64,000 bases of DNA. It comes from an uncultured Gammaproteobacteria bacterium. Lineage in GTDB: Bacteria > Patescibacteriota > Patescibacteriia > UBA11705 > DATKZF01. The notes under the pieces were generated by a model. The model worked only from the letters and a program-made list of their open reading frames with translations. It searched no databases and had not been told where the DNA came from. The translations under genes were made by a program, and so were the position numbers. The stretch's first letter is position 1; every line of letters starts with the position of its first letter. Of this stretch, positions 1 to 64,000 are shown in pieces. Location of the stretch: positions 5,547 through 69,546 of the forward strand of contig CAYPKD010000005.1 of assembly GCA_964411255.1 (NCBI GenBank). Reading direction: 5' to 3'.

Positions 1-1
1 T

Positions 2-3000
2 AATAAATGGAAGGAAACTCAATTGGAGGAATTAGAAGAAAGTTTTAGCCAAGTTCAAAAAGAGCTAAAAGATTTAGAACCAATGCAGATTTTACCTGAA
101 AATGTTTACCAGGATTTATCACTTAAATACGGTCATGTTTTTGATGCTGGAATCGGTGCTGATGCTCTTAGGAAATTGTTGCAAAAAGTTGATTTAGAAG
201 CATTAATAAAAAAGCTTGAAGTAGAAATAAAGAAAGAGAAGGTAACAAAAAAGAAAAAAGCAATTAATAGAGTAAAACTATTAAAAAGTTTGAGAAGAAC
301 AGGCATTAAGCCTGAATGGATGGTATTGACCTCAGTCCCAGTCATTCCTCCTGATTTGCGGCCAATGGTGCCATTAGATGGCGGACGGTTTGCCACATCT
401 GATTTAAATGATTTATATAGAAGAGTTATCAGTAGAAATAACCGTCTTAAAAGATTGGTGGATTTGCGTGCCCCAGAAGTTATCTGCAGAAATGAGAAGA
501 GGATGCTTCAGGAAGCAGTGGACGCTTTGATAGATAATTCTGCCAGAAAGGCGAAGACGACTACGGCTTCAACAGGCCAAAAGAGAAATTTAAAATCAAT
601 TGCTGATTATCTTAAAGGTAAGCAGGGGCGTTTTAGACAAAATTTATTAGGAAAAAGAATTGATTATTCTGGACGAAGCGTGATTGTAGTAGGTCCTCAC
701 TTAAAATTACATCAGTGTGGTCTGCCAAAGAAAATGGCTTTAGAATTATTTAAACCATTTATTATTTCTAGACTGATTAAGGAAGAATATGTCCATAATA
801 TTCGAAGCGCAAATCGGTTTATTGAAGCGGACAGATCTGAGGTGTGGGATATTTTAGAAGATATCGTAAAGGGCGCTCATGTATTATTAAATCGTGCGCC
901 GACTCTTCATCGTTTGGGTATCCAGGCTTTTCAACCAGTTTTAATTGAAGGTAAAGCAATTAAATTGCATCCTTTGGTTTGTTCTGCATTTAATGCGGAT
1001 TTTGATGGCGACCAAATGGCTGTGCACGTCCCATTAACTGAAGAAGCAAAAGCGGAAGCAAAGGAGAGAATGCTATCAATTAGAAATTTGTTAAAACCAG
1101 CTACTGGCATGCCAGTTACTCAACCATCAATGGATATGGTATGGGGAAGCTATTATTTAACTGAAATGATTGATAAAGAAAAACCAAAATATTTTAGTGA
1201 TAGTAAAGAAGCAAAATTAGCTTATGACTTGCGAAAAATCACATTACAAGAAAAAATATTGGTTAAAGTTACAACCTCTTCAGATTTGAAAGCAAAAGTA
1301 AAAGATAATATTCTTGAAACAAGTATTGGAAGGATAATTTTTAATAAAATATTTCCAGAAAAAATGCCATTTTATAATGAATTAGTTGATAAGAAAAAGC
1401 TAGCCTCTATCGTAAGTTATGCAATAGAAAAATATGGATTTGATGGTACGTCGAAGATTTTAGATAATATTAAGGAATTAGGTTTTATGCAGCTAACCAA
1501 GTCAGGGTATTCATGGGGTATGGATGATTTACCAAAACTGCAGGGAAAAGAAGAATTAATTAAGGAAGGGAATAAAAGAGTAGATGAAGTTCAGATGCAA
1601 TATGAATCTGGATTATTAACTGAAGATGAGCGATATAGCAAAGTAATTGAAATTTGGACTGAAATAAAGGAGAAAGTAATACAATTAAGTCAGAAAAGCT
1701 TAATTGAAGATGGGCCAGTATATACAATGATAACCTCAAATGCCAGAGGCTCATGGGGTCAGCTTACACAGATGATGGGCATGAAGGGATTGGTGACAAA
1801 CCCAGCAGGTCAAATTATTGAATTACCGGTTAAAGCGAACTTTAAGGAAGGTTTTTCTGTGTTGGAATATTATATTTCTACCCATGGTGCCCGTAAAGGT
1901 TTGTCAGATACTGCGTTAAGAACTGCGAACGCAGGATACTTGACCAGAAGATTAGTTGATGTTTCCCAGGACGTAGTAATTATTAAAGAAGATTGCGGTG
2001 AAAAAGAAGGTAAGTTATATACAAAGGAAGAAAGTGATAATATTGGCCAAAGTTTGGTTTCCAGAATTATTGGCCGATATTTATTAGAAGATATAAAGCA
2101 TCCGAAAACTAAAAAAGTGATTGTCAAAAAAGGAGAAGTAATATCTTTGTCAATTGCTAGAGAATTGGAAAAAATTGATTTGCAAGAGGCCCGGGTGAGA
2201 ACTGTTTTAAACTGCAAACTCAATCGTGGCTTATGTCAAAAATGCTATGGCTATGATTTATCTTATAACAAGCCGGTTGATTTAGGGTCTGCTGTAGGTA
2301 TTATTGCTGCGCAGAGTATTGGTGAACCAGGAACCCAGCTTACTATGAGAACTTTCCATACTGGTGGTGTAGCTGGTCAAGATATTACCCAAGGTTTGCC
2401 GAGGGTTGAAGAAATATTTGAAGCTCGTCCACCAAAGAAGAAAGCATTGTTAAGTGAGGCCACTGGAAAAGTATCTATTATTGAAAAACCTAGAGTCATC
2501 CAAGGACCAAAAGGTGAAATTATAGCTCAAACTGCATTTGGAGAAAGGACTATAAAAATTAAATATAGAGAGGAAGAAGTTGATACATATAATTTTAAAG
2601 ATTCTAAAAAAGTTGAATTAGTGGTAAAGGATAATGCTAAGGTAAAACAAGGCGATTTACTCTTCACTGAAGGCCGTAAAAAAATAAAGGCTGTAAGAGA
2701 CGGTGTATTAAATATCGAAGAGAAAGGTGTAAAGATAGTAAATGATATAAATAAGGAAAAGGAATATATTATTCCAGCAGGTGTTACAGTTTGGGTAAAA
2801 GACGGTGACAAAGTGCAAAAAGGTGATCAGCTGACTGAAGGAAGTATAAATCTTGAGGAATTATATAACCTTAAAGGCAAAGATGCTGTCCAGCAGTATA
2901 TATCAAATGAAATTCAGTACATTTATTCATCTCAGGGACAGAAATTAAATGATAAGCATGTTGAGGTTATTTGCCGTCAAATGTTTTCTAGGGTTTATAT

Positions 3001-3298
3001 CAAAGAACCAGGTGATACCTATTTGCTCGAAGGTGAAATAGTAGAAAAGTCTGAATTAGAAGAAGCTAATGAACAAGTGAAAAAAGGTGGCAGGCTGGCA
3101 GCAGTTGAAGAAAAGTTTTTGGGTATTTCAAAAGTATCGCTCTCAACAAAGAGTTTCTTATCTGCAGCCTCATTCCAGGAAACAGCAAGGGTTTTGATAA
3201 ATGCTGCTGTTACTGGAAAAATTGATAGATTAGAAGGCTTAAAAGAAAATGTTATTATTGGTAAATTGATTCCAGCTGGAACAGGATTTAAAAAGTAA
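2..3298 (+). CDS. rpoC: DNA-directed RNA polymerase subunit beta-prime, 5'-truncated by window edge
   Basis: Frame is open from nt 2 (the track start at 23 is an artefact). Catalytic NADFDGDQMAVH, RAPTLHRLGIQAF and C-terminal GKLIPAGTGF motifs. Confidence 0.97.
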   Translation, partial: NKWKETQLEELEESFSQVQKELKDLEPMQILPENVYQDLSLKYGHVFDAGIGADALRKLLQKVDLEALIKKLEVEIKKEKVTKKKKAINRVKLLKSLRRTGIKPEWMVLTSVPVIPPDLRPMVPLDGGRFATSDLNDLYRRVISRNNRLKRLVDLRAPEVICRNEKRMLQEAVDALIDNSARKAKTTTASTGQKRNLKSIADYLKGKQGRFRQNLLGKRIDYSGRSVIVVGPHLKLHQCGLPKKMALELFKPFIISRLIKEEYVHNIRSANRFIEADRSEVWDILEDIVKGAHVLLNRAPTLHRLGIQAFQPVLIEGKAIKLHPLVCSAFNADFDGDQMAVHVPLTEEAKAEAKERMLSIRNLLKPATGMPVTQPSMDMVWGSYYLTEMIDKEKPKYFSDSKEAKLAYDLRKITLQEKILVKVTTSSDLKAKVKDNILETSIGRIIFNKIFPEKMPFYNELVDKKKLASIVSYAIEKYGFDGTSKILDNIKELGFMQLTKSGYSWGMDDLPKLQGKEELIKEGNKRVDEVQMQYESGLLTEDERYSKVIEIWTEIKEKVIQLSQKSLIEDGPVYTMITSNARGSWGQLTQMMGMKGLVTNPAGQIIELPVKANFKEGFSVLEYYISTHGARKGLSDTALRTANAGYLTRRLVDVSQDVVIIKEDCGEKEGKLYTKEESDNIGQSLVSRIIGRYLLEDIKHPKTKKVIVKKGEVISLSIARELEKIDLQEARVRTVLNCKLNRGLCQKCYGYDLSYNKPVDLGSAVGIIAAQSIGEPGTQLTMRTFHTGGVAGQDITQGLPRVEEIFEARPPKKKALLSEATGKVSIIEKPRVIQGPKGEIIAQTAFGERTIKIKYREEEVDTYNFKDSKKVELVVKDNAKVKQGDLLFTEGRKKIKAVRDGVLNIEEKGVKIVNDINKEKEYIIPAGVTVWVKDGDKVQKGDQLTEGSINLEELYNLKGKDAVQQYISNEIQYIYSSQGQKLNDKHVEVICRQMFSRVYIKEPGDTYLLEGEIVEKSELEEANEQVKKGGRLAAVEEKFLGISKVSLSTKSFLSAASFQETARVLINAAVTGKIDRLEGLKENVIIGKLIPAGTGFKK

Positions 3299-3415
3299 TA
3301 TTACGAATACCCCGAATTATTGATCCGAATATCTGAAATATTTTATAATTCGTAGAGTATTCAGATTATTTGGGGTATTAGGATAGGAAATTCGGGTCAT
3401 TAGGATCAATAATTT
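3299..3415. repeat. 8-nt-periodic degenerate word array, inverted halves (..CGAA words then TTCG.. words)
   Basis: Read in 8-nt register: ATTACGAA TACCCCGA ATTATTGA TCCGAATA.., then reverse-complement-type words ..ATAATTCG.. TTTGGGGT ATTAGGAT. Confidence 0.6.
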
Positions 3416-5275
3416 ATGAAGAAAAATTTAACAAAAAATGTAATTATATTCATTGTCATCTTTTTTGTGATTGCTGCAATTTTCAGTACGTATAACCTGT
3501 CCAACAAGGAAAAAGAAACTATTGATGTTCAAAAAATGATTCAGGAAATAGATGAAGAGAAAATTAAGTCAATTGAAGTGGCAGGCAGTGAAATATCATT
3601 AATTTTAAAAGATGATTCATTGCAAACACTAAAAAAAGAGCCAAATGAAAATTTCTCAGATTTGGTGAATAATTATAATATTGATAGGGAAAAACTATCT
3701 TTAATTTCAATTGAAGTAACAGAAGAGAGAGGGATGTCTTTTTGGTTAACCAGCGTTTTACCCTTTTTATTGCCGATTTTATTGATTGTAGCATTTATTT
3801 GGTTTATGATGCGACAAGTTCAGGGTGCAAATACAAAGGCAATGTCTTTTGGTCAGAGCCAGGCAAAGCAGTTTGACAGTAAGGGGAAAAATAAAACCAG
3901 TTTCAAAGATGTTGCAGGTGTGAGGGAAGCAAAAGAAGAATTAAAAGAAGTGGTTGAGTTTTTACGCTATCCAAAAAAGTTTTTAGATTTAGGAGCAAAG
4001 ATTCCTAAGGGTGTATTGCTGATGGGCCCTCCGGGTACAGGGAAAACATTGCTAGCAAAAGCTGTCGCCGGAGAGGCAAAGGTTCCATTCTTTACTATAT
4101 CAGGATCTGAATTTGTTGAGATGTTTGTTGGTGTGGGTGCGTCCCGGGTAAGAGATTTATTTAAGAAAGCAAAAAAGAATGCACCCTGTATTATATTTAT
4201 TGATGAAATTGATGCCGTTGGCAGACAAAGGGGAGCTGGTCTGGGTGGTTCGCATGATGAAAGAGAACAGACATTGAACCAAATTTTGGTTGAGTTAGAC
4301 GGATTTGATGTCAATACAAATGTGATCGTTATGGCAGCTACCAACAGGCCTGATGTTTTAGACCCGGCTTTACTTCGGCCAGGAAGATTTGACCGCAGAG
4401 TTATTTTAGATATGCCAGATATTCGAGATAGAGAAGAAATATTAAAAGTTCATGCTAAAGGCAAGCCATTAACGAAAAAAGTTAACATGAGAAGAGTTGC
4501 AGAAAGAACTCCGGGATTTTCTGGCGCTGACTTATCAAATTTACTAAACGAAGCGGCTATTTTAACAGCCAGAAAGGACAAGCATGAGATTGGTATGGAT
4601 GAAATACTTGATAGTATTGAAAAGGTTCTGCTTGGTCCGGAAAGAAAAAGTAAAGTACTTACTGTGGAAGAGAAAAAAGTAACAGCTTATCATGAAGCTG
4701 GCCATGCTTTAGTTGCCCATATTCAGCCAGGAGTTGATCCGGTGCAAAAAGTATCTATAGTTTCCAGAGGCCATGCAGCTGGGTATACATTGAAATTACC
4801 AACAAAAGACCGAAGCCTGCACAAGAAATCAGAATTTATAAGTGATTTGGCTGTGTTATTGGCAGGTCATACTGTAGAAAAGATAATTTTTGGCGAGGTG
4901 ACTACTGGCGCATCCAATGATTTGCAAAAGGCAACCGATCTCGCAAGAAATATCGTCACCCGATATGGTATGAGCGAGCATTTGGTGCCAAGAATATATG
5001 GGGAAAAAGAAGAATTAGTATTTTTAGGCAGGGATATACGGGAACAGAGAAACTATAGTGAGAAAGTAGCTGAAGTTATTGATAAGGAAATTGATTATCT
5101 AATAAGCGAAGCAGTAAAAACCTCTACTAATATTATTAATGATGAAAAAGATAAGCTTGAAAAGATAGTTAAACATCTTTTGGAACATGAAACGCTCGAA
5201 CAAGATGAGTTTATAAAGTTAATAGGCAAAAAAAAAGAATTAAACAAGAATGATAATATTGAAAAAAAAGAATAA
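3416..5275 (+). CDS. ftsH: ATP-dependent zinc metalloprotease FtsH
   Basis: N-terminal TM segments, Walker [12 protein letters not shown]+ core, HEAGHA zinc-binding motif. Confidence 0.97.
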
Positions 5276-5279
5276 AAGT

Positions 5280-5307
5280 AAAGCTGCTTTTCGCAGCTTT
5301 ATTTGTT
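5280..5307 (+). terminator. Rho-independent terminator after ftsH
   Basis: AAAGCTGC-TTTTC-GCAGCTTT stem-loop followed by a T-rich run. Confidence 0.7.
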
Positions 5308-5310
5308 TAT

Positions 5311-6105
5311 ATGAAAAAAATAATTATTCCCCTAATTTTTTTAATAATTCTCCTGTCAGGCTGTAGCGTGGAAGTCATAGAACAAGACGATCAGAATGTA
5401 GCGGAAACCACATTTGAATTGTCCAAAGTAGAGTTTACCAACTGGACTCAAATTGATATTGGATTAAACATAAAACAATTTATTGCTGATAATCAAAATA
5501 CAATCACAGTATTGAGGATAGATGAAGATAAATATGAATGGGCGCTAGCTCAGGATAGAAGCAATCCAAAAATTATCAGCCAATGGCAGCAGAAATTGAA
5601 AGCAGAAATTGTAATAAATGGAGGATATTTTGATGAGAATAATGAATCCACTGGATTTTTAAAGATTGAAGGAGAAAAATTTGGGAATTTATCGATTAAT
5701 GGTAAAAACGGATATACGGGAATGTTATTAATAAAAGACAATCAGCCTGAATTGAGATATTTACCTGCAGAAAATTATAAAAATGAAAAAGTCAATTTTG
5801 CATTGCAGACTTTTCCAACATTAATCTATAATAATAAAAGCTTAATAACCGAAGATAGTGGGAAAACTGCGAGAAGAACGGTTTTAGCCCAGACAAAAGA
5901 TAAAAAGACTTATATTATTATTTCAGAATCATTTATCAGTTTATACAAATTAGCTCAATGGCTGGAAAATTCAGAATTAGATATTTCAATTGCTATAAAC
6001 CTGGATGGCGGACCCTCAACAGGTTTGATTGTAAAAGATTATTATAAATCTGATTCGGCTTTAGTACCTAATGTTGTTTATTTAACGGCGGTCGGCAATA
6101 GGTAG
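5311..6105 (+). CDS. Lipoprotein, phosphodiester glycosidase (DUF2233/NAGPA-like) family
   Basis: Signal peptide with lipobox LLSGC. NGGYFDE and NLDGGPSTGL motifs remembered from the family. Confidence 0.75.
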   Translation: MKKIIIPLIFLIILLSGCSVEVIEQDDQNVAETTFELSKVEFTNWTQIDIGLNIKQFIADNQNTITVLRIDEDKYEWALAQDRSNPKIISQWQQKLKAEIVINGGYFDENNESTGFLKIEGEKFGNLSINGKNGYTGMLLIKDNQPELRYLPAENYKNEKVNFALQTFPTLIYNNKSLITEDSGKTARRTVLAQTKDKKTYIIISESFISLYKLAQWLENSELDISIAINLDGGPSTGLIVKDYYKSDSALVPNVVYLTAVGNR

Positions 6106-6158
6106 TAGGCCAGATGTTAATAAGTTTTCGCTATAAAATTAAACTTTTGATATAATAA

Positions 6159-6186
6159 AAGTAGCTTGATGTCAAGTTACTTTTTA
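6159..6186 (+). terminator. Rho-independent terminator
   Basis: AAGTAGCTTGA/TCAAGTTACTT stem (one G-U pair) followed by TTTTT. Confidence 0.6.
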
Positions 6187-6241
6187 ATTACCAATATACA
6201 AATTAATATAAAATATTACAAATAATAACAAATATACAAAT

Positions 6242-7327
6242 ATGCCATTGTACAGAATTATTTTAAAAAAAGCATGGAAGATTAGTTTGAAAAATAAATG
6301 GCTTTGGTTTTTAGGATTTTTTGCTGCCTTTTTAAGTAATGAAAGTATTTATGAATCTATCATTGGTGGATTTACAAATAAGTTTCAGGGTCAGGATTTT
6401 GTTTTCCTGACTAAAGACTTTTTAGGTGTTGGGTTATTAGATATTTTTCAATGGTCATTTTTAAAATCATGGTGGACTTCAGGAAGTATTACTTTTACTT
6501 TTTTGTTATTGGTTACAATAGCTTTTATTTGTTTATTATTATTCTTTGTCTTTGTTTCAATTATTTCCCAGGCAGGATTGATCAAGTCAGCAATTGCCAT
6601 TGATGTAAAAAAAACATACAGCCTAAAAAAAGCTTTGCAGGATGGTATTGAGAAGTTTTGGTCTGTATTGGCGCTGAATGTGATTACAAAAGTCGTTTTA
6701 TTTGGAGTATTGGTGATTGTTGCATATTTATTTTCTGCATTAATAAAATTAAATCCAGTTAATTTTATTGATTACGTTTTGTATGTGATCTTTATTGCAT
6801 TATTGGTTTTTGGCGCATTGATAATATATTATTTAACAATTTATGGCACTGCTTTTATAATGCTCAGAGGAAAAAAAGTTTTTGATAGCTTAAGACTTTC
6901 ATGGCACATTTTTGTAAAAAATATATTGATAAATTTAGAAATGGCTTTGATTTTATTTGTGTTCGTAATATTGTTAACCATAGTATATTTAATTGTTCTG
7001 TTTGTATTAGGAACCCCATTAGTTCTGCTATACATGCTTTTAGGCTTTGCTGCAGCAGAAAAAGGGGTGATTATTGTCGCTGCTTTAGCTGTATTACTGT
7101 TTATTATTGTTACAGTATTTTTCGGAGCCTGGTATTCTACATTTCAAATCACATGCTGGGCTTTGCTATTTGAAGAATTGGTGTTGAAAAAAGGACGATC
7201 AAAGTTTCTAAGAGTTTTAGATGCGATTTTTGGTAAAAGTAAAAGGAAAAAATTAAACAAAGGGAAAATAAAAAAAATTGCCCGAAAGACTGTAAAGAAG
7301 GGTAAGAAAAGTTTAAGAAGAAGATAA
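6242..7327 (+). CDS. Polytopic membrane protein with Lys/Arg-rich C-terminal tail
   Basis: Multiple hydrophobic helices. Tail is KSKRKKLNKGKIKKIARKTVKKGKKSLRRR. No recognisable family. Confidence 0.8.
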   Translation: MPLYRIILKKAWKISLKNKWLWFLGFFAAFLSNESIYESIIGGFTNKFQGQDFVFLTKDFLGVGLLDIFQWSFLKSWWTSGSITFTFLLLVTIAFICLLLFFVFVSIISQAGLIKSAIAIDVKKTYSLKKALQDGIEKFWSVLALNVITKVVLFGVLVIVAYLFSALIKLNPVNFIDYVLYVIFIALLVFGALIIYYLTIYGTAFIMLRGKKVFDSLRLSWHIFVKNILINLEMALILFVFVILLTIVYLIVLFVLGTPLVLLYMLLGFAAAEKGVIIVAALAVLLFIIVTVFFGAWYSTFQITCWALLFEELVLKKGRSKFLRVLDAIFGKSKRKKLNKGKIKKIARKTVKKGKKSLRRR

Positions 7328-7343
7328 ATTTATTTATATATAA

Positions 7344-7367
7344 AACAAGGCATAAAGCCTTGTTTTT
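7344..7367 (+). terminator. Rho-independent terminator
   Basis: ACAAGGC-ATAAA-GCCTTGT followed by TTTTT. Confidence 0.7.
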
Positions 7368-7371
7368 GTTT

Positions 7372-7418
7372 TCGTCAAAAGGTAAAAACGAATTCGAATT
7401 CGTTTTTACCTTTTGACG
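7372..7418. terminator. Near-perfect 23-bp-arm palindrome, probable bidirectional terminator
   Basis: CGTCAAAA(A)GGTAAAAACGAATTC|GAATTCGTTTTTACCTTTTGACG. It lies between convergent genes and overlaps the stop codon of the minus-strand methyltransferase. Confidence 0.6.
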
Positions 7419-8554
7419 GCTATTTTCCAAATTGTAATTCTTCGAACCAAATGTTGTCCTGGCCTTGAATAATCAAATTCATTGAGTAAATTATAGCCAA
7501 GCTGTTTTATATTTTCATCAATTGACGTATCGATTATTTGTTTTTTAGATTTTAATTTTGGAAAGATAAATACCACTATATGTTTAGATCCAAGCAATTT
7601 ACTAAATTTTTCAAAGGATTTTAAATATAAAAGCTGAAGTTCTTTTTTTATTTTATTTAAGTCTGCCTGATTTTCTTTACCAGTTAAGGGTTTGCCTAAA
7701 TATGGTTCAGTGACAATTGCTTGAGGTAAAAATTTTAAATCTTTTGCAGTTGCTTTGGTTATGTCTAGCGTTTTCATTTCAATATTTACAGTTAAATTAA
7801 AATTTTCAAGCAGCCAATCAATATTTTTTTGAGCTTTTAGAATAGTTGAAGCATTTATATCACTACCAAAGATGTTTTCATATCCTAATATTGCTGCTTG
7901 CTGCAAAATAGTGCCAAAACCGCAAAATGGATCCCAAATAGTTTTTGTTTTTTGTGGAATTAGATTAATCATCATTTGCGCCACTTTAGGCGGCAGCATA
8001 CCTATCTTGGGATCAAATTCTGGACGGCCATAGTCAAGCTTGTTCCAGAGCTCAAAGTCCTGAACGGCTAAGGTTTTACCAATTAAAAAAATTCCGCGTT
8101 GTTCAAAAATACAAAGCTCAATTCCCTGATCAATCAGCTTATTTTTTTTAACAACGACTGCGGTTAGGTTTTGCGTTTTCGGACTCACAAATCTACATGG
8201 CCGGCTTTGTTTAATAATTTTTTTTATTTCAATGCCCAGTTTGTTTATTTTAAGTTTTTGATTTGTATAGTCGCTTATTCCAAACTGGATCTTGTTTGTT
8301 TGTTTTAAATCAATCGTTTTGATGAGCTCGTTGGCATTGAGTCTCTGAATTTGGCCGATGATTTCACCGAATTTTATTTGACCGCCGAGTCTGTAAAAGA
8401 TTTTGTTATCTATTTTTTCTTTCGATTCAATAATAAAAAGCTCGTTTTGCTGCAAAATTTGCTTAAATTCAATTTTTGTTAAAAACAAAACGTTTTTTAT
8501 CTCAGCTAAAGATAATTGGGGTGTTTTTCCAAAAATAAAATAATATTTATGCAT
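7406..8554 (-). CDS. SAM-dependent RNA/DNA methyltransferase (UPF0020/Trm11-like)
   Basis: DPFCGFGTILQQAA (motif I) and VTEPYLG (motif IV-like). Start moved to ATG 8554 (MHKYYFIFGK..); the 50-aa upstream extension in the track looks non-coding. Confidence 0.8.
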   Translation of the reverse strand: MHKYYFIFGKTPQLSLAEIKNVLFLTKIEFKQILQQNELFIIESKEKIDNKIFYRLGGQIKFGEIIGQIQRLNANELIKTIDLKQTNKIQFGISDYTNQKLKINKLGIEIKKIIKQSRPCRFVSPKTQNLTAVVVKKNKLIDQGIELCIFEQRGIFLIGKTLAVQDFELWNKLDYGRPEFDPKIGMLPPKVAQMMINLIPQKTKTIWDPFCGFGTILQQAAILGYENIFGSDINASTILKAQKNIDWLLENFNLTVNIEMKTLDITKATAKDLKFLPQAIVTEPYLGKPLTGKENQADLNKIKKELQLLYLKSFEKFSKLLGSKHIVVFIFPKLKSKKQIIDTSIDENIKQLGYNLLNEFDYSRPGQHLVRRITIWKIAVKR

Positions 8555-8605
8555 ATATTTTATTGTATCATTTTTTTGATATTTTGATACTTTTATACAT
8601 ACAAA

Positions 8606-8737
8606 TAAAAGTCTGCGCCTATGCCATTTTACAGCAGAATGTTGAGGAGAGAGAGATTTGGTTTTGAATACGTTGTTACGTACCCTAGCCAAAAACATTC
8701 GCACTGTTATAAATTGGCAAAAAGACGCAGACTTTTA
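8606..8737. other. About 130-nt rod-like nested hairpin (four coaxial stems)
   Basis: Stems pair 8606-8617/8726-8737 (12 bp), 8637-8643/8694-8700, 8657-8663/8687-8693 and 8669-8673/8678-8682, with loop TGTT. Confidence 0.4.
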
Positions 8738-8806
8738 CAACCAATGTATTTATTATTGTAGCATATTTTTAAATTTTGTAAATACTTAAAAGTTAAATAC
8801 AGCAAA

Positions 8807-8835
8807 TTGACACTTTTCGAAAAAATTGCTAAACT
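8807..8835 (+). promoter_or_regulatory. Sigma70-type promoter upstream of infB
   Basis: TTGACA, 17-nt spacer, TAAACT. Confidence 0.5.
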
Positions 8836-8853
8836 AAAAGCAATCTTTTTATT

Positions 8854-8999
8854 TAAGAAGGCCTAAGAAGGCACCAGATGGCTTAATAGATAAAGAGGAA
8901 AAGAGGTTGAGAAGGCAAGTATTAAAATTGGAATAGCCTTCTTTTCCCATATGCCTCATTTTCCTATCAATCCCGCTTAAGCCCTATCAAGCCTTCTTT
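8854..8999. repeat. 8-nt-periodic word array, inverted halves (infB 5' leader)
   Basis: TAAGAAGG CCTAAGAA GGCACCAG .. AGAAGGCA, then ..GCCTTCTT-type reverse-complement words. Confidence 0.6.
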
Positions 9000-9022
9000 A
9001 ATAATGAAAGGAGAATATTACC

Positions 9023-11005
9023 ATGAATGTAACAGAATTAGCTAGAATATTAAAAGTTCCGACAAGCGAGCTTTTGGATAAACTGCCAAAGCTTGGTTTT
9101 AGTATTGGGAAAAAAGCGATAAAGGTAAATGATAAATTAGCTCAGCAGATTATGATCGCCTGGCGAGCGCAGGAAAAGCAAAAGGTACAAGAAGAAAAAT
9201 ATTTATCAACAAAAGATCAGGAAGAAGAAAAGGAAGTGATTGAAAAAGGTGAGGTAAATATCCCACCTGTTTTAACGGTAAGAGATTTTTCAAAAATATT
9301 AAATATGCCTGTTACTGAAGTGATTGCAGAATTAATGAAAAATGGAGTCATGGCATCAGTAAACCAGCGTATTGATTATGATACAGCTGCAATTATTGCA
9401 GAAGAATTGGGATTCCAACCAACAGAAGAGGATGTGGAAGCCAAGTTTGAAGTCGATAAATCAGTAAGAGTTAAGGAAGTTTTAGAAAAAGAAAAAAAAT
9501 TATTAGACCGGGCGCCTGTTATTGTAGTTCTTGGCCATGTTGATCATGGAAAGACAAAGCTTTTGGATGCAATAAGAAAAACAAATGTTGTTGAAGGCGA
9601 GGCCGGAGGAATTACCCAACACATTGGTGCTTATCAAGTGAAAAAACAAGGAAGAAAAATTACTTTTATTGATACTCCAGGACATGAGGCATTTACAGCT
9701 ATGCGTTCCCGCGGAGCAAAAATAGCAGACATTGCCATTTTAATAATTGCTGCTGATGATGGCATTAAGCCACAGACCGTTGAAGCGTTAAAAATTGCCC
9801 AGGAAGCGGGTTTGACAATTGTAGTTGCTATCAATAAAATTGACAAGCCCGCTGCAAATGTTGAAAAAGTGAAGCAAGAGCTAACAAAATATAATTTATT
9901 ATCAGAAGAATGGGGAGGCAAAACAATTTGTGTTCCAATATCAGCGAAACAAAATATTGGCATTGATGAATTATTAGAACAGATTTTATTAGTGGCAGAC
10001 ATGGAAGCTGAAAAAATCGTAGCCAATCCGGAAGGACAATTTATTGGAAGTACGATTGAATCGCATGTTGATAAGAACGTAGGACCGGTAGCCACTGTTT
10101 TAGTGAAAAATGGAACGTTAACAAAAGGAGATTTGTTATCTGGTGATGGCGAGTATTTTGGAAAAGTAAGAGCAATGAAAAATTATAGAGGTGAAGAATT
10201 AGACGAGGCCGGCCCATCAGTCCCTGTTCAAATCATCGGTTTTAAGGTGGCGCCAAAAGTAGGAGATGTTATTGAAGTTGGTGGAGATATGAAAAAAGCT
10301 CGAAGAAAAACAGATTATTATAAATTAACAAAAGAAGAGGAATTTGTTAAAACGTCGCATGACTCAGAAGATAATGAAGAAAAAGAAGGCATTACAAAGC
10401 TGGCTATTGTTTTACGAACCGATGTTTTAGGCTCCCAGGAGGCGATTATTGAATCTTTAGAAAAAATTGAAACTGATGATATAAAAATAGACATTGTATC
10501 AAAAGGACTGGGCAGTGTAAATGAATCAGATGTGTTGGCTGCAGAAGCCAGTAATGCAATGCTTTTGGGTTTTAATGTTATTCCTTCAAACGCAGCTGAA
10601 GCACTGGCCAGAGATAAGGGTATTGAAATAAAAACATTTAAAATAATTTATGAAATAATTGATGAGGTGAAGGCACGGCTGAATGAACTTATTAAGGCTG
10701 AATTAATCAGGGAAGATTTAGGTAAATTGGAGGTTTTAGCGTTATTTAAAAAAACAGATAAAGGGCATATCATCGGGGGCAAAGTAATTGAAGGAAAAAT
10801 AGAGGCAAACACCAGTGCGGCAGTAATAAGAAATAAGGCATTTATAGGACTGGGTAAAATTACAGAGCTACAATCGGGAAAACAGGAGGTAAAAGATGTT
10901 CAAAAGGGCCAGGAAGCCGGACTTTCATTTGAAGGACAGGCTGATATTGAAATTGGCGATATTTTAGATATTTATCGTGAGCGGGAACAGAAGAAAGTCA
11001 TTTGA
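9023..11005 (+). CDS. infB: Translation initiation factor IF-2
   Basis: GHVDHGKT, DTPGHEAF and NKID GTPase motifs. One of the few core genes with an SD (AAAGGAG). Confidence 0.97.
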   Translation: MNVTELARILKVPTSELLDKLPKLGFSIGKKAIKVNDKLAQQIMIAWRAQEKQKVQEEKYLSTKDQEEEKEVIEKGEVNIPPVLTVRDFSKILNMPVTEVIAELMKNGVMASVNQRIDYDTAAIIAEELGFQPTEEDVEAKFEVDKSVRVKEVLEKEKKLLDRAPVIVVLGHVDHGKTKLLDAIRKTNVVEGEAGGITQHIGAYQVKKQGRKITFIDTPGHEAFTAMRSRGAKIADIAILIIAADDGIKPQTVEALKIAQEAGLTIVVAINKIDKPAANVEKVKQELTKYNLLSEEWGGKTICVPISAKQNIGIDELLEQILLVADMEAEKIVANPEGQFIGSTIESHVDKNVGPVATVLVKNGTLTKGDLLSGDGEYFGKVRAMKNYRGEELDEAGPSVPVQIIGFKVAPKVGDVIEVGGDMKKARRKTDYYKLTKEEEFVKTSHDSEDNEEKEGITKLAIVLRTDVLGSQEAIIESLEKIETDDIKIDIVSKGLGSVNESDVLAAEASNAMLLGFNVIPSNAAEALARDKGIEIKTFKIIYEIIDEVKARLNELIKAELIREDLGKLEVLALFKKTDKGHIIGGKVIEGKIEANTSAAVIRNKAFIGLGKITELQSGKQEVKDVQKGQEAGLSFEGQADIEIGDILDIYREREQKKVI

Positions 11006-11006
11006 T

Positions 11007-11038
11007 TAAGGTGGTAGGCCGGTAGGATGGTAGTTTAA
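11007..11038 (+). repeat. TAGNNNGG-type 8-mer array
   Basis: TAAGGTGG TAGGCCGG TAGGATGG TAGTTTAA. Confidence 0.6.
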
Positions 11039-11134
11039 TTGAAGAAATATAAACTACTTGCTATTCTATTCTAACTTTTTTAATTTTCAATATTTTGATA
11101 TAATAAAATAGTCTCTAATAAATAAAATAAAAAT

Positions 11135-11458
11135 ATGGCAGAAATAATATTAACTGATGATAACTTCGAAGTTGAGGTTTTAAATTTTAATGGCCCAGTG
11201 TTGGTTGACTTTTATGCAGATTGGTGTGGACCATGCAAGATGCAAGGTCCGATTATTGATGATTTAGCTAAAGAGCTAGAAGGAAAAGAAGTAAAAGTTG
11301 GGAAACTGGATATTGATAAAAATCCAAGAACCGCGGAAAAGTATGAAGTGATGAGTATTCCTACCTTAGTTTTGTTCAAAGGCGGAGAAGTAAAAGAAAC
11401 TTTGCATGGAGTTCATAATAAAGATGATCTTAAAGCAAAATTAGAATCATTGATGTAA
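11135..11458 (+). CDS. trxA: Thioredoxin
   Basis: WCGPC active site, about 107 aa. Confidence 0.95.
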   Translation: MAEIILTDDNFEVEVLNFNGPVLVDFYADWCGPCKMQGPIIDDLAKELEGKEVKVGKLDIDKNPRTAEKYEVMSIPTLVLFKGGEVKETLHGVHNKDDLKAKLESLM

Positions 11459-11463
11459 TCCTG

Positions 11464-11486
11464 AGGGCTTGTATAGCCCTTTTTTG
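11464..11486 (+). terminator. Rho-independent terminator
   Basis: AGGGC-TTGTATA-GCCCT followed by TTTTTT. Confidence 0.6.
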
Positions 11487-11519
11487 TGTTGAAAATGTTT
11501 AATAATTCCCAATTTTCAT

Positions 11520-12509
11520 ATGACAGATAAAAATACAATTTATGATGTAATAATCATCGGTGCTGGCGCTGCAGGTTTGACAGCAGCCATTTATACTGGC
11601 CGAAGAGAATTGAAAACATTAATTTTGACAAAAGACATTGGCGGCCAGGCTGCGATGACTGATGAAATTGAAAATTGGCCTGGTGAAATTTCTATTTTAG
11701 GACCTGAACTAATGAATAAATTTAAAGCCCAAGCTGAAAAGTGGGGTGCAAAAATTGAATTTGCTGAAATAAAAGAGATTAAAAAAGAAAAAGATTATTT
11801 TGTACTACTTGCAGATGGAAAAGAATATAAAGCATTAACTATAATTTTAGGATTTGGACTTGAGCATAGGAAATTAGGAGTGAGCGGAGAGAAAGAATTT
11901 ACTGGAAAAGGAATATCATATTGCGCCACTTGTGATGGCCCATTATTTCGAGGGAAGACAATTGGTGTGGTTGGCGGAGGTAATTCAGCTTTGGATGCAG
12001 TTGAATATTTAGCAAAGCTGGCGGAAAAGGTTTATATGTTTATTAGAAAAGATACTTTTAGTCCAAATGCAGAGACAGTTCTTGTTGATACAATTCAGAA
12101 TTTGGAAAAACAAGGCAAAGTTGAAGTAATGTGGAACACAGAAGTAAAGGAAATAAAAGGAGAAAAATTAATGAATTCTGTGGAATTTGTTAATAATAAA
12201 ACGAATAAAACACAAGATTTAGAATTAAAGGGTTTATTTATTGAAATTGGCATGGTACCGCAGACAAAAGTGATTGAAGGCCTGGTTGATTTAGATGAAC
12301 GTGGACAAATAGTAATTGATCAGGGATGTAATACCAGCGTGCCTGGCATTTATGCTGCTGGTGATGTAACTATCAGTCCATATAAACAATTGGTCACTTC
12401 TGCTGGGGAAGGTGCAAAAGCAGCTTTATCAGCATATTCTCATATTCAGAAAACTCAGGGTAAAAAAGGCGGAGTTGGGAGTGATTTTACAAAAAAGAAA
12501 ATTATGTAA
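11520..12509 (+). CDS. trxB: Thioredoxin-disulfide reductase
   Basis: GxGxxG FAD motif (IIGAGAAG), CATCDG redox centre, GGGNSA NADPH motif. Confidence 0.93.
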   Translation: MTDKNTIYDVIIIGAGAAGLTAAIYTGRRELKTLILTKDIGGQAAMTDEIENWPGEISILGPELMNKFKAQAEKWGAKIEFAEIKEIKKEKDYFVLLADGKEYKALTIILGFGLEHRKLGVSGEKEFTGKGISYCATCDGPLFRGKTIGVVGGGNSALDAVEYLAKLAEKVYMFIRKDTFSPNAETVLVDTIQNLEKQGKVEVMWNTEVKEIKGEKLMNSVEFVNNKTNKTQDLELKGLFIEIGMVPQTKVIEGLVDLDERGQIVIDQGCNTSVPGIYAAGDVTISPYKQLVTSAGEGAKAALSAYSHIQKTQGKKGGVGSDFTKKKIM

Positions 12510-12620
12510 AAACAGATCAACGGATAGCAACAGATACAACGGAAATCAATTAATATCCGTTTCATCTGTTGTAGATCTGCCAGTCCTGAGCTTGTCGAAG
12601 GGTTGATCCGTTTGAATAAT
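12510..12620 (+). repeat. Shared intergenic hairpin element, copy 1 (abuts the gdh ATG)
   Basis: AACAGATC AACGGATA GCAACAGA TACAACGG.. words and inverted partners. The 3' end GTTGATCCGTTTGAATAAT runs into the ATG. Carries a 30-nt insertion ..GTCCTGAGCTTGTCGAAGG. Confidence 0.75.
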
Positions 12621-13844
12621 ATGAATGCATTTGAAAACGCAATGCAGCAACTTGATAATGCTGCGAAAATAATTAATTTAGATGAAAAAGTGCTTCAGTC
12701 ATTAAAAAGGCCTCAAAAGATAATTGAGGTTTCTTTGCCTGTGAAAATGGATGACGGCTCGTTAAAGTTTTTTGAAGGTTATCGCGTTCAATATAATAAT
12801 TGGCGAGGGCCATTCAAAGGCGGCATTCGGTTCTTTCCAGAAGTTGACAAGGACGAAGTAAAAGCTTTATCGTTTTGGATGACCATAAAGTGCGCTGTTT
12901 TAGATTTGCCGCTTGGAGGCGGAAAAGGCGGTGTTACTGTAAACCCGAAAGAACTTTCAGAAAAAGAGTTGGAAAATTTAAGCCGCGTTTATACCCGGGC
13001 TTTATATAATGACATTGGACCAGACAAAGATGTACCAGCGCCAGATGTTTATACCACTCCTCAAATTATGTCCTGGATGGCTGATGAGTATTCAAAAATT
13101 AAGAAAAAAAAGACACCAGGCGTGATTACCGGAAAACCGCTTGAAGCTGGAGGCTCTGAAGGCAGAAGTACAGCTACGGCTCAGGGAGGATTTTATTTGC
13201 TAAAGCACATTATGGAAATTGAGCAGAGAAAGCCTGAAAATCAAACAGTGGCTATTCAGGGATTTGGCAATGCAGGCTCAGTAATGGCGCAGCTTTGTCA
13301 TCAGGATGGATTAAAAGTAGTGGCAGTTTCAGATTCAAAAGGAGGAATTTATAAAAAAGATGGGTTAGACATTAAAAAAGTTATTGAACATAAAAAAGAA
13401 ACTGGATCAGTGCAAAATTTTGAAAATGCAGAAAATATTTCAAATGAAAAATTATTAGAGCTTGATGTGCAGTTTTTAGTGCCTGCAGCTTTAGAAAATC
13501 AAATAACGCGAAATAACGCAAATAAAATTGACGCCAACATTATTATTGAGCTGGCTAATGGACCGATTACGCCTGAAGCAGACATTATTTTATTTGAAAA
13601 AGGAATAAATGTTGTTCCAGATGTGCTGGCAAATGCAGGTGGGGTGACAGTTTCATATTTTGAATGGTATCAGAATGTAAATAATGAAAAATGGACAGAA
13701 AAAAAGGTTTTTGAAAAATTAAAACCCAAAATGATTGAAAATTACGATCAGGTTTTTGAAAAACGAAATGAATTTCAGGTTGATATGAGGCGGGCAGCGT
13801 TTGTGTTGGCCTTGGAAAGACTAAAGCAAACCTTTCCTTTTTGA
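12621..13844 (+). CDS. gdhA: Glutamate dehydrogenase (Glu/Leu/Phe/Val dehydrogenase family)
   Basis: KGGIRF and PLGGGKGG motifs. Start moved to ATG 12621 (MNAFENAM..); the track extension translates the repeat element. Confidence 0.9.
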   Translation: MNAFENAMQQLDNAAKIINLDEKVLQSLKRPQKIIEVSLPVKMDDGSLKFFEGYRVQYNNWRGPFKGGIRFFPEVDKDEVKALSFWMTIKCAVLDLPLGGGKGGVTVNPKELSEKELENLSRVYTRALYNDIGPDKDVPAPDVYTTPQIMSWMADEYSKIKKKKTPGVITGKPLEAGGSEGRSTATAQGGFYLLKHIMEIEQRKPENQTVAIQGFGNAGSVMAQLCHQDGLKVVAVSDSKGGIYKKDGLDIKKVIEHKKETGSVQNFENAENISNEKLLELDVQFLVPAALENQITRNNANKIDANIIIELANGPITPEADIILFEKGINVVPDVLANAGGVTVSYFEWYQNVNNEKWTEKKVFEKLKPKMIENYDQVFEKRNEFQVDMRRAAFVLALERLKQTFPF

Positions 13845-13871
13845 GTTTGGACACAATAATAACAATAAAAT

Positions 13872-14530
13872 ATGGATAATATAGCTAAAAAGAAAATTGA
13901 TGAGATTTACTCAACAGGTCAAGTTGTCTCAGAATTTGACAAGACCACACACACCATCTTTCCAGTTTCCATAGACCCAGTAGAAGGAAAAAGTTTACAA
14001 GAAGTTGTTAAGCAAGAGAATCCAAAGACAGTGATAGAAATAGGACTTGGTTATGGTTTCGCTGCGTTGAATGTTTTTGCAGGAATAAATATCTCAAAAG
14101 GAAAAGATTTTAGATACATAACCATTGATCCTAATCAAGAGAGTCGTTTTTCAAATATTGGACTTCAACTATTACAAGAAATTGAGGCATCTGATTGCGT
14201 TGAGTTTCATAACTCTCTATCTGAGCTTGTATTACCGCACCTTATTGAAGCAAATGAAAAAGCAGATTTCGCAATAGTGATGGTAATCACAGATTCGAAC
14301 ATGTTTTTGTAGATTTATTTTATCTGGATCGAATCTTAAAACCAGGTAGCATAATTTTTCTTGATGACTTTCAATTACCTGGAATTCAAAAAGTTGTTTC
14401 ATTTTTTGTAAATAATATTGAATGGAAAATTGAAGCAGAAGGAAGTATTTCAAAGGATCATCATTGGGTAACGTTACGAACTCGATCTGAAGTCTTGGAG
14501 CGAGATTATGATGCTTTTACTGATTTCTAA
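13872..14530 (+). pseudogene. Class I SAM-dependent O-methyltransferase (Methyltransf_24-like), frameshifted
   Basis: Motif I is VIEIGLGYGFAAL. The frame breaks near 14278-14283 (ATAGTGATGG). The +1 frame continues DGNHRFEHVFVDLFYLDRILKPGSIIFLDDF.. to the stop at 14530. Confidence 0.7.
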
Positions 14531-14541
14531 AACGAATAAAT

Positions 14542-15081
14542 ATGCTTGGATTGAATCGTAAAAATGTGAAATTATCAAAATATCATCCGGGCTGGAAAAA
14601 GGCTTTTGAGGATGAAAAGACAGCTATCCAAAAGAAATTAGGAGAATCCGTATTAGATATTGAACATATCGGCTCAACATCAATTCCAGGAATGAGTGCA
14701 AAGCCTGTTCTTGATTTTATGATTGCAGTAAAATCAGTTGATGACTATGAAAAATTTGTTGAGCCTCTAAAAAAACTTGGATACAAATTTCGAAGAGACA
14801 ACAGAGAAATTCAGGAACACATTTTATTTGTAAAAGGTCCTGAGGATTTAAGAACCCACTATCTCAAACTAACTGAAAAAGACTCTGAATTCTGGAAAGA
14901 ACATATTTTGTTCCGTGATTATTTAAGAAATCATCCTAAAACGGCTAGGGAATATCAAGAACTAAAAGAAAACCTGCAGGAATCTCTTGGGTCAAGCAGG
15001 GCTACTTACACTGAAGCTAAAGCAGAATTTATCCAAAAGATACTTAGACTGGTAAAAGCTGAGGAAAAGGCTAAACAGTAA
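14542..15081 (+). CDS. GrpB (UPF0157) family protein
   Basis: IEHIGSTSIPGMSAKPVLDFMIAV motif typical of GrpB. Confidence 0.85.
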   Translation: MLGLNRKNVKLSKYHPGWKKAFEDEKTAIQKKLGESVLDIEHIGSTSIPGMSAKPVLDFMIAVKSVDDYEKFVEPLKKLGYKFRRDNREIQEHILFVKGPEDLRTHYLKLTEKDSEFWKEHILFRDYLRNHPKTAREYQELKENLQESLGSSRATYTEAKAEFIQKILRLVKAEEKAKQ

Positions 15082-15118
15082 CCGCAAACGGCATTTGCTG
15101 AAATTTCCTATATTAATT

Positions 15119-15736
15119 ATGCACTACGAAAGAAAATTATTTAAAGAAGGATTTAATTATATCGCCGGCATAGATGAAGCCGGCCGCGGGGCCTGGGCAG
15201 GGCCTTTATTTGTTGGTGCTGTTATTTTACCAATAAAGAACTTATCTGAATTTGGTAATATAAAAGATTCAAAAAAACTAACAGCAAAAACAAGGGAAAT
15301 ACTCGAGGATAATATAAAGCAAAATTGTGTGAGCTGGGCAGTGGGAAAAGCTGAGAGTTATGAAATTGACGAGCTGGGATTACAAAATGCGCATTTGCTT
15401 GCGGTCGAGCGTGCATTTTTAACATTAAAGCAATATCCGGATTATGTATTGGTCGATCGAATTGCCAAAGTTAAATTCCCAATACCTTTTGAAAATATTA
15501 TTAAAGCTGATGATAAGTTTTTATGCGTAGGGGCAGCATCAATTATTGCTAAAGTTGGCAGAGATAGAGAAATGATTCGATTGGCTAAAGAGTTCCCTGA
15601 ATTTAAATTTGAAGATCATAAGGGTTATGGCACAAAGCTGCATCAGGATTTAATTGATCAATATGGATTATGCAAAATTCACCGTAGATTATTTTCACCA
15701 ATCCGGCAGCTTGACAAGGATTTACATTTGTTATAA
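15119..15736 (+). CDS. rnhB: Ribonuclease HII
   Basis: GIDEAGRGAWAGPLFVGAV, with ASIIAK later. Start moved to ATG 15119. Confidence 0.92.
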   Translation: MHYERKLFKEGFNYIAGIDEAGRGAWAGPLFVGAVILPIKNLSEFGNIKDSKKLTAKTREILEDNIKQNCVSWAVGKAESYEIDELGLQNAHLLAVERAFLTLKQYPDYVLVDRIAKVKFPIPFENIIKADDKFLCVGAASIIAKVGRDREMIRLAKEFPEFKFEDHKGYGTKLHQDLIDQYGLCKIHRRLFSPIRQLDKDLHLL

Positions 15737-15772
15737 TATTTTTTATTCATAATCAAAAAAGAGGGGGAGATC

Positions 15773-15892
15773 ATGGATTCACCATTTTGGCATCAAGTAA
15801 TTTGGATATTTGGTATTGTTGGAACATTATGTGTAGGTGCATTAATTTATTATTTAATTCGATGGTTAAAAGGGAAAAAAGAGATAAACTAA
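15773..15892 (+). CDS. 39-aa single-pass membrane peptide (below the track size cutoff)
   Basis: SD AGAGGGGGAG lies 4 nt before the ATG. Sequence MDSPFWHQVIWIFGIVGTLCVGALIYYLIRWLKGKKEIN. Own terminator follows. Confidence 0.55.
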   Translation: MDSPFWHQVIWIFGIVGTLCVGALIYYLIRWLKGKKEIN

Positions 15893-15903
15893 TATGAATA
15901 GTG

Positions 15904-15931
15904 ACAGAACTTCATAGAGTTCTGTTTTTTT
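15904..15931 (+). terminator. Rho-independent terminator
   Basis: ACAGAAC-TTCATAGA-GTTCTGT followed by TTTTTTT. Confidence 0.75.
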
Positions 15932-16059
15932 ATTATGAGATTACCACGATGTGGTCACTTCGTGACAAGATCCATAATACGAGATAATACAGATTACAGA
16001 TAGTACAAGATTAGCGGATTCCAAATAGTAATAAGCAATCAGCAATTAACAATCATTCC

Positions 16060-16088
16060 TTGACATAATTTTAAATAAATGATAACAT
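16060..16088 (+). promoter_or_regulatory. Sigma70-type promoter
   Basis: TTGACA, 17-nt spacer, TAACAT. Confidence 0.45.
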
Positions 16089-16133
16089 TGATAAATGTTG
16101 GGTGAGGTCAGACATCTAAAAAAGGAGGGGTAG

Positions 16134-16454
16134 ATGTCGAGAAGAAAAGACAGAGAAGAATCCAAACCAGGCGGTACGTATGATATTCCACTTGAAAAAG
16201 TGGTTGTCACAGCTCCTGGGCAAAAACCAGATGAAGTTGCTGCAAAAAAGCAGATTGCTCAAAAGGTTTTGAGTAGCCTGCCGCCTGCAGTGGACCGGGG
16301 TTTGCGAGTGGCGTTTGGTATTCCAGTGCCATCGAGTATGCCACTTTCTCAAAAAGAGGGCGCCAGCCCAGAAACAAAAGTTGAAATTGCAAAAATTGAA
16401 CGCAGGGCCTTGGAGCGGCTTCAAACGCAACAAGCAGTTGATTCATTAAAATAA
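16134..16454 (+). CDS. 106-aa hypothetical protein with a C-terminal IERRALERL helix reminiscent of sigma-70 region 4.2
   Basis: Strong SD AAGGAGGGG. G+C-richer than flanks. Antisense ORFs 16116..16433 and 16207..16446 lack an SD. Confidence 0.6.
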   Translation: MSRRKDREESKPGGTYDIPLEKVVVTAPGQKPDEVAAKKQIAQKVLSSLPPAVDRGLRVAFGIPVPSSMPLSQKEGASPETKVEIAKIERRALERLQTQQAVDSLK

Positions 16455-16469
16455 ATTCATTAATTTATT

Positions 16470-16494
16470 AAGGACTCTTTTGGGTCCTTTTTTA
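16470..16494 (+). terminator. Rho-independent terminator
   Basis: AAGGACTC-TTTT-GGGTCCTT followed by TTTT. Confidence 0.7.
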
Positions 16495-16495
16495 C

Positions 16496-16524
16496 TTGAT
16501 TTTTTGTAAAAATTCAGATAGAAT
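16496..16524 (+). promoter_or_regulatory. Sigma70-type promoter for leuS
   Basis: TTGATT, 17-nt spacer, TAGAAT. Confidence 0.45.
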
Positions 16525-16539
16525 AGTAATAGTTTTTAG

Positions 16540-16630
16540 AAAAACAGATCAACAGATCAGCAACGGATACAACGGAAATCATTTGACATCTGTTTCATCT
16601 GTTGAATATCCGTTGATCCGTTTGAACAAT
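16540..16630 (+). repeat. Shared intergenic hairpin element, copy 2 (forms the leuS 5' UTR)
   Basis: Same words as 12510-12620 and the same 3' end GTTGATCCGTTTGAACAAT before the ATG. Lacks the 30-nt insertion. Confidence 0.75.
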
Positions 16631-19036
16631 ATGAAGAAATATAATCACCAAAAATTAGAAAAAAAGTGGCAAGAGTATTGGGAAGAAAAAGAAATATACA
16701 AAGCTTTGGATTTTGATCAAACAGATAAGCCTAAATATTACAGTTTAATAGAATTCCCTTATCCATCTGGGGAAGGTCTTCATGTTGGCCATCCGCGAAG
16801 CTACACCGCCTTAGATGTTATTGCCAGAAAGAAAAGGATGCAAGGGTATAATGTTTTATTCCCAATTGGCTGGGATGCTTTTGGTTTACCCACGGAAAAT
16901 TATGCAATAAAAACCGGTATTCATCCAAAATTAGCTACTGCTCAAAATGTTAAAAGATTTACAAAGCAATTAAAGAGCCTGGGATTGAGTTTTGACTGGT
17001 CAAGGGAAATAAATACTACTGATCCTGAATATTATAAATGGACGCAATGGATATTTTTAAAATTGTATGAAAATGGTTTAGCATATAAAAAGAAAATGCC
17101 AATTAATTGGTGTCCTTCATGCAAAATTGGTTTAGCCAATGAAGAAGTGGTCAGTGGAGTTTGTGAGCGCTGCGGTCATGACGCAGAAAAAAGAGATATG
17201 AAACAATGGCTTTTAAAGATAACTGCATATGCAGATCGTTTGATTGAGGATTTGGAAACCGTTGATTATTCTGAGAATATTAAAACAGCGCAAATAAATT
17301 GGATTGGCCGGAGCGAAGGAGCTGATGTTGATTTTGAAATAAAAGGAACAGATAAAAAACTTAGTGTTTTTACCACCAGACCTGATACTTTATTTGGCGC
17401 AACGTACATGGCAATTGCTCCTGAACATGAATGGGTTGAAGAAATCACCACAAAAGACAATAAAGAAGCTGTTTTTAATTATCAAAAGCAGGCCAGGCAA
17501 AAATCAGATTTAGAAAGAACTGATTTGGCAAAAGAAAAGACCGGAGTGTTTACTGGCGCGTATGCAATTAATCCGGTCAATGGCCAGGAAATTCCAATTT
17601 GGGTTGCTGATTATGTTTTGTCAACTTATGGCAGTGGAGCAATTATGGCGGTACCAGCGCATGATGAGCGTGATTATGAATTTGCCAAAAAATATGATTT
17701 GCCAATTATTGAAGTTATTAAAGGCGGAGACATCGCAAAAGAAGCTTACACCGAAGATGGTGAGTTAATAAATTCAGAAATGCTTAATGGTTTAAATGTT
17801 AGTGATGCCATAAGTAAAATAAATAAATGGCTGGAGGAAAAAGAATTTGGTAAAGCAACTATTAATTATAAGCTTCGCGACTGGATTTTTTCCCGGCAAC
17901 ATTATTGGGGTGAGCCAATACCAATTGTTTTTTGTAAAAAATGCGGTACAGTACCTGTCCCATATGAAGAATTGCCACTGGAGTTGCCAAAAGTTGAAAA
18001 TTATAAGCCAACTGAAACGGGTGAATCACCTTTAGCAAATATTAAAAAGTGGGTTAATACAAAATGTCCAAAATGTAAGGGATCTGCAAAGAGAGAAACA
18101 GACACAATGCCAAACTGGGCTGGCAGTTCATGGTATTTCTTGCGATATTGCGATCCAAAGAACAGTGAAGAATTTGCAAATTCTGAGAAACTAAAATATT
18201 GGTTTCCAATAGATTTATACAATGGCGGAATGGAACACACAACATTGCATTTATTGTATTCCAGATTTTGGCATAAATTTTTATTTGATATAGATTTAGT
18301 GCCAACTTCAGAGCCTTACATGCAGCGGAGATCTCATGGCTTGATTATCGGAGAGGATGGACAGAAAATGTCAAAGTCTAGAGGTAATGTTATTAATCCG
18401 GACGATATTGTTAAGGAGCACGGAGCAGATGTTTTGAGAACATATGAGATGTTTATCGGTCCATATGATCAGTCTATCGCATGGTCAACAAACGGTATAA
18501 ATGGAATTCGGAGGTTTATTGATAGGATTTATAATTTTAAGGGTTTTAAAAATAATGGAACTAAGGATTCTGAGGAAGTTGAGATATTATTGCAAAAGAC
18601 AATAAAAAAAGTAACAGATGATATAGATAAAATGCATTTTAATACAGCTATTAGCGCTTTAATGATTTTATTGAACAAATTTGAAGAAGAAAAGATTATT
18701 TCAAAAGATACTTGGAAAATATTTTTAATAATGTTTTCTGTGTTCGCGCCACATATAACGGAAGAGCTTTGGCAGGCTCTGGGTGAAAAGACCAGCATAT
18801 GCCTAAAACCATGGCCCAAGTATGATGAGGGTAAAATTAAAGAAGAAAAAATTAAATTAGTAGTACAGGTTGATGGTAAGGTACGGGCAAATATCGAGGT
18901 AGAAAGCGGAATAATTGAAGACGAAGCAAAACAAATAGCATTGAAAGATGAAAAATTAAAAAAATCTATTGGGGATAAGGAAATTAAAAAAATTGTGTTT
19001 GTGAAGGATAAGCTGATTAATTTTGTGATAAAGTAA
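16631..19036 (+). CDS. leuS: Leucine--tRNA ligase
   Basis: HVGH and KMSKS class I signatures, CP1 editing domain. Start moved to ATG 16631 (MKKYNHQKLEKKWQ..). Confidence 0.96.
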   Translation: MKKYNHQKLEKKWQEYWEEKEIYKALDFDQTDKPKYYSLIEFPYPSGEGLHVGHPRSYTALDVIARKKRMQGYNVLFPIGWDAFGLPTENYAIKTGIHPKLATAQNVKRFTKQLKSLGLSFDWSREINTTDPEYYKWTQWIFLKLYENGLAYKKKMPINWCPSCKIGLANEEVVSGVCERCGHDAEKRDMKQWLLKITAYADRLIEDLETVDYSENIKTAQINWIGRSEGADVDFEIKGTDKKLSVFTTRPDTLFGATYMAIAPEHEWVEEITTKDNKEAVFNYQKQARQKSDLERTDLAKEKTGVFTGAYAINPVNGQEIPIWVADYVLSTYGSGAIMAVPAHDERDYEFAKKYDLPIIEVIKGGDIAKEAYTEDGELINSEMLNGLNVSDAISKINKWLEEKEFGKATINYKLRDWIFSRQHYWGEPIPIVFCKKCGTVPVPYEELPLELPKVENYKPTETGESPLANIKKWVNTKCPKCKGSAKRETDTMPNWAGSSWYFLRYCDPKNSEEFANSEKLKYWFPIDLYNGGMEHTTLHLLYSRFWHKFLFDIDLVPTSEPYMQRRSHGLIIGEDGQKMSKSRGNVINPDDIVKEHGADVLRTYEMFIGPYDQSIAWSTNGINGIRRFIDRIYNFKGFKNNGTKDSEEVEILLQKTIKKVTDDIDKMHFNTAISALMILLNKFEEEKIISKDTWKIFLIMFSVFAPHITEELWQALGEKTSICLKPWPKYDEGKIKEEKIKLVVQVDGKVRANIEVESGIIEDEAKQIALKDEKLKKSIGDKEIKKIVFVKDKLINFVIK

Positions 19037-19037
19037 A

Positions 19038-19166
19038 ACCAGCATTTCTGCTGTACGCCTGCCAGTTTCGTGGTCAGCGGCAGAGATGCCGCTTGATTCA
19101 GTGCAGGCGCTTACAAGCACCATTTCTGGTGCTACCCAAAATGACAGCAGAAATGCTGGTTTTTTG
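19038..19166 (+). other. Branched G+C-rich structured element closed by a 17-bp perfect stem plus T-run (complex terminator or small RNA)
   Basis: ACCAGCATTTCTGCTGT (19038-19054) pairs with ACAGCAGAAATGCTGGT (19144-19160), then TTTTTT. Inner hairpins are GCGGCA-GAGA-TGCCGC, AGCACCA-TTTC-TGGTGCT and CGCCTGC/GCAGGCG. Confidence 0.6.
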
Positions 19167-19215
19167 ATATTTCGATAAGGTGTGATAAGATAATATATGA
19201 TTATCTAGGATAAAT

Positions 19216-19974
19216 ATGCAACTTATTCACGATTTACAAGCAATAGGTTTAAATGACAAGGAGGCAAAAGTCTATATTTCCACTTTACAGCTGGGGTTTG
19301 CCAGTGTACAGGATATTGCTGAAAACTCTGAAATAAATAGAACAACGACCTATACTCATGTAAAGAATTTAATTGAACGCGGAATGATTTTAGCACAAGA
19401 AAAAGAGGGAAAGGTTTTTTATATTGCTGAAAAGCCTGAAAAAATTCAAATATTATTAGTTGCCAAAGAAGAGGAAATAAAAAGACAGCATCAGATATAT
19501 GAAGAGGTTTTGCCAGAGCTAAAAGCACTGTATAATGTTTCTATTGAAAAACCAAAAGTGAGATTTTTTGAAGGGAAAAGCGGACTTGAAGAAATGCAGG
19601 AAGACATGCTGTATAGCAGGGAGCCGATAATGTACGGATTTTACTGTTTGGATTTTGTCTATGATGTTTTTCCAAATATTTATAAAAATTATTCCCAACG
19701 CAGAGTAAAGACAGGAATAAGAACAAAAATTATCTACACCCGTAAATCAGGTCAAATGTATTTTGAAGATGATTCTGACAGGCTGAGAGAAAGAAGGTTT
19801 GTGCCTTATGATAATTTTCCCTTTCAGAGTGATGTCACAATTTATGGGAAAAAGGTGGCAATTGCTTCTTTGAAAGATTCTCTTTCGGGAATAATTATTT
19901 CAAACAAAAAAATCGCAGAGAGCTTTAAGCTATTATTTGAATTAGCTTGGCAGGGAGCGAAAAAATATAATTGA
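19216..19974 (+). CDS. TrmB-family HTH transcriptional regulator
   Basis: N-terminal LQAIGLNDKEAKVYISTLQLGFASVQDIAENSEINRTTTYTHVKNL winged-helix region. Confidence 0.8.
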   Translation: MQLIHDLQAIGLNDKEAKVYISTLQLGFASVQDIAENSEINRTTTYTHVKNLIERGMILAQEKEGKVFYIAEKPEKIQILLVAKEEEIKRQHQIYEEVLPELKALYNVSIEKPKVRFFEGKSGLEEMQEDMLYSREPIMYGFYCLDFVYDVFPNIYKNYSQRRVKTGIRTKIIYTRKSGQMYFEDDSDRLRERRFVPYDNFPFQSDVTIYGKKVAIASLKDSLSGIIISNKKIAESFKLLFELAWQGAKKYN

Positions 19975-20012
19975 AAATATGGGATGTGAATAAAAGTGCA
20001 AAGCCTAGAACT

Positions 20013-20774
20013 ATGGATAACGTAAAACAAAAACTTATTGATTTTGGTTTGTTTGAGCAAGAAGCTGAGGCATATATTGAGTTATTAAAAAAAGGAGAAG
20101 CAAAGGCTGACGATTTAATTTATGGAACAAAAGACCATAATGATTTAATAGTGGCTTTGGATTCCTTAGCTGACCGGAATTTAATTAAAAAAATTGTTGG
20201 CAATGGCTCAGTTTATTATAAAGCAGAAGATCCGGAAAAAATTTTTAAAAATTTGAGTATAAAAAAAGCTCAGGCAGCTTCAAGCAAAGAAAAAATTGAT
20301 CAAGTAGTGGTAAATCTGGATTGGATTTATAATCAGACAGAACGGCCGACAATGGCAAATTCATATAGGGGATATCAAGGTCTTTTGGAAGCTAGAAAAA
20401 AAATTCTCAGCCAAAAATACGATAAAATTTATAATATTACTGCATTAAACAAATATCTTCCGAGAAATCATGTACAATCTTTGCTGAGTCAGGTGAAAAA
20501 TGGATTTTATGCAATTATTCCAAAATCAGATATTGAATATTTAGAAAAGATTAAAGATTTGATTGACAATGAACCAAAATTAAAGATTAAAATTATTGAA
20601 GATGATTTGTGGCAGGAAAAAATGGAAATTTTGATATTTGGAGATTGCGTATCATTTGGTAATAATGAAGATGAACAGCTTTATACAATGATTGAGGATA
20701 AAATCGTTGCGGTGGCAATGAAAAATATGTTTTTTAGCATTTGGAATGGTATTGAAGATGAATTTAAAAAGTAA
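20013..20774 (+). CDS. TrmB-like regulator paralogue
   Basis: LIDFGLFEQEAEAYIELLKKGEAKADDL. Start placed at ATG 20013; the track uses an upstream TTG at 19971. Confidence 0.65.
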   Translation: MDNVKQKLIDFGLFEQEAEAYIELLKKGEAKADDLIYGTKDHNDLIVALDSLADRNLIKKIVGNGSVYYKAEDPEKIFKNLSIKKAQAASSKEKIDQVVVNLDWIYNQTERPTMANSYRGYQGLLEARKKILSQKYDKIYNITALNKYLPRNHVQSLLSQVKNGFYAIIPKSDIEYLEKIKDLIDNEPKLKIKIIEDDLWQEKMEILIFGDCVSFGNNEDEQLYTMIEDKIVAVAMKNMFFSIWNGIEDEFKK

Positions 20775-20789
20775 AAACCGGACATGAAG

Positions 20790-21130
20790 ATGCCCGGGTA
20801 ACCCTGCTAGTGGAAGTTTTTTAATCACAACCAATATTAGCGCGCAGAAGAGTATGTATTCATCCTGGCTGAGTCCGTTTCCTCCAGCTTTAAGCACAGT
20901 ACATCTGTACAGAGCCAATAGAAGCAGAATCTGCGTTTGGTAAATTATCTCTCTGCACACAGCTGGCTTTGACCGATTACTGCTCAGAAGGGAAATAACT
21001 TGCACAATACACTCTCCTTATGCTATTTTGTTCGCTTTGAAGTTTTACCCTCAAAGGTACTATCAAATAGATCATAAAGAAAAGCATACGCAGGGTAATA
21101 CTATTATATATCAAAGAAATAAAAATGGAA
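20790..21130. other. ORF-poor, G+C-richer segment of unknown nature
   Basis: No plus-strand ORF. The only candidate is minus ORF 20652..21005 (AAGGAG-N8-GTG), which would run 123 nt antisense into the neighbouring gene. Confidence 0.3.
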
Positions 21131-21138
21131 ATAGGTTA

Positions 21139-21167
21139 TTGACAAAACGGTAAAAATGTGATAGTAT
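21139..21167 (+). promoter_or_regulatory. Sigma70-type promoter
   Basis: TTGACA, 17-nt spacer, TAGTAT, with an upstream TG. Confidence 0.5.
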
Positions 21168-21203
21168 TAAATATAATATATTATTTTATAAGGAGGTGCT
21201 ATT

Positions 21204-21398
21204 ATGGCCAGAAAAAAGACAAAGATTACCATTAAAATGAAGGAAACTGAGCAAGAGAAAGCTAAAAGGCGGCGTCGATCTGCCAGACGGGCAGGAGAGA
21301 CAGTTCATAAGCCTACCAGAGCTCATGAACCAAAAACCCGCTATAAGCGATCTCGAGCCAAACAGCAGCTTCGCAATCGACTGCAAAAGGAGGGCTAA
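21204..21398 (+). CDS. 64-aa highly basic (Arg/Lys-rich) protein
   Basis: SD TAAGGAGGTG. Sequence MARKKTKITIKMKETEQEKAKRRRRSARRAGE... The antisense ORF 21186..21386 lacks signals. Confidence 0.6.
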   Translation: MARKKTKITIKMKETEQEKAKRRRRSARRAGETVHKPTRAHEPKTRYKRSRAKQQLRNRLQKEG

Positions 21399-21415
21399 GC
21401 ATGGCTTGCCAAACT

Positions 21416-21453
21416 AAAAAAACCCTGATTCAATTTCAGGGTCTTTCTTTTTT
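21416..21453. terminator. Bidirectional Rho-independent terminator
   Basis: A-run, ACCCTGA-TTCAATT-TCAGGGT, then CTTTCTTTTTT, between convergent genes. Confidence 0.7.
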
Positions 21454-21464
21454 AAAATATTAAT

Positions 21465-23537
21465 TTAATCTTCTACTTGCTGAGTAATTACGCCCTTTTC
21501 TTTTCCTTCTTCATCAAATTCTAAATTTGTAGAAATCGGATTTAAGGATATTATCAATGAATCACCGGTAATTGAGTCTTTTGCTTCTAAGCTGGTGTTT
21601 TCAGTTAGCTTCATTAGTTTGCCAATGTCATCGTTAGTTGGTTCCAGACTGAGCTCAAAGTTTGTATGAGCTTCATTTACTGACTGAGGAAGCCTGTTAA
21701 TTTCCCAGGTTATTTGATTTGTATCAGAATTATAATTAATTTGCCCAGTCGTTATTTGTTCATTTCCTGACCAGCTTACTTTATCAGCCAGAGTAGCTTT
21801 TATTTTTACATCTGTTATTTCATGCAGATTATTTGAAATATCCCAGAAAATTTTATAGGTTGTCTTTTCATTTGCTTGCGGTGGAAGAGGACCAGAGCCG
21901 ATTTCATTCCCATCCTGATCATAATATAATGCTTTTATACCTAAAGCAATGTCTGTATTTAATTTGATTTCAATTGTCGAACTGTCAATTGTCGGCTCTT
22001 CTTCATTAATGGTTAATTGCAAATATAATTTTATGTTTTGCTCAGCTAAGCTTTCGTTTGAAAAGTCCTGCAAGGCAGCCAGTTTTTTTATTGGAATTGA
22101 AAATTCAATAACATTTTCTGAATAGGCATTTAAATTGCTTATATTCCAGCTTATTTGAGAGCCTTCTTCTGTATCCTCCAAATCACCGCCGCTCAGATCA
22201 CTGTTTTTCCAATCTAACACCTCTAACGGCCATTCAGTAATATTGGCAATTAGCCCGGCATCTTCAACATCCTGATCGCTTGTGTTTTTTATCACTGCAG
22301 TACAATTTATATTTTCACCATAGCTGGTATTACTATTTTCAGTTTTTCCATTTATTATTAAGTAAGCCAAAAGTTCTTGATCAGAAAGCTCTATAGTAAA
22401 TTGTTCTGATTTTTGGACAAAATTTTGGTCAAATTCTCCAGGATATAAAATTTGGAATTCAAATGGCTGATTTTTTTCAATTGTCGCTAAGTCAATGTCT
22501 TCGGAAAATATGCCTTCAACAGTTATTTCCTGTTCATTATTATCTGCTTTAATATTTTCAATTACCCATTCATTATTTTCAGATTTTGGCTGGCTTTGAA
22601 TAATTGAAAAATCAGCAGGAGATACTAATTTGATGATTAATTTTTCATAATCGATTTCTGTCGGGTTGCTATATGATAATGTCAAATTGAATTTTTGTCC
22701 TGGTATGGCATTTTGAGGATTAGTAATCAGTGCTTCAAGCTCAAGCGGCAAAACCTGGGTTGAATGCGTCTCTATTTTACTGAACTCAGAATTAAAATTT
22801 TCCGGGTTATAGGAAATAGTGGCATTAATTTTTTGAGTTGTGTCAACCTGTGTTATTAATTTACCTTTTATTTTTATTTGTCCAGATTCATTGATTTTAA
22901 TTTTATCAAAATTCCAGGTGCTATTTTCTGTTTCCGGAACTTGTTCAGTTAAGGAAAATCCTTTTGGCATTCTTACAAATAATTTAACATCTTTTAACGC
23001 CACCTGACCTTCATTTTCATAATTTATCAGATATGTGACCTCCTCGCCAATTTGGGTCTCGTCAGGTCCGATTATGCTAATTTTAATTTTATCCTCAGCA
23101 AACTGTTTTCTTTTATTAAAAACAATAAATCCAAATATACTGGCAGCAGCGATAATAAAAAGAAAAATAAGGGCTGATATTATAATAGTGCGTTTCCTCC
23201 TTTTTTGTCTTTTATCCATGATATGAGCCAGTATAGTTTCTTCTTCTTTCGCCTCTTTTTCAACATCTGAATTTGTCTGAAATAACTCTGCGGCCTGCTT
23301 ATATATAGAAGCAATTGATTCAGTATTTTTTGTTTTCTTTTTAAATAAGCTGAATTTACTTTTTTTCTTTTTTTGGGGTTTGTTTTTCTTCTGCTCTTTC
23401 TTCTTACCAGGTTTTTTCTCAGTTTTTTTATTAGTTATGGTTGTCTCTTTTTTTGAATCAGAATTTTTCTTTTCTTGATCAGAAAGATTTTTTTGTTCTG
23501 TATTTTTTTCTTCTTGGTTTGTGTTTTTATTTGACAT
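21465..23537 (-). CDS. Membrane-anchored surface protein with Lys-rich N-terminal tail and DUF11/CARDB-like repeats
   Basis: One TM (IIISALIFLFIIAAASIFGFIVF) after about 110 polybasic residues. Repeated beta-sandwich-like segments (EEVTYLINYENEGQVALKDVKLFVRMPKGF). Confidence 0.75.
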   Translation of the reverse strand: MSNKNTNQEEKNTEQKNLSDQEKKNSDSKKETTITNKKTEKKPGKKKEQKKNKPQKKKKSKFSLFKKKTKNTESIASIYKQAAELFQTNSDVEKEAKEEETILAHIMDKRQKRRKRTIIISALIFLFIIAAASIFGFIVFNKRKQFAEDKIKISIIGPDETQIGEEVTYLINYENEGQVALKDVKLFVRMPKGFSLTEQVPETENSTWNFDKIKINESGQIKIKGKLITQVDTTQKINATISYNPENFNSEFSKIETHSTQVLPLELEALITNPQNAIPGQKFNLTLSYSNPTEIDYEKLIIKLVSPADFSIIQSQPKSENNEWVIENIKADNNEQEITVEGIFSEDIDLATIEKNQPFEFQILYPGEFDQNFVQKSEQFTIELSDQELLAYLIINGKTENSNTSYGENINCTAVIKNTSDQDVEDAGLIANITEWPLEVLDWKNSDLSGGDLEDTEEGSQISWNISNLNAYSENVIEFSIPIKKLAALQDFSNESLAEQNIKLYLQLTINEEEPTIDSSTIEIKLNTDIALGIKALYYDQDGNEIGSGPLPPQANEKTTYKIFWDISNNLHEITDVKIKATLADKVSWSGNEQITTGQINYNSDTNQITWEINRLPQSVNEAHTNFELSLEPTNDDIGKLMKLTENTSLEAKDSITGDSLIISLNPISTNLEFDEEGKEKGVITQQVED

Positions 23538-26070
23538 AATCTTTTAGTTCAAAAATTAATCCGATTAATTCATCAGTATTTAATACTGTTTGCCCCACAG
23601 CTTTATTTCTATCTTTAATTTTTGCATCTTCAGGATAGAGCCATTTTATTTTATAATTATCAGGCAGAATAATGTTTGTTTTCAAGTCAATATTTTGCAT
23701 TCCTGGCTGTTTTTGAATAAACAGAGAATAAAATTGTGAGGAATTATTATTGTCAAAAACTGAATCAATTAATTTTTCTAACCATGAATTATCTTCTGGC
23801 AAGCTCAATCGAAAAGGCAAGGCATATGAGAGTTCTATTGTGCTTTTTTCATTTATTGGTGTTTGTATCCAATTGGCAAAAACCGTTTTACCTGATTCAG
23901 TATAAATTTCTGTTTTTGAAAGAGGATGAACTGAAACTGGAGTGATTATTTTTGACAGGGTTTGATCAGGCATTGCATTATTTAAAGGTTGATAAAAATT
24001 TGCTTCCTTCATGCTAGAAAAACCAGTAGCCTTTATTAGCTGGCTGCCCTGTGGAACAAATATTTTTAAATATGAGGTATTGGTCATGTTTTCAAAAATA
24101 TCATCAGGATCGCCTTTGTGTTCTCTTTCTATTCGCAAATTATTTATAATAGTACCGTTTTCATCGATATTGGTTGTTAATTCAACTTTTTGATGCATCA
24201 CATGGCTGGTTTTTCCACCCATCATGTTTATATCAACAATTGCCAGATAATCTTTTGATGTTTGCTTGACCTCGCCAGCCCAATTATATTCAACCACCAT
24301 TTTTTGCAGTTCTGGGTCATTTAAATACATTAATATTTCTTTTTTGCTAAAGCTGGTATTTAAGGTTTTTAGGATATTCGTTAAAGTAGCATCCTTGGCA
24401 GAGAAAATTGATTCAAGAATTTGAGGCGTAATATCAGCAATGAACTGTTTTGGCTTATTTTCTTCCCGGTCATATTCCAATTCCACAGATTTTTGGGTTT
24501 CTTCAATAAAATTTTCTGCTGTAATAATTTTTCCATATTGAGCTGCTTCAATTGGCGGTATATGATCAAGCAGTTGCTCTATTAGGCTGGCATTTATTGC
24601 TATTATGCCATCAACAGTTGCACCGCCGGCTTTTTGAAAAAACCATTCTATTTTCTGGGCTGAAGTAGGGAAGTCAAAAAACCAGTTTGAATCCTGCATT
24701 TCCCATTTATTATTCACTAATAGCAAAGGCTGCGGCGGAATTAAGCTTTCATACAAAGTTCCCTGAAAATCATAAGTACCGCCGCCAGGAATTTCAATAT
24801 TTTTTATTTCTCCTTTGTAAAAATCAACTAAAGCGACACTGCCCATAAAACCGCCGGTTGGCCGAAGCTCCCGGTTGTTTTGGAAAATTATCAGATATCT
24901 TTTTTTCTTTTTATGACCCAATACTTCCATCATAAATTTAGTAAATGAATCCAGCGTGTGAAAATCAGAATTAAATTGATGGATTTGCGACTTGACCTGA
25001 ACGAATTGATCTGCAAATTCCTCTGGAATGGCATTGGGGCTTATTAGATTTATTTTTTCAGTTGATTGATCGACTAAAGGAAGCGCTTCCTGTATTTGTA
25101 TTTGAATGTATGAAATTTTGTCAGTAATTTTTGAATTATCATTATAAAAATAATTTAGGCTTTCACTGAATATTTGCCCTAAAAGTGAAATGTTTTCTCC
25201 GACTTCAAGCAAATTTTGGGCATCAGATAAAGTTTTTCCTTCATATGGAACTATTTTTAGTATTGGTTGAAGTAAACTGCTGATTTCATCCAGCTGATTT
25301 TTTGCATTGTCAAAATTTCTTTCTGCTTTATTAAAATGTTTTTGTGCTGATGAAGGATTTTTTTCTGAAATTGCAGAGCTGGCAATTTTTAAGTCGCTAT
25401 ATGCGTCTTTTGTCAAATCAAGGACCTTGTCTTTTGTTTGATTTAATTTATAAAAGTGGCTGAAAGCATGAATCGGCCCAGCTAATAGAAGACAAACAAT
25501 TATAAAAACCGTTAATGCCCTGGCCCAGCCAACGGGTAAGACAAAAAGTCTTGGTTTAGTATATTGGCATTTAATTTCTTCATCAGATAATTTTATTTTT
25601 TTAAAATATGTTTCATTAAATTCTGAATTTAAACTGTCTGATCCTTCATCTACAATCTCAGCCTTTTGGGAAAGATCGAGCAGGTGAGGTGATATTTTTG
25701 GTTTGGCCTTTTTATATGAGGATTTGTTGGCAGTGTTTTTATTTAATAAAAAAGCAATATCTGCTTCATCTGAAGCATTGCTTTTTAAAATATTATCTAA
25801 TTTATTTTTCGACTTAACACCTTTTTTTCTTTTTGGAACAGCTTTTACTTTCTTTCTGGCTTTTTTTGTTATTGAACTCTTTTTTTTAACAAATTTTTTC
25901 TTTGTCGTTTTGTTTTTTGATTTTGGTTTTGCTTTTTTTATAATTTTTTTCTTTGCAGCAACTCTAACAGCCTTCTTAGCTTTTTTGTTAGAAGTTTTTT
26001 TCCTCACCACCTTTTTTTTAATGGTTTTCTTTTTTGCAGGTTTTTTGATTTTTGTTTTCTTTATTGCCAT
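23527..26070 (-). CDS. DUF4012 domain membrane protein with about 95-aa poly-Lys N-terminal tail
   Basis: NNRELRPTGGFMGS motif remembered for DUF4012. One TM. Overlaps the downstream gene by 11 nt. Confidence 0.75.
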   Translation of the reverse strand: MAIKKTKIKKPAKKKTIKKKVVRKKTSNKKAKKAVRVAAKKKIIKKAKPKSKNKTTKKKFVKKKSSITKKARKKVKAVPKRKKGVKSKNKLDNILKSNASDEADIAFLLNKNTANKSSYKKAKPKISPHLLDLSQKAEIVDEGSDSLNSEFNETYFKKIKLSDEEIKCQYTKPRLFVLPVGWARALTVFIIVCLLLAGPIHAFSHFYKLNQTKDKVLDLTKDAYSDLKIASSAISEKNPSSAQKHFNKAERNFDNAKNQLDEISSLLQPILKIVPYEGKTLSDAQNLLEVGENISLLGQIFSESLNYFYNDNSKITDKISYIQIQIQEALPLVDQSTEKINLISPNAIPEEFADQFVQVKSQIHQFNSDFHTLDSFTKFMMEVLGHKKKKRYLIIFQNNRELRPTGGFMGSVALVDFYKGEIKNIEIPGGGTYDFQGTLYESLIPPQPLLLVNNKWEMQDSNWFFDFPTSAQKIEWFFQKAGGATVDGIIAINASLIEQLLDHIPPIEAAQYGKIITAENFIEETQKSVELEYDREENKPKQFIADITPQILESIFSAKDATLTNILKTLNTSFSKKEILMYLNDPELQKMVVEYNWAGEVKQTSKDYLAIVDINMMGGKTSHVMHQKVELTTNIDENGTIINNLRIEREHKGDPDDIFENMTNTSYLKIFVPQGSQLIKATGFSSMKEANFYQPLNNAMPDQTLSKIITPVSVHPLSKTEIYTESGKTVFANWIQTPINEKSTIELSYALPFRLSLPEDNSWLEKLIDSVFDNNNSSQFYSLFIQKQPGMQNIDLKTNIILPDNYKIKWLYPEDAKIKDRNKAVGQTVLNTDELIGLIFELKDYVK

Positions 26071-26094
26071 AATTTACTAGAAGATTGAAAATGG

Positions 26095-27213
26095 TTAATT
26101 CAGAAGAGAATTATATATTTGCAATGTCCTTTCCGCGCATTTTTGCCAGGAATATTTTTTTGTTTGCTCAAATCCTTTGTTAATCAGATTCTGTTTTTTA
26201 TTTTCATCTGAAATAACCTGATACATTTTATCAGCCATTTCATTTGGGTTTTTAGGATCAAAATATTCTGCTGCATTTCCTAATACTTCTGGCAGACTTG
26301 AGGTATTTGATGAAACTACTGGTGTGCCGCAAGCCATTGCTTCAATACCGATTAGGCCAAAGCCTTCAATAAAAGAAGGAATGACATAAATGTCTGCTGC
26401 ATTATAAAATACCGGTAAATCCTTATTAGAAATAAATCCTGGTCTAATAATATCTTTTTCTAAGCCAAGCTTTTCCCAGGTTTGGCGCACTTCAGGATAA
26501 TGAGGATCTTCATTGCCGCCAATAACCAGTTGATAGTCCAGATTATACTTGTTTTTCAAAACATGAAAAGCACGGATTAGGCCAGGTAGATTTTTATGAT
26601 TGCGCCAAACGCCAACATAAAAAATAAAAGGCTTGGATATCCCGTATTTTGCTTTTACTTTATTAATTATACCATAATCTTCTATAACCCGGAAGTCTGA
26701 TTTTACCCCCAAATAAGTCACAGTTATCTTTTTAGCTGGTACTTTAAAATACTTAATTACATCGTTTTTTGTACTTTCTGAAACAGTGATAACTTTTTTG
26801 GCCCGAGTGACTGAATTTTTAAAAACAAAACGAAATCCATGTCTTCTTACCCATGATGACATTCGATGACCTGGAAAATGATGTGGAGTGACATCATGAA
26901 TAGTGACAACTGATGGCTTAAAATAAAAAAATGGCGAATTAAAATGCGGATAATGAATAATATCAATTTCTTCCTTTAAAAATTGGAGTGGCAATAATAC
27001 TTGCTCAGCATAGCTATACCAGCGGGGAGTTACTTTTACTTTTGTTACATTTTCGTTAAAAACCTGAAATTCAGAAAATTGCGGTTCTCGCAAATACAAA
27101 ATATATTGATTATTCTTATCAATTTTAAAAAGATTGTCTGTTAGATTTTTAATATAATTGCCAATGCCAGTTTGGGCTGAGCCATACATTCTGGCATCGA
27201 TTCCTATTTTCAT
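26095..27213 (-). CDS. Glycosyltransferase family 4
   Basis: GT-B C-terminal EGFGLIGIEAMACGTPVV motif. Confidence 0.9.
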   Translation of the reverse strand: MKIGIDARMYGSAQTGIGNYIKNLTDNLFKIDKNNQYILYLREPQFSEFQVFNENVTKVKVTPRWYSYAEQVLLPLQFLKEEIDIIHYPHFNSPFFYFKPSVVTIHDVTPHHFPGHRMSSWVRRHGFRFVFKNSVTRAKKVITVSESTKNDVIKYFKVPAKKITVTYLGVKSDFRVIEDYGIINKVKAKYGISKPFIFYVGVWRNHKNLPGLIRAFHVLKNKYNLDYQLVIGGNEDPHYPEVRQTWEKLGLEKDIIRPGFISNKDLPVFYNAADIYVIPSFIEGFGLIGIEAMACGTPVVSSNTSSLPEVLGNAAEYFDPKNPNEMADKMYQVISDENKKQNLINKGFEQTKKYSWQKCAERTLQIYNSLLN

Positions 27214-27420
27214 AAAATTATGAATAATTATAAATGAAATGAATGCTTATTTATTACAAATAATTATGAATTATCTATTACGAAACTACAAATCAACTAC
27301 ATAAACTACGAAAGCCAGGGTTTGTAACTGCGAAAGATAAATTATAGATTGATTTGTAAATTTATTGCTAGTATGTTAATTTTACCAAAAAGAGGATCTT
27401 TATAAAAGGAGAGTAGGAAA

Positions 27421-27753
27421 ATGAGACAGATGCCCTGGGAAAAAGTGAAAGGAAATTTGTTTTTTTTATTAAAACCTGATACTGAACCAACCTATGTTAT
27501 GAGAAATGGTGTACCAACAGCTATTATAATGGGCATTAATTATTTTAAACGATTAGAAATAGCCGAGGTGACAAGATTATCTTTGATAGAGTTGAGAGAA
27601 TATTTTAGCAAATGGTCGCAAAGATCATCAAAGGCAGCGATTGTATCTGTAAATAAAAAGGAAATGATGGCTATTATGGGAATTAATTTTTACAGGATGA
27701 AAACAAGAGCTTTTAAGGTAATAGATGGTGGAAAAAATAAAACTTCTGGATAA
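27421..27753 (+). CDS. 110-aa protein with two tandem Phd/YefM-antitoxin-like half-domains
   Basis: SD AAAGGAGAG. Internal duplication PTAIIMGINYFKRLE / MMAIMGINFYRMK. Confidence 0.55.
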   Translation: MRQMPWEKVKGNLFFLLKPDTEPTYVMRNGVPTAIIMGINYFKRLEIAEVTRLSLIELREYFSKWSQRSSKAAIVSVNKKEMMAIMGINFYRMKTRAFKVIDGGKNKTSG

Positions 27754-27767
27754 AATCTGGGAGTTTT

Positions 27768-28907
27768 TTATTCATTGATTGTTTTAAAAAAATTTTCTGC
27801 TGTTTGTTGCCAATTGAATTTTTGCACCTGGACAGATCCTTTGCCAATCAGATTTGCCCGTAAATTATTGTCACCTAAAATTTCTTTAATTGCCCAAAAA
27901 ATTTCATTAATATTATACGGATCAATAAACAGAGCTGTATTTTCGCAAATTTCAGTCAGTGATGAAGTGTGGCTGGTAATTACCGGTGTTCTGCAAGCCA
28001 TTGCTTCAAGTGGTGGAAATCCAAATCCTTCATAATATGAGGGATAGATAAAAATATCTGACAAATTATAAATATAAGGCTTGTCTTCAATGTCAATATA
28101 GCCTGGGAAAAAGATTTCGTTTTCCAATTTTAATGTTTGAATTAAATTAAATATTTCATTATATTTCCAGCCTTTGGCACCGGCGATTACCAGTTTATGG
28201 GGGAAATTTGTTTTTTTCTTTAATAATGCAAATGCTTCAACTAGTGACTCAATGTTTTTTCTTGGCTCAAGCGTGCCCAGGCTTAGAATAAATTTGTCAG
28301 GTAAATTGTATTTTTGTTTTATTTCTCCTTTTTTATCTTTTGAAAAATTAATATTTACACCAGAATAGACAACTTCTATTTTATTTGGATTAATATTATA
28401 TAAATCTATTAAATCGCGTTTAGTATTTTCTGAAACAGCAATTATTTTATGTGCATTTTTAAAAATTTGCCTGCAATCAATTGATTTATGCCAGATTCTT
28501 CTTTTTAAAGAATAAAAATATGGAAATATTTCAAAAGACAGATCATGGGCGGTTATAATATACTTTCCAATGGGTGATATTGATAAAAAGTTAATGTTTG
28601 GGAAAAAAAACATATCAACTTTTTTATTATATTTGGACAGAATCAGAGAGTCTAAAAAAGGACGTTCAAAAATCTTAATACAAGCATTTAATATTTTATT
28701 TGGGTAAGTAAATTCACACAAAGTTATATTATCCTGGCAGAGGCCGTTAATATGTTTCAGATAAGGTTCTCTTTTATTATAAAATAAAAAATATTGATTT
28801 TGAGAATCAATATTAAAAAGATATTTTAATAAATTAAAAGTATATTCGCCAACTCCAGTCAGTTTTTTTTCCATTAATGATCGAACATCAATGGCAATGT
28901 TTTTCAT
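27768..28907 (-). CDS. Glycosyltransferase family 4
   Basis: EGFGFPPLEAMACRTPVI motif. Confidence 0.9.
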   Translation of the reverse strand: MKNIAIDVRSLMEKKLTGVGEYTFNLLKYLFNIDSQNQYFLFYNKREPYLKHINGLCQDNITLCEFTYPNKILNACIKIFERPFLDSLILSKYNKKVDMFFFPNINFLSISPIGKYIITAHDLSFEIFPYFYSLKRRIWHKSIDCRQIFKNAHKIIAVSENTKRDLIDLYNINPNKIEVVYSGVNINFSKDKKGEIKQKYNLPDKFILSLGTLEPRKNIESLVEAFALLKKKTNFPHKLVIAGAKGWKYNEIFNLIQTLKLENEIFFPGYIDIEDKPYIYNLSDIFIYPSYYEGFGFPPLEAMACRTPVITSHTSSLTEICENTALFIDPYNINEIFWAIKEILGDNNLRANLIGKGSVQVQKFNWQQTAENFFKTINE

Positions 28908-28911
28908 ACTT

Positions 28912-30015
28912 TTATCTGCTAGAAATAAAATAGTTATCCTGTTTTATGACTTCTTTTATTTTTTTCTTAAATTGCTCAGTATCAAACTGCAGGGCATGAT
29001 TTCGGATCTGCTCTGAATCAAAATGAAATTTTTTAAAATGCAAAATTTGATAAGCTAAATCTTCCCAATTTTGCTCTTTGAAAAAAAGTCCGGTCTGGGC
29101 ATCAATAATTGTATCTAAAGCGCCGCCAGCCTGATAAGCTATAACTGGCCGGCCAGAGGCCATTGCTTCAACAGCAGTGATGCCAAAGTCTTCTTCCTGC
29201 GGATTAATAAACGCCTGGCAGCTGGCATAGAGTTCAGCTTTTTTAGCATCAGTTACATTTCCTAAAAATTCAACATTTTTCTTTGCCATTTTTTTTAATC
29301 TGCTGTAATCAGGACCAGTACCAAAAATTTTTAAGGGCATATTTAATCGATTAAAAGCCGTAACAGTTAAATCAAATCGTTTATAAGGCACAAGTCTGCC
29401 GCCAGTTAAAAAATAATTTTTCGGAGTATTATTTATATAAAATTTTGAGGTTTCAACTGGTGGATATATCACCAGGCTATCCTGTCCATAGTATTTTTTA
29501 ATTCTTTTTCTGACTGTATTTGAATTTGCAATAAACAAATCAACCCGGTCAGCTGCCAGTTTATCCCACATGCGCAGTTTGCTTAAAGCTAATGGCAGGA
29601 ATTTTTTTATCAATCGGTTTTGTTTCAGGTTTTCAACATAAGTCTGGCTGTCAGTCCAGAGGTAGCGGGTGGGAGTATGGCAATAGCAAATATGTTTTGT
29701 GTTTGGTTTGGTGATAATCCCTTTAGCAAAGGCTGAGGAGCTGGAAATTACAGTATCAAAATTTGATAAATCATAATTTTCAGTAGCTGCTGGCATCCAC
29801 AAAAGAAACCATTGGTATTTTCTAATGCCTAAGGGCAGTTTTTGCAAAAATGACGGATTAACCTGCTTTTCTTTCATGTCATCATTCATTTTTTTCTTAT
29901 CATAAACCAGGGTATATATTGGACTTTGCGGAAAAACATCATGTAAAGTACGCAAAACTTTTTCAGCTCCGCCTTCTTGGGTCAGGTGATCATGTACTAA
30001 TGCAATTTTTGCCAT
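28912..30015 (-). CDS. Glycosyltransferase family 4
   Basis: EDFGITAVEAMASGRPVIA motif. Confidence 0.9.
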   Translation of the reverse strand: MAKIALVHDHLTQEGGAEKVLRTLHDVFPQSPIYTLVYDKKKMNDDMKEKQVNPSFLQKLPLGIRKYQWFLLWMPAATENYDLSNFDTVISSSSAFAKGIITKPNTKHICYCHTPTRYLWTDSQTYVENLKQNRLIKKFLPLALSKLRMWDKLAADRVDLFIANSNTVRKRIKKYYGQDSLVIYPPVETSKFYINNTPKNYFLTGGRLVPYKRFDLTVTAFNRLNMPLKIFGTGPDYSRLKKMAKKNVEFLGNVTDAKKAELYASCQAFINPQEEDFGITAVEAMASGRPVIAYQAGGALDTIIDAQTGLFFKEQNWEDLAYQILHFKKFHFDSEQIRNHALQFDTEQFKKKIKEVIKQDNYFISSR

Positions 30016-30087
30016 AAAAAGTCAAATTTTTGTGTAAAATAAGAGAATTTCTACTGATAGTATAGCTGAAAATTGATAATTTTGGAA

Positions 30088-30195
30088 GAAAACAGATATT
30101 AATTTGTTTCCGTTTTATATCTGTTGCTATCCGCTTGCCCCGAGCGACCTGTCCTGAGCGAAGTCGAAGGAAGTTGAGGCGTTGATCCGTTTCTA
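30088..30195 (+). repeat. Shared intergenic hairpin element, copy 3 (5' arm deleted, no downstream ORF)
   Basis: AAAACAGAT..TTCCGTTTTATATCTGTTGCTATCCGC.., insertion CGAGCGACCTGTCCTGAGCGAAGTCGAAGG, then GTTGATCCGTTT. Confidence 0.65.
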
Positions 30196-30230
30196 TTAAA
30201 AAACTCTGCATTATTGTAATACAGAGTTAA

Positions 30231-31943
30231 TTATCGGCGTTCACACATGATCCTTGCTTCTTCATAGACTGGTGAATCAGATGGCAATTGCTGTAAGATT
30301 TTTTCAATTTTGCCATCACCATAAGCAGACATTTCAGCTAATTCTCCTAGTGCCCAAATTCTATTATTATTATCTAATTTTTCATTTAATATTAACTGTT
30401 CAAAAGCTTGCTCATCATCAAATTGTCCAATTCTACTGAGAACATCAGTTAATAAATCATTGTCAAATCCACCTAATTCAACATTTTCATTTAGAATTTT
30501 ATCTAATAATATTAAGAATATTTTAACATTTGAGCAATGCTCAATCAATGAAAATTTATACTGATATTCTTCAGTAAGATCTATATCTTCATCATCATCA
30601 TGTAATTGTAGATCTAAGATATCTTTTAATAATTCAAGATCAGTAATATGTTCAGTAACAACCACAGGACGCAAATTACATTCTTCGGTTAAAGCTTTTT
30701 TTAACCATTTAAATAAAATATTTTGGTCTATAAATTGAGCCCTATCCAGCATTTGCTCAAAAAGCCAATCATCATTTTGATCTAATGAATGAGAACAAAG
30801 AGTATCTATATTTTTAGATTTTTTTATTCTTTTTATAGCTAATTGACGCAGATCCTGTTCTTCATCCTGATCTGCAGCAATATCGATAAGCAAATCTTCA
30901 TCTTTTACTTTAGCAATTATAAATCTTTTTGCTTTGATTACATCTTCGTTTTCTTCATCTCCACTTTCATTTTCAAATTTTTTGAAAAATTGATAGCAAT
31001 CAGCAAGTACTTCTGGATCTCTGATTTCTATTAAAGCACGATGTCTTACTTTTACGTGCAATTTCATTTTTGATACTAATTCAAATAATTCTTCATCATT
31101 CAAATCTAATCGAGTTATAGCTTCTATTTTGTGTACAATGTTAATACCCTGAGTAAAAATCATTCTTTTGACTAAATCTGGATCTTTAATCCGATACATA
31201 ACATCTCTGAATAAATATCCACTTTCTGCCCCAAAGTGTTCGAGGATTGTGAAAAGCAGTTCTTCATCTTGAATTTTGTTCATTGCTACGTTAACATACC
31301 CAGATTTAGTAAATGGAGGTTTTTGCTCTGTCACAAATCGAATAAGAAATAGTTCATCATTGATTTTTTCTATTGCTCTTTTTGTAATATCCTCATCAGT
31401 TGAGTTTTGTGCAATTTCTTTTAGAATATTTTCGTATTCATCATCAATAAAGTCCATTGCCTCACAATTTGCCTGTTCAATTGCCAAATATTTAAATAAA
31501 CCTTGAATTCCATGATAATCCAACATTGCAGTAATTTTTCTATCCCAGGGAATGAAAACAAAAGTTAATTTTCTGTCTTGCAATACTTGTAATTTTAATC
31601 CGCGAGAGGTTTCTCCTAATACCAGACCAATAGTGTAATCATCTTTTTCTGCTGTATCCTGAAAGGACACTATTGTATCAGGTGGAAATAAATAATCATC
31701 AAATCCCAGATCTTCCAGAGTTCTGCTACACATACTTTGAAAAAGTTTAATTGCCACCTTTTTTTGTCTGGGAGTCATTTGTTGATCTGCTTGCAGATCA
31801 ACTCTAACCTGAAGTCCAACATCTGTGTTTGAGATATCGCTTGGTCTATAGCGTTTAATAATTTTTCTGCCAGATTTAGCGACTACTACGGTTCGCCAGA
31901 TTGTATTATCTGAATCTGATGTCCAGAACTGTCGTTCGCTCAT
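30231..31943 (-). CDS. 570-aa alpha-helical repeat protein (HEAT/ARM-like I-x-D-x-x-L-L repeats)
   Basis: SD AAGGAG. Recurring IQDEELLFTILE, IKDPDLVKRMIF, VKDEDLLIDIAADQ..LRQLAIKRI, ITDLELLKDILD. Confidence 0.8.
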   Translation of the reverse strand: MSERQFWTSDSDNTIWRTVVVAKSGRKIIKRYRPSDISNTDVGLQVRVDLQADQQMTPRQKKVAIKLFQSMCSRTLEDLGFDDYLFPPDTIVSFQDTAEKDDYTIGLVLGETSRGLKLQVLQDRKLTFVFIPWDRKITAMLDYHGIQGLFKYLAIEQANCEAMDFIDDEYENILKEIAQNSTDEDITKRAIEKINDELFLIRFVTEQKPPFTKSGYVNVAMNKIQDEELLFTILEHFGAESGYLFRDVMYRIKDPDLVKRMIFTQGINIVHKIEAITRLDLNDEELFELVSKMKLHVKVRHRALIEIRDPEVLADCYQFFKKFENESGDEENEDVIKAKRFIIAKVKDEDLLIDIAADQDEEQDLRQLAIKRIKKSKNIDTLCSHSLDQNDDWLFEQMLDRAQFIDQNILFKWLKKALTEECNLRPVVVTEHITDLELLKDILDLQLHDDDEDIDLTEEYQYKFSLIEHCSNVKIFLILLDKILNENVELGGFDNDLLTDVLSRIGQFDDEQAFEQLILNEKLDNNNRIWALGELAEMSAYGDGKIEKILQQLPSDSPVYEEARIMCERR

Positions 31944-32191
31944 TAGCTTCTCCTTATGGCAGGTTTGTTATTAAGCAAGCGTCCTTGCAAAGCAGGGCTG
32001 TCCAGCAGAGATGACTGGATAGCAAAATACAGGTCCCAAAAGGGAAAATTGTAAATGTGCAGGCCTTCTTGACGTCTCAAGAAAAGGCAAAAATAAATGA
32101 AAAATCACTTGCTTTTGCCTTTTCTTGTTTGAGTAAAGTTAACATTTAATATTGCTAGTGTCAAGCATGTATATAAATAAAATAGCCTTTT

Positions 32192-32351
32192 AAAAAACAG
32201 GCCCGTTAGGCCTGATTTAATCTTTTTCAATTTCGGCTTGTGCCGACCTACTTTTTGCTGCCAAAAAGTAGGCAAAAAGCACTGGGGGGCTTCAAATGCG
32301 AAGCAACGATTAAGTTTGAGGATCGCCCCAAGGGCAATCAGCCCCCCAGAC
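32192..32351 (-). ncRNA. Candidate about 160-nt small RNA (unknown family)
   Basis: Weak promoter (TTGTAA, 15 nt, TAGAAT at 32357-32383). 10-bp closing stem 32282-32291/32340-32349 with two inner hairpins. 11-bp hairpin CCTACTTTTTG/CAAAAAGTAGG. TCGGC-ACAA-GCCGA. Terminator CAGGCC-TAACG-GGCCTG plus TTTTTT. Confidence 0.4.
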
Positions 32352-32385
32352 CCCCGATTCTATTGACGAATTATTTTTTACAAAA

Positions 32386-32412
32386 GACCACCAGTTTCCT
32401 GGTGGCTTTTAT
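32386..32412. terminator. Bidirectional Rho-independent terminator
   Basis: GACCACCAG-TTTC-CTGGTGGC, with T-runs on both strands, directly after the stop of 32409..32744. Confidence 0.7.
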
Positions 32413-32744
32413 TCTAATTCCTTTCTCAATTTTTTTATTTCTGCTTCAGTATCTTTTGATTTATCTTGTTTTTTTACATCTATTATTCTTTGAGTTAACA
32501 TTTGTTGTGATTTTGCCAGAGCTGCTTGACGATTTGTTTTTATTTGTTCATGCATTTTTTTAGCTTCTGCTACTTGTTTTTGAGCCAGTTCTTCAAGTTC
32601 TTGAGGAGTTTTTGTTTGCATTTCAATAATTAAGTTTAATTCATCTTCAGTCAGATCTTTAGCCATTGAAAGCAACTTGTCTTTTTTTGCTTTTGGCAAA
32701 TTTGATTTTTTTATTTGAGTAATTATTTTCTTTTTTTTATCCAT
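32409..32744 (-). CDS. 111-aa Lys/Glu-rich coiled-coil protein
   Basis: Start is 1 nt from the upstream stop (translational coupling). No family recognised. Confidence 0.65.
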   Translation of the reverse strand: MDKKKKIITQIKKSNLPKAKKDKLLSMAKDLTEDELNLIIEMQTKTPQELEELAQKQVAEAKKMHEQIKTNRQAALAKSQQMLTQRIIDVKKQDKSKDTEAEIKKLRKELE

Positions 32745-32745
32745 A

Positions 32746-33111
32746 TTAAATTGCTTGGGCTATTCTCATAAGCTGACCAGTAATATAAATTGCTTTTGAC
32801 AATCTTTTATGCTCTCGAACCCAGTTGTTAAATTTAGCTCTGTTGGCATTGGCTTCATCTCTTATGTTCTCTTCGGCTAACTGGGATATTTCCAAAACGC
32901 GCTCATCGTCTTCATCTACACCCAGATCTTCAGCCAGTTGAGCAGGATCTCCTTCCCATATGTTACTCTCTTCAAATTTTTTTAATTCTTCTTCTGATAA
33001 TTCTTCAAGCTCGCCGCTTTCCAGCATTTCAAAAAAATTCTGCTCTTCTTCAGGAGTAGATATTTGTTCTGGAGCTTCAAGCTCAGGTTGTAATTGTTCT
33101 ATATCAACCAT
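32746..33111 (-). CDS. 121-aa strongly acidic protein
   Basis: No SD. A -10-like TATACT ends 9 nt before the ATG (possible leaderless mRNA). No family recognised. Confidence 0.6.
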   Translation of the reverse strand: MVDIEQLQPELEAPEQISTPEEEQNFFEMLESGELEELSEEELKKFEESNIWEGDPAQLAEDLGVDEDDERVLEISQLAEENIRDEANANRAKFNNWVREHKRLSKAIYITGQLMRIAQAI

Positions 33112-33140
33112 ACGATATTAGTATAACATATTACATTTTA

Positions 33141-33350
33141 CAAACAAAAAACAGCCTGCCAAAGAGACTGTTTTTTGATATTATCATTGGGATTACTGAT
33201 TTGATATTACTCTAACATCACACTGTTGCCAAGAAAAGATAGTTGGAGAGAGGTTTAAAGAACATCTATCTCTTTTGGCAAGCAGTGTGATGCCAAAGTT
33301 TGTTTACAAACTCCAGAGGAATTAGGAGCAGATGAGTGCTCCTAAAGGAA
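33141..33350 (-). ncRNA. Hairpin-dense 3' UTR or candidate sRNA downstream of the DHH-like gene
   Basis: AGGAGCA-GATGA-GTGCTCCT, AGTTTG-TTTA-CAAACT, a long imperfect hairpin 33216-33242/33266-33292 (about 23 bp), then terminator 33146-33176 with T-run on the minus strand. Confidence 0.4.
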
Positions 33351-33353
33351 AGA

Positions 33354-34199
33354 TTAGGAAAAGAGAGAATTGGCAGTTTCTGCCAGTTTGACAGGATCTA
33401 CGTTGGAAGGACTGGTAGCCGGAGCCTTTCTGGTACCGCGACTGAAAAGAAATCCTGAAGAATGGGCAAACCATTGATCCAGTTCACCCTGCTGTTCAAC
33501 TATTTCTCGAAGCTGGGGATGATCCATGCGCAAAGTCTGTGATCCCTCGCGGAAAATACCCAGACTATGGCCGTCTACGTAGACAATGGCTTTTACACCA
33601 CGCTCAAACAAAACATATGAGGTGGCGCAGTGTCGCATGTTTCTGAGAATAGCCACATTGTCTCCAGGCAAAATTTCAGCCTCATTAGCTTCAATCTTAG
33701 CCATTTGACGGGATCGGCCAGCTTTCAGCATACCATCAAAGATTTCTGACATGCATTCGATAACAGTATCGTCCCGGCCAGGAAAAATAGACTGGAAAGC
33801 ACGAAGTACTGAATTGATGCCGGTCAGCGAGAAGATTTGCTGCGCTTCATCATTGATTTCAGGCGCCAGGAATTTGACAGCAGAGCCATGAGCATCCTGG
33901 GCATCAATGAATGTAACCAGCGGAGCAAGAGCTTCCTGGTCATTTTTTGAAGCCAGTTTTGAAATGATAGTGGCAAAACAGGAATGTACTGTGCCATCAT
34001 CATCTTTTTTGCCTTTTACTCCTTTGCCGCCAGCTTCAATGTCAACGGCAACAGCTTTATCCTCATTGAGTCCAGTCCCGTCCCAGTTAGCTGGGCGGAA
34101 ACAAACTTCAGCATCCATGTATGCTTCAGCAAAAGTACGGATAGCCCATACAGATGCCACCGCATCAAGGTCCACGTTCATGTGGGTAAAAATTTTCAT
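33354..34199 (-). CDS. DHH-superfamily-like phosphoesterase (divergent)
   Basis: SD AAAGAGAGG. Motif I-like THMNVDLDAVAS, AVAVDIEAGG, FIDAQDAHG (DHH appears as DAH), FAHSSGF near the C-terminus. Confidence 0.55.
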   Translation of the reverse strand: MKIFTHMNVDLDAVASVWAIRTFAEAYMDAEVCFRPANWDGTGLNEDKAVAVDIEAGGKGVKGKKDDDGTVHSCFATIISKLASKNDQEALAPLVTFIDAQDAHGSAVKFLAPEINDEAQQIFSLTGINSVLRAFQSIFPGRDDTVIECMSEIFDGMLKAGRSRQMAKIEANEAEILPGDNVAILRNMRHCATSYVLFERGVKAIVYVDGHSLGIFREGSQTLRMDHPQLREIVEQQGELDQWFAHSSGFLFSRGTRKAPATSPSNVDPVKLAETANSLFS

Positions 34200-34317
34200 T
34201 TTCGCCTCTCTTTGTTGTGAAAAATTTCCTCTGGAATTTGCAAATTTTTAATTAACACTCTTCGAAATTTATTAAAAGTTAATAAATTTTGGAGAGCGAA
34301 GGAATTTTGTAATTCCT

Positions 34318-34635
34318 TCAGATTTGAGGTAGCGGCCAAAGCTGACGAAGCTGTTTGTCAAAGAATTCGTAAGCTTCAAAATCAGCACCGCAAAGTGTGA
34401 GTTTTGCAATTACTGGTATGAGTTGATTGTGCTCTGCTTTATTGGTGATTACGACATATGAATGGTAAGCAGAGGGATTGAAGTCATTGATTATGACATA
34501 GTCCAGTTTATCTGGCGGGGTCATCCAGTGTGAATCAATGGTAATAACCTGATCAAACTGAAAGCCTTCTTGTCTGGCTAGATCAATGATTTCAGTTGTG
34601 ATTGAACCGAACCAGAACTGGATCAGTATTTTCAC
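34318..34635 (-). CDS. 105-aa hypothetical protein
   Basis: Start re-assigned to GTG 34635, with AAAGGAG 6 nt upstream. The track's ATG at 34698 has no SD. Confidence 0.6.
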   Translation of the reverse strand: MKILIQFWFGSITTEIIDLARQEGFQFDQVITIDSHWMTPPDKLDYVIINDFNPSAYHSYVVITNKAEHNQLIPVIAKLTLCGADFEAYEFFDKQLRQLWPLPQI

Positions 34636-34739
34636 TGAAAGCTCCTTTTTAAAAAAATTTGAAAAAAAACACTCGAATCTAACAAGAGATCCAAGCATTT
34701 TTTCGTACGAAAGTCCGCTTAAGACTCTCTTTCAAAATT

Positions 34740-35100
34740 TCCAAATAAGTTTTAGAAACTTTGAGAGATCGGAGAGTGCAGTGCTCACTCTCCGATGTCC
34801 GTTGCTTTAACCCGTAGGAGGCAGCTTTAGGTGCCTATGCGTTTTAAGGATGCAAGCGTTAAAGATCTCGGCTTGTTCATCCTGTTACCCATCCCCACTA
34901 GAGGATGTATTGGGTGGTTAGCAGAATTTTATACAGGCGCCTCTGCCAGGGCGCAGATGTAAACACATTGATGACAGATTATTATCTCTTGCCACCAAAT
35001 TAATGTTGTGAAGAGCCTTGTTGCTCTTCTCTGAATTCTGAAAATAAATTTCAGAACTCGGAGAAGCTGAGGATGGTTTGACGCATCCTCAGATATTTCC
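34740..35100. other. ORF-free G+C-rich segment with at least 8 stable hairpins (unknown structured RNA or element)
   Basis: Hairpins at 34768-34796 (11 bp perfect), 34813-34841, 34848-34882, 34888-34914, 34937-34954, 35010-35029, 35031-35061 and 35067-35092. Stops occur in all frames. Confidence 0.4.
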
Positions 35101-35126
35101 TTTCTTAAAATTTGGAGGTGAATAAC

Positions 35127-35567
35127 CTAGGCCTCTTTGTTTTGGCTCTGAGCTTCAGCTTCTGCCTGGGCCTTGGCCTGCTTGAGTGCAGCCTTGGCTT
35201 TGGCTTCAGCTTCGGCCTGCTTGCGCTTTTCAGCGTCAAGTTTGGCCAGACCACCGAGGCCTGTGTTGGGCGCACCACCAGCGCGGCTGGAGCCCTGCCG
35301 TCGGCGCTTGATTTCCAAGCGCTTGAAGCGGGGATCACCATGCTGATGCTTTGCCTGGCGGCGGCGCTGGTTGCGGCGCTGGCGGCGCAGATTACGCTTG
35401 GCGCGAAGTTCATCACGCTCAACCTTGACCTGCGCACGTCGCTCAGCATTCTCAGCTTTGCGAACCAGCTCCTGCCATTTCTTCAGGCCACCATGACGGC
35501 CGCAGAAACCGCGGCCAGCCAGGACATCAGCCGTACACCCGTCATGCTTACACTTTTCCACCTTCAT
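35127..35567 (-). CDS. 146-aa Zn-knuckle (C-x4-C-x10-C-x2-H) plus Arg-rich plus Ala/Lys/Glu-tail protein, probable nucleic-acid binder
   Basis: SD GGGAGG 5 nt before the ATG. Contains EKCKHDGCTADVLAGRGFCGRHGG and RRQRRNQRRRQAKH. Chosen over two overlapping ORFs that lack signals. Confidence 0.6.
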   Translation of the reverse strand: MKVEKCKHDGCTADVLAGRGFCGRHGGLKKWQELVRKAENAERRAQVKVERDELRAKRNLRRQRRNQRRRQAKHQHGDPRFKRLEIKRRRQGSSRAGGAPNTGLGGLAKLDAEKRKQAEAEAKAKAALKQAKAQAEAEAQSQNKEA

Positions 35568-35620
35568 GTGGGCCTCCCTATATAAAAAGATTAATAGACA
35601 TTTTTGTCAAAATTGCTGAA

Positions 35621-35766
35621 AGGACGATGTAGGTGAGATGCCAAAGAGATTTGAAGGGACTTAAATAGATTTATTTCCCTTATCTCAATATGGGCAAAAT
35701 ATGCTCAGCCAATCTAATCGCAAGCGAATAGATCAGCATGAACTTCTCTCTCCTCTACATCGTTCT
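35621..35766. other. About 145-nt three-way-junction-like element
   Basis: AGGACGATGTAGGTGAGA (35621-) pairs with TCTCTCCTCTACATCGTTCT (-35766). Inner hairpins are GAGAT..AAGGGA/TCCCTT..ATCTC and CTAATCG-CAAG-CGAATAG. Confidence 0.4.
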
Positions 35767-35780
35767 GTTCAGAAATTAGA

Positions 35781-35815
35781 CATATAAAAACAGACTGAGA
35801 GAACCATGTCTGTTT
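35781..35815 (-). terminator. Terminator-like hairpin inside the long leader (possible attenuator or sRNA 3' end)
   Basis: Minus strand reads AAACAGAC-ATGGTTCTCTCA-GTCTGTTT followed by TTATAT. Confidence 0.4.
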
Positions 35816-35891
35816 AAAATACAGCTTTATAATCTAGCTGACTCTCTCTCCATGAAATTTGTTAGATTTCAATTTTCGATTTTGATTTAGT

Positions 35892-35920
35892 ATTATAGCA
35901 TATTTTTTTAAAAAAGTCAA
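35892..35920 (-). promoter_or_regulatory. Near-consensus sigma70 promoter reading toward 35567
   Basis: Minus strand reads TTGACT, 17-nt spacer, TATAAT. Confidence 0.55.
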
Positions 35921-36045
35921 GACGAGAGCATAATTTAAGTCGTTTTTTGTCTAAATTTACGGAAATTACAAATTTGCTAAACTGGTAAATTAATTAAAAT
36001 TTTAGTAAAAATATTACGAATAATTACGAATTAGCAAGGCTGTTA

Positions 36046-36074
36046 TTGAAAAGCATATATTTAATTGGTAATAT
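36046..36074 (+). promoter_or_regulatory. Sigma70-type promoter
   Basis: TTGAAA, 17-nt spacer, TAATAT. Confidence 0.45.
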
Positions 36075-36110
36075 GATAGAGCCTGTTTTCATGCGGAAAA
36101 GGAGAAAACC

Positions 36111-36545
36111 ATGCAATCATCACCAGAGCTTGGTGTATATGTGGTATTAAAAGACGGTGTAGAAATTGCACGACATCAAAGTGTGGAAAGATTACATGAA
36201 CAATTTCCAGATTGGAATGATGATGAATCAATTAGCATTGTTTATAAGCCATCTGAGGCAGAAAAAGAAATATTACGTGAACTTAAATTATTTCGATCTG
36301 GTGGGAATGTATTAGCAGAGCATGTAGATCCTTTTATTTTACATAGACAATTATTGGAAAAGCATGGAGATAAATGGATAAAAGAATATGAAGGACAATG
36401 GCTGGCAGTTGATGTTGAAAGTGAGCTGGTTATTGATCATGATTGGATGTTGGCTGATTTAGCTGATCGAATTCATGCAAGCAATAAAGATAATAGTAGA
36501 CTAGTCTTATTGTTAGGGATTTCAGATAATGATTTTATAATTTAA
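36111..36545 (+). CDS. 144-aa hypothetical protein
   Basis: SD AAAAGGAGAA. The C-terminal half (YEGQWLAVDVESELVIDHD..) faintly recalls DUF5678-type domains (weak). Confidence 0.6.
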   Translation: MQSSPELGVYVVLKDGVEIARHQSVERLHEQFPDWNDDESISIVYKPSEAEKEILRELKLFRSGGNVLAEHVDPFILHRQLLEKHGDKWIKEYEGQWLAVDVESELVIDHDWMLADLADRIHASNKDNSRLVLLLGISDNDFII

Positions 36546-36580
36546 AAAGCACTAATATTCAAAATATAGTGCTTTTTTAT
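36546..36580. terminator. Bidirectional terminator between convergent genes
   Basis: AAAAAGCACTA..TAGTGCTTTTTT. Confidence 0.65.
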
Positions 36581-36595
36581 TTATTTTCAATTTAA

Positions 36596-38023
36596 TTAAA
36601 TAGCATTTTTACCTTTAATCACTGCCCATGGAGTTTTTAATAATATCCAAAAATCAAGTTTTAGCGACCAGTTTTCAATATAGAAAATATCCATTTTTGC
36701 TTCTTCATCAAATGGCAAATCGCTTCGACCACTGATTTGAGCAATACCAGTTATTCCAGGTTTTATATCTAAGGTTCGTAATTGCTCTGGCGTATATCTT
36801 TCAACTTCTCTTGGCTGGTGAGGCCGAGGGCCAACTATGCTCATATTTCCGATAAAGACATTGAAAAATTGAGGCAGCTCATCAATGCTGATTTTTCGGA
36901 TAAATCTGCCAACAGCAGTTACGCGGGGATCTTTTTTTATTTTATATAAAGCACCTCTGGACGCCCCTTGTTCTTTTATTAATTTTTTTTCAAGTTCCAA
37001 TGCTTGTTTACTTGATGGTGCATCTGGCCCTGTACTCATATCCCAATACATTGATCTGAATTTGTATACATTGAATTTTTTTCCATTTTGGCCAACTCTT
37101 TCATTCTTATATATAATTGGCCCTTTTGAATTAATTTTTATGGCAATAGCTGTAAATAGCATTATTGGTGAAGATAAGATTATAAAAATAATTGAACTAA
37201 ATAAATCAGAAAATCTTTTAATAATTTTTTTCCAGCCGTCCAGTGGTGTCTTTTTTATTTCAATTACTGGCAGACCAGCAATCATGTGCGTTTCAATGTT
37301 GGTAGCCCTGGCTTCAAAAGGACCGGCAACATATTTAAAAATAATATGATTATATTTGGCAAAATTGATCAATGAAATTGTATCTTTTCTTGAGATATTT
37401 GGATCAGTTTGAATGATTTCATCAATAAATGTTTTTTTATGAAGAGCTTGAATTTTCATTAATGTGTCTTGATTAAACTGTTCAAAATGTTTGAGAATTT
37501 TTAATCCTAATGAAGGTTGTTTTAAGATTGCATTTTTTACAGCATTAGTATTTGAATTTTTTCCAATAATTATAATTTTATGAGTTCCCCAGCCAGTTTT
37601 ATATAAACTATTTTGAACGATTCTAATTATCATTCTGCCAACAATTATGAAAAGGATGCTGAAAAGCCAGGCAAACAAAATAATAAATCTTGATTCAAAA
37701 AGTTCTCTGACAAAGAACATATATAGAATAATTGCAGTCATGCCAGTAGAGCAGGCTAATATAATCCTGGCCATTTCATCAGTGACTTTTGTTTTTTTAA
37801 ATTTATAAAGAGATGACCAAAAAAAGAAAATCAGCCATATTGCAGCCATTACAATTAGTACACCTAAATATTTATTAAATTCCAGATCAAATACAACCGG
37901 CCTTATTTCAGTAACTGATTCAATAAAACGCAGAGAATAAGCGGTAATACCAGCCAATATTAAAAGAAAGTAGTCAGTGACCAGTTTTATAAGTACAAAT
38001 ATTAATTCTGATTTTTTTATCAT
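36596..38023 (-). CDS. Polyprenyl-phosphate sugar phosphotransferase (WbaP/exopolysaccharide priming enzyme family)
   Basis: Multi-TM N-terminus. C-terminal DELPQFFNV..GNMSIVGPRP and KPGITG motifs (Bac_transf). Confidence 0.9.
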   Translation of the reverse strand: MIKKSELIFVLIKLVTDYFLLILAGITAYSLRFIESVTEIRPVVFDLEFNKYLGVLIVMAAIWLIFFFWSSLYKFKKTKVTDEMARIILACSTGMTAIILYMFFVRELFESRFIILFAWLFSILFIIVGRMIIRIVQNSLYKTGWGTHKIIIIGKNSNTNAVKNAILKQPSLGLKILKHFEQFNQDTLMKIQALHKKTFIDEIIQTDPNISRKDTISLINFAKYNHIIFKYVAGPFEARATNIETHMIAGLPVIEIKKTPLDGWKKIIKRFSDLFSSIIFIILSSPIMLFTAIAIKINSKGPIIYKNERVGQNGKKFNVYKFRSMYWDMSTGPDAPSSKQALELEKKLIKEQGASRGALYKIKKDPRVTAVGRFIRKISIDELPQFFNVFIGNMSIVGPRPHQPREVERYTPEQLRTLDIKPGITGIAQISGRSDLPFDEEAKMDIFYIENWSLKLDFWILLKTPWAVIKGKNAI

Positions 38024-38031
38024 AAATTTGT

Positions 38032-38071
38032 TAGGCTGGTAGATCGGTAGGTTAGTAGGTTGGTAGATTTA
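38032..38071 (+). repeat. TAGNNNGG-type 8-mer array
   Basis: TAGGCTGG TAGATCGG TAGGTTAG TAGGTTGG TAGATTTA. Confidence 0.65.
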
Positions 38072-38151
38072 AAAAAAATTGGAAGAAGGACGCTACTAAT
38101 ATTATTGCAATTTTTTGTAAAAATTTCAATAATAACATCCACCTTCCAATT

Positions 38152-38762
38152 GATCCAAACAGGTCTATAAGCCGAATTCTGTCCCACCAGAGGCGGGGAT
38201 GATCATCTATCTAGTCCCGAGATTACTCTCGGGATCAAGCGAGCTACCAAACTTGCTCTTGCACCAGATAAGGTTTACCACCACCTAATGTTACCATTAG
38301 GCAAGAGAAGTATAAATTAAATAGTCACGTGAACCATTTAACTTTTTTCCTTCTCACTTTTCACCTTTCACCACTGCTACGCAGTGGAATTTCTAAATCC
38401 TAATTTTTTAAACTCTGAACAATTTTCAAATTTTCGAAAGGTTTTAAACATTAGAACATTTGAATTTCGAATTTGTTTAGAATTTCGTATTTCGAATTTA
38501 GCGCTTCCATTGCGCAACAATGGCTAGTATAGTCTCTGTGGCACTGGCTGTCGTCTAGGTTTATTAATTATCCTAGAATCGCCTGGGAGTTACCCAGTAT
38601 CATACCGCAGATTACGCTGATTAGCCGATTACGCAGATTGCAGGACTTTTTTTTATCAGCGTAATCAGCGTAATCTACGGTCAGGTGTTCGGACTTTCCT
38701 CCGGCCTACGCTTTTCACTTTGTTCAAAGCTTCGGCTGGCGATCATCCAACCTATTTGGATC
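38152..38762 (-). ncRNA. rnpB: RNase P RNA (bacterial type A core) with large insertions, about 611 nt
   Basis: Minus strand has GGAGGAAAGTCCGAACAC (CR-I/P4 5'), GTGCCACAGAGAC, GGTAAACC and ACAGAATTCGGCTTATAG (CR-V/P4 3'). P1 pairs GATCCAAATAGGT with ACCTGTTTGGATC; P2 pairs GGATGATC with GATCATCC. Confidence 0.88.
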
Positions 38763-38808
38763 ATAACAATTATATCAAAAATATTGTAAATTGTCAATAG
38801 GTATGCAC

Positions 38809-38837
38809 TTGACAGATTTTCAAAAATAAGCTAAATT
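38809..38837 (+). promoter_or_regulatory. Sigma70-type promoter
   Basis: TTGACA, 17-nt spacer, TAAATT. Confidence 0.5.
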
Positions 38838-38886
38838 AGATTATCCAATGCTCGCACTCAATTGGCTAAAATAAGGAGGAAACGCA

Positions 38887-39660
38887 ATGAGACGAGTAAG
38901 GCAATTGACATATTTTGTTGTAATTTCGTTTATTCTCATGTATGTCAATGGATGTTCTTTATATTCTGAAAATGATCGTTCTTTTTTAGATGATCAGAAT
39001 AGACAGTCTGCTCGAAGAACAGTTCGTTCAGATGATTCTATAGATCAAAATCCTAATCAGCTAAAGCGGGAAAAGATTATTCAAGTAGCTCAGGCAAAAC
39101 TTTCTTTGGAAGAATTTGCTCAGGCTGAACCTTTGAAAAGATATTGTGATATTACTGGCACCAGCTTTGAAGTAGAAAAGATGCCAGTTACTATTTCTCA
39201 TGCTGGAAGAGAAGTATATGTGGAAACTGAATTAAAGGATTCAACTCTTTTTAAAGAAAATGCAACAAAAGTGCTGGGCTGGTGGAAGCGAAATTACCGG
39301 GTAAGAAAAGTAGAAGATAAGGGTCTGCGCTTGGTCACCATGCTGAAAATTCCAAGAGCAGCCAAATATGATGATGTTGCCAAGGCAATATTTGAATTCT
39401 ATCAAAAGAATTTTCAAAATATTGTTATTTCAGTTATTTGTCGGGAAATGAATAACTGGGCAGTTGATGAATATCCAAATGATTTTTCTGTGGTGATTGA
39501 AAAAAAACAGGAAAATCAGACCCAAAAAGAAGACAAGGCTGCTGCGAAAAAGGCAGCAAGGGCTGCTGCGAGAAGGGCGGCAAGGGCTGCTGCGAGAAAG
39601 GCAGCAAAGGCTGATGCAAAAGAACCAGCCAAACCTCCTGCAAAAAAAGCAGATGAATAA
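38887..39660 (+). CDS. Lipoprotein with Ala/Lys/Arg-rich (histone-H1-like) C-terminal tail
   Basis: SD TAAGGAGGAA. Lipobox YVNGC. Tail is AAAKKAARAAARRAARAAARKAAKADAKEPAKPPAKKADE. Confidence 0.75.
   Translation: MRRVRQLTYFVVISFILMYVNGCSLYSENDRSFLDDQNRQSARRTVRSDDSIDQNPNQLKREKIIQVAQAKLSLEEFAQAEPLKRYCDITGTSFEVEKMPVTISHAGREVYVETELKDSTLFKENATKVLGWWKRNYRVRKVEDKGLRLVTMLKIPRAAKYDDVAKAIFEFYQKNFQNIVISVICREMNNWAVDEYPNDFSVVIEKKQENQTQKEDKAAAKKAARAAARRAARAAARKAAKADAKEPAKPPAKKADE
39538..39633 (+). repeat. 24-nt tandem repeat, about 3.5 copies, in-frame
   Basis: GCTGCTGCGAAAAAGGCAGCAAGG / GCTGCTGCGAGAAGGGCGGCAAGG / GCTGCTGCGAGAAAGGCAGCAAAG, plus a degenerate copy. Confidence 0.85.
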
Positions 39661-39723
39661 TACTATATAAAGCTCTCAAAGAGGGCTTTTTTTTAATTAA
39701 AAACTGCTTTGTGTAAAAAGCAG

Positions 39724-41076
39724 TTAAACTCCGAGTTGCTTAAGTAAGGGCTTCATGGCAATCATTTGATCCAGTTTTTCACCAACGGTAACCATACCGA
39801 CTTTGGTTTGAAAGCATAATCTTTTCCATTCGTCTTCAATTCTATTTACATAATCCCGTGCATTTGTTGGCAGTTCGATAAATTCCCTACATTTGCCAGT
39901 TGGTTTGAACCAACCAGGAACAGTGAGATTTACTGGCTGGCATTCATACCATTTTTGAATATCAGCTGGCGGGAATTCTAAACTTTTTCCTTCATAATTC
40001 CAGTTATACGTGACTGGAATTTTTTCAAGACCTCCCAAGACATCCAGCTTAGTAAAAGCGACTAAGTCTGGTTGAGCCATTCTGAGCGCATGACGCAAAA
40101 GTACATGATCAAGAGGACCACATCGACGCGGTCTTCTAGTAGTTACACCAAATTCATCACCATTTTTTCTAACTTGCTTTCCGAAGAATTCCAAATCTTC
40201 ACCTGGAATTGGTCCGCTGCCCACTCTGGTTGTGTAAAGCTTGGCAATACCTAAGGTAAAAGCAATATCTTTTAATGACAGACCAGCGTGACCCAAAAGA
40301 CCGCCGGGTGTGGTTAAAGAAGAAGTGACAAATGGATAAGTTCCGACAATTCTATCCAGTAAAAGACCTTGGCCTGGTTCGATGATTCCTATTTCGCCGT
40401 TTTTCCTAATTTTCTCAAAAAGCTCAATAGTATCGCCAACATTATTTGAAAAACCATGTGCCATCTCCAGAATTAAATCAAGATCAAACTTTTCTTCAGG
40501 CAGATTGCAGCCTTTAAGGAAAGCATTGGCCAGTTTATAAGCCATTTCGATTTTTTGTTCAGCTCTTTTTCGACTATCAAGCAAATCACTGAAAGTCGGC
40601 CCGAACCGGAATGCTTGCATGGCATATGTTGGCCCAATGGCATTGGCTGTGGTACCAATGTTATCTTTGCCTTTTAATTCCTCAAGCGCTTTTTCAAGGG
40701 TTTTATATACTGGCAGAATGATTTGAGCCCGGCAGTCAATTACAGTTCGATTGACATCAACGTCTTGTTGGCTTAGAACATCCATTTCTAATTGTAATTT
40801 TTCAAGATCAATTACTGTGCCAGCACCAATGATAGCAGTGATGTCAGGATCAAAAACTGCCAGCGGCATATTATGACTTTTGCAAAAAATACCATTGTCG
40901 TCTCTATAGCTATGACCAGAATTTCCGCCGCCATTAGGCTTGATTGCCCACCTGATTTTTAGACCATTTTGTTTTAGGAATTTTGCCAGCCTAAGAGCAA
41001 TTGATCCCTTGGCATTATCTCCCCATAATAAATCAACTAGTTGTATAAATTTACCTGCCAGGTTATTTGGTGGCAT
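39724..41076 (-). CDS. Adenylosuccinate synthetase family protein (PurA-like, divergent)
   Basis: SD AAAGGAGGG. LWGDNAKGS (canonical QWGDEGKGK), GGGNSGHS, IGTTANAIGPTY, TTRVGSGPIPGE, GVTTRRPRRCGPLD, FTKLDVL. Confidence 0.8.
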   Translation of the reverse strand: MPPNNLAGKFIQLVDLLWGDNAKGSIALRLAKFLKQNGLKIRWAIKPNGGGNSGHSYRDDNGIFCKSHNMPLAVFDPDITAIIGAGTVIDLEKLQLEMDVLSQQDVDVNRTVIDCRAQIILPVYKTLEKALEELKGKDNIGTTANAIGPTYAMQAFRFGPTFSDLLDSRKRAEQKIEMAYKLANAFLKGCNLPEEKFDLDLILEMAHGFSNNVGDTIELFEKIRKNGEIGIIEPGQGLLLDRIVGTYPFVTSSLTTPGGLLGHAGLSLKDIAFTLGIAKLYTTRVGSGPIPGEDLEFFGKQVRKNGDEFGVTTRRPRRCGPLDHVLLRHALRMAQPDLVAFTKLDVLGGLEKIPVTYNWNYEGKSLEFPPADIQKWYECQPVNLTVPGWFKPTGKCREFIELPTNARDYVNRIEDEWKRLCFQTKVGMVTVGEKLDQMIAMKPLLKQLGV

Positions 41077-41121
41077 TAGATGCCCTCCTTTCCCTTTTTC
41101 AAGGAACTTGAGCCCCTGTAT

Positions 41122-41150
41122 ATCTTAGTCAAATAAGGGGATTTGGTCAA
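41122..41150 (-). promoter_or_regulatory. Sigma70-type promoter for the PurA-like gene
   Basis: Minus strand reads TTGACC, 17-nt spacer, TAAGAT. Confidence 0.5.
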
Positions 41151-41180
41151 GGGCTTTTCAGGTAACATGTAGCATGTATC

Positions 41181-41211
41181 AAAAAACCGACAGGCAAGCT
41201 GTTCGGTTTTT
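41181..41211 (-). terminator. Rho-independent terminator after trpS
   Basis: Minus strand reads AAAACCGAACAG-CTTGC-CTGTCGGTTTTTT. Confidence 0.7.
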
Positions 41212-41220
41212 AAATTCGTT

Positions 41221-42198
41221 TTATTTTACTAATCCGATTTGTTCTTTTACCCGTTCCAATGTTTGTGAAGCAACTTTTTGTGCGTTTTCTGCTCCTTTTT
41301 CTAAAATTTTTAAAACCTTTTTATCATCAAGTTCATTTATTTTATCTTGAATAGGATTTAGAAATTCAATAATTTTTTCAGCTAAGTCTTTTTTAAAATT
41401 ACCATAACCTTTGCCTGCATATTTTTTTTCAATTGATTTGATTTCTTCGCCAGTTACTAAGTGGTAAATGGTTAACAGATTGGAAACCGCAGGTTTATCA
41501 TCAGCATATTTTATTTCAGATCCAGAATCAGTGACTGCTTTCATTATTTTTTTGCGAATTAAATCTGGCTGATCTGTTATTGCAATATAATTATATTCTG
41601 AAGCGGCAGATTTGCTCATCTTTTGTGTTGGGTCATCGAGCCCCATCAAGCGGGCACCATGTTCTGGCACAAAAGTTTTCGGTACTTTTAGAGCATCCCC
41701 ATACAAATTATTAAACTTCTTGGCAACTGTTCTGGTTAATTCAACATGCTGCATCTGATCTTCACCTACTGGGACAACATCAGTGTCATAAAGCAAAATA
41801 TCTGCAGCCATTAGTACTGGATAGGTGAAAAGACCGGCATTGATATTTTCCTTATGTTTTTGTGCCTTGTCTTTAAATTGAGTCATCCGCTCTAATTCAG
41901 CAATCGGAGTAATAGTGCTTAGGATCCAGGACAGCTCAGTATGTTCAGATAAATGTGATTGAATAAATAACGTGCATTTTTTTGGATCAAGTCCAGCAGC
42001 AATAAATATTTTTGCCAGATTCAAAGTATTTTGTCTTAATATTTCAGGTTGCTGATAAACTGTTAAGGCATGGAGATCAACTATACAAAAATAAGAATCA
42101 TATTCATTTATGAAGTTAAGCCAGTTTTTTATTGCGCCAAAGTAATTTCCGAGATGAATTATACCGCTTGGCTGGATTCCACTTAAAATTCTTTTCAT
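41221..42198 (-). CDS. trpS: Tryptophan--tRNA ligase
   Basis: GIQPSGIIHLGNY (HIGH-type) and KMSKS signatures, 325 aa. Confidence 0.95.
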   Translation of the reverse strand: MKRILSGIQPSGIIHLGNYFGAIKNWLNFINEYDSYFCIVDLHALTVYQQPEILRQNTLNLAKIFIAAGLDPKKCTLFIQSHLSEHTELSWILSTITPIAELERMTQFKDKAQKHKENINAGLFTYPVLMAADILLYDTDVVPVGEDQMQHVELTRTVAKKFNNLYGDALKVPKTFVPEHGARLMGLDDPTQKMSKSAASEYNYIAITDQPDLIRKKIMKAVTDSGSEIKYADDKPAVSNLLTIYHLVTGEEIKSIEKKYAGKGYGNFKKDLAEKIIEFLNPIQDKINELDDKKVLKILEKGAENAQKVASQTLERVKEQIGLVK

Positions 42199-42205
42199 AT
42201 ATTTT

Positions 42206-42245
42206 TAGATTGGTAGATCGGTAGATTTGTAGATTGGTAGTTAGA
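42206..42245 (+). repeat. TAGNNNGG 8-mer array, left flank of the four-helix-bundle pseudogene
   Basis: TAGATTGG TAGATCGG TAGATTTG TAGATTGG TAGTTAGA. Confidence 0.8.
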
Positions 42246-42246
42246 A

Positions 42247-42629
42247 TTATTTATTATTTAATTCTTTAGTTTTTGAATTTGTCATTTTATTCAACATTCG
42301 CATGACTTCATTTAATAAATTATCAACTTTTAAAAAATTTAATTTTTTTCCAAATGGTAGACGATTGGCAATTTCTATTTGAGTTTCTAATTCTGCCCCG
42401 GAAGCATATGCTACTATTAAAAAGTGACGATATTCTTTTATTGTTAGTCGTTTTTTTCCTTCAGCGATATTCGAGGGGATAGATATAGCTGTTTTTCGTG
42501 TATGTTGAATTAATCCAAATGATTCAATTTTCGGATATTATTCTGTTAATTCATAGACCGCGACAACTAAATCCATTGCTTTTTGCCAAACAATTAATTT
42601 CCGGTAATCCCCAGGTTGATTAATTTCAT
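42247..42629 (-). pseudogene. Four-helix-bundle protein (23S rRNA intervening-sequence protein family), disrupted
   Basis: ..YRKLIVWQKAMDLVVAVYELTE*YPKIESFGLIQHTRKTAISIPSNIAEGKKR..YASGAELETQIEIA. In-frame TAA at 42538-42540, plus a frame offset between the ATG (42629) and the conserved frame. Confidence 0.75.
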
Positions 42630-42673
42630 TTTAAAATAATTTCCCATGTACTTTTATCCTATCATTTAAATCT

Positions 42674-42713
42674 CTACTGATCTACCAATCTACCGCCCTA
42701 CCGAACTAACTTA
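42674..42713 (+). repeat. Inverted partner array (CCNNNCTA words), right flank of the pseudogene
   Basis: CTACTGAT CTACCAAT CTACCGCC CTACCGAA CTAACTTA, the reverse complement of the TAGNNNGG family. Confidence 0.8.
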
Positions 42714-44444
42714 TTAAATTTCAATAACTACAGGCAAGACCATTGGTCTTCTTTTAGTTTTCTTAAATAAGAATGAGCCTACTTCATTTCGTAGCCTATT
42801 TTTTATGTTATTTGGATCTGACGGGCATTTTGGATTTTTATCTTTGATAATTTTTCGGACAAGGCTGCGGGCGTTTTCAACTAATTCCCGGCTTTCTTTC
42901 ATATATATAAATCCTCTGGAAATAATGTCCGGACTTCCGATTAATTCTCCGGTTTTTCGGCTAATAGTGGCAATGACCACAAACATGCCATCTTCTGACA
43001 TCTGCCTTCTGTCTCTTAACACAATATTACTGATATCGCCGACACCCAGTCCATCAACCATTACGTATTCGGTTGGTACTCGTTTTTTTGTCAAGGTACC
43101 TCTTGCTGTTTTGCCGCGCTTTGTAAATTCAATAATTTGTCCATTATCAGCAATAAAAATATTAGATGCAGGAATGCCCATACTTTCTGCTACCTCTGCA
43201 TTTCCGCGTAACATAAAATGATTGGCTTCAATCGGGATGTAGTATTGTGGTTTTAGCAATCTGATAAGCATTTTTACATCTTCTTGTTTGGCATGTCCGC
43301 CAGCATGAACGTCCATTAGCTTATTATGAAATAATTTTGCTCCCTGGCGGGTTAGCGTGTCTTTAAGGCTTTGAATTGTTCGTTCATTACCTGGAATTAC
43401 TGAAGACGAAAATATAACAGTGTCGCCTTTTGCAATACTTAAAAATCGATGATCATTATTTGCAATTCTCATTAGAACAGCATTATTTTCGCCTTGAGCA
43501 CCTGTTCCAATAACCACTTGTTTGTTTGCAGGCAGTCGCAAAAACGGTCCTTGTTCGACAATTGTACCAGGCTTAATTTTTAAATAACCTAATTTATGAG
43601 CAATTTCAACATTAGAAACCATACTCCGGCCATCTAAATAAACTTTTTTGCCATATCTTTCAGATATGCTGATTAATTGCTGCACTCGATTTAGTGACGA
43701 GGCAAATGTCCCGACAATAATTCTACCCGGAGCCACTTTGAAAATTTTATCAATATCTTCGCCAACTGTACTTTCAGATATTTGATAACCCGGCTGCATG
43801 GCGTTTGTACTGTCAGACATTAAAGCCAATACTCCGCTTGCTCCTATTTGTGCAATTCTGTTTAAATCAGCAGGTTTATCATTGACTGGATTAAAGTCGA
43901 TTTTAAAGTCACCTGTATGAACAATATTTCCGACAGGGGAGTTAATAACGACTCCAAAACTGTCCGGAATGTTATGATTAACCCTGAAAAAGTTGACTCG
44001 GAGTTTCCCAAGCTGGATATTGTCTTTTTCCGGATCAATAATCTGAATGTTTAGTTTTTGAGTTTTGAATTCCTCATGCCGTTTTTGGATCATTCCTGCC
44101 GTTAGTTTTGCAGTGTAAATTGGTGGGAAGCTAAGCTTTGGCATTAAGTATGAAATTGCACCAATATGGTCAAGGTGACCATGAGTGATAATTACACCTT
44201 TAATTTTTTTGAGCTTGTCTTCCAGGTAAGTGATGTCTGGGATAATAAAATCAATACCAGGCATGTGTTCTTCTGGAAATTGAAGTCCCATATCGATTAA
44301 GACAATGTCATTGCCATATTCGATCAGGGTCATGTTCCGGCCGACTTCTTCCAGTCCGCCTAAAACAATGATTTTTAGTTTGTTAGAAGATTCTCTGCTA
44401 GTCCATTTTCGTCTAACAGGTCTTTTTGTTTGTTTTCGAATCAT
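42714..44444 (-). CDS. rnj: Ribonuclease J
   Basis: Metallo-beta-lactamase HGHLDHIG, beta-CASP and C-terminal domain, 576 aa. Confidence 0.92.
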   Translation of the reverse strand: MIRKQTKRPVRRKWTSRESSNKLKIIVLGGLEEVGRNMTLIEYGNDIVLIDMGLQFPEEHMPGIDFIIPDITYLEDKLKKIKGVIITHGHLDHIGAISYLMPKLSFPPIYTAKLTAGMIQKRHEEFKTQKLNIQIIDPEKDNIQLGKLRVNFFRVNHNIPDSFGVVINSPVGNIVHTGDFKIDFNPVNDKPADLNRIAQIGASGVLALMSDSTNAMQPGYQISESTVGEDIDKIFKVAPGRIIVGTFASSLNRVQQLISISERYGKKVYLDGRSMVSNVEIAHKLGYLKIKPGTIVEQGPFLRLPANKQVVIGTGAQGENNAVLMRIANNDHRFLSIAKGDTVIFSSSVIPGNERTIQSLKDTLTRQGAKLFHNKLMDVHAGGHAKQEDVKMLIRLLKPQYYIPIEANHFMLRGNAEVAESMGIPASNIFIADNGQIIEFTKRGKTARGTLTKKRVPTEYVMVDGLGVGDISNIVLRDRRQMSEDGMFVVIATISRKTGELIGSPDIISRGFIYMKESRELVENARSLVRKIIKDKNPKCPSDPNNIKNRLRNEVGSFLFKKTKRRPMVLPVVIEI

Positions 44445-44550
44445 ATTCTAAAGTTTTTTTCGTGGCATGTTGATAAGGTTTTTTGAAAATAAAAAATATT
44501 ATTTGCCACCATTTGTTGATTAATTTATTAATATTGAAGCAAGTAAAGTT

Positions 44551-46395
44551 TTACTTAGACCAAGCTCTTTTTGTTTTAATATACCAATTTGAGATATTAG
44601 CAAAACGATGAGCAGGAGTAATTATTTGATGAGATCCTGAACCATTAATTTTTTTAGTAACAGGATATGTATAGGTAGGATTAAATAGAAAAATAGCTGG
44701 AATTTCTTCACTGATAATTTTTTGAAATTCAATATATTTTTTTCCTCTTTCTTCATTTGAAGTGGTGTTTCTGGCTTCTTCAAGCAATTTATCAGCTTTG
44801 GCATTTCTAAAACAAGACAGGTTCAAACCTGGATGTTGGCATTGGCTGGAATGCCAAAATGGATAGGGATCAGGGTCGTAACCCAGTATTTCTCCGTAAA
44901 GCAAAATTTCATAATTTCTTTCTTTTATTAAACTTCGCTGAATTTCATTAGCATCTAAAATATTTAGATTTGTTTTTACTCCGATCTGCTGCCAGAACTG
45001 CTGAATTCCTTTGGCTATTTTTTCAAATTCTGCCTGATTAGGGGCGGTAATTGTTAATTCTAAAAATTTATCATCTTTTTTTCTAACTTTAAAAGGATAT
45101 AGTTCGTCTGAATTTTCATTAGAATAGTCAGTCGATTTCCAGCCGGCTTCATCAAGTATTTTTTTTGCTTCTTCGACATTAAAATTATATTTTTTTATAT
45201 CATCAGAAAATCCGATGTAGCCTGGTAAAATAGGACTCTCAATAGTAGAAGCAGATTCCTCATAGACAGAATTTTTTATTTGCTCTTTATTAATGGCAAA
45301 AGCAAGGCTTTGTCTGACTGCTTTGTTTTTCAAAAGATCGTTTTTATTTTGATTTAAAAACAATGCAATGTATTGAGGCAGGGAGAACTGCTGGAAGTTA
45401 ACGCTTCTGTTATTAAATATTTTTTCTTTAAATTGCCCAGGCAGATAACTAATGCTTTCAATGTTCTTATTATTCAAAGCATCAATGGCGCTGTTAAAGT
45501 CTGGATAAAATTTAAAAGTCAATTGATCAATAAAAGGTTGGTCGCCATGATATAAATCATTTTTTACTAAGGTAATGCTTTTTATTGCACCATTTCTTTC
45601 TTTGGTAAGAGATTTTATCTTATATCGGCCGTTGCCAATTGGCTTTAAATTATATTCAGCCAAATTCATGTTTTCAGCGGGAATGTCTATCAGTATATGT
45701 TCTGGCAGAATGCCAAATGACAATGACTCAATGAACAGAGCAAAAGGTTTTTCCAAAGTGAATTTGACAGTATAATCATCCAGCTTTTCTGTTTGCACGC
45801 CACTGAAATTAAAAATTAAAGGACTTTTCGTATTTGGATCCTTAATTCTATCTATGGTGAATAAAATATCATCTGCATTTATTTTTTCATTATCATCCCA
45901 GAAAAGGTCTTCTCTTAGATGAAATGTATACACTTTCTGATCTTCACTAATATCGTATGACGCGGCCATATCATTGACCAGGCCCTTGTCTGGCTCAAAC
46001 TTTAATAAGCCAGAAAATAAAAGATAGCTTAAATCCAGATCAACATCATTTGTCTGCGCCAAAATAGGATTTATATATTGAGGCGATCCGATCAATCCTT
46101 CAGTATATTCTCCGCCGGAAGCTGCGATTACATTTGAATTTATCCAATAAAAATTTATCCCAATACTGACGATGCTTAAAATAATAACGGTAGAAAGAAT
46201 TTTAATTAATATTGATTCTTTTTTTGAAAAGAATTTTTTTAGGTATTTAAGTTGCTTAAAAGATGGTAATTTTTTTTGTTTACTTAAATCCTGAACCAAT
46301 CTTTGATCCATTTTCATTTGCATTTGAACCTTTTTTAATCTAGATTGTTTCTTAGTGTTTGTTCTACTTAAAAAATTGTGAAAAGGATTATTCAC
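44551..46395 (-). CDS. ABC transporter substrate-binding protein, family 5 (peptide/nickel type)
   Basis: N-terminal TM anchor, SBP_bac_5-like length and composition. GTG start. Confidence 0.75.
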   Translation of the reverse strand: MNNPFHNFLSRTNTKKQSRLKKVQMQMKMDQRLVQDLSKQKKLPSFKQLKYLKKFFSKKESILIKILSTVIILSIVSIGINFYWINSNVIAASGGEYTEGLIGSPQYINPILAQTNDVDLDLSYLLFSGLLKFEPDKGLVNDMAASYDISEDQKVYTFHLREDLFWDDNEKINADDILFTIDRIKDPNTKSPLIFNFSGVQTEKLDDYTVKFTLEKPFALFIESLSFGILPEHILIDIPAENMNLAEYNLKPIGNGRYKIKSLTKERNGAIKSITLVKNDLYHGDQPFIDQLTFKFYPDFNSAIDALNNKNIESISYLPGQFKEKIFNNRSVNFQQFSLPQYIALFLNQNKNDLLKNKAVRQSLAFAINKEQIKNSVYEESASTIESPILPGYIGFSDDIKKYNFNVEEAKKILDEAGWKSTDYSNENSDELYPFKVRKKDDKFLELTITAPNQAEFEKIAKGIQQFWQQIGVKTNLNILDANEIQRSLIKERNYEILLYGEILGYDPDPYPFWHSSQCQHPGLNLSCFRNAKADKLLEEARNTTSNEERGKKYIEFQKIISEEIPAIFLFNPTYTYPVTKKINGSGSHQIITPAHRFANISNWYIKTKRAWSK

Positions 46396-46413
46396 ACAGT
46401 TTATTATTAGATT

Positions 46414-46629
46414 TTAAATAATAATTTGAAGTAATGAAATACCTAAAAATAATATAGAGAGGATTATAGTTAGAGAAAATAATGTTTTTTCAATTCCTCG
46501 TTTTGTCCTATAAACAGCGCTTGTACCGCCAAAAACACCGCTTAATCCAGATCCGCGGTTTTGAAGCAAGATGGTTACTGACAGTAAAACAGCAATAGCC
46601 AACTGTACAATTGTAATTATATTTTTCAT
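46414..46629 (-). CDS. secG: Preprotein translocase subunit SecG
   Basis: 71 aa, two TM, LLQNRGSGLSGVFGG motif. Confidence 0.85.
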   Translation of the reverse strand: MKNIITIVQLAIAVLLSVTILLQNRGSGLSGVFGGTSAVYRTKRGIEKTLFSLTIILSILFLGISLLQIII

Positions 46630-46769
46630 AAGTTTTTTGTAAGAAACGTCAAATGATATTTACATTATAATTGATAAGGACATATTTGTCAATCCCTGTG
46701 TTGTTAGAAAATTTTTTTGTACTCAGTTTCATTTTTCTATGCAGTAAAAAAATGCTATAATATAAATCA

Positions 46770-47465
46770 ATGAAAGAAGCTAATAAATTGTATAAAAACT
46801 GGTGGTTTAAGCCAACAATAGTTATTATTGGCATTCTTTTGATTATAATAATGATAAACGTAAAAGTCAATAGGCCATTTGAGGATTTTATAAAAAAAAT
46901 AAAACAGGCAGCAGTGCCAATTGAAAGCACTTATAATATGGATGAGATACGAACTGACAATGATCCGTATTTGGGGATTAAAGAAGCACCTGTTCAGATT
47001 GTGGAATTCGGAGATTTTAATTGTCCGTATTGCAAGGCTTCTGTATCAATAATGAGAGAAGTACTGCTAGAGTATGAAGATGAAGTTTTTTATCAGTTCA
47101 GAGATTTTCCAGTAGTATCTGAACAATCAATATTTTTGGCAATGGCAGGCAGCTGCGCTCATGAGCAAAATAAATTTTGGGCATTACATGATTTGCTCTT
47201 TCAAAGACAGGGAGAAATTAATGAACTCAATATTAATCAGTATGCGCAAAGCGTGGGCTTGAACACCAATCAGTTTAGTGAATGTATAAGTAGTGAAAAA
47301 TTTAAAAATGAAGCAATGGAAGATTTTTTAGCTGGAGATAAATTGCAGGTCAAGGGCACGCCAACATTTTTCGTTAATGGGAACAAATTCCAGGGCGTAC
47401 CAACAAAGGAAAATTTAAAAAGAATAATTGATCAGCTTATTTTAATAGAAGAAAAAAAACAATAG
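46770..47465 (+). CDS. DsbA-family thiol:disulfide oxidoreductase, membrane-anchored
   Basis: N-terminal TM, CPYC active site. TGcTATAAT ends 8 nt before the ATG and there is no SD. Confidence 0.85.
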   Translation: MKEANKLYKNWWFKPTIVIIGILLIIIMINVKVNRPFEDFIKKIKQAAVPIESTYNMDEIRTDNDPYLGIKEAPVQIVEFGDFNCPYCKASVSIMREVLLEYEDEVFYQFRDFPVVSEQSIFLAMAGSCAHEQNKFWALHDLLFQRQGEINELNINQYAQSVGLNTNQFSECISSEKFKNEAMEDFLAGDKLQVKGTPTFFVNGNKFQGVPTKENLKRIIDQLILIEEKKQ

Positions 47466-47472
47466 TTTATAT

Positions 47473-48024
47473 ATGAAAGAAATAAGAATACATGGGCGAG
47501 GTGGTCAAGGCACAGTTACTGCAGCTGAACTTTTAGCAATGGCAATTTTTTTTGATGGCAAATATTCTCAAGCTTTTCCAAACTTTGGAGTAGAAAGAAG
47601 GGGTGCGCCTGTAGAATCATATGTTAGAATTGGCAAAAAGCCAATCAGGCTGCGTTCCCAGATTTATAAGCCAGACTTTTTAATCATTATGGATTTAAGT
47701 TTATTAGATTTGCAGCAGGTTTTAGCAGGTACAAATAAGGATACGATTGCGCTGGTTAATAGCGAGGTAAAACGAAAATTAAAGGGAATGAAATCGTATC
47801 ATATACCTGCCACTTCTGTTGCCCTAGAAGCGATTGGCAGTCCATTGCTTATCAATACGGCATTAATGGCAGCCTTTATTACAATAACTAAATTGGTTGA
47901 TTTTGATTCATTGATAAAGGCAGTACAAGAAAGATTTTTATATAAGGGAGAAGAAGTAGTTAAAAAAAATATTATTGCAATGAAAGTGGCGAAAAAATTT
48001 ATGGAAGAAGAATACAGCTTGTAA
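47473..48024 (+). CDS. porC: 2-oxoacid (pyruvate):ferredoxin oxidoreductase gamma subunit
   Basis: IRIHGRGGQG..AFPNFGVERRGAP motif. Confidence 0.9.
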   Translation: MKEIRIHGRGGQGTVTAAELLAMAIFFDGKYSQAFPNFGVERRGAPVESYVRIGKKPIRLRSQIYKPDFLIIMDLSLLDLQQVLAGTNKDTIALVNSEVKRKLKGMKSYHIPATSVALEAIGSPLLINTALMAAFITITKLVDFDSLIKAVQERFLYKGEEVVKKNIIAMKVAKKFMEEEYSL

Positions 48025-48034
48025 TAACAAAATT

Positions 48035-48313
48035 ATGAAAAAACCATTACATACCAAATCAGGTACAACCAAAGATAATAAAACAGGTTCATGGCGGACA
48101 TATGTGCCAGTTGTTGATCATGATAAATGCATTGCCTGCGGAATTTGCGCTCGCGTATGCCCTGAAGGATGTGTTTTTCCGGTGGGAGAAAGAGTGTTAC
48201 AGAAAAATGCTAAAATTTTTTATGAACATGACTTGGATTATTGCAAGGGCTGCGGAGTTTGCGTTGAAGAATGCCCGGTTAAGTGTATAAAAATGGTTAG
48301 AGAGGAAAAGTAA
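48035..48313 (+). CDS. porD: 2-oxoacid:ferredoxin oxidoreductase delta subunit (2x[4Fe-4S])
   Basis: CIACGICARVCPEG and CKGCGVCVEECP cluster motifs. Confidence 0.9.
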   Translation: MKKPLHTKSGTTKDNKTGSWRTYVPVVDHDKCIACGICARVCPEGCVFPVGERVLQKNAKIFYEHDLDYCKGCGVCVEECPVKCIKMVREEK

Positions 48314-48438
48314 TTTAAATTTGAGAATAGTTATTTAGAAATCAGTATTAGAAATAAGATAATAAAAATAGTTTTTAAATACTAATTTCAAATTTCCATT
48401 TTCCATTACCAATTTTGATTTTCTATAAACTAATTTCT

Positions 48439-49539
48439 ATGAGAAAAAACATTGAGGGATCAGAAGCAATAGCTGAGGTGGTTAAATTAATACAACCAGA
48501 AGTGGTAGCCACTTTTCCAATTACACCTCAGACTCATATAATAGAACATCTGGCTAAATATAAAGCAGATGGTGAGGTTGGTTTTGAATATATAAAAACT
48601 GAAAGTGAGTTTGCAGCAGCCTCAGTTGTTTTGGGTGCCAGCGCGATGGGGGTACGGGTATACACCGCTTCCAGCTCACAAGGATTGCTTTTAATGGGCG
48701 AGGTTTTATATGACATTGCTGGCATGAGATTGCCCGTGGTTATAACTGCAGCTAATAGGGCGATTTCCGCGCCATTAAATATTTGGAATGACCATCAGGA
48801 TGTAATGCCTTTTCGTGATGCTGGCTGGATAATGCTTTTTGCTGAGACTAATCAGGAGGCGATGGATCTGCATCTTTTGGCTTTCAAGTTGGCTGAAAAA
48901 TTATCGCTCCCAGCAATGGTTTGCATGGATGGTTTTGTCTTAACCCACACTTATGAGCCGGTTGACATTCCAAAGTTAAGCGAAGTTAAAAAGTTTTTAC
49001 CTAAATACAGGCCAAAGAAAAATACATATTTAGATGTGATTAATCCGGTTAGCCTGGGTTGTTTTGCCACCCCAGCTGATTATCAGGAAATAAGACTGGA
49101 ATTACATGAGGATTTATTAAAATCAAAAAATCTATTCATTCAGGAAGCAAAGAAATTTAAAAAGATTTTTAAACGGAATTTAAATATTATTGATTATTAC
49201 GGCCCAAAAAATGCAAAAACTGTAATTGTCGCGATGGGAGCAGCTTTAGGCACCATTAAAGAAGCTGCAGATCAGTTAAATGAAAAAGGATCAAAGGTGG
49301 GAGTATTAAAAATATCAATGCTGCGGCCTTTTCCAAAAATGGAAATAAAACATTTATTAAAAGATAAAAAAAACGTGATTGTTCTGGATCGGGCAATATC
49401 ACTGGGTTCTGGTGGTATATTATATAATGAGGTTAGAAATGCTTTATGCAATACCAATGCCAAGGTTAGCGGAGCAGTAAACGGCTTGGGTGGAAGGGAT
49501 ATTACAATTGATTTTATTAAAAAACTTATTGTAGCGTGA
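48439..49539 (+). CDS. porA: 2-oxoacid:ferredoxin oxidoreductase alpha subunit
   Basis: GSEAIAE..ATFPITPQT N-terminus. Start moved to ATG 48439. Confidence 0.9.
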   Translation: MRKNIEGSEAIAEVVKLIQPEVVATFPITPQTHIIEHLAKYKADGEVGFEYIKTESEFAAASVVLGASAMGVRVYTASSSQGLLLMGEVLYDIAGMRLPVVITAANRAISAPLNIWNDHQDVMPFRDAGWIMLFAETNQEAMDLHLLAFKLAEKLSLPAMVCMDGFVLTHTYEPVDIPKLSEVKKFLPKYRPKKNTYLDVINPVSLGCFATPADYQEIRLELHEDLLKSKNLFIQEAKKFKKIFKRNLNIIDYYGPKNAKTVIVAMGAALGTIKEAADQLNEKGSKVGVLKISMLRPFPKMEIKHLLKDKKNVIVLDRAISLGSGGILYNEVRNALCNTNAKVSGAVNGLGGRDITIDFIKKLIVA

Positions 49540-49556
49540 TAATTTTGAGAATTGGA

Positions 49557-49633
49557 GGTTACGGAATTACGGAAGGTTACTGATATTACGGATATCCGTA
49601 GTATCCGTAATAATCAGTAAATCCGTAATCCCT
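49557..49633. repeat. 8-nt-periodic array with central inversion (TTACGGA words, then TCCGTAA words)
   Basis: GTTACGGA ATTACGGA AGGTTACT GATATTAC GGAT|ATCC GTAGTATC CGTAATAA TCAGTAAA TCCGTAAT. Centre at 49593/49594. Confidence 0.8.
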
Positions 49634-49640
49634 AATAAAT

Positions 49641-52118
49641 ATGAAAAAAATAATATTACTTACAATTCTTCTGGCATTAATTTGCACGTCTTTTTTAGTT
49701 GCTGCCAAGGTTAGTGCGTTTGAGCCTTTGGAAGAATTAATTCCAAGAATGAAAATCCCGATCCCGCAGCTTGAACCATTTCAAAAGCCTACTTATGTGG
49801 AAGAAGGAGGCAAGGGCTATATTTTCATTCCATGGATAGCCCAATATGTAAGTGCAATGTATAAATATGCTTTGGCTATTGGATCAATCATTGCTGTGAT
49901 TGCAGTTATGGTAGGAGGAATTTTATATTTAACCTCTGGCGGTGCGCCTGGCAGAATAGATCAGGGTAAAAATATTATTATTGGTGCTATTACCGGACTT
50001 TTAATTATAATTTTTTCTTATATCTTTTTAAATACAATTAATCCTGAACTGGTGAATCTTAAGGCTATTAGAATTCAAGCTGTAAAACAAGAAGCATTAG
50101 TGGTTGGAAATAATTGTAAGGATTTGGGAGCTGGATTTATAGTCAGAACTCCAAGCGGAGAAAAAGAAGGAACAACAGGTAATGCCCAGTATTTTGCATG
50201 CGGCAGTTCATATCCAGTAAGGTCAGGGGCAGCAGATGTGATTGTTCCCGAAGGTCAGAATTGCGATGGGGCGTATTGCCAAAAGGGTGCTTGCGAGACT
50301 GTTGATGGTAAACCACAGTGTGTGAATGCTTTGTTTACAGGAGAAATTACAGGAACGATGTTGTCCGGAGGAAGATATATTGATGAAGAATTTGAGCTTT
50401 GGGGCATGCCGGGAAATGGTCTTCTCGCAGCATTTCCAGTTCCATCTAAAGGACGATATGTTATTCCTTTAACAGCTGAATTAGAAAACAAACTAAATCT
50501 TGTAGACAAAGTGTATTTTCATCTACAGATAAATACCACAGGTGCTTATCCTTATTGGGCCTATAAAATTGGAAAGGAAGGAGTTGTTGATGTGGATTTG
50601 ATAAAAGAAACGGTAAAAAGTTATTTTAAAACTACAATAGATAGTGAATTTTATGCAGTAAAAAGTTATAAGGATCCAGAAAAAGCAATATGGGGATTCC
50701 CATACTCTCTAGATCAGATGTCCCCACTCAATCCTAGTTATGGTAATACCCCTTGTGATCCATGTTTTGTGATGCCTAGGAACGCTGAATGGCGATTTGA
50801 ACAGAGATTGCCTTGGTGTCAATTTTGGGAACCGACTGATCTTTTAGTAGCAGCAAAAAGTGGATCTGGAACAGTTGTAAATTTTAATATTGATGATTTT
50901 CCAGAATATCCTCAGTGGCCTCCACCGGTTCTAGTAAAAGAACTTCTATTAGATAATATTTCTGGATTACCTACGCCTGAATTTTTAAAGGGTGTTAAAT
51001 ACGAAGATATAGATTGGAATAATTTGGCTACAATCAATCCAGATTTATATCCTTATATGACTGATCCTGCTGAATTTTGTGTGGCTTCGAGTCAGTTAAC
51101 ATCTGCCTCTCCATTTCCTGGGACTCCATGTACTAGTCCGTTTGAGACAGCATTTGTTGCAGCTGATGATGCGAATGCGCCAGATGATTTAAAGGGGAAA
51201 ACATTATATTGTCGGCCTGCTGGTTATCAAGTCGGTTCAGGCACAGCAGTAGCAAAGTTTGAATGGACATTGGAAGATGCTAGGAAAGGAGATACGTGTG
51301 ATAATTTAAGTGTTGCTCAGAGTTTTCCAGGACAATTTTCAGCTGGACAAACAGCAAAAAACGATGGACAGCCATTTGTTAATTGTGAATCTGGCGTTAG
51401 TTGCCAATGGGTTAGCGGTGATGTAGGAGAATGTATAAATGGTTTAACATATTGTTTTGGGTTTTGTGAAGATGATGAAGCAGTATTGTCTATGGGAATT
51501 GGAGATCCATGCAGAGATGGCACCTGCCTTCCATATAAAGGATCAATAGAATTAAAATGCGTTTTAAATGGAAATGCCAGGGAATGTTTATTAGGCACAT
51601 GGGGATCATTTTGCAATACTGATAACGACTGTAAAGACGGTTTTGAATGTATTAAGCATGACACTACAACTACTGATGAAGTTCAATTTTGTGCAAAAAA
51701 GAATGCAGGAAGATGGCAGGCATGTGGAGATAAAATTAGCGGTAGTGGTACGAATTGTTCTTCTGGATTGGATTGTGAGCAAGTAGAATACGGAGAAGAA
51801 GGTGATAGTGACGCACAGTGTGATACAGGCCATTGGTCTGGAGCAGATACTAATAATTTGAAATTTTGTCTTGAAAGTACTTATGATGATAATAATCATG
51901 GGATCTGCTCCTGTTCAAATAATAGTAATTGTGCCAATACTTATGGTTGGGATTCTGGTGCAAATTATTGTAATTTAGCAGGTTATGAATATTGTTCTCA
52001 AAAAGTTGAAGGCGCATGGTGTAAAGTAGAGGGAAAAACAACACCAGACAATTATTTTTGCCATGGTGTAGGAGGTGAGTATGGAGTTTTACATCAAAAG
52101 ATTTCAACTAGTCAATAA
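49641..52118 (+). CDS. 825-aa secreted/membrane protein: T4SS-pilin-like (TrbC/VirB2-type) N-terminal module plus large Cys-rich ectodomain
   Basis: Signal peptide. IPWIAQYV..GGILYLTSGGAPGRIDQGKNIIIGAITGLLIIIFSYIFLNTINP. About 40 Cys counted by eye in the C-terminal 680 aa. Confidence 0.8.
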   Translation: MKKIILLTILLALICTSFLVAAKVSAFEPLEELIPRMKIPIPQLEPFQKPTYVEEGGKGYIFIPWIAQYVSAMYKYALAIGSIIAVIAVMVGGILYLTSGGAPGRIDQGKNIIIGAITGLLIIIFSYIFLNTINPELVNLKAIRIQAVKQEALVVGNNCKDLGAGFIVRTPSGEKEGTTGNAQYFACGSSYPVRSGAADVIVPEGQNCDGAYCQKGACETVDGKPQCVNALFTGEITGTMLSGGRYIDEEFELWGMPGNGLLAAFPVPSKGRYVIPLTAELENKLNLVDKVYFHLQINTTGAYPYWAYKIGKEGVVDVDLIKETVKSYFKTTIDSEFYAVKSYKDPEKAIWGFPYSLDQMSPLNPSYGNTPCDPCFVMPRNAEWRFEQRLPWCQFWEPTDLLVAAKSGSGTVVNFNIDDFPEYPQWPPPVLVKELLLDNISGLPTPEFLKGVKYEDIDWNNLATINPDLYPYMTDPAEFCVASSQLTSASPFPGTPCTSPFETAFVAADDANAPDDLKGKTLYCRPAGYQVGSGTAVAKFEWTLEDARKGDTCDNLSVAQSFPGQFSAGQTAKNDGQPFVNCESGVSCQWVSGDVGECINGLTYCFGFCEDDEAVLSMGIGDPCRDGTCLPYKGSIELKCVLNGNARECLLGTWGSFCNTDNDCKDGFECIKHDTTTTDEVQFCAKKNAGRWQACGDKISGSGTNCSSGLDCEQVEYGEEGDSDAQCDTGHWSGADTNNLKFCLESTYDDNNHGICSCSNNSNCANTYGWDSGANYCNLAGYEYCSQKVEGAWCKVEGKTTPDNYFCHGVGGEYGVLHQKISTSQ

Positions 52119-52124
52119 ATTTCT

Positions 52125-53039
52125 ATGCCAATAAAAAATAAATACCACACACCATATCAGCATTTAATAAATCCAGGACACACAGCCTGCTCTGGGTGTG
52201 GTTTGATTGTGGCAATGATTAATATTTTAGATGCGCTAGGTCCGAACACGATTGTTGCCAATGCCACTGGCTGCAGCGAGGTGACGACCAGCAAATATCC
52301 TCAGACTGCTTTTAAGGTGCCGTGGATCCATTCTATTTTTGAAAATACAGTGGCAGTGGCTGCAGGTATTGAAGCTGTGCTCAGAAAACAAGGAAAGGAC
52401 GATAATATAAATGTATTAGCCTGGGGCGGAGATGGCGCTATGTTTGATATTGGCCTTGGGTTTATGTCAGCCTCCTGGGAAAGAGAAGAAAATATTTTAA
52501 CAGTTTGTCTGGACAATGAAGCTTATATGAATACTGGAATTCAATCTAGCAGTGCCACACCAATAGATGCATATACCATGACCACTCCATCTGGAAGGAA
52601 ATCATGCGGTAAAAAATTAACTAAAAAAGATATGATAAAAGTGGCATTGGCTCATGATGTTCCCTATGTGGCTACAGCAACAATTGGAGATTTAGTTGAT
52701 TTATCTAATAAAATTAAAAAAGCATCCAAGGTTAAGGGGCCGAAGTACATTCAGGTTTTGACTACTTGTATTCCCGGCTGGAATGTTGAATCACATCTGA
52801 CAATTAAATTAGCCAGGCTTGCTCAGCAGACTGGCATTTATCCGGTTTTAGAATATGAGAAGGGCAAATTGATTTCTGCTAAAAAAGTAACAAAGGACAG
52901 GCCAAAAGTTGAAGAATATTTGAAACCGCAGGGAAGGTATAAACATTTGTTTAGCAAAAGCGGCAAGTGCAGAGGAGGAGTTGATATTATTCAAAAGCTG
53001 GCTGATGAGAATATTGAGAAATTCGGACTTCTCAAATAA
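52125..53039 (+). CDS. porB: 2-oxoacid:ferredoxin oxidoreductase beta subunit (TPP-binding)
   Basis: CSGCG, GGDGAMFDIG TPP motif. Starts 6 nt after the Cys-rich gene's stop. Confidence 0.9.
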   Translation: MPIKNKYHTPYQHLINPGHTACSGCGLIVAMINILDALGPNTIVANATGCSEVTTSKYPQTAFKVPWIHSIFENTVAVAAGIEAVLRKQGKDDNINVLAWGGDGAMFDIGLGFMSASWEREENILTVCLDNEAYMNTGIQSSSATPIDAYTMTTPSGRKSCGKKLTKKDMIKVALAHDVPYVATATIGDLVDLSNKIKKASKVKGPKYIQVLTTCIPGWNVESHLTIKLARLAQQTGIYPVLEYEKGKLISAKKVTKDRPKVEEYLKPQGRYKHLFSKSGKCRGGVDIIQKLADENIEKFGLLK

Positions 53040-53314
53040 CAAATCATTTTTTTGGTGGTCGTTGGTTGTTAGGCATGGCAGCCAGTATGATTTTTTGTTG
53101 TTAGTCATTAGACTTTCTAACCAATGACCTAGGCCCATAGACCAAACTGGCAGTCAAGACTTAAAACTAATTACCTAAAATAAATTTTTTTAAATTTACT
53201 AATTTGGGGTTCATCCCCTTTTTTTATTTTTTCTTTTTGCTTTTTGATTTCTTACCTCTTGCCACTTCCCAAAAAGTGTGATAAACTCTTTAGCAAGGTG
53301 TTTAAAGAATATTT

Positions 53315-56191
53315 ATGAATAATAATATCAAAATAAAAGGAGCTCGGGTCAATAATTTAAAAAATATTGATGTAGAGATACCCCGTAATAAGCTTGTAGT
53401 TATAACAGGACTGTCTGGTTCTGGCAAATCTTCACTTGCCTTTGACACAATCTATGCTGAAGGCCAAAGGCGTTATGTGGAGAGCTTGTCATCTTATGCT
53501 AGGCAGTTTTTAGATGTCCAAGATAAGCCTGATGTTGATGGCATTGACGGTCTTTCTCCTGCAGTAGCCATTGACCAGCGGTCAACATCCAGAAACCCGC
53601 GTTCCACAGTTGGTACAGTGACAGAAACCTATGATTTACTTCGATTATTATATGCCAGAATAGGTGTCCCTCATTGTCCAAAGTGTGGCAAAGAAGTTAA
53701 GAGACAGACGGTCGAGCAGATTGTAGATAAGATTTGGGCAATTGATAATAATGTCAATGTTACAGTTTTAGCACCAGTGATAAAGGAACAAAAAGGCAGG
53801 CATCATAAAATTTTTGAAGAATTACAAAAAGCAAATTTTTATCAGGTTCGTTTTGATGGCATTGTTTATAATTTAGAGGAGGTTTTAGAAATGCCGATTG
53901 ATAAGCAAAAAAAACATATAATTGAGGTTGTCATTGACAGGGTAATGCTTGATGGAGATAAAGAAGTAAAAAATCAGCTGCTTGAATCGGTGAAGATAGC
54001 CTTGGATCTGGGTAATGGCCTGTCAATAATCCAAAGGTCTGACAAGGATGAAGACCAGCTTTTTAGCCAATATTACAATTGTCCTGATTGCGGTATAAGC
54101 TTGCCGGAAATTGATTTAAGGAGCTTTTCATTTAATTCTCCAAATGGCGCTTGCCCAGAATGCAGTGGCTTGGGAACAAAGCAGGAAGTTGATCCGGAAT
54201 TAGTGATTTCAAATCCAAGGCTGACTTTAGCTGAAGGGGCAATCAAGCCATGGACGAAAATTTTTTCAACCCAGACAACAAATTGGCAGCTGTTGGAGGC
54301 AGTGGCTAAAAAATATAAATTTTCTGTAAATATTGCTGCAGAAAAATTGTCAAAAAAAGCAAAAGAAATTATTTTATACGGCACTGATGGAGATCTCTAC
54401 CAAATAGGAAGCAAATCTTTGCCATTTGAGGGTGTCATTCCATTTTTAGAAAAAAAATATAAATCAACAGACTCTGATTATATTCGAAAAGAAATTGAAA
54501 AGTACATGCGCATGCATATTTGTCCTCTGTGCGAAGGAAGAAGATTAAAACCAGAATCTCTTGCTGTAACAGTGGGCGGTTTGTCTATTTCTGAATTATC
54601 GAGCCTGCCAATTGAAAAAATTAAAATATTTTGTGATGAGGCTGTTCGCAGCGTAAAGGAAAAAGCAAAAAGACTACCAAAGGGGTATTCAATAATAAAA
54701 GAATCAGTTAATGAAAAAGCATTAAATATTGGACGGCAGATTTTTACAGAACTTGAGAGAAGATTGTTATATATTGAGGATGTGGGTTTAAGCTATTTAA
54801 CTTTAGACCGGAGCTCTGTTACTTTATCAGGCGGTGAAGCTCAAAGAATACGATTAGCCACTCAGATGGGTTCAAAGCTGGCAGAAGTAATTTATGTTTT
54901 GGACGAGCCAACAATTGGTTTACATCAGGCTGATATAAATAAATTAATACAAGCACTAAAAAAATTAAAAGCACAAAATAATAGCGTAATTGTAGTTGAA
55001 CATGATGAGACTACAATGCTTGAAGCTGATCAAATTATTGATATAGGGCCAGGTGCTGGAATTTACGGCGGAGAAGTAATTGCTCAGGGGTCTCCTGAGC
55101 AGATAAAAAAAGACAGCAATTCTTTAACAGGTAAATATTTATCTGGTAAATATAAAATTGAAGTACCAAAGATTGACAGAAAAAAAAGAGGCAATGGCAA
55201 AAGCATATCAATCAAGGGCGCATCTGCTAACAATTTAAAAAACATTAATGTTGATATTCCTCTGGGAAATTTCGTTTGTATTACTGGGGTATCAGGATCT
55301 GGAAAGTCAACTTTGATGACTGATATTTTATCAAAGGCACTGGCTAGAAAATTTTATCGGTCAAAAGAAATTCCATCTGATCATAAAAGCATTAATGGTA
55401 TCCAGCATTTAGATAAAGTTATTTCAATAGATCAAACTCCAATTGGCAGAACTCCACGTTCAAACCCGGCTACCTATACTGGGATTTTTACATATATCAG
55501 GGATTTATTTACACAAGTGCCTGAATCAAAGATTAAAGGTTTTGATGCCGGCAAGTTTAGTTTTAATGTAAAAGGCGGCAGATGTGAAGAATGTGGTGGA
55601 GATGGTTTTGTGAAAATAGAAATGCAGTTTTTGCCTGATGTTTATGTGACTTGTGATGAATGCAAGGGGAAAAGATATAAAAAAGAAGTTTTGGAAATAC
55701 ATTATCGGGGAAAAAATATTGCTGATGTTTTAGAAATGACTGTATCAGAGGCGAGAGAATTTTTTAATGACACGCCAATACTAAAGGAAAAATTAACCAC
55801 CTTAGAAGAAGTGGGACTTGGATATTTACAGCTTGGCCAGCCAGCCACTACTTTATCTGGCGGTGAAGCTCAGAGGATTAAACTGGCCACAGAACTTTCA
55901 AGGTATTCAACCGGTAAAACTTTATATATTTTAGATGAACCGACAACTGGCTTGCATTTTGATGATATAAAAAGATTATTGATAATTTTGAATCGATTGG
56001 TTGATAAAGGTAATTCAGTTTTAATTATTGAGCATAATTTAGATGTAATAAAGCAGGCAGATTGGATAATTGACTTAGGCCCTGAGGGAGGAGAAAAAGG
56101 CGGATATTTAGTGGCTGAAGGCAGCCCTGAGCAGATAGTGAAAATAAAAAAGTCTGCGACCAGCCAATATTTGAAAAAAGTTTTGAAATAG
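53315..56191 (+). CDS. uvrA: Excinuclease ABC subunit A
   Basis: Two ABC ATPase modules ([20 protein letters not shown], two LSGGEAQR) and zinc-finger Cys pairs. Confidence 0.97.
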
Positions 56192-56227
56192 AACTATATT
56201 GACGAATATATAGATTTATAATATACT

Positions 56228-56254
56228 AAAAAATGCCTTTAATGGCATTTTTTG
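56228..56254 (+). terminator. Rho-independent terminator after uvrA
   Basis: AAAATGCC-TTTAAT-GGCATTTT followed by TT. Confidence 0.7.
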
Positions 56255-56310
56255 AATTTATTTAACCGCGCTTGCAGTAAACTTTGCTCTTTGAGGAGGG
56301 GAAAAAGAGC

Positions 56311-56622
56311 ATGACAATGACTGTTTCAACAGCAGAGGCCGAGCCTGGCAAGGCTCCATCAGAATTAATGGCTTGTCCGCATTGCGGAGCAATTGCCCAG
56401 AAAGGGGAAGATGGGCAATTAAAGCAGCCGTTAGATATGGATGAATTAGGTGATGAAGTTTTAAATCAACTTGATTTATTGTCTTTGGAAGATAAAGTAT
56501 ATATGCTGAATAATCGGCGAAATACCCGAATCTGGCAGGATTGGCTGGATAAGAATGGTTTTGACTATATTGCCTGCATTGCCTGCGGACATTTCTACCA
56601 GCCAGAGCAGGAGGAAAGCTGA
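56311..56622 (+). CDS. 103-aa zinc-ribbon protein (CPHC...CIAC)
   Basis: SD GAGGAGG. Start placed at ATG 56311. Antisense ORF 56258..56722 rejected. Confidence 0.6.
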   Translation: MTMTVSTAEAEPGKAPSELMACPHCGAIAQKGEDGQLKQPLDMDELGDEVLNQLDLLSLEDKVYMLNNRRNTRIWQDWLDKNGFDYIACIACGHFYQPEQEES

Positions 56623-56654
56623 AGGGTACTGAATATGAATCTAGGGAGTAGAAA

Positions 56655-56918
56655 ATGGTTGCCCGTGTCATTCCGTTAAACCGTGCTCCGCCTAAAGTGC
56701 AGCAAAAGCACTTGACGCACAAAATGAATCAGGCTTTGAGCAAATTGCCAACAAAAGTTGTAGATCAGCTTTTCAATGAGCAGGATGTTTCAAAGTTTAA
56801 TTCAATTGCCTTTGTTTGTGGCAGTTGGCGCTGCTCAAAATGCCACTTTTTTTCTGATATACATCGAATTGATTCGTCGTATTGCAGGAATTGTGGCAAA
56901 TATTTGTTTGGACTTTAA
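56655..56918 (+). CDS. 87-aa zinc-ribbon protein (C-x4-C-x2-C ... C-x2-C)
   Basis: SD AGGGAG. FVCGSWRCSKCHFF...YCRNCGKY. Confidence 0.6.
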   Translation: MVARVIPLNRAPPKVQQKHLTHKMNQALSKLPTKVVDQLFNEQDVSKFNSIAFVCGSWRCSKCHFFSDIHRIDSSYCRNCGKYLFGL

Positions 56919-56944
56919 CCGTCATCATTGTGGCGGTTTTTTTA
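56917..56944 (+). terminator. Rho-independent terminator
   Basis: AACCG..CGGTT followed by TTTTTTT. Confidence 0.55.
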
Positions 56945-57009
56945 TTGAAGTTAGAAAATAGAATTTAAAACCAATTTTTATTTTAAAAAACTGTCTAGGT
57001 TCAGACAGT

Positions 57010-57414
57010 TTATTTTTTATTTTCGAGAAGATGTTTCATTCTGTTAAATAATGCTTTTTTTTCTAATGGCTTATCCATATAATCATCCGCTCCATATAGC
57101 GGCGAAGTCATTTCGTTCAGCTGTGGTCCAATTCCGCTTACAATTAAAATTATTGATGGGGGAAATTTTGGATGAGTTTGTTCATAATATCTAATTCTCC
57201 GGCATGTTTCCCAACCATTTTGGACTGGCATCATTACATCCAGTATGACAAAATTTGGTTTTACTTTTTCAAAAACCTCAAAGGCCTCACATCCATCGTA
57301 TGCTTCAAAAATTTCTACTTCTTGCCCCTCTTCTGCAAATCTTTTACAAAGTTCTTTGTGCCAAAGATTACAGATTTCCATGTCATCATCAGCTATCAAA
57401 ATTCTTAATAGCAT
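57010..57414 (-). CDS. Stand-alone response-regulator receiver (CheY-like) protein
   Basis: SD AAGGAGGGG. ILIADDD, phospho-acceptor context FVILDVMMP, conserved K in YMDKP. Confidence 0.85.
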   Translation of the reverse strand: MLLRILIADDDMEICNLWHKELCKRFAEEGQEVEIFEAYDGCEAFEVFEKVKPNFVILDVMMPVQNGWETCRRIRYYEQTHPKFPPSIILIVSGIGPQLNEMTSPLYGADDYMDKPLEKKALFNRMKHLLENKK

Positions 57415-57503
57415 GACCCCTCCTTATGTTGCCTACAGGCATAAAAAAAATGGTACACTAAATGAGGAAAAAGATCAAGATTTTTTTAAAAAACCACCTA
57501 AAT

Positions 57504-57875
57504 TTAGGCGGTTTGATGTTGGGGGTCTTTCAGGATTATTTTTTTTAAATCAGATTCCTGAATTGGTTTGGGAATGGTGTAATCTGGTCCCCAACCTTTG
57601 ACCGGATTTTTTGAAAATTCTGTATCTGGTTTTACTCTGATTAAAGTAAATTTTAGAAAACGAGTAGCCTGCAATATTGGTTCTAATCTTTGCCTAGTAT
57701 TATCATCTACTAAAACAAATGATGGCTCTTGGGTTCTCAAAAACTCCATTGCTTTTTCTAAAACATCAGTGTTACACATTACTATGTTTCGAGGTTGATA
57801 GGTTGGATACAAAAATTTTTGCATGGCCTTAAAAATATCAAAGTCAGCTGAAATAATTAAAATTTTAAGTTTCAT
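57504..57875 (-). CDS. Receiver-like (pseudo-receiver?) domain protein
   Basis: SD GGAGGAGG. KILIISADFD replaces the acidic pair; FVLVDD retained. Confidence 0.6.
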   Translation of the reverse strand: MKLKILIISADFDIFKAMQKFLYPTYQPRNIVMCNTDVLEKAMEFLRTQEPSFVLVDDNTRQRLEPILQATRFLKFTLIRVKPDTEFSKNPVKGWGPDYTIPKPIQESDLKKIILKDPQHQTA

Positions 57876-57923
57876 GCCTCCTCCATTTATCCTCAGTTTA
57901 GATATTATCTTATATCAAAAATA

Positions 57924-57950
57924 AAAAATTGGCAATAGTAGCCAATTTTT
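57924..57950. terminator. Bidirectional terminator (after rplS)
   Basis: AAAAATTGGC-AATAGTA-GCCAATTTTT. Confidence 0.7.
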
Positions 57951-57958
57951 AGAAGAAT

Positions 57959-58285
57959 TTATTTTATCTCTTTTAATCTAGTATGAGATGTTCTTAAATA
58001 TCCCAATTTTGCCCGCCTGACTCTGTATGTTTTTGCTACTTCGATTTTTTCCAAAGTAGGCATGTGCAACGGAAATATTTTTTCAACTCCAACACCATCA
58101 GAAATTTTTCTGACTGTAATGGTCGCCCCGGGTTCTGATCCATGTCTTCTGGCTAAAACCATTCCTTCAAAAACCTGGATTCTTTCTTTTTCCTCGCCTT
58201 TTGGGTTTAGCTCCTTAATTTTTTGGTGAACACGAACAACCTTGCCTGGTTGAATTTCTGGATATAATTGTTTTTTTTCTGACAT
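57959..58285 (-). CDS. rplS: 50S ribosomal protein L19
   Basis: About 108 aa with conserved ERIQVFEG and TVRK segments. Confidence 0.93.
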   Translation of the reverse strand: MSEKKQLYPEIQPGKVVRVHQKIKELNPKGEEKERIQVFEGMVLARRHGSEPGATITVRKISDGVGVEKIFPLHMPTLEKIEVAKTYRVRRAKLGYLRTSHTRLKEIK

Positions 58286-58374
58286 AGAATTGTAGATTGA
58301 TAGTCTTTAGACTGTTTTTATTGTTTATGAGTAACACGCTAAAGTTTGTCATACTGGAAAAGAATTGTCAAGTT

Positions 58375-58923
58375 TTATGTAAATATGATTTTCTCACATT
58401 CTAACATTGTTTGATCTATTTTATTTTCTTTATTATATACACTGTAATCTGCCTGAGAAGCCAGTTTAAGCTCTTTTGGTATGAAGCTTTTTCTTTTTTC
58501 AAATATCTCTTTTGGCAGATTTCTTTTTTTAAGCCTTTTTTCAATATTTTCCGGCTTGGCAGTTAAAAATATTTTTGAAATGAAATCCTTTTTATATTCT
58601 TTTTTATTAATTGACAAAGGATCAATGGTGGTGATAGCAATTTTACCTTGCTGCCAGATTTTTTCAAGTTCAGGCATTGGTTTTCCATAATAATTTCCAT
58701 AAACTTGTTCCCATTCAATTAAATTGTGCTGCGCAATTAATTTTTTAAAATCTTTTTCAGTTAAAAAAATATATTCACCGCTTGTTTCATCTTTTTTTCT
58801 TGGTAGTCTGGTAGTGTAGGTGATTAGGCGCTTAATTTTATCAGAATGTTTTTCTAAAATTTTATTAACGATTGTAGTTTTTCCTACACCAGACGGTCCT
58901 GAAAAAATTATTAATTTATTCAT
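58375..58923 (-). CDS. gmk: Guanylate kinase
   Basis: P-loop GPSGVGKTT, TTRLPRKKDE..G..Y.F motif. Confidence 0.9.
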   Translation of the reverse strand: MNKLIIFSGPSGVGKTTIVNKILEKHSDKIKRLITYTTRLPRKKDETSGEYIFLTEKDFKKLIAQHNLIEWEQVYGNYYGKPMPELEKIWQQGKIAITTIDPLSINKKEYKKDFISKIFLTAKPENIEKRLKKRNLPKEIFEKRKSFIPKELKLASQADYSVYNKENKIDQTMLECEKIIFT

Positions 58924-58994
58924 ATATATAGAAAGCTTAATGGGCTTGATAAGGCTTAAGAAGGTAAAGAGGGCAATTTCATTGCTTCATTATT

Positions 58995-59034
58995 TAACAT
59001 ATAATAACATCATAACCTCGTAACTTCATAACTT
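58995..59034 (+). repeat. 8-nt-periodic word array (CATAACNN)
   Basis: TAACATAT AATAACAT CATAACCT CGTAACTT CATAACTT. Confidence 0.75.
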
Positions 59035-59036
59035 TT

Positions 59037-60635
59037 TTATCTCTTTTTACCTTTTTTCTTCTTTTTCCTAGATTCAATAATCTGTTTTTCTTGATCCAAA
59101 ATTTCTTGCTTATGATTTTGAAGATATTTCATTGCCTGTTTTTTTGAATTTATTTCTCCATTTAGCCAAGCATCCTGAACTGCTGTTAAAGCTAAGCCAA
59201 AATAAATTCCCCCACGTCTTTCAAAAAATATTTCATTAATATCATCACTTGAAAGAATGGTCTTTGGTAATTTTTGCTCTTGCCTTGCTTCAATTCTCTT
59301 CCTTACTTTTTCAATTTTGGTCATCAGCTCATCATAACGCTTAGTATTTGGCTGGCCATCAGATTTAATTGAGCTTAATGAATCTAAATAGGTAAGCATT
59401 AATAATTCATTGCCATGTTTTCCGAAAAAAGCATTTTCAATATCTTTAAAAGAAAATTGTCCTGGATCTTCCAGCAGATTTCTTATTAAAAAAGTGATTT
59501 CCTTAATTTGCTTATTGGAAAATTTTAAACGACGAGTGATTTTTTCAGACAGTTGAGCGCTTTGCTCGTTAGGATGTTTAAATTTGATTTTTTCATCTCC
59601 ATCTTCAATTACAATTTCCTGTGATTTTGGTTTCCCAATTTGCGAAAGCATAATAGCGACAGTAAATTCTGGAGATATTTTGGCATTTGGGAATTTTGAT
59701 TTGAATTCTGGAGAATTGATTTTTTCCAGCATTAATTTAGTATGCTGCCAGACATCTCCTTCCTGATGAGATTCAGCTGGTTGAGTGCAATTTTTGAGTT
59801 TATTTAATTCAGGAATAATCTGCTGCCAGAGACTTGCTTTATCATATAAATCAAAAGCGCGTTCTGAATTTTCTTTAAGGCTTTTTAATAATTCTTTTCT
59901 AATGGTGTCTTCTGGTACTTTTCTTTCTTTTTTACCTTTTTCACCCACCACAGTATCATTGATGTGCTGGGCATTTTCAATAATTGCTTTCCAGGTATTT
60001 TTTTCAATTTGAAAATCAAACCGGCAGGCAAAGCGGATAGCGCGCAGCATCCTGGAATAATCTTCTTTGAATCTGTCTTCAGGTTTGCCAACAGCACGGA
60101 TAAGCTTGTTTTCTAAATCTTTTTTTCCATCATAAGGATCAACCAATTTTCCTTCTCTGACATCATAGGCCATGGCATTTATAGTCAAATCCCTTCGGCC
60201 CAAATCTTCTTCGACCGGCATGTTTGGATCAGACTGAACTTCAAAATCTTTTTTGCCACCGCCGCCAGTTGAAAATTCTGTGCGTGGAAAAGCAATATCA
60301 ATTGGTTCATCTAAACTTTTGTCTTCTGGCATGAATTTATAAACGCCAAAATGCTTTCCAACCAGATCTAAGCTGCCCTTTTCTTCAGTTAAAGCCTTTT
60401 CAAGGTCCTGGCCAGATATTTTTCTAAATATAAAATCAAAATCTTTTGATTTAAGCTTGTCTAAAAGGGTATCGCGCACAATTCCACCGACCATGTACAT
60501 TTCCAAATTTTCAAGATTAGGGTTGGTAATAAAATCATCTAAAAATCGCTTGACAGCTGGTTCAGTTAATATTCTTTTTCGCAGCTTGTCTTCTGGAGCC
60601 TCTTCCTTTAGTAATATTTTTTCAAAAAATTTCAT
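59037..60635 (-). CDS. cca: CCA-adding enzyme / poly(A) polymerase-family tRNA nucleotidyltransferase
   Basis: MVGGIVRDTLLD..KDFDF head-domain motif, RDLTINAMA, C-terminal extension. Confidence 0.8.
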   Translation of the reverse strand: MKFFEKILLKEEAPEDKLRKRILTEPAVKRFLDDFITNPNLENLEMYMVGGIVRDTLLDKLKSKDFDFIFRKISGQDLEKALTEEKGSLDLVGKHFGVYKFMPEDKSLDEPIDIAFPRTEFSTGGGGKKDFEVQSDPNMPVEEDLGRRDLTINAMAYDVREGKLVDPYDGKKDLENKLIRAVGKPEDRFKEDYSRMLRAIRFACRFDFQIEKNTWKAIIENAQHINDTVVGEKGKKERKVPEDTIRKELLKSLKENSERAFDLYDKASLWQQIIPELNKLKNCTQPAESHQEGDVWQHTKLMLEKINSPEFKSKFPNAKISPEFTVAIMLSQIGKPKSQEIVIEDGDEKIKFKHPNEQSAQLSEKITRRLKFSNKQIKEITFLIRNLLEDPGQFSFKDIENAFFGKHGNELLMLTYLDSLSSIKSDGQPNTKRYDELMTKIEKVRKRIEARQEQKLPKTILSSDDINEIFFERRGGIYFGLALTAVQDAWLNGEINSKKQAMKYLQNHKQEILDQEKQIIESRKKKKKGKKR

Positions 60636-60647
60636 ATTACCAATTGA

Positions 60648-61544
60648 TTATTTGTAAAGGGATCTTTTATATTCATCTAAAACATCTTTTATAAGGCTAT
60701 GGATGATTGTTTTTACAACTTGCTCTTGTTCTCCTTTTTTCCCATAACCAATGAATTTTTTAATTTCAAATTTTTTTGTCCCACCTCCAGAGAATTTTTT
60801 TATATTTATTTTTAAAAATTGTTCAGCCAGAGTTTGTAGTTCTTCTCTTATTTGGGGAATTTTTTGGTCTGCCAATTCTCTTAATTTTGCTTCGAGTATT
60901 GCCTTTAGTCCGATTTTAGTCAGATTTCTGATAATTGCTGGATCCTGATATAAAAATAAGGATTGGTTATCAAAAAAAAGTTCAGCCTGCTCAAGATCCT
61001 GAAATTGAGATGCTTTGCTGAATAGTTTAGTATAGTGATTTTCTTCTAATTTTTGTGTAATGAATTCTGCGATTTGTTCATTATTTGTATAATCTAAATT
61101 TTCTAGGTCTTCTTCGTCATTAGGCTCTATTAATCTTCCAGTAAAATACATTGGATAAGCTCCTTTCATTGCAGTGTACCATCTTGTAGTATCATATGAA
61201 TTATCTTCTTTGAGGTGAATAAAAAACACAACTTCATCATCTGAACCTTTGAATCGTTTACCTTCTTTTTCCTCACTCGATTGGACAAACTCTGGGTTTA
61301 GTCTAATTGAAAAGCGAAGTACTTTGCTATGAGTTTTTTTCGTACTATATGGCAAATTTGCTTGATCAAGTTTTTTTTGGAGCAATTTATTTATTTCCTT
61401 ACTTCTTTCTGCCAGTTCTTTTATTCTTTTTTCATGTTTCGAACCATAATCAACAACAATCTGCTCATGTTTTCGCCATCGAAGTTTTTCAGTTGGCTTT
61501 AATGATTTTTGGCCGAGTGATTCTTCTATTGTTGGTTTTCTCAT
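60648..61544 (-). CDS. 298-aa hypothetical protein
   Basis: Long ORF in an operon-like arrangement with rluD and cca. No family recognised. Confidence 0.7.
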   Translation of the reverse strand: MRKPTIEESLGQKSLKPTEKLRWRKHEQIVVDYGSKHEKRIKELAERSKEINKLLQKKLDQANLPYSTKKTHSKVLRFSIRLNPEFVQSSEEKEGKRFKGSDDEVVFFIHLKEDNSYDTTRWYTAMKGAYPMYFTGRLIEPNDEEDLENLDYTNNEQIAEFITQKLEENHYTKLFSKASQFQDLEQAELFFDNQSLFLYQDPAIIRNLTKIGLKAILEAKLRELADQKIPQIREELQTLAEQFLKINIKKFSGGGTKKFEIKKFIGYGKKGEQEQVVKTIIHSLIKDVLDEYKRSLYK

Positions 61545-61549
61545 ATTAA

Positions 61550-62491
61550 TTATGTAAGATTTTTTATAAAATTATTTAAATTTTCCTTTAAATCAATTTC
61601 ATATTCCATTTCATTACTCTGCAAGTCTGTGAATTTTAAATAATATGCTTGTAAAAACATGTTTTCAATTTTAACTGGTTTGATTTTTTTTGATTTGTAT
61701 AAAGGATCGCCGACTACTGGATTGCCCAGAGCAAAAAAGTGAACTCTGATTTGATGAGTGCGGCCGGATTTTGGCATTACATCTACAAATGAAAATTTTT
61801 TAAATTCTTTAATAACATCATACTGGGTTAAAGCTTCTTTTCCCCGACGTGAATTAAACGGGTGAGCAGCCAGCGCACCAGTTTGCGAGCTTCTGCCAAT
61901 TCGAAATGATATTGAATCTTCTTTTGTGTCTAAGTGCCCGTAAACCAATGCATAGTATTTTTTTTCAATCAATCTTTTTTTAAATTGAGATTTGAGATGC
62001 TCAAACATGTCCTGAGTTTTTGGGATTATCATCAGGCCTGACGTTTCTTTATCTAATCGATGAACAATTGCTGGTCTTTGCGGATCTTCACCTATTTTTT
62101 TTAGTTCTGGATATTTTTTTATCAGCCAATGTACTAATGTATTTGGTTCATTTTTATCAGTTGGATGAACTAAAACATTTGCTGGCTTATTGATAATTAA
62201 ATACTTATCTTTATCATCAATTACTTTAATTTGTTTTAAAAGTTCTTTATTTTCATCTTTTTTAAATACTCGTTTTACTTTGGAGACTGCTTTTTTTATT
62301 TTTTCTTCTTTGACAATGACAATATCTCCGGTTTTTAAAAAGTGATGAACAGTCGGCACTTTTTCATTTATTAAAACCAAGCCAGATTGAATCTGTTTTT
62401 TAATTTGGCTTCTGGTGATTTCTGGCATCATTTGAGCCAGAAATTTATCAAGTCGTGATTTATCAAATTCTTTAATAACTTTATATTTCAT
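61550..62491 (-). CDS. rluD: RluA-family 23S rRNA pseudouridine synthase (RluD-like) with S4 domain
   Basis: N-terminal S4-like RLDKFLA, catalytic HRLDKETSGL, GRTHQIRVH. Confidence 0.9.
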   Translation of the reverse strand: MKYKVIKEFDKSRLDKFLAQMMPEITRSQIKKQIQSGLVLINEKVPTVHHFLKTGDIVIVKEEKIKKAVSKVKRVFKKDENKELLKQIKVIDDKDKYLIINKPANVLVHPTDKNEPNTLVHWLIKKYPELKKIGEDPQRPAIVHRLDKETSGLMIIPKTQDMFEHLKSQFKKRLIEKKYYALVYGHLDTKEDSISFRIGRSSQTGALAAHPFNSRRGKEALTQYDVIKEFKKFSFVDVMPKSGRTHQIRVHFFALGNPVVGDPLYKSKKIKPVKIENMFLQAYYLKFTDLQSNEMEYEIDLKENLNNFIKNLT

Positions 62492-62548
62492 GAGTTTATT
62501 CTATCATTTTTTACCTAAACAAACAATAAAAATAGAGGAAAGGAAATA

Positions 62549-62577
62549 TTTGACAAATTAAAGCAAATATGTTAAAT
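62549..62577 (+). promoter_or_regulatory. Sigma70-type promoter for the RT gene
   Basis: TTGACA, 17-nt spacer, TTAAAT. Confidence 0.5.
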
Positions 62578-62626
62578 TGAATTACCGTGTTCTTTGAATA
62601 AAACCTCTTTGGGAAAGGGAAAAATC

Positions 62627-64000
62627 ATGCTTGATCTGAAGCGAAAAAAGCGCCGTAAGCCAAGAACTGAATTTAAGTATGAAGATTTTCGTGTTGTGAC
62701 TGAGCTTGATGTTCATCTGGCTCAGTACCTGCGGACTTTTCTTCACATTGACATTAGTCAATGGAATTTTTGCATGGATATTATCCGCCAGGGCCGGGCT
62801 TATACAACTGAGCTGCGGTCAAAAGGCAAAGGCAAAGGTACTCGAAAAATCTATAAGCCGCACAATGCGCTTAAAGTAGTGCAGCGGGCAATTAAGAACC
62901 GGATTCTAAAGCAGATCCCTGTTCATTTTGCCAGACATGGCGGGCCAGACGGCACCAGTACGATGACCAATGTGGCTCAGCATGCTGGATTTGCCAAAGC
63001 AGTTTTTTCTGTTGATCTGGTCAATGCCTATCCGTCAGTAACCCGTTATCGGGTAAAAAGAAATTTGGAAAAGCCGATTTCTTTTCTGCTAAAGCAGTTT
63101 ATGGGAGTGGAATTTTCAAAAGACGATGTTGAAAAAATGATTGAAGCAATTTGCGATTTGACATGTTACCATGATCGGGTGCAGCAGGGATTGCCATCTT
63201 CAGCAAGAATGTTGGACATTTGTTGCATGAAGCTGGATATGGACATTTTCAAGCTTCTTCATGACCAATCTTCTGCATTGCAGAAGTATCGGTATACTGC
63301 TTTTGTAGATGATCTGACAATTTCATCAAATGATGAAATTACAATTGAACTGATGCAGCAAATCATCGATACGATTGAAGCCAATGGCTTTATTCCCCAC
63401 ATAAGAAAAGATAAGACAAAGTATTTCAGCCGAAAAAGTGGTGAAGTGCCAGAGGTAACTGGCTTGGTAGTTAATGATGATGGCCGTATCACTATGGCTA
63501 AGGGAAAAGTCAACCAGATCAGGGGTACGCTTTTCAATATTTGCAAGCAAGTCAAATGGACAGAAGAAGACTTGAATAGAGTTAGGGGCCTGATCGCCTA
63601 TGTTAATATGGTTTACCCTGACAAGTTGCCCAGCAAGCTGAAAAAGATTGTTGATGCAGCGCAATTGCGAGTCAAAGCTGAACAGCTTGCCAGATTTAGC
63701 AGTTCTAAACCTGTTGAATTTTCAGCAGCGCAGGACGATGATGAAAAAGAAGTTGTCTCAGGTATTCTGTACACTGACGGCGCTTCTAAAAAGGGAATCG
63801 GAACTGTCGGAGTGGTGCTGCAAAAAGAAGGCAGAGTGGTGCGTGAGATTTCCAGTGTGATTGGCGCTGCCACAAATAATCAGGCTGAATATCAAGCCTT
63901 GATTACTGGTATGGAAGCAGCGCTTGAAGAAAATGTTACTGCTCTTGATTGTTTTTTTGACAGCAAGCTGATCTATAATCAGTTGAGCAAGAGTAATAAA
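62627..64000 (+). CDS. Retron-type reverse transcriptase fused to RNase HI-like domain, 3'-truncated by window edge
   Basis: My own translation: 458 codons open from ATG 62627 to nt 64000. RT motifs RKIYKPHNALKVVQRAIKNRIL, TNVAQH, SVDLVNAYPSV, QGLPSSARML, YTAFVDDLTISS, EVTGLVVN. From about aa 378: ILYTDGAS..ATNNQAEYQALITGMEAA..FFDSKLIYNQL. Confidence 0.88.
   Translation, partial: MLDLKRKKRRKPRTEFKYEDFRVVTELDVHLAQYLRTFLHIDISQWNFCMDIIRQGRAYTTELRSKGKGKGTRKIYKPHNALKVVQRAIKNRILKQIPVHFARHGGPDGTSTMTNVAQHAGFAKAVFSVDLVNAYPSVTRYRVKRNLEKPISFLLKQFMGVEFSKDDVEKMIEAICDLTCYHDRVQQGLPSSARMLDICCMKLDMDIFKLLHDQSSALQKYRYTAFVDDLTISSNDEITIELMQQIIDTIEANGFIPHIRKDKTKYFSRKSGEVPEVTGLVVNDDGRITMAKGKVNQIRGTLFNICKQVKWTEEDLNRVRGLIAYVNMVYPDKLPSKLKKIVDAAQLRVKAEQLARFSSSKPVEFSAAQDDDEKEVVSGILYTDGASKKGIGTVGVVLQKEGRVVREISSVIGAATNNQAEYQALITGMEAALEENVTALDCFFDSKLIYNQLSKSNK

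Follow-up and report, generated by a model that had tools for sequence, protein, structure and literature searches.

Two classes of translation start in a Patescibacteria locus, one led by Shine-Dalgarno motifs and rich in variable genes

Strong Shine-Dalgarno motifs and the genes behind them

The window, a stretch of 64,000 nt of a Patescibacteria genome, holds 55 genes whose starts were scored for a Shine-Dalgarno (SD) motif by pairing positions -22 to -3 with 5'-ACCUCCUUU-3' in ViennaRNA duplexfold. The resulting energies are bimodal, with two clean peaks: 16 of the 55 genes reach -7.4 kcal/mol or lower, and the remaining 39 lie at -5.5 or above. The motif is (A)AAGGAGG, usually 4-8 nt from the start codon (full range 1-11 nt upstream). 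The 16 strong motifs are as follows, with loci of relatives given as L numbers.

9007..9013, plus strand: SD AAAGGAG of infB (start 9023), which alone among the window's SD-led genes is clearly core
15761..15769, plus strand: SD GAGGGGGAG of the gene for a 39-aa membrane peptide, 15773-15892 (GC 28%); orthologue and SD are present in L093 and L090
16121..16130, plus strand: SD AAAGGAGGGG of a 106-aa gene, 16134-16454 (GC 46%)
21190..21198, plus strand: SD AAGGAGGTG of the gene for a 64-aa basic protein, 21204-21398 (GC 47%)
27405..27413, plus strand: SD AAAGGAGAG of a 110-aa gene, 27421-27753 (GC 32%)
31947..31956, minus strand: SD TAAGGAGAAG of a 570-aa near-orphan gene, 30231-31943 (GC 31%); the 13-mer TAACAAACCTGCC precedes
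34205..34213, minus strand: SD AAAGAGAGG of a 281-aa gene, 33354-34199 (GC 47%)
34642..34648, minus strand: SD AAAGGAG of gene 34318-34635, whose start codon at 34635 is GTG
35573..35578, minus strand: SD GGGAGG of the gene for a 146-aa basic protein, 35127-35567, which deviates most in composition (GC 61%, GC3 62%)
36098..36104, plus strand: SD AAAGGAG of a 144-aa gene, 36111-36545 (GC 33%)
38873..38881, plus strand: SD AAGGAGGAA of a 257-aa gene, 38887-39660
41083..41091, minus strand: SD AAAGGAGGG of purA, 39724-41076
56293..56301, plus strand: SD GAGGAGGGG of a 103-aa gene, 56311-56622
56642..56648, plus strand: SD TAGGGAG of an 87-aa gene, 56655-56918, the weakest of the class (-7.4)
57417..57425, minus strand: SD AAGGAGGGG of a single-domain response regulator gene, 57010-57414
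57877..57884, minus strand: SD GGAGGAGG of a 123-aa gene, 57504-57875

To the eye, the N-terminus encoded by 38887, MRRVRQLTYFVVISFILMYVNGC, looks like a lipoprotein signal. The response regulator 57010-57414 is CheY-like by Pfam; its neighbor 57504-57875 appears CheY-like by eye only and has no Pfam hit.

Every SD string quoted in an earlier sequence-only reading of this DNA occurs where that reading placed it, and its division of the genes into two classes holds; those it listed as SD-less all score -4.0 or above. It was also right that 32744, which starts by stop-start coupling (TAAtATG), and 33111 have no SD, and that 34635 has one, although the start codon there is GTG. The RT gene, which it had counted as SD-led, falls outside the class, as its motif GGGAAAGGGAAAAATC gives the next score after the 16-gene set, a weak -5.5.

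Among 2,058 non-start ATGs only 2.1% reach -7.4, which makes SD-like sequence 14-fold commoner at starts (binomial p=2.6e-14). SD-less starts, for their part, are less SD-like than background (median +0.4 vs -1.65; p=1e-5). Adding the flanking DNA of this genome, 6.6 kb ahead of the window (L176) and 8.5 kb beyond it (L175), brings the totals to 24 SD-led and 41 SD-less genes, 65 in all. The SD-led class comprises about one third of genes, and the SD-less class about two thirds, including nearly all conserved housekeeping genes. In all, the sample covers about 80 kb of one genome and pieces of about 20 kb from relatives.

Several SD-led ORFs are short (39-110 aa) and belong to no database family, as would be expected if they were non-genes picked up through a chance GGAGG before an ATG. 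The probability of such an annotation artefact is negligible. Compared with orthologues in close relatives, SD-led hypothetical genes show dN/dS of 0.07-0.42 (six of 13 tested), and these six are therefore real genes. Orthologues at matching positions are present in L093, L087, and L090, the 33354 gene has 147 homologues, independent metagenome gene calls give the same ORFs, and chance would produce SD scores like these at 2% of ATGs. A test independent of gene calls, which took every ORF of 100 aa or more from its first ATG, finds 11 of 48 to be SD-led.

Sequence grammar of the SD-less starts

SD-less starts, here called class I, have a positive grammar of their own. A T occupies position -1 in 37 of the 41 SD-less genes and in three of the 24 SD-led, or class II, genes (Fisher p=3e-10); the background frequency is 21%, and the class I excess has a binomial p of 5e-21. 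The ORF-based test gives the same picture, with T(-1) at 31 of 37 SD-less starts, 0 of 11 SD-led starts, and 19% of internal ATGs. In class I, G occurs at only 0-8% across positions -6 to -1, and the median folding energy from -30 to +30 is -3.4 kcal/mol, compared with -7.15 for random 60-mers (p=9e-8). The class II median, -8.35 kcal/mol, is not different from that of random 60-mers, and SD-led starts lack all three class I features (T at -1, G-poverty, and low structure). Three starts illustrate the SD-less class.

28905..28937, minus strand: GT4b start (28907), 4 nt after GT4c, ...agataaaagtATG, with T(-1)
47443..47475, plus strand: porC start within an operon, 7 nt beyond the preceding gene, ...aatagtttatatATG, with T(-1), no nearby G, and no SD
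58283..58315, minus strand: start (58285) of the ribosomal protein gene rplS, ...atctacaattctATG

As corrections to the sequence-only reading, gdh likely starts at 12621, rnhB at 15119, leuS at 16631, porA at 48439, and the solute-binding-protein gene SBP5 at GTG 46395, and all of these starts are SD-less. The T at -1, strong as it is, had escaped the sequence-only reading.

RNA polymerase often starts at a purine with a pyrimidine before it. The SD-less genes could accordingly be transcribed as leaderless mRNAs, with T(-1) as the pyrimidine before a purine transcription start, and the TATACT located 9 nt 5' of the 33111 ATG, conserved in L087, would suit such an arrangement. As an explanation of class I, leaderless transcription is nevertheless highly improbable, because T(-1) is present in 14 of 15 SD-less genes that lie at most 40 nt behind a same-strand gene (down to an 11-nt overlap), and because no -10 box or hexamer was found at a fixed distance from SD-less starts (A(-11) 54%, T(-7) 36%).

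Conservation of the motifs and the variable gene pool

The same two-class split is present in five related genomes with GC contents of 34-46% (L086, L090 at 46%, L092/L177 at 44-46%, L093, and L095) and again in L178 (GC 29.5%), a Patescibacteria locus that is unrelated. It was not found in Firmicutes control loci. Individual motifs persist as well. The purA SD is present in four lineages despite diverged leaders (AAAGGAGGG, GGAAAGGGGG, AAAAGGAGAA, and AGAGAGG), those of 15773, 16134, and 27421 are retained at a leuS distance of 77%, and that of the 33354 family is retained in L178; in all five cases the flanking sequence has diverged. Orthologues of 16134 are SD-led in L093 (72% identity, dN/dS 0.23) and L090 (43%, GC 57%), and the positional orthologue of 27421 in L090 carries AAAAGGAGGTGG, while L086 has no 27421. 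The 33354 family is spread across Patescibacteria, and its member in a genome of only 29.5% GC is likewise SD-led, with a GC of 48%. The infB SD is not conserved, being weak in L090 and absent in L092. Taken across orthologues, the SD appears to be under selection.

Class membership is associated with gene variability. A gene was called variable if missing in at least one relative, and was counted only where distant relatives span the site. By this measure 14 of 16 SD-led genes are variable and two conserved, against seven variable and 29 conserved among 36 SD-less genes (Fisher p=5e-6). Likewise, a Pfam domain is missing from 13 of the 16 SD-led genes, compared with five of 39 SD-less genes (p=2e-6). 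The SD class largely coincides with the flexible gene pool, and its members are mostly small, fast-evolving, devoid of a known domain, and variable between relatives. The association has exceptions: infB, purA, and probably rpoB, which lies just outside the window, are SD-led although conserved, and the seven variable yet SD-less genes include OMT 13872, GrpB 14542, 32744, 33111, and 60648. The proposal that an SD marks the accessory fraction therefore survives as a statistical rule and not as a strict one.

The correlation of SDs with base composition, suggested by the same reading in the form of G+C-richer islets, is weaker than that with accessory status, and the islet description fits only about half of the class. 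Gene GC is 0.372 in the SD-led class and 0.347 in the rest (p=0.018), and about half of SD-led genes have an atypical GC3 near 0.40-0.62, compared with 0.27 for the genome. However, GC3 does not differ significantly between SD-led and SD-less genes (p=0.23), and only five of 24 SD-led genes exceed every SD-less gene in GC. For eight of the 24 a foreign origin is not evident, because their GC is host-like or lower, at or below the SD-less median; low-GC examples are 15773 (28%), 31943 (31%), 27421 (32%), and, immediately beyond the window, h69 (22%).

Two regions of the window show such variation in gene content.

30231..36545, no strand assigned: variable island flanked by the GT4 genes and the sugar transferase gene; five of its seven genes are SD-led
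56192..57958, no strand assigned: uvrA-rplS spacer with four SD-led genes; in the relative L095, rplS directly follows uvrA

In L086 and L177 the first site holds other cargo, including GC-rich SD-led genes (53%, 58%, and 64% GC), and 38887 is missing from both. Altogether there are three hotspots whose SD-led cargo, often GC-rich, changes from one relative to another. The islands carry no marker in the form of an integrase, a tRNA gene, or flanking repeats, and no SD-led gene has a PHROG or NCBIfam assignment. Relative to L087, dS is 0.21 for 38887 and 0.23 for 36111, about fourfold below the value near 0.8 for the adjacent purA and sugar transferase genes.

Whether these genes came from SD-using donors or are maintained as a distinct, SD-dependent expression class had been posed as an either/or choice. 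This framing was too simple, and the evidence favors both together. Acquisition is supported by the differing SD-led cargo of the three hotspots and by the two genes with lower synonymous divergence, whereas maintenance is supported by SDs retained past synonymous saturation amid diverged flanks and by the several SD-led genes of host-like composition.

If acquisition were the whole story, the SDs might be non-functional relics of their donors, in a host whose anti-SD is lost or hidden and which translates these genes poorly or by an SD-less route. The variability of the genes, the skewed GC3 of about half of them, their lack of PHROG or NCBIfam assignments, and the many Parcubacteria 16S genes without an anti-SD motif (PMC9297842) would all fit. 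We nonetheless judge this improbable. Orthologues retain the SD at saturated dS (above 0.8) within changed leaders, which counts against relics because unselected motifs of 6-9 nt would have decayed. Strong SDs also precede SD-led genes with a host-like GC of 22-33%, and SD-led starts offer no alternative signal, with T(-1) rare and structure ordinary. Within coding regions GGAGG, GGAG, and GAGG are rarer than in synonymous-codon shuffles (z -2.4 to -2.65) and control motifs are not depleted, although so modest a depletion could reflect codon-pair bias.

Two probably coexisting start types and their closest known systems

We consider it probable that two types of translation start coexist in this Patescibacteria (CPR) clade, since two conserved grammars suggest a ribosome that reads both signals. 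For class I, the 30S subunit would load on an open A/U-rich leader without rRNA pairing, and initiator tRNA would fix the start codon, plausibly with a fourth pair, U(-1):A37 of tRNA-fMet. Class II would use classical SD:anti-SD pairing. Mobile genes, as some of these presumably are, would bring a portable, host-independent SD between genomes, their often GC-richer coding starts would fail the class I requirement for an unstructured start, and after settling the SD would be retained by purifying selection.

Neither the window nor the compared loci contain rRNA. Of the Parcubacteria 16S genes studied by Tsurumaki et al. (2022, PMC9297842), only 48% yielded an anti-SD motif, and thus its presence here cannot be assumed. 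That study concerns the same superphylum and likewise points to lower SD reliance in CPR bacteria, but it examined rRNA, whereas our comparison concerns mRNA start sites. The conserved SDs argue for a working anti-SD in this clade, and CCUCC would be expected in the 16S rRNA of this organism.

Two start-site signals in one genome are reportedly recognized by GeneMarkS-2, whose classes are said to include genomes with a promoter-like leaderless signal plus a ribosome-binding site. Such dual cases pair leaderless with SD starts; the second signal described here is not leaderless. Scharff and colleagues reportedly described (2011, PLoS Genet) SD-less mRNAs of cyanobacteria, plastids, and many bacteria that are translated through a local lack of structure. 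Class I starts share this local minimum of structure, but the earlier phenomenon is a gradient across genes, whereas here the classes are discrete and membership is correlated with gene conservation.

The proposed U(-1):A37 pair has experimental support in Escherichia coli (Hollerer and Jeschek 2023, PMC10018350) and, as relayed in that paper, in the chloroplast (Esposito et al. 2003). In both settings a U just 5' of the start codon favors initiation, which matches the UAUG of class I. In E. coli, U(-1) modestly modulates SD-led mRNAs; here it is near-universal in one gene class.

A close parallel is provided by Bacteroidia, in which Flavobacterium johnsoniae initiates independently of SDs (Baez et al. 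2019, PMC6847099; Jha et al. 2021, PMC7797042; McNutt et al. 2023, PMC9976891). Its housekeeping genes are reported to be SD-less, with initiation tuned by low structure and A-rich upstream positions, and a minority of genes has a strong SD, features that resemble those seen here. The ribosome there is described as SD-blind, and SD-led rpsU is autoregulated through bS21 (PMC9976891, PMC13000453, PMC7797042). By analogy, the anti-SD could be sequestered here (e.g., by bS21, bS18, or bS6), and the SD-led genes could be a co-regulated set translated conditionally or by a subset of ribosomes, in which case the SD would not be a mark of gene origin. The SD-less core and a partly conserved SD-led set with two CheY-like regulators (one of them by eye only) would be compatible with such a regulon, which we regard as unlikely. 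Unlike a conserved regulon, the SD-led genes form a mixed set in which most members vary from relative to relative, and the Bacteroidia strong-SD set is reported to be essentially rpsU, compared with about one third of genes here, with SDs conserved in orthologues. The main upstream determinant also differs, reportedly being A at -3 in Bacteroidia, and being U at -1 (about 90%) in the class I genes here.

Two classes of translation start

The 64-kb window has a G+C content of about 35%, and its genes with Pfam matches form a housekeeping backbone, listed here in separate lines; about 18 window ORFs have no Pfam domain. Five-digit names refer to genes by window start coordinate (end for minus-strand genes, 33354 excepted).

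The C-terminal part of rpoC, ftsH, infB, trxA, trxB, gdh, rnhB, leuS
Two TrmB regulators; DUF11/DUF4012 envelope proteins; three GT4 glycosyltransferases; a sugar transferase
purA, trpS, rnj, a family-5 solute-binding protein (SBP5), secG, a DsbA-like protein
porCDAB, broken up by a Cys-rich T4SS-pilin-like gene
uvrA, rplS, gmk, cca, rluD

This gene content, together with the nearest named relative (a 'Patescibacteria group bacterium' MAG, leuS 77% identical), places the organism in the candidate phyla radiation (CPR). An assembly chimera was ruled out because several samples yielded the same 388,698-bp contig in independent assemblies. The only Rfam match in the window is an RNase P RNA at 38152-38758 (-). 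No tRNA genes were found in the 64 kb, and Rfam searches of the window, of six relative loci and of 10-kb extensions on either side detected no rRNA. The whole sample consisted of about 80 kb of this genome plus pieces of roughly 20 kb from six others.

Start sites were inferred after listing all candidate starts with their upstream sequence. SD strength was scored as the pairing of positions -22 to -3 with 5'-ACCUCCUUU-3'. The scores form two peaks, with 16 window genes at -7.4 to -12.4 kcal/mol, the reverse transcriptase (RT) gene at 62627 at -5.5, and the remainder at -4.0 or higher. Strong SDs (-7.4 or lower) precede 29% of genes, compared with 2.1% of 2,058 non-start ATGs (binomial p = 2.6e-14), and SD-less starts are even less SD-like than background. 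All SD strings quoted in the earlier sequence-only reading are present, and its separation of SD-led from SD-less genes is borne out by the two peaks, except that the RT gene carries a weak SD. Extending the sequence by 8.5 kb past the window end and 6.6 kb before its start added seven SD-led hypothetical genes and rpoB. The eight SD-led genes near the window also score within -7.4 to -12.4 kcal/mol, and window and extensions together hold 24 SD-led (class II) and 41 SD-less (class I) genes (n = 65). The class II consensus is (A)AAGGAGG, a purine-rich motif that would pair with the CCUCC of a canonical anti-SD, and the best GGAGG match lies 1-11 nt, mostly 5-8 nt, from the start codon.

Class I genes were originally described as having nothing but A/T-rich sequence before the start codon. 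They do lack an SD, but this description overlooked a signal of their own. A T at position -1 occurs in 87-90% of SD-less genes (37 of 41 in the 65-gene set) against a background of 21% (p = 5e-21), whereas only 3 of 24 SD-led genes have it (Fisher p = 3e-10 versus SD-less). G is nearly missing from positions -6 to -1, while A is enriched at -6 (67%), -4 (59%) and -3 (51%), each less strongly than T(-1), and codons 2 and 3 are A-rich. The region from -30 to +30 is also unusually open, with a median folding energy of -3.4 kcal/mol for SD-less genes, -7.15 for random 60-mers (p = 9e-8) and -8.35 for SD-led genes. A test free of gene calls, which took the first ATG in each ORF of 100 aa or more, gave T(-1) in 31 of 37 SD-less ORFs, in 0 of 11 SD-led ORFs and at 19% of internal ATGs.

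A T at -1 could come from leaderless transcripts, in which transcription would begin at the start codon behind a -10 box at a fixed short distance. However, 14 of the 15 SD-less genes that sit no more than 40 nt behind a same-strand upstream gene also have T(-1), and no -10 box was found at a fixed distance from SD-less starts. Because of these two results, T(-1) is not a leaderless-start artefact; operon-internal genes share the grammar, and leaderless transcription was ruled out as its source.

SD-led genes and the flexible gene pool

Loci of relatives were collected by protein searches with purA, leuS and the product of 33354 followed by contig look-ups, plus one metagenome scan. A scan of a genome collection with leuS returned no close relative, the best matches being Firmicutes at 61% identity and assorted CPR genomes, because leuS is too conserved. 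The metagenome scan with uvrA yielded a single useful relative, L095.

Loci used for comparison, with protein identities and GC content
L093, L087, L088: leuS 91%, purA 85%; GC 34-38%
L090: leuS 77%; GC 46%
L086: purA 72%; GC 38%
L092, L177: leuS 75%; GC 44-46%
L095: uvrA 71%
L178: unrelated Patescibacteria locus; GC 29.5%

The enrichment of U(-1) recurs in these relatives. In every locus of this list, conserved genes lack an SD and carry T(-1), whereas a minority of small genes have a strong SD and no T(-1). In Firmicutes control loci, taken from the leuS scan, 32-79% of ORFs are SD-led and T(-1) is not in excess.

To assess gene variability, every window protein was compared with the relatives by tblastn. 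Of the SD-led genes, 14 of 16 are absent from one or more of the distant relatives whose sequence covers the site, compared with 7 of 36 SD-less genes (p = 5e-6). The proposal that an SD marks the accessory fraction of this genome therefore holds as a strong tendency with exceptions in both directions. Conserved genes that are nevertheless SD-led are infB and purA; variable genes that are nevertheless SD-less are 32744, 33111, 60648 and the pair coding for an O-methyltransferase and GrpB. This pair (13872-15081 (+)) fills the gap between gdh and rnhB, and none of the three relatives covering that site (L093, L090 and L092) has it; the two genes are accessory, yet they use the T(-1) SD-less grammar.

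With conserved flanks, one or more relatives lack each of the following: the 30.2-36.5 kb island, 38887, 27421 and the four uvrA-rplS spacer genes. Three sites behave as hotspots. The one between the sugar transferase and GT4 genes holds seven genes in the window, five of them SD-led; L086 has different small genes there, two with 53-58% GC and an SD, and L177 has an SD-led gene of 64% GC. Between uvrA and rplS the four window genes, all SD-led, have no counterpart in L095, and 3' of rluD the window carries an RT-RNase H gene where L095 has an island of 55-60% GC. Synonymous divergence (dS) from L087 is 0.21-0.23 for 38887 and 36111 and about 0.8 for their neighbors, which suggests recent exchange. 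From presence/absence, composition and discordant dS we infer a horizontal origin for individual genes. No integrase or transposase domains, tRNA integration sites or flanking repeats were found at islands in the window, the RT-RNase H gene being the only such element.

The accessory genes had also been called G+C-richer, which raises composition as an explanation for the two classes. Gene composition does differ slightly (GC 0.372 for SD-led versus 0.347, p = 0.018), but GC3 shows no significant difference (p = 0.23). Eight of the 24 SD-led genes are no richer in GC than the core median, and only five are richer than all SD-less genes; about half have a GC3 of 0.40-0.62 and the others are host-like. 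With no significant difference in GC3 and one third of SD-led genes no richer than the core, composition was rejected as the main explanation. A much better correlate is the lack of a Pfam domain (13 of 16 SD-led versus 5 of 39; p = 2e-6). SD-led products are also shorter (139 versus 325 aa), and GC is higher at the beginning of their coding regions (+4 to +33; 0.38 versus 0.27, p = 3e-5). Pfam, PHROGs and NCBIfam gave nothing useful for assigning the SD-led hypothetical genes to families.

Conservation of the SD

The SDs might be non-functional leftovers of donor genomes rather than signals that the ribosome reads alongside the class I grammar. An SD is retained, however, in orthologues of purA, 15773, 16134, 27421, 33354, 35567, 36111 and 38887. 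Positional orthologues of 15773, 16134 and 27421 in L090 are just 24-43% identical, and every one has a strong SD. The 33354 family (147 homologues) is SD-led with about 48% GC even in the host of 29.5% GC. In four lineages purA has an SD, despite complete divergence of its leader. Comparison with orthologues gives dN/dS of 0.07-0.42 for the SD-led hypotheticals compared with close relatives (6 of 13) and 0.04-0.13 for core genes, which shows that these SD-led ORFs are real genes under purifying selection, weaker than that on core genes. Moreover, GGAGG, GGAG and GAGG are rarer inside coding regions than in synonymous-codon shuffles (z -2.4 to -2.65), a depletion not seen for control motifs; this provides modest indirect evidence for an active anti-SD. 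To judge from this conservation, the SD is functional enough to be maintained. The two possibilities make opposite predictions, since a ribosome that reads both signals would carry CCUCCUUU at the 16S 3' end and relic SDs would go with its absence.

The sequence-only reading had set acquisition from SD-using donors against a maintained SD-dependent expression class. Each is partly true and they are not exclusive, with hotspots and low dS speaking for the former and conserved SDs for the latter.

In each host the purA gene (39724-41076 (-); L177 10001-11377) stands out by composition, with 40% GC where the genome has 35% and 59% where the genome has 45%. Its clade is divergent (identities of 85, 77, 75, 72 and 53%, compared with about 37% for ordinary purA), and the gene holds the same syntenic position in four lineages. 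The divergent clade and shared synteny rule out a recent transfer from ordinary bacteria.

Several other features of the window were recorded.

11003-11041 (+), 38020-38074 and 42194-42248 (sense -): CTACCRAT repeat of 8-nt period (GGTAGNNN on the plus strand)
12526-12623 (+): gdh leader
16559-16633 (+): leuS leader
31958-31970 (-): 13-mer TAACAAACCTGCC
39513-39656 (+): 24-nt tandem repeat, 5.4 copies, with an Ala/Lys-rich product, at the 3' end of 38887-39660
49641-52118 (+): 825-aa Cys-rich gene with a weak T4SS-pilin domain, between porA and porB
62609-64000 (+), continuing in the extension past the window end (L175 5414-9883): 530-aa reverse transcriptase with a C-terminal RNase H

Of 57 arrays of short tandem repeats with a 7-10 nt period, 25 fall in non-coding DNA, which makes up 12.4% of the window (p = 4e-9 for this excess). 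Intergenic arrays (e.g., 6193-6243, 11012-11033, 12511-12540, 15974-16055, 38047-38066, 42199-42260, 49556-49595 and 58995-59034) are frequently immediately 5' of SD-less start codons, and leaders in relatives have comparable repeats with other unit sequences. The CTACCRAT repeat lies just 5' of the sugar transferase and trpS starts and is found again, inverted, in the infB-trxA spacer. The gdh and leuS leaders have in common a segment of about 52 nt with 87% identity (AGCAACRGATACAACGGAAATCA...) and an identical TTGATCCGTTTGAAYAATATG reaching into the start codon, which could be a shared regulatory leader or a duplicated intergenic element.

The 13-mer TAACAAACCTGCC sits directly 5' of the SD of a 570-aa orphan gene. 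Two further copies in L095 (19388-19400 and 22022-22034, both -) are placed likewise ahead of GC-rich island genes, after a TTGACA-N17-TATCAT promoter and within a direct repeat of about 200 nt. Island genes may have the 13-mer in common as a 5' UTR element.

The RNase P RNA (class A) measures 607 nt against a 367-nt model and contains four tandem-repeat arrays of 7-9 nt period (38337-38372, 38458-38499, 38606-38639 and 38655-38675). Its length is 469 nt in L087 and 599 nt in L086, so the insertions vary in length. The Cys-rich insertion between porA and porB is kept in relatives at just 29-50% identity. In bacteria it is unusual for a reverse transcriptase to carry an RNase H domain at its C-terminus. 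Downstream of this gene come about 2.9 kb of 41-47% GC with no called gene and no Rfam match, and beyond them SD-led genes including one for an AAA_5 ATPase.

A reversed association and its closest parallel

Core genes here use an SD-independent grammar, consisting of an open, G-poor leader and U(-1), and the flexible gene pool is largely SD-led. Mixtures of SD and non-SD starts are well known, and an SD usually goes with highly expressed, essential genes. The association is reversed in this organism. To our knowledge, a near-invariant U(-1) has not been described as a class-defining signal in bacteria.

We propose that the ribosome keeps a canonical anti-SD. Initiation on class I genes would rely on the lack of structure, possibly helped by pairing of U(-1) with A37, for which experimental support exists in E. 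coli and chloroplasts (PMC10018350). Moving genes would bring a portable SD with them, in part because their GC-richer 5' coding regions cannot meet the open-leader requirement. The anti-SD motif is found in just 48% of Parcubacteria 16S genes (PMC9297842).

If the pattern is genome-wide, it would tie the reported partial loss of the anti-SD in Parcubacteria to actual mRNA features and provide a natural test system for the U(-1):A37 quadruplet model. SD status would become a cheap sequence marker of the flexible pool in these genomes. Models that rely on the first ATG or on an SD will place starts wrongly in CPR genomes, so gene finding and start annotation could be improved there, and the pattern would help in designing expression cassettes for those few Patescibacteria that can be cultivated.

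A far stronger proposal is that this Patescibacteria clade has a discrete core start code, with a G-free open leader and an obligatory U(-1) in four-base pairing with initiator tRNA, and keeps the SD as a separately controllable channel nearly exclusive to flexible, host-interaction and mobile genes. We consider this improbable. If it were true, the core and accessory proteomes could be tuned independently at initiation, by the cell or by its mobile elements.

The closest known system is that of Bacteroidia, which likewise have an SD-less core. Structure and A residues upstream of the start modulate their initiation, and rpsU retains its strong SD owing to sequestration of the anti-SD (PMC6847099), which in the SD-blind model is attributed to bS21, bS18 and bS6. 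Given this comparison, we do not rate the present case as a new mechanism. There are nevertheless three differences. The SD is nearly absent in Bacteroidia except at rpsU, whereas here 24 of 65 genes, about one third, are SD-led. Among upstream positions, U(-1) dominates here and A(-3) in Bacteroidia. Finally, unlike in Bacteroidia, the SD class here maps onto the flexible genome.

Follow-up and report, generated by a model that had tools for sequence, protein, structure and literature searches.

The window analysed here is a 64,000-nt stretch of DNA from a Patescibacteria metagenome-assembled genome, in which the spacers preceding gdh and leuS are each occupied by a hairpin built from repetitions of the word AACRGAT. 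An earlier note on this DNA had reported this element at 12510-12620 and 16540-16630. The element is real, its copies extending from 12510 to 12613 and from 16542 to 16623, which are the only matches to its word-array pattern in the window (0.00 expected by chance). A third copy had been described as devoid of the 5' arm and endowed with a related insertion, and it is indeed 5'-truncated and interrupted at the same point as copy 1. The three copies and their immediate surroundings are as follows.

12510-12613, plus strand: copy 1 of the AACRGAT hairpin, 104 nt long with its nested insert; model R1 score 69.9 bits.
12578-12601, plus strand: 24-nt GC-rich sequence TGCCAGTCCTGAGCTTGTCGAAGG nested in the copy 1 3' arm, where L131 has a single A.
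12614-12623, plus strand: 7-nt spacer GAATAAT and true gdh ATG (12621); the 407-aa product matches orthologues.
16470-16524, plus strand: terminator-like hairpin (16470-16489, with a T run) and promoter-like TTGATT-17-TAGAAT (16496-16524), upstream of copy 2.
16542-16623, plus strand: copy 2 of the AACRGAT hairpin, occupying 82 nt of the leuS leader; 95.5 bits with model R1.
16624-16633, plus strand: 7-nt spacer GAACAAT and leuS ATG (16631).
30090-30192, plus strand: copy 3, 5'-truncated (loop and 3' arm only); 17.8 bits with model R1.
30135-30180, plus strand: insertion in copy 3; 46 nt, at the same point as the copy 1 insert, containing CCTGTCCTGAGCGAAGTCGAAGG.

Copies 1 and 2 are imperfect hairpins whose arms, complementary over their full length, each contain four AACRGAT words spaced by 8, 10-11 and 9 nt, the whole unit measuring about 81 nt with the termini AAACRGATCAAC...GTTGATCYGTTT. 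The word series and its inverted half are common to both copies, as is the ending GTTGATCCGTTTGAA(T/C)AATATGAA, and both elements end with GTTGATCCGTTT, 7 nt before the ATG; this end sequence, with at most one mismatch, matches the window 5 times against 0.29 expected. Both full copies carry AAACRGATCAAC and GTTGATCYGTTT as terminal inverted repeats at their two ends, an observation that would be circular for the other 11 copies described below, which were found using that pattern. Predicted folding energies are -33.5 kcal/mol for copy 1 (z -3.1) and -30.5 kcal/mol for copy 2 (z -4.7), and none of 200 shuffled sequences folded as well in either case. Word centres are systematically mismatched: 32 of the 39 outer pairs have A.C or G.T there, a regularity that looks designed and weighs against the reading favoured below, although these pairs are not independent trials because the copies are related. 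No run of U follows the stem of copy 1 or 2, and the AACRGAT hairpin was for this reason rejected as an intrinsic terminator. Copy 1 lies directly 3' of the trxB stop codon TAA (12507-12509), and two independent assemblies end inside it. The interior of copy 3 is oriented opposite to those of copies 1 and 2, and this copy is flanked by a terminator-like hairpin (30228-30202, minus strand) and by the upstream region of the next minus-strand gene.

The insert of copy 1 had been estimated at 30 nt; judged against L131, its closest relative (95% identical outside the insert), it is 24 nt long. The motif GTCCTGAGC..GTCGAAGG, which had been remarked upon as resembling a hairpin repeat of many metagenomic ORFs, is found again in the loop of the L140 leuS hairpin and in an Anaerolineae MAG, consistent with that remark. 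BLAST comparison of the small GC-rich insert with plasmids returned borderline 23-nt matches only.

The open reading frame list translates both full copies as N-terminal extensions from TTG codons at 12603 and 16496, a mistranslation that the earlier note had pointed out; orthologues begin at the ATGs at 12621 and 16631; the public gene call of gdh starts at the second ATG, 12642, instead of 12621. The two copies had also been considered identical through the start codon and into the second codon (ATGAA), but this stretch is native to the genes: the sister genome reads ATGAATGCA at gdh, where it has no element, and ATGAAAAAA at leuS, where it has a different hairpin. The claim that the element supplies the last nucleotides before the ATG holds only in part. 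The segment swapped between relatives in the leuS leader does reach the ATG, and GAACAATATG recurs after the copies at leuS and alaS, but A/T-rich leaders resembling AATATG are also native to the genome, and the ATG and second codon belong to the genes. The promoter-like site of leuS has its -10 region and first transcribed bases conserved in L138, L140 and L143. No Shine-Dalgarno sequence was found upstream of gdh or leuS; about 70% of window genes likewise have none, whether a hairpin is present or not, and because of this the association of hairpins with missing Shine-Dalgarno sequences is not discriminating.

A search for further copies and their positions relative to start codons, as the earlier note had proposed, detected 11 in metagenomes, at unrelated loci and with pairwise identities of 77-96%, on contigs of 33-38% GC plus one of 51%. 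A scan of viral contigs gave no match, and one of genome contigs with the word pattern CAACRGAT-N-CAACRGAT-N-CAACRGA yielded, among the matches listed, unrelated tandem repeats in many phyla and none with the element. A stop codon lies 0-4 nt upstream of the element in 10 of 13 copies, and an ATG 2-16 nt (median 7) past it in 12 of 13. The element was found solely in non-coding spacers, either stop-to-start or promoter-to-start; in a compact genome this places a stop codon directly at one end and an ATG about 7 nt beyond the other. Some copies are located upstream of promoters or after terminators, namely copy 3 and one in the L125 lysS region. The elements are flanked by syntenic housekeeping genes (trx-trxB-gdh...leuS, S13-S11, S7-EF-G, mraZ-rsmH). 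Aminoacyl-tRNA synthetase genes account for 5 of the 12 downstream genes (leuS, serS, proS, pheS, alaS; binomial P ~1e-5 at a 3% base rate), while other copies precede fusA, rpsK, rsmH, a dCTP-deaminase-like gene and a glycosyltransferase gene. A purely selfish element would not predict such a proportion of synthetase genes, so a link with translation genes is possible.

The flanks of the element are asymmetric, usually RTAA at one end and GAWCA at the opposite one. Both orientations relative to genes occur. The interior orientation, the flank signature and the direction of the genes vary independently of one another. No simple model of transposition would predict this, and it counts against the reading that we favour below. 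Across 13 copies and three filled/empty comparisons, no consistent target-site duplication was detected and no direct repeat was common to both sides; the filled and empty trxB-gdh sites share merely an imperfect AAT(T)ATG similarity. Neither a consistent transposon-like end structure nor, within the 64-kb window, a transposase, RAYT or other mobilising gene was found.

Comparison with relatives, another of the proposed checks, revealed both filled and empty sites at trxB-gdh, mraZ-rsmH and leuS. The trxB-gdh spacer is filled in the window, whereas in L138 and L139 the two genes overlap (ATGA; ..AAAATATGAATGC) and the element is absent. Between mraZ and rsmH, L149 is empty (TAA T ATG), L146 bears a CTACAGAT hairpin and L128 a member of the AACRGAT family. 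A hairpin precedes leuS in all five clade genomes at LeuS identities of at least 75% and in none at 67% and 64%, L144 and L145 being empty. The leuS-leader hairpins of five relatives differ in word or composition, three of them keeping the 8-10-9 word spacing, and the swapped segment has clean borders, running from just after the conserved promoter and initial transcribed region to the ATG. The S13-S11 and L36-S13 junctions are occupied in three of three genomes, by different families. Word hairpins turn over between genomes at 91% LeuS identity. Such high occupancy of some junctions is equally compatible with repeated insertion, with a selected role and with ancient residence under concerted evolution.

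Mobility, which the orphan third copy had been thought to favour, or at least dispersal, is supported by the further copies at unrelated loci, the empty trxB-gdh site of the sister genome, the truncation of copy 3, the nested insertions of copies 1 and 3 and the assembly breaks inside copy 1. The related idea that copy 3 marks the edge of a genomic island was rejected, because relatives with LeuS identities as low as 64% retain the synteny of the glycosyltransferase/DUF4012/CLIPPER block on its left.

The proposed covariation test found compensatory changes in 0 of 26 stem pairs. G.U and A.C pairs number 30 and 35 on the sense strand, showing no strand bias, and the element has no Rfam match even at E<=5. 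These results argue for a young repeat and not an old structured RNA.

The window also holds other word-built hairpins and arrays, which by a by-eye estimate occur in about half of its intergenic regions of at least 60 nt. The following were delineated.

3299-3415, plus strand: word repeat region of CCGAAT-type words filling the rpoC-ftsH spacer; fold not significant (z -1.66, 9 of 200 shuffles at least as good).
8850-9005, plus strand: word repeat region of about 150 nt with AAGAAGGC-type words in the infB leader, arms inverted by eye, between a promoter-like region and a Shine-Dalgarno sequence.
38024-38075, minus strand: directly repeated CTACC 8-mers, the array ending 11 nt upstream of the ATG of a sugar-transferase gene (36596-38023).
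42199-42713, minus strand: large word hairpin with inverted GGTAG/CTACC arrays (42205-42240, 42674-42709), enclosing a 23S_rRNA_IVP ORF with one in-frame stop.
49551-49636, plus strand: sister-family hairpin of TTACNGA words with 8-10-9 spacing (z -6.5; 43.5 bits with R1), filling the spacer before the ATG at 49641.

Related word families include TTACGGA, TTACAGAT, CTACAGAT and TACRGAT, all keeping the 8-10-9 spacing. Word spacing is identical or at most one base apart across families, model R1 cross-matches other families, and families replace one another at orthologous junctions. L140 lacks the infB-leader repeat at the corresponding position. Direct 8-mers make up the CTACC arrays at 38024 and 42199; in the latter, a PF05635 domain (E 6e-31) lies between the inverted arrays, and the 3' arm stops about 10 nt short of the trpS ATG (42198). 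The leuS-leader hairpin of L142 holds a PDDEXK_3 gene. These larger hairpins with 23S_rRNA_IVP or PDDEXK_3 ORFs use words other than AACRGAT, and the 23S_rRNA_IVP cargo is a feature of a sister element, not of the 81-nt family. The window RNase P RNA is itself expanded at four places relative to the Rfam model, one expansion adding about 135 nt at the P12 tip; three of the four contain short tandem word repeats, the exception being a 15-nt insert in the P3 loop.

Taken together, these data make it probable that the hairpins before gdh and leuS belong to a dispersed, non-autonomous family of imperfect-palindrome repeats of about 81 nt, akin to MITEs, REPINs and intervening sequences (IVSs), which is found in one Patescibacteria (CPR) lineage and its close relatives and forms part of mRNA leaders. 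The element would be transcribed within the mRNA and fold into a hairpin predicted at about -30 kcal/mol. The short elements may be ORF-less derivatives of IVS-like elements bearing an ORF in their loop, and may have spread through some copying mechanism, through gene conversion among copies or through both. Their presence near start codons could be tolerated because a short unstructured A/U-rich stretch remains before the ATG, and a double-strand RNase may cut them from the transcript, as RNase III does with rRNA intervening sequences.

REPIN/REP sequences, mobilised by RAYT (Y1) transposases, and bacterial MITEs, such as the Correia, RUP and Rickettsia palindromic elements, are multi-copy extragenic palindromes of about 80-150 nt, found in either orientation and co-transcribed with neighbouring genes; Rickettsia palindromic elements also enter RNA genes. 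Like them, the AACRGAT element is short, non-coding, multi-copy and dispersed, with conserved termini forming terminal inverted repeats, either orientation, and presence or absence between close relatives. The size, hairpin form and extragenic position of REPINs, pairs of inverted REP units in hairpins of 70-110 nt, fit as well, but the word-array arms do not. Unlike REPINs and MITEs, its arms consist of four periodic words instead of unique sequence or two small palindromic REPs with a GTAG-type head, its sister families keep the architecture and change the word, and its copies stand flush with stop codons and about 7 nt from starts, with no target-site duplication seen in 13 copies. We know of no cognate transposase or RAYT for this element.

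A resemblance also exists with the cyanobacterial STRR heptamers and with TAACTGA repeats, which share with the AACRGAT element short words repeated two to six times, mostly in intergenic regions. STRRs are said to have been placed by Vioque in 1997 within the P12 helix of RNase P RNA, where the window RNase P RNA also has word repeats. Yet the AACRGAT words are imperfect and 8-11 nt apart, their inverted arrays make up a single hairpin, and the copy that disperses is the whole 81-nt unit, not the word. The TAACTGA heptamers were described in marine Beggiatoaceae, cyanobacteria and Bacteroidetes (MacGregor 2015, PMC4679880) as exact 7-mers in direct tandem with a strong bias towards the forward orientation (PMC4679880). 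The AACRGAT element resembles them in ending a few nucleotides before starts without a ribosome-binding site, among them starts in ribosomal-protein operons, and in its core, similar to AAC-N-GA.

The likeness to rRNA intervening sequences lies in the extended AT-rich stem-loops within transcribed sequence, their sporadic occurrence among relatives, the 23S_rRNA_IVP ORF in the loop of the CTACC hairpin before trpS and the expansion of RNase P RNA at helix tips. ORFs of this type are known inside CPR rRNA insertions (PMC11270868). Unlike IVSs, the three AACRGAT copies of the window lie in mRNA leaders and spacers, not in rRNA, and word-periodic arms have not been described for IVSs.

An alternative that we judge unlikely is that the hairpins are resident functional RNA structures in leaders and between cistrons, selected because they direct processing, affect stability, insulate cistrons or assist initiation where no Shine-Dalgarno sequence exists, long present at these junctions and homogenised by gene conversion so as to look mobile. 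Occupancy remains high while the sequence is swapped (five of five leuS leaders, three of three S13-S11 and L36-S13 junctions), and the clean borders of the swapped leuS segment agree with this view. Every hairpin-led start has no Shine-Dalgarno sequence except that of infB, where the hairpin stops short of it, and the median hairpin-to-ATG distance of 7 nt falls in the range of Shine-Dalgarno spacing. The enrichment of copies before synthetase and translation genes points the same way, and the TAACTGA heptamers a few nucleotides before starts without a ribosome-binding site offer a published analogue (PMC4679880). Against residence stand the empty orthologous sites where the genes are intact or overlapping (trxB-gdh in L138, mraZ-rsmH in L149, the infB leader in L140, leuS in L144 and L145), as well as the general scarcity of Shine-Dalgarno sequences in the window regardless of hairpins. 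Some copies, namely copy 3 and that near lysS in L125, are placed ahead of promoters or behind terminators, neither covariation nor a sense-strand preference for G.U was detected, insertions are also found in RNase P RNA, and some elements carry cargo ORFs.

A common cis-regulatory leader, T-box- or attenuator-like, through which gdh, leuS and further synthetase genes would respond to amino-acid or tRNA status, is very improbable. The earlier note had entertained a common regulatory leader for two amino-acid-related genes. The T-box- or attenuator-like proposal draws on the synthetases found among the downstream genes and on the window trpS standing behind another word array. It is largely refuted by the empty sites, as the sister genome has no element ahead of gdh, and more distant relatives have none ahead of leuS. 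Furthermore, other types of genes are also preceded by the element, both orientations occur, no T-box or other Rfam model matches, covariation and strand bias are absent, no U run follows the stem, and 81 nt is too short and too simple for such a leader. A specifier-like logic, in which the loop would hold a codon of the cognate amino acid, was rejected: loops sort by subfamily, not by gene or amino acid.

It is hardly credible that the elements are attC-like recombination sites of an integron cassette system, folded as single strands for a tyrosine recombinase. They are imperfect palindromes of attC-like size that fill stop-to-start spacers, with regularly placed non-paired bases and ends loosely like RYYYAAC/GTTRRRY (GATCAAC/GTTGATC), but GATCAAC does not fit RYYYAAC, the neighbours are syntenic housekeeping genes and not cassettes, orientation relative to genes is mixed, and the window contains no integrase gene. 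Lastly, RNA-guide arrays of the TIGR-Tas or CRISPR type, although TIGR arrays occur in CPR, including stem-loop forms with palindromic edges (PMC12045711), have a negligible chance and are refuted by anatomy, the elements being single and dispersed instead of tandem, with a period of 8-11 nt and not ~36 nt, no variable spacers, no box C/D pattern and no Nop-domain (Tas) gene nearby in the window.

Returning to the dispersed-repeat reading, the AACRGAT repeat is probably a previously undescribed selfish, intervening-sequence-like DNA family and no regulatory switch common to gdh and leuS. A broader and decidedly speculative extension is that the word hairpins form a superfamily of IVS-like elements in which a cognate protein, possibly the loop-encoded 23S_rRNA_IVP or PDDEXK_3, would read the word as its recognition code. 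Such elements might have left rRNA genes for the mRNA leaders, operon junctions and RNase P RNA of a CPR clade, where they could be cut out or processed, and have been recruited as modular leaders for genes without a Shine-Dalgarno sequence, with a preference for those of aminoacyl-tRNA synthetases and translation, with the stem at the position of the Shine-Dalgarno helix.

CPR/Patescibacteria genomes are small and tightly packed, and our literature search found no report of dispersed intergenic repeats in them. Word hairpins break assemblies and cause systematic gene-calling errors, such as the false N-terminal extensions of gdh and leuS, the shifted public gdh start and an extended L13. They also offer a natural system in which a stable hairpin stands 7 nt upstream of Shine-Dalgarno-less start codons. 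If the link with 23S_rRNA_IVP or PDDEXK_3 cargo were true, it would provide a first handle on the function of the widespread, uncharacterised 'intervening sequence' proteins.

The hairpins placed directly before gdh and leuS in the earlier note were confirmed with small corrections by direct reading, pattern counts and folding. The AACRGAT hairpin element is an imperfect palindrome of about 81 nt, and the window holds three copies:

12510-12613, copy 1, before gdh, read directly from the sequence
16542-16623, copy 2, in the leuS leader, read directly from the sequence
30090-30192, copy 3, loop and 3' arm only, with a 46-nt insertion

Copies 1 and 2 begin with AAACAGATCAAC and end with GTTGATCCGTTT, their 5' arms consisting of AACRGAT words and their 3' arms of ATCYGTT words, and both are followed directly by GAA(T/C)AAT and then the ATG. 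They are the only matches of the word-array pattern in the window (0.00 expected), while the 12-mer GTTGATCCGTTT occurs with at most one mismatch at five sites versus 0.29 expected, namely at each end of copies 1 and 2 and at 30181-30192. RNA folding predicts one long imperfect hairpin for each, of -33.5 and -30.5 kcal/mol respectively (z of -3.1 and -4.7), and none of 200 shuffles folded as well. The suggestion that the third copy marks an island edge found no support. Its insertion falls at the same point as a 24-nt insertion of copy 1, and a nested GC-rich motif, (T)GCC..CCTGAGC-N2-3-GTCGAAGG, is located there in both copies (12578-12601 and 30135-30180). This motif recurs as the loop of the leuS-leader hairpin in a related genome (L140, 9945-9980), is present in an Anaerolineae MAG (L039) and has borderline 23-nt matches in plasmids of Methylomonas and Planktothrix. 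It has the look of a very small dispersed element with a wide distribution.

The mechanical ORFs 12603-13844 and 16496-19036 start at TTG and read through copies 1 and 2, extensions that had already been recognized as mistranslations; orthologues place the true starts at ATG 12621 (GDH, 407 aa) and ATG 16631 (LeuS, 801 aa). The hairpins likewise upset public gene calls: that of gdh begins at its second ATG at 12642, giving 400 aa instead of 407, and the call of the L13 gene is 16 codons longer on one of two contigs (L150 12409 versus L151 3593) while the S11 protein is identical on both.

Metagenome contigs of four samples, the longest being a 388,698-bp ENA contig, match the window, whose G+C content is 34.8%, at 100% identity. 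The closest named relatives of its LeuS are recorded as 'Patescibacteria group bacterium', which places the host in the candidate phyla radiation (CPR). Two short assemblies end within copy 1 (window 12534 and 12544); assemblers stop this way at multi-copy repeats. A scan of JGI metagenomes with the pattern AAACRGATCAAC-N55-85-GTTGATCYGTTT returned at least 13 loci, at least 11 of them unambiguous members of the family, 81-83 nt long (one reaches 102 nt with a small insert of its own), these counts being lower bounds because the window's own JGI contig was missing from the scan output. Ten of the 11 member contigs have a G+C content of 33-38% and one of 51%, and most come from the same sample set. 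Family copies share 77-96% pairwise identity (95% between copy 1 and the L131 copy outside the insert) and score 70-106 bits against the family covariance model. Of 13 copies, 10 have a real upstream ORF whose end lies 0-4 nt away, and 12 are followed after 2-16 nt (median 7) by the ATG opening the downstream ORF; the element thus usually takes up the entire gap between co-directional genes. Both orientations were found, and the interior asymmetry GATACAAC...GTTTCATC, the flank signature (RTAA / GAWCA) and gene direction are mutually independent (8:5 and 7:5). No target-site duplication was found at the copies. An unrelated soil contig of 69% G+C (L133, 312-412) carries an ACGGAT-word hairpin with the same 12-nt termini, AAACGGATCAAC...GTTGATCCGTTT, which may reflect chance or a word type wider than this clade.

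Relatives keep the synteny trx-trxB-gdh...rnhB...leuS-trmB. In the sister genome (L138/L139, LeuS 91% identical), the site is empty, with trxB running into gdh through an ATGA overlap (...AAGAAAATATGAATGCATTTG) and the GDH start unchanged. Consequently, the element is dispensable for gdh, and the ATGAA seen at both copies 1 and 2 comes from the genes themselves: the identity followed through the ATG into the second codon is real, but it does not belong to the element. In the leuS leader, the window and L138 share a conserved terminator, a promoter-like TTGATT-17-TAGAAT with the ~17 nt behind it, and the coding sequence from the ATG. In place of the 87 nt lying between in the window, L138 has an 81-nt hairpin of TTACRGAAA words. 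The leuS leaders of other relatives hold different hairpins:

L143 (LeuS 75%), TACRGAT words
L140 (LeuS 77%), short hairpin with the CCTGAGCGCAGTCGAAGG motif as its loop
L142 (LeuS 75%), TTTGTAAC words

The leuS leaders of L144 (LeuS 67%) and L145 (64%) have no hairpin. At mraZ-rsmH, L149 has an empty site (TAA T ATG), L146 a CTACAGAT hairpin and L128 a member of the AACRGAT family, while S13-S11 and L36-S13 carry a different word-family hairpin in each of three genomes (L129, L150, L152). At these three junctions the upstream C-terminus is unchanged and the stop codon varies between TAA, TAG and TGA. Over the 8.5 kb common to the window and L138, hairpin content differs in four of six intergenic regions. 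The element is a dispersed, multi-copy palindromic repeat, confined to spacers, polymorphic between close relatives and exchangeable, at a given junction, for its sister families, which supports the mobile module of the earlier note. Right after the leuS stop, 19037-19165 (+) is a GC-rich region of ~125 nt with long-range self-complementarity and a terminal T run, conserved in L138 and without an Rfam match, and is a candidate small RNA or elaborate terminator.

Word hairpins of different families share one architecture. Word starts in AACRGAT copies are 8, 10-11 and 9 nt apart, and spacing is identical or nearly so in five hairpins of other words (window 49551-49636, TTACNGA; L138 leuS; L143 leuS; L146 rsmH; one in L137), all matched by the AACRGAT family model at 23-49 bits. 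Word families differ by an identical substitution in every word (e.g., AAC to TAC) and coexist within genomes, the window and L137 each containing both AACRGAT and TTACNGA. Word pairs mostly have a non-Watson-Crick centre, where R of the 5' arm faces Y of the 3' arm: 12 of the 13 outermost pairs and 32 of the 39 in the outer three words are A.C or G.T, the copies being related and the trials not independent. Ancestral mismatches shuffled by recombination between arms would explain both these mismatched centres and why the orientation markers vary independently. At least 12 other intergenic regions of the window contain hairpins or arrays of other 7-9-nt words, including:

3299-3415, before ftsH
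about 8850-9005, infB leader, absent in L140
11006-11070, word region
38024-38075, word region
42199-42248, word region
48314-48414, word region
49551-49636, word region
58924-59036, word region

Word repeats also occur within a structural RNA. At 38152-38758 the minus strand encodes a bacterial RNase P RNA of class A, which measures 607 nt versus a 367-position Rfam model and has four expansions relative to it: a P3-loop insert of 15 nt, 118 nt around model positions 74-89, some 135 nt at the P12 tip and 35 nt at P13/14. All except the P3-loop insert contain short tandem word repeats (ATTTCGA, CGCAGATTA, ATCAGCGTA, TTTCAC). Two large word hairpins each have an ORF in the loop. Between the RNase J stop codon and the trpS start codon, a hairpin of ~500 nt (42199-42713, minus strand) with 36-nt inverted GGTAG/CTACC arrays (42205-42240 and 42674-42709) encloses a 23S_rRNA_IVP ORF (PF05635, E 6e-31) interrupted by one in-frame stop, and is therefore an element of the rRNA intervening sequence (IVS) type outside an rRNA gene. 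In the L142 leuS leader, inverted TTTGTAAC arms of 49 nt (9500-9548 and 9950-9998) flank a gene of the PDDEXK_3 nuclease family, the 3' arm ending 2 nt before the leuS ATG. CPR rRNA-gene intervening sequences are known to include 23S_rRNA_IVP ORFs, and short CPR rRNA insertions are thought to be IVSs excised by RNase III (PMC11270868). Given these ORFs, the short hairpins look, by analogy, like ORF-less relatives of IVS-type elements living outside rRNA genes.

Elsewhere in the window, four long intergenic regions (20775-21000, 31944-32408, 34699-35126, 35568-35860) have a G+C content far above the rest and adjoin a run of small ORFs without Pfam match (32409-36545); neither a tRNA nor a tmRNA was found in them, nor any Rfam match at E<=1. 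A 257-aa protein without Pfam match (38887-39660, plus strand) contains 5-6 tandem 24-nt repeats (39513-39656) encoding an Ala/Lys-rich motif. A small ORF (21204-21398, plus strand) in a 690-nt otherwise non-coding region encodes a very basic 64-aa protein behind a strong AAGGAGG, and is a called gene in the public contig (L001 19685-19879).

A role of the word hairpins co-opted in the expression of translation genes is a live rival. Genes downstream of family copies include five aminoacyl-tRNA synthetases out of 12 (leuS, serS, proS, pheS, alaS; identities assigned from sequence, leuS from Pfam families on record), an excess with a binomial P of about 1e-5 at a 3% base rate, and three further ones are fusA, rpsK and rsmH. 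Moreover, trpS lies behind a CTACC array in the window and certain junctions are filled in every genome of the clade. The synthetase excess and the clade-wide occupancy do not fit a purely selfish element. The role considered here resembles that proposed for the TAACTGA heptamer repeats of Beggiatoaceae, which end a few nt before start codons lacking ribosome-binding sites (PMC4679880); about 70% of the window genes lack a Shine-Dalgarno sequence, whether a hairpin is present or absent. A regulatory leader shared by gdh and leuS, the other reading of the earlier note, is not supported, gdh of L138/L139 doing without the element. The element has no Rfam match at gathering score, E<=5 or E<=1, the alignment of 13 copies revealed compensatory change in 0 of 26 pairs, and G.U does not outnumber A.C on the mRNA-sense strand (30 versus 35), so that selection for an RNA structure is not apparent on the transcribed strand. 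An intrinsic terminator is rejected because no U run follows the stem, integron cassettes because the neighbors are syntenic housekeeping genes in mixed orientation, and a TIGR array because units are single with no Nop-domain gene nearby.

Among known kinds, REPIN/REP and bacterial MITEs are nearest in behavior, STRR/TAACTGA word repeats in construction, and rRNA intervening sequences by the cargo forms and RNase P expansions. The element departs from each in a defining feature: unlike MITEs it has no target-site duplication, unlike REPINs its arms have no REP units, unlike STRR/TAACTGA its words are not exact direct heptamers, and unlike IVSs it is not in rRNA. No published description of such elements in CPR genomes was found.

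As a selfish repeat, the element would have spread through some copy mechanism and/or gene conversion among copies, selection purging gene-damaging insertions; in a compact genome, such purging would leave the surviving copies exactly between stop and start codon. The unequal conserved flanks (RTAA, GAWCA) and the lack of duplication resemble the single-strand hairpin transposition of IS200/IS605-RAYT. The element would be co-transcribed and would fold, and it may be tolerated since about 7 unstructured A/U-rich nt remain before the ATG, and possibly also through removal by a double-strand RNase, as in rRNA IVSs. The AACRGAT element is probably a selfish palindromic repeat of an ordinary kind, in an unusual form and place.

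Follow-up and report, generated by a model that had tools for sequence, protein, structure and literature searches.

The short, hairpin-rich segment on the minus strand at 32362-32192 raises the question of what kind of element it is: a structured RNA with its own transcription unit, the leader of the gene that follows it, a short coding region or a piece of mobile DNA. It lies in a 64,000-nt stretch of DNA (hereinafter the window) that belongs to a bacterial chromosome, as seen from the presence of rpoC, ftsH, infB, leuS, purA, RNase J and uvrA along with a CCA-adding-enzyme-type nucleotidyltransferase. The relatives of the glycosyltransferase encoded in the window come nearly all from Patescibacteria MAGs, the closest being 78% identical at the amino-acid level. 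The segment itself is lodged inside a small island of unannotated genes. The 281-aa protein encoded upstream has 147 family members and no significant Pfam match, and the 570-aa protein encoded on the other side is without a close relative: a word-indexed search returned only itself, and an exhaustive HMMER search recovered 24 remote relatives, mostly aligning over the N-terminal third or half. The reading that we favor for the segment, with a probability of roughly 0.6, is a stand-alone structured sRNA gene of ~165 nt (copy A) that belongs to a family of sibling RNAs acting in trans.

A base-by-base reading of the minus strand from 32362 to 32192 recovered the -10 box, closing stem, hairpins and terminator exactly where a preliminary description of this DNA had placed them. 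The unit opens with a -10-like box, TAGAAT (32357-32362), which ends 1 nt before a run of G residues and is preceded, across a 15-nt spacer, by a weak -35-like TTGTAA (32378-32383). The G run forms the 5' strand of helix P0 (GGGGGU, 32355-32350), which pairs with GCUUUU (32280-32275), and is followed directly by the 5' strand of P1, CUGGGGGGCU (as DNA CTGGGGGGCT, 32349-32340), which forms 10 bp with AGCCCCCCAG (32291-32282); a single bulged U (32281) separates the 3' strands of P1 and P0. The 5' strands of these two helices are spanned by the signature sequence of the family, GGGGUCUGGGG (within 32340-32355). Enclosed by the closing helix are the hairpin P2, GAUUGCCC-UUG-GGGCGAUC (32321-32339), found alike by reading, RNAfold and alignment, whose 8-bp arms read as DNA are GATTGCCC (32339-32332) and GGGCGATC (32328-32321); a ten-nt patch directly 3' of P2, CCUCAAACUU (32312-32321), which the alignment marks as variable; and a junction, AAUCGUUGCUUCGCAUUUGA (32292-32311), that is nearly invariant in the copies of one subtype (type I, see below). 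The small 5-bp hairpin that had been proposed alongside P2, TCAAA pairing with TTTGA, is present in copy A and is not retained in every other copy. Beyond the closing helix come H2, a perfect 11-bp hairpin of the form CCUACUUUUUG-GCAG-CAAAAAGUAGG (DNA CCTACTTTTTG-GCAG-CAAAAAGTAGG, 32247-32272); H3, a 5-bp hairpin, UCGGC-ACAA-GCCGA (32233-32246); an A/U-rich linker that reads as unpaired (32215-32232) and includes AUUGAAAA (32231-32224); and an intrinsic terminator, CAGGCC-UAACG-GGCCUG (32214-32198) followed by six U residues (32197-32192).

RNAfold reproduced the proposed fold. The minimum free energy of the 171-nt unit is -71.5 kcal/mol as against -52.2 +/- 4.5 kcal/mol for 200 dinucleotide shuffles (z = -4.31), none of which (0/200) folds as well, and the 127-nt core of copy A gives z = -4.78. 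A terminator scan found five terminator-like sites in the region, where 1.0 is expected; these include the terminator of copy A, on the minus strand, in keeping with the orientation that had been deduced from it, and that of the upstream operon at 32406-32387.

The claim that the unit belongs to no known family also held. At gathering thresholds, the 4227 covariance models of Rfam 15 match the whole window only at an RNase P RNA (38152-38758). With the threshold relaxed to E<=10 on 31850-32500, the 5' domain is not covered by any match, and the permissive overlaps with the unit are at chance level (Phe_leader, E=4.1; AaHKsRNA82, E=0.22). Copies B, C and F (see below) likewise went unmatched in an Rfam scan, ARAGORN detected neither a tRNA nor a tmRNA in the whole window, and a full-text search of the literature returned nothing resembling the family. 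Thus, the Rfam covariance-model scan suggested in the preliminary description yields no known family that would explain the unit.

Where that description departs from our results is in treating the unit as a singleton. Scanning metagenomes with a 22-mer from the junction region, we matched a single contig (L093), which derives from a sister species. It carries a near-identical copy (D) that is cut by the contig end and extended in another contig (L099), a full and more divergent copy (E) 2.3 kb upstream of D, and a 60-nt fragment covering the initial 27 nt of an E-like copy and the region upstream of it. The NTPase gene adjoining copy D led us to the orthologous locus in the window species, in a separate contig of its assembly, which harbors copies F, B and C together with the same partial copy; the contig that includes the window contains a further copy (G), 8.3 kb past the window end. 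There are accordingly at least seven full copies, namely A, B, C, F and G in the window species and D and E in its sister, besides the one conserved partial copy. All are intergenic, each at its own site with different neighboring genes, so that the stand-alone unit recurs at no fewer than six other intergenic sites in unrelated surroundings. When a covariance model (R1) was trained on A, C, D, E and F, the two copies that it had not seen scored 83 bits (B) and 119 bits (G). Over the 1.35 Mb formed by the window and 80 other Patescibacteria loci, which were fetched through the relatives of the window's glycosyltransferase, the same model found nothing else; nor did nhmmer, motif searches and covariance-model searches detect a copy on those 80 loci, the best stray match (L071, 18 bits) not looking homologous. 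No family match was obtained in the viral contigs, phages and plasmids searched. The family as found is narrow, occurring in two related ultra-small Patescibacteria/CPR species. A seemingly polymorphic 25-nt segment within copy A, at which Logan contigs stop (32297) and restart (32271), was set aside since these breaks are the limits of k-mers that the paralogous copies first share and then lose, and further contigs stop within other copies.

Comparison of the copies revealed a common plan consisting of a -10-like box, the 5' signature, the P0/P1 closing helix, a variable interior, H2, H3, an optional hairpin H4 (an extra element seen in B and D) and a 3' hairpin or terminator. The signature GGGGUCUGGGG is invariant across all copies, as is GGGGTCTGGGG in seven of seven full copies and in the partial copies, and the 3' strand of the closing helix takes the form CCCCAG-NN-(C/G)UUUUU, with a one-base bulge, in every copy. 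By their interiors the copies fall into two subtypes. Type I (A, B, C, D and G) is defined by the P2 hairpin and a conserved junction, AAUC..CUUCGCAUUUGA; in type II (E and F) a long irregular hairpin replaces this interior, retaining the UCAAA and AUCGU motifs in common with type I. Core identity amounts to 66-94% among type I copies, 86% between E and F, and 44-65% between the two types. Type I copies differ from one another mainly in the P2 loop and the ten-nt patch 3' of P2. The P2 core AUUGC/GCGAU is kept in all of them and its apical loop varies, the loop region reading CCUUGGG in A, CCCGGA in C, CCCAGA in D, CCGAUGC in B and CCCUGGC in G; A, C and D have the same patch, CCUCAAACUU, whereas B has ACCUGCACAU and G has AUUUGAACUC, always between conserved flanks. 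In the 3' half, the G+C-rich H3 occurs in other copies as UUGGC-GCAA-GCCAA or UCGGC-GCAA-GCCGA. By sequence reading, an AUUG[ACUG]AAA motif precedes the 3' hairpin in B, C, D, G and E, with a variant, AUUAAUGAAAA, in F, and a CAGGC-N4-5-GCCUG hairpin occupies the terminator position in B, C, D and G.

The substitutions that separate the copies preserve the stems, which answers the search for homologues and covariation that the preliminary description had proposed as a check on a structured RNA. In an alignment of the seven copies to the covariance model, 91.9% of the cells in paired columns can pair as against 43-61% when the partners are slid, and 12 of the 32 consensus pairs change on both sides, a count not equaled in any of 500 shuffles. 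A MAFFT alignment gave much the same picture for the core helices (91.8% versus 44-61%), with 11 pairs changed on both sides and again 0/500 shuffles as good. RNAalifold, applied to six copies aligned with MAFFT, predicted P0/P1, H2 and H3, with 14 of its 40 pairs changing on both sides. In H2, double-sided changes affect 10 of the 11 pairs across the family: the hairpin that copy B has in this place, CCCAGCACCAAA/UUUGGUGCUGGG, is entirely different in sequence, and type II copies have lost one A-U pair from both strands. The second pair of H3 is variously C-G, U-A or G-U, and the seventh pair of P1, elsewhere G-C, is U-A in type II copies. Three G-U pairs in P0 are invariant, and therefore the fold exists on the minus strand only. 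These counts come from seven sequences of two close species, with much of the H2 signal contributed by copy B alone, and in copies C and D the minimum-energy fold favors a local hairpin, CUGGGGG/CCCCCAG, over P1. Taken over the family, the structure is nonetheless conserved beyond what chance would give, judging by the six further copies that keep the helices through compensatory changes. Copy A is, on this comparative evidence, a member of a new multicopy RNA family lying outside the models of Rfam 15.

The signals for transcription of these RNAs are unevenly preserved. Of the promoter originally proposed, the -10-like box stands up, being conserved in type I as TAGAAT (A), TAGCAT (C, D and G) or TAGAAA (B) with the spacing to the G run unchanged, with type I homology beginning sharply ~11 nt upstream of that run. 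The -35-like TTGTAA, already described as weak, is not conserved in the other copies, and the family shows no -35 element. Our promoter scan omits the copy A site because its rule requires a spacer of 16-18 nt, and this omission again marks the -35 element as weak; it is also poor by the organism's own standard, given the canonical TTGACA-17-TATAAT promoter of the RNase P RNA gene. At the 3' end, copy A has the best terminator, copies B and C have only four U residues after the 3' hairpin, and in copy G the hairpin is followed by UAUUG, with a bidirectional terminator ~40 nt further on. With the TAGNAW box as the only conserved promoter element and with such mixed terminators, independent transcription of the copies is plausible.

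The copies also appear to have been maintained individually. Identity between the orthologues C and D is 94-97%, compared with 61-68% for the adjacent NTPase gene, about 61-85% for nearby genes overall and roughly 76-91% for other coding DNA between the two species; in this comparison, the C/D copy is more conserved than neighboring genes. Within a single genome, paralogues diverge by 12-56%, which indicates that they are old and have been retained separately instead of arising in a recent burst, and because orthologues are more alike than paralogues, the copies have been kept apart since before the species split. Such divergence among copies, combined with an orthologous pair that has changed less than the genes flanking it, points to selection acting on each of them.

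How do these observations bear on other explanations of the locus? Copy A, in which a three-way-junction-like domain and then a terminator precede a co-oriented gene, has the layout of a riboswitch or attenuator, which would make it a cis leader controlling the 570-aa gene and the glycosyltransferase operon. Further, the sister species has neither the RNA nor the 570-aa gene: in L088, the nearest relative, the 281-, 121- and 111-aa genes are retained and these two are missing, and in that species, whose 281-aa protein is 83% identical, the 121- and 111-aa genes stand directly before the upstream region of the glycosyltransferase, so that the difference amounts to an indel of ~2.2 kb. Such a role is nevertheless highly improbable. 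The likeness to a riboswitch or attenuator holds for the window copy only, most copies being without a co-oriented downstream gene, expression-platform logic or a match to any cis-regulatory Rfam family. Copies B, E and F are divergent from their upstream gene and convergent with their downstream gene, and C and G are likewise followed by convergent genes, a situation that already contradicts a leader function. Even in copy A, two perfect hairpins intervene between the junction domain and the terminator, with no antiterminator pairing evident. The 570-aa gene, as had been surmised, has a separate promoter (TTGACA-17-TAACTT), and it has in addition a conserved leader of its own, which a remote homologue (L104) keeps in the absence of the RNA; no copy of the RNA was found upstream of two relatives of this gene, by covariance-model search in one (L104) and by alignment in the other (L107). 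The convergent contexts, together with the gene's own promoter and leader, make a cis-regulatory role unlikely. We give equally little credence to the locus encoding a small protein (e.g., a type I toxin), or the antisense partner of one, instead of a structured RNA. In each of the six copies checked, one sense frame indeed runs through the element without a stop, its type II version begins with a hydrophobic stretch (…LIIIIAFVGSGVATQ…), and gene callers place short ORFs over several copies. These ORFs, however, differ in frame and strand between assemblies, and just one of seven has its exact sequence in a collection of 15 billion proteins, in a two-member cluster. In type I copies the open sense frame is closely preceded by a stop and offers no start codon ahead of a TTG at 32275, and the peptide across H2 is CFLPTFWQQKVG in A as against RFLPSTKTKFGAG in B, with the helices kept by compensatory changes. 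We rejected the coding interpretation as no frame has a start codon shared by the copies and the stretches that keep the helices do not keep the peptide.

The main non-RNA alternative is that the unit works as DNA, i.e., as a non-autonomous cassette that moves or recombines, akin to REP/BIME elements, IS200/IS605-derived palindromes or MITEs, with its hairpins recognized as single-stranded DNA and its transcription incidental. Like these, the copies are multicopy, intergenic and hairpin-rich, they break short-read assemblies, with contigs from several samples ending inside them (L005, L006, L002, L096-L098, L102 and L103), and they show polymorphism of presence or absence and of replacement. 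Thus, one orthologous site with the same flanks holds a type I copy in the window species and a type II copy in the sister; in both species a full type I copy is preceded, ~60 nt upstream, by a type II 5' fragment; the sister species lacks copy A along with the 570-aa gene; and the type I 5' boundary is sharp. Against this, neither terminal inverted repeats nor target-site duplications are visible at the junctions that were read, no transposase occurs in ~100 kb of the genome or near any copy, no integrase is found among the genes neighboring the copies, and the unit is absent from the viral contigs, phages and plasmids. The age, divergence and individual conservation of the copies, their one-strand G-U pairs, and the -10 box and oriented terminator of the units are also unlike such elements, and we consider a DNA element improbable. 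Two specific classes were discarded: an integron attC site, since the strands of the closing helix (GGGGUCUGGGG... and ...CCCCAGNNCUUUUU) are without RYYYAAC or GTTRRRY cores, and a retron msr/msd, since no reverse transcriptase gene adjoins the copies (no RT domain in the scanned protein neighbors of copy A with Pfam at E<=0.1, and no RVT family among the precomputed Pfam hits of genes adjoining the other copies). The sole RVT/RNase H-like gene lies at the window edge, at distances of ~30 kb (copy A) and ~8 kb (copy G). Closer to trans pairing is the alternative of an RNA that binds or sequesters a protein, or scaffolds an RNP, much like Y RNA, 6S or CsrB, without pairing to mRNAs, the near-invariant 5' domain of type I being the protein site. 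Its paired and unpaired nucleotides are almost unchanged among A, C and D; the P1-P2 junction and AAUC..CUUCGCAUUUGA are retained in all type I copies; and the closing helix has a conserved single-base bulge. A conserved bulged helix that joins the 5' end to a distal segment around a variable module, together with high sequence conservation, recalls Y RNA/YrlA and 6S RNA. Also counting in favor, Hfq is said to be rare in CPR, and no mRNA target was found among the ~100 kb of genome examined. Unlike in Y RNA and 6S RNA, though, the closing helix excludes the 3' end, with three or four hairpins coming after it, and the family is multicopy; the 6S (RF00013) and Y RNA models remain unmatched, and no Ro/Rsr-like gene was seen near any copy. 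More generally, none of the copies is linked to a candidate partner gene, short repeated binding motifs of the CsrB type are lacking, and the two subtypes, with their 44-65% identity, would need two partners or a binding site limited to P0/P1. On balance a purely protein-directed role is unlikely, yet it ranks as a close alternative.

We therefore return to the sibling-sRNA reading, under which the family RNAs probably act in trans. Multicopy sibling sRNAs are known from other bacteria, e.g., Qrr1-5 of Vibrio, Yfr2 of marine cyanobacteria, LhrC1-5 of Listeria and PrrF1/2. The present family resembles them in having several diverged paralogues per genome (five copies in the window species and two in its sister), each stand-alone, intergenic and equipped with its own 3' hairpin, and in combining a shared scaffold and a conserved unpaired motif with copy-specific segments. 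It differs in that it shares no sequence or structural similarity with them (as borne out by the negative Rfam result), is larger and more structured (165-215 nt with 5-6 helices), comes in two subtypes with different interiors, and has one orthologous site that holds different subtypes in the two species. In this reading, each copy would be transcribed from its own -10-type promoter, end at the 3' hairpin and act in trans as one of several sibling riboregulators. The conserved scaffold (the P1/P2 junction and H2-H5) would provide stability and perhaps a protein-binding surface, and contacts with targets might be made by the ten-nt patch with the P2 loop and/or by the shared unpaired AUUGNAAA motif. 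From its variability between conserved flanks, we infer the ten-nt patch to be a candidate specificity or seed segment. RNAduplex comparison with 68 start regions from ~100 kb of the genome gave a best z of about -3, as expected by chance, and a search of ~100 kb for 12-mer complements of the patch and the 3' motif likewise returned nothing beyond chance. A more speculative idea, to which we assign only an outside chance, is that these are programmable RNAs built on a scaffold of P0/P1, the P2 core and H2-H5, or RNA-gene cassettes that move by an undescribed form of recombination. In the former case, the copy-specific ten-nt patch and loop would guide a CPR protein to different nucleic-acid targets; in the latter, the swap between types I and II and the truncated copy beside a full one would find an explanation.

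CPR/Patescibacteria have tiny genomes with few recognizable regulators, and their regulatory RNAs appear to have been little studied. An RNA family that is conserved, multicopy and more constrained than the neighboring protein genes implies that this lineage, with its very small genome, devotes several loci to a single RNA design. At a practical level, short-read assemblies break at the copies and spurious ORFs are called over them in MAGs, for which reason a covariance model of the family would improve annotation. For the biology of these ultra-small bacteria, the family offers a concrete entry point to RNA-based regulation in CPR or to an RNA-protein machine.

The small RNA copy A and the gene for the 570-aa protein downstream of it are both missing in the sister species, the two genomes differing by an indel of ~2.2 kb (window ~30233-32408 versus L088:2557-2761, the corresponding sister-species locus). 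At the indel junction a segment of ~100 nt (window 30132-30233), comprising a G+C-rich repeat-like element, CCTGAGCGAAGTCGAAGG, and a terminator hairpin, lies in opposite orientations in the window and L088.

Within the indel, the 570-aa gene has its own promoter (TTGACA-17-TAACTT) followed by a structured leader of ~140 nt, the two spanning window 31944-32165 on the minus strand. The leader hairpins are CTTGAGACGTCAAG, CCC-N4-GGG, CCAG..CTGG and GCAAGGACGCTTGC. Its counterpart at L104:2775-3000, upstream of a remote homologue of the gene, is conserved at the DNA level even though the proteins are only 33% identical, and some of the stems show compensatory changes between the two loci. The leader has no match in Rfam and is a candidate for a new cis-regulatory leader.

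The island around copy A also contains two long, imperfect, intergenic inverted repeats, with arms of 37 nt (window 33209-33299) and 34 nt (window 35605-35782). The stretch at window 35000-35600 has a G+C content of 55%, versus ~33% for the genome, and carries overlapping ORFs on both strands, among them one for a K/R/A-rich protein of 146 aa with an N-terminal zinc-finger-like motif (CxxxGC...GFCxxHGG). The minus-strand gene at window 33354-34199 encodes a 281-aa protein without a significant Pfam domain (a sub-threshold match to ChrB_C only) but with 147 homologues at 40-83% identity, the named ones being from Patescibacteria; together they make up a conserved family without an assigned function. 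A class A RNase P RNA (window 38152-38758, minus strand; 139.6 bits) measures 607 nt against a model of 367 positions, with several large A/T-rich insertions, and has a canonical TTGACA-17-TATAAT promoter upstream. At the right end of the window, a plus-strand gene for a 530-aa protein (window ~62609-64000, running past the window end; L105:8291-9883) matches the Pfam domains RNase H, RVT_3 and, weakly, RVT_1; it adjoins, past that end, a 2.9-kb stretch without a called gene (L105:5414-8291).

In copies C and D, the loop of the inner hairpin P2 (L094:10679-10720 and L099:4757-4800, respectively) reads CCCCCRGAG and resembles the 3' strand of the closing helix P1. Because of this mimicry, the minimum-energy folds of both copies form a local CUGGGGG/CCCCCAG hairpin in place of P1, a possible alternative conformation of these RNAs.

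These same two copies, both of type I and full-length, lie ~60 nt downstream of a truncated type II copy consisting of the upstream region and the first 27 nt (L094/L095:10595-10620 in the window's species; L099:4677-4700 in its sister), an arrangement kept in both species. At another intergenic site, shared by the two species, a type I copy in the one (L094:7590-7985) and a type II copy in the other (L100:2311-2676) stand between identical flanks, a difference that points to cassette replacement.
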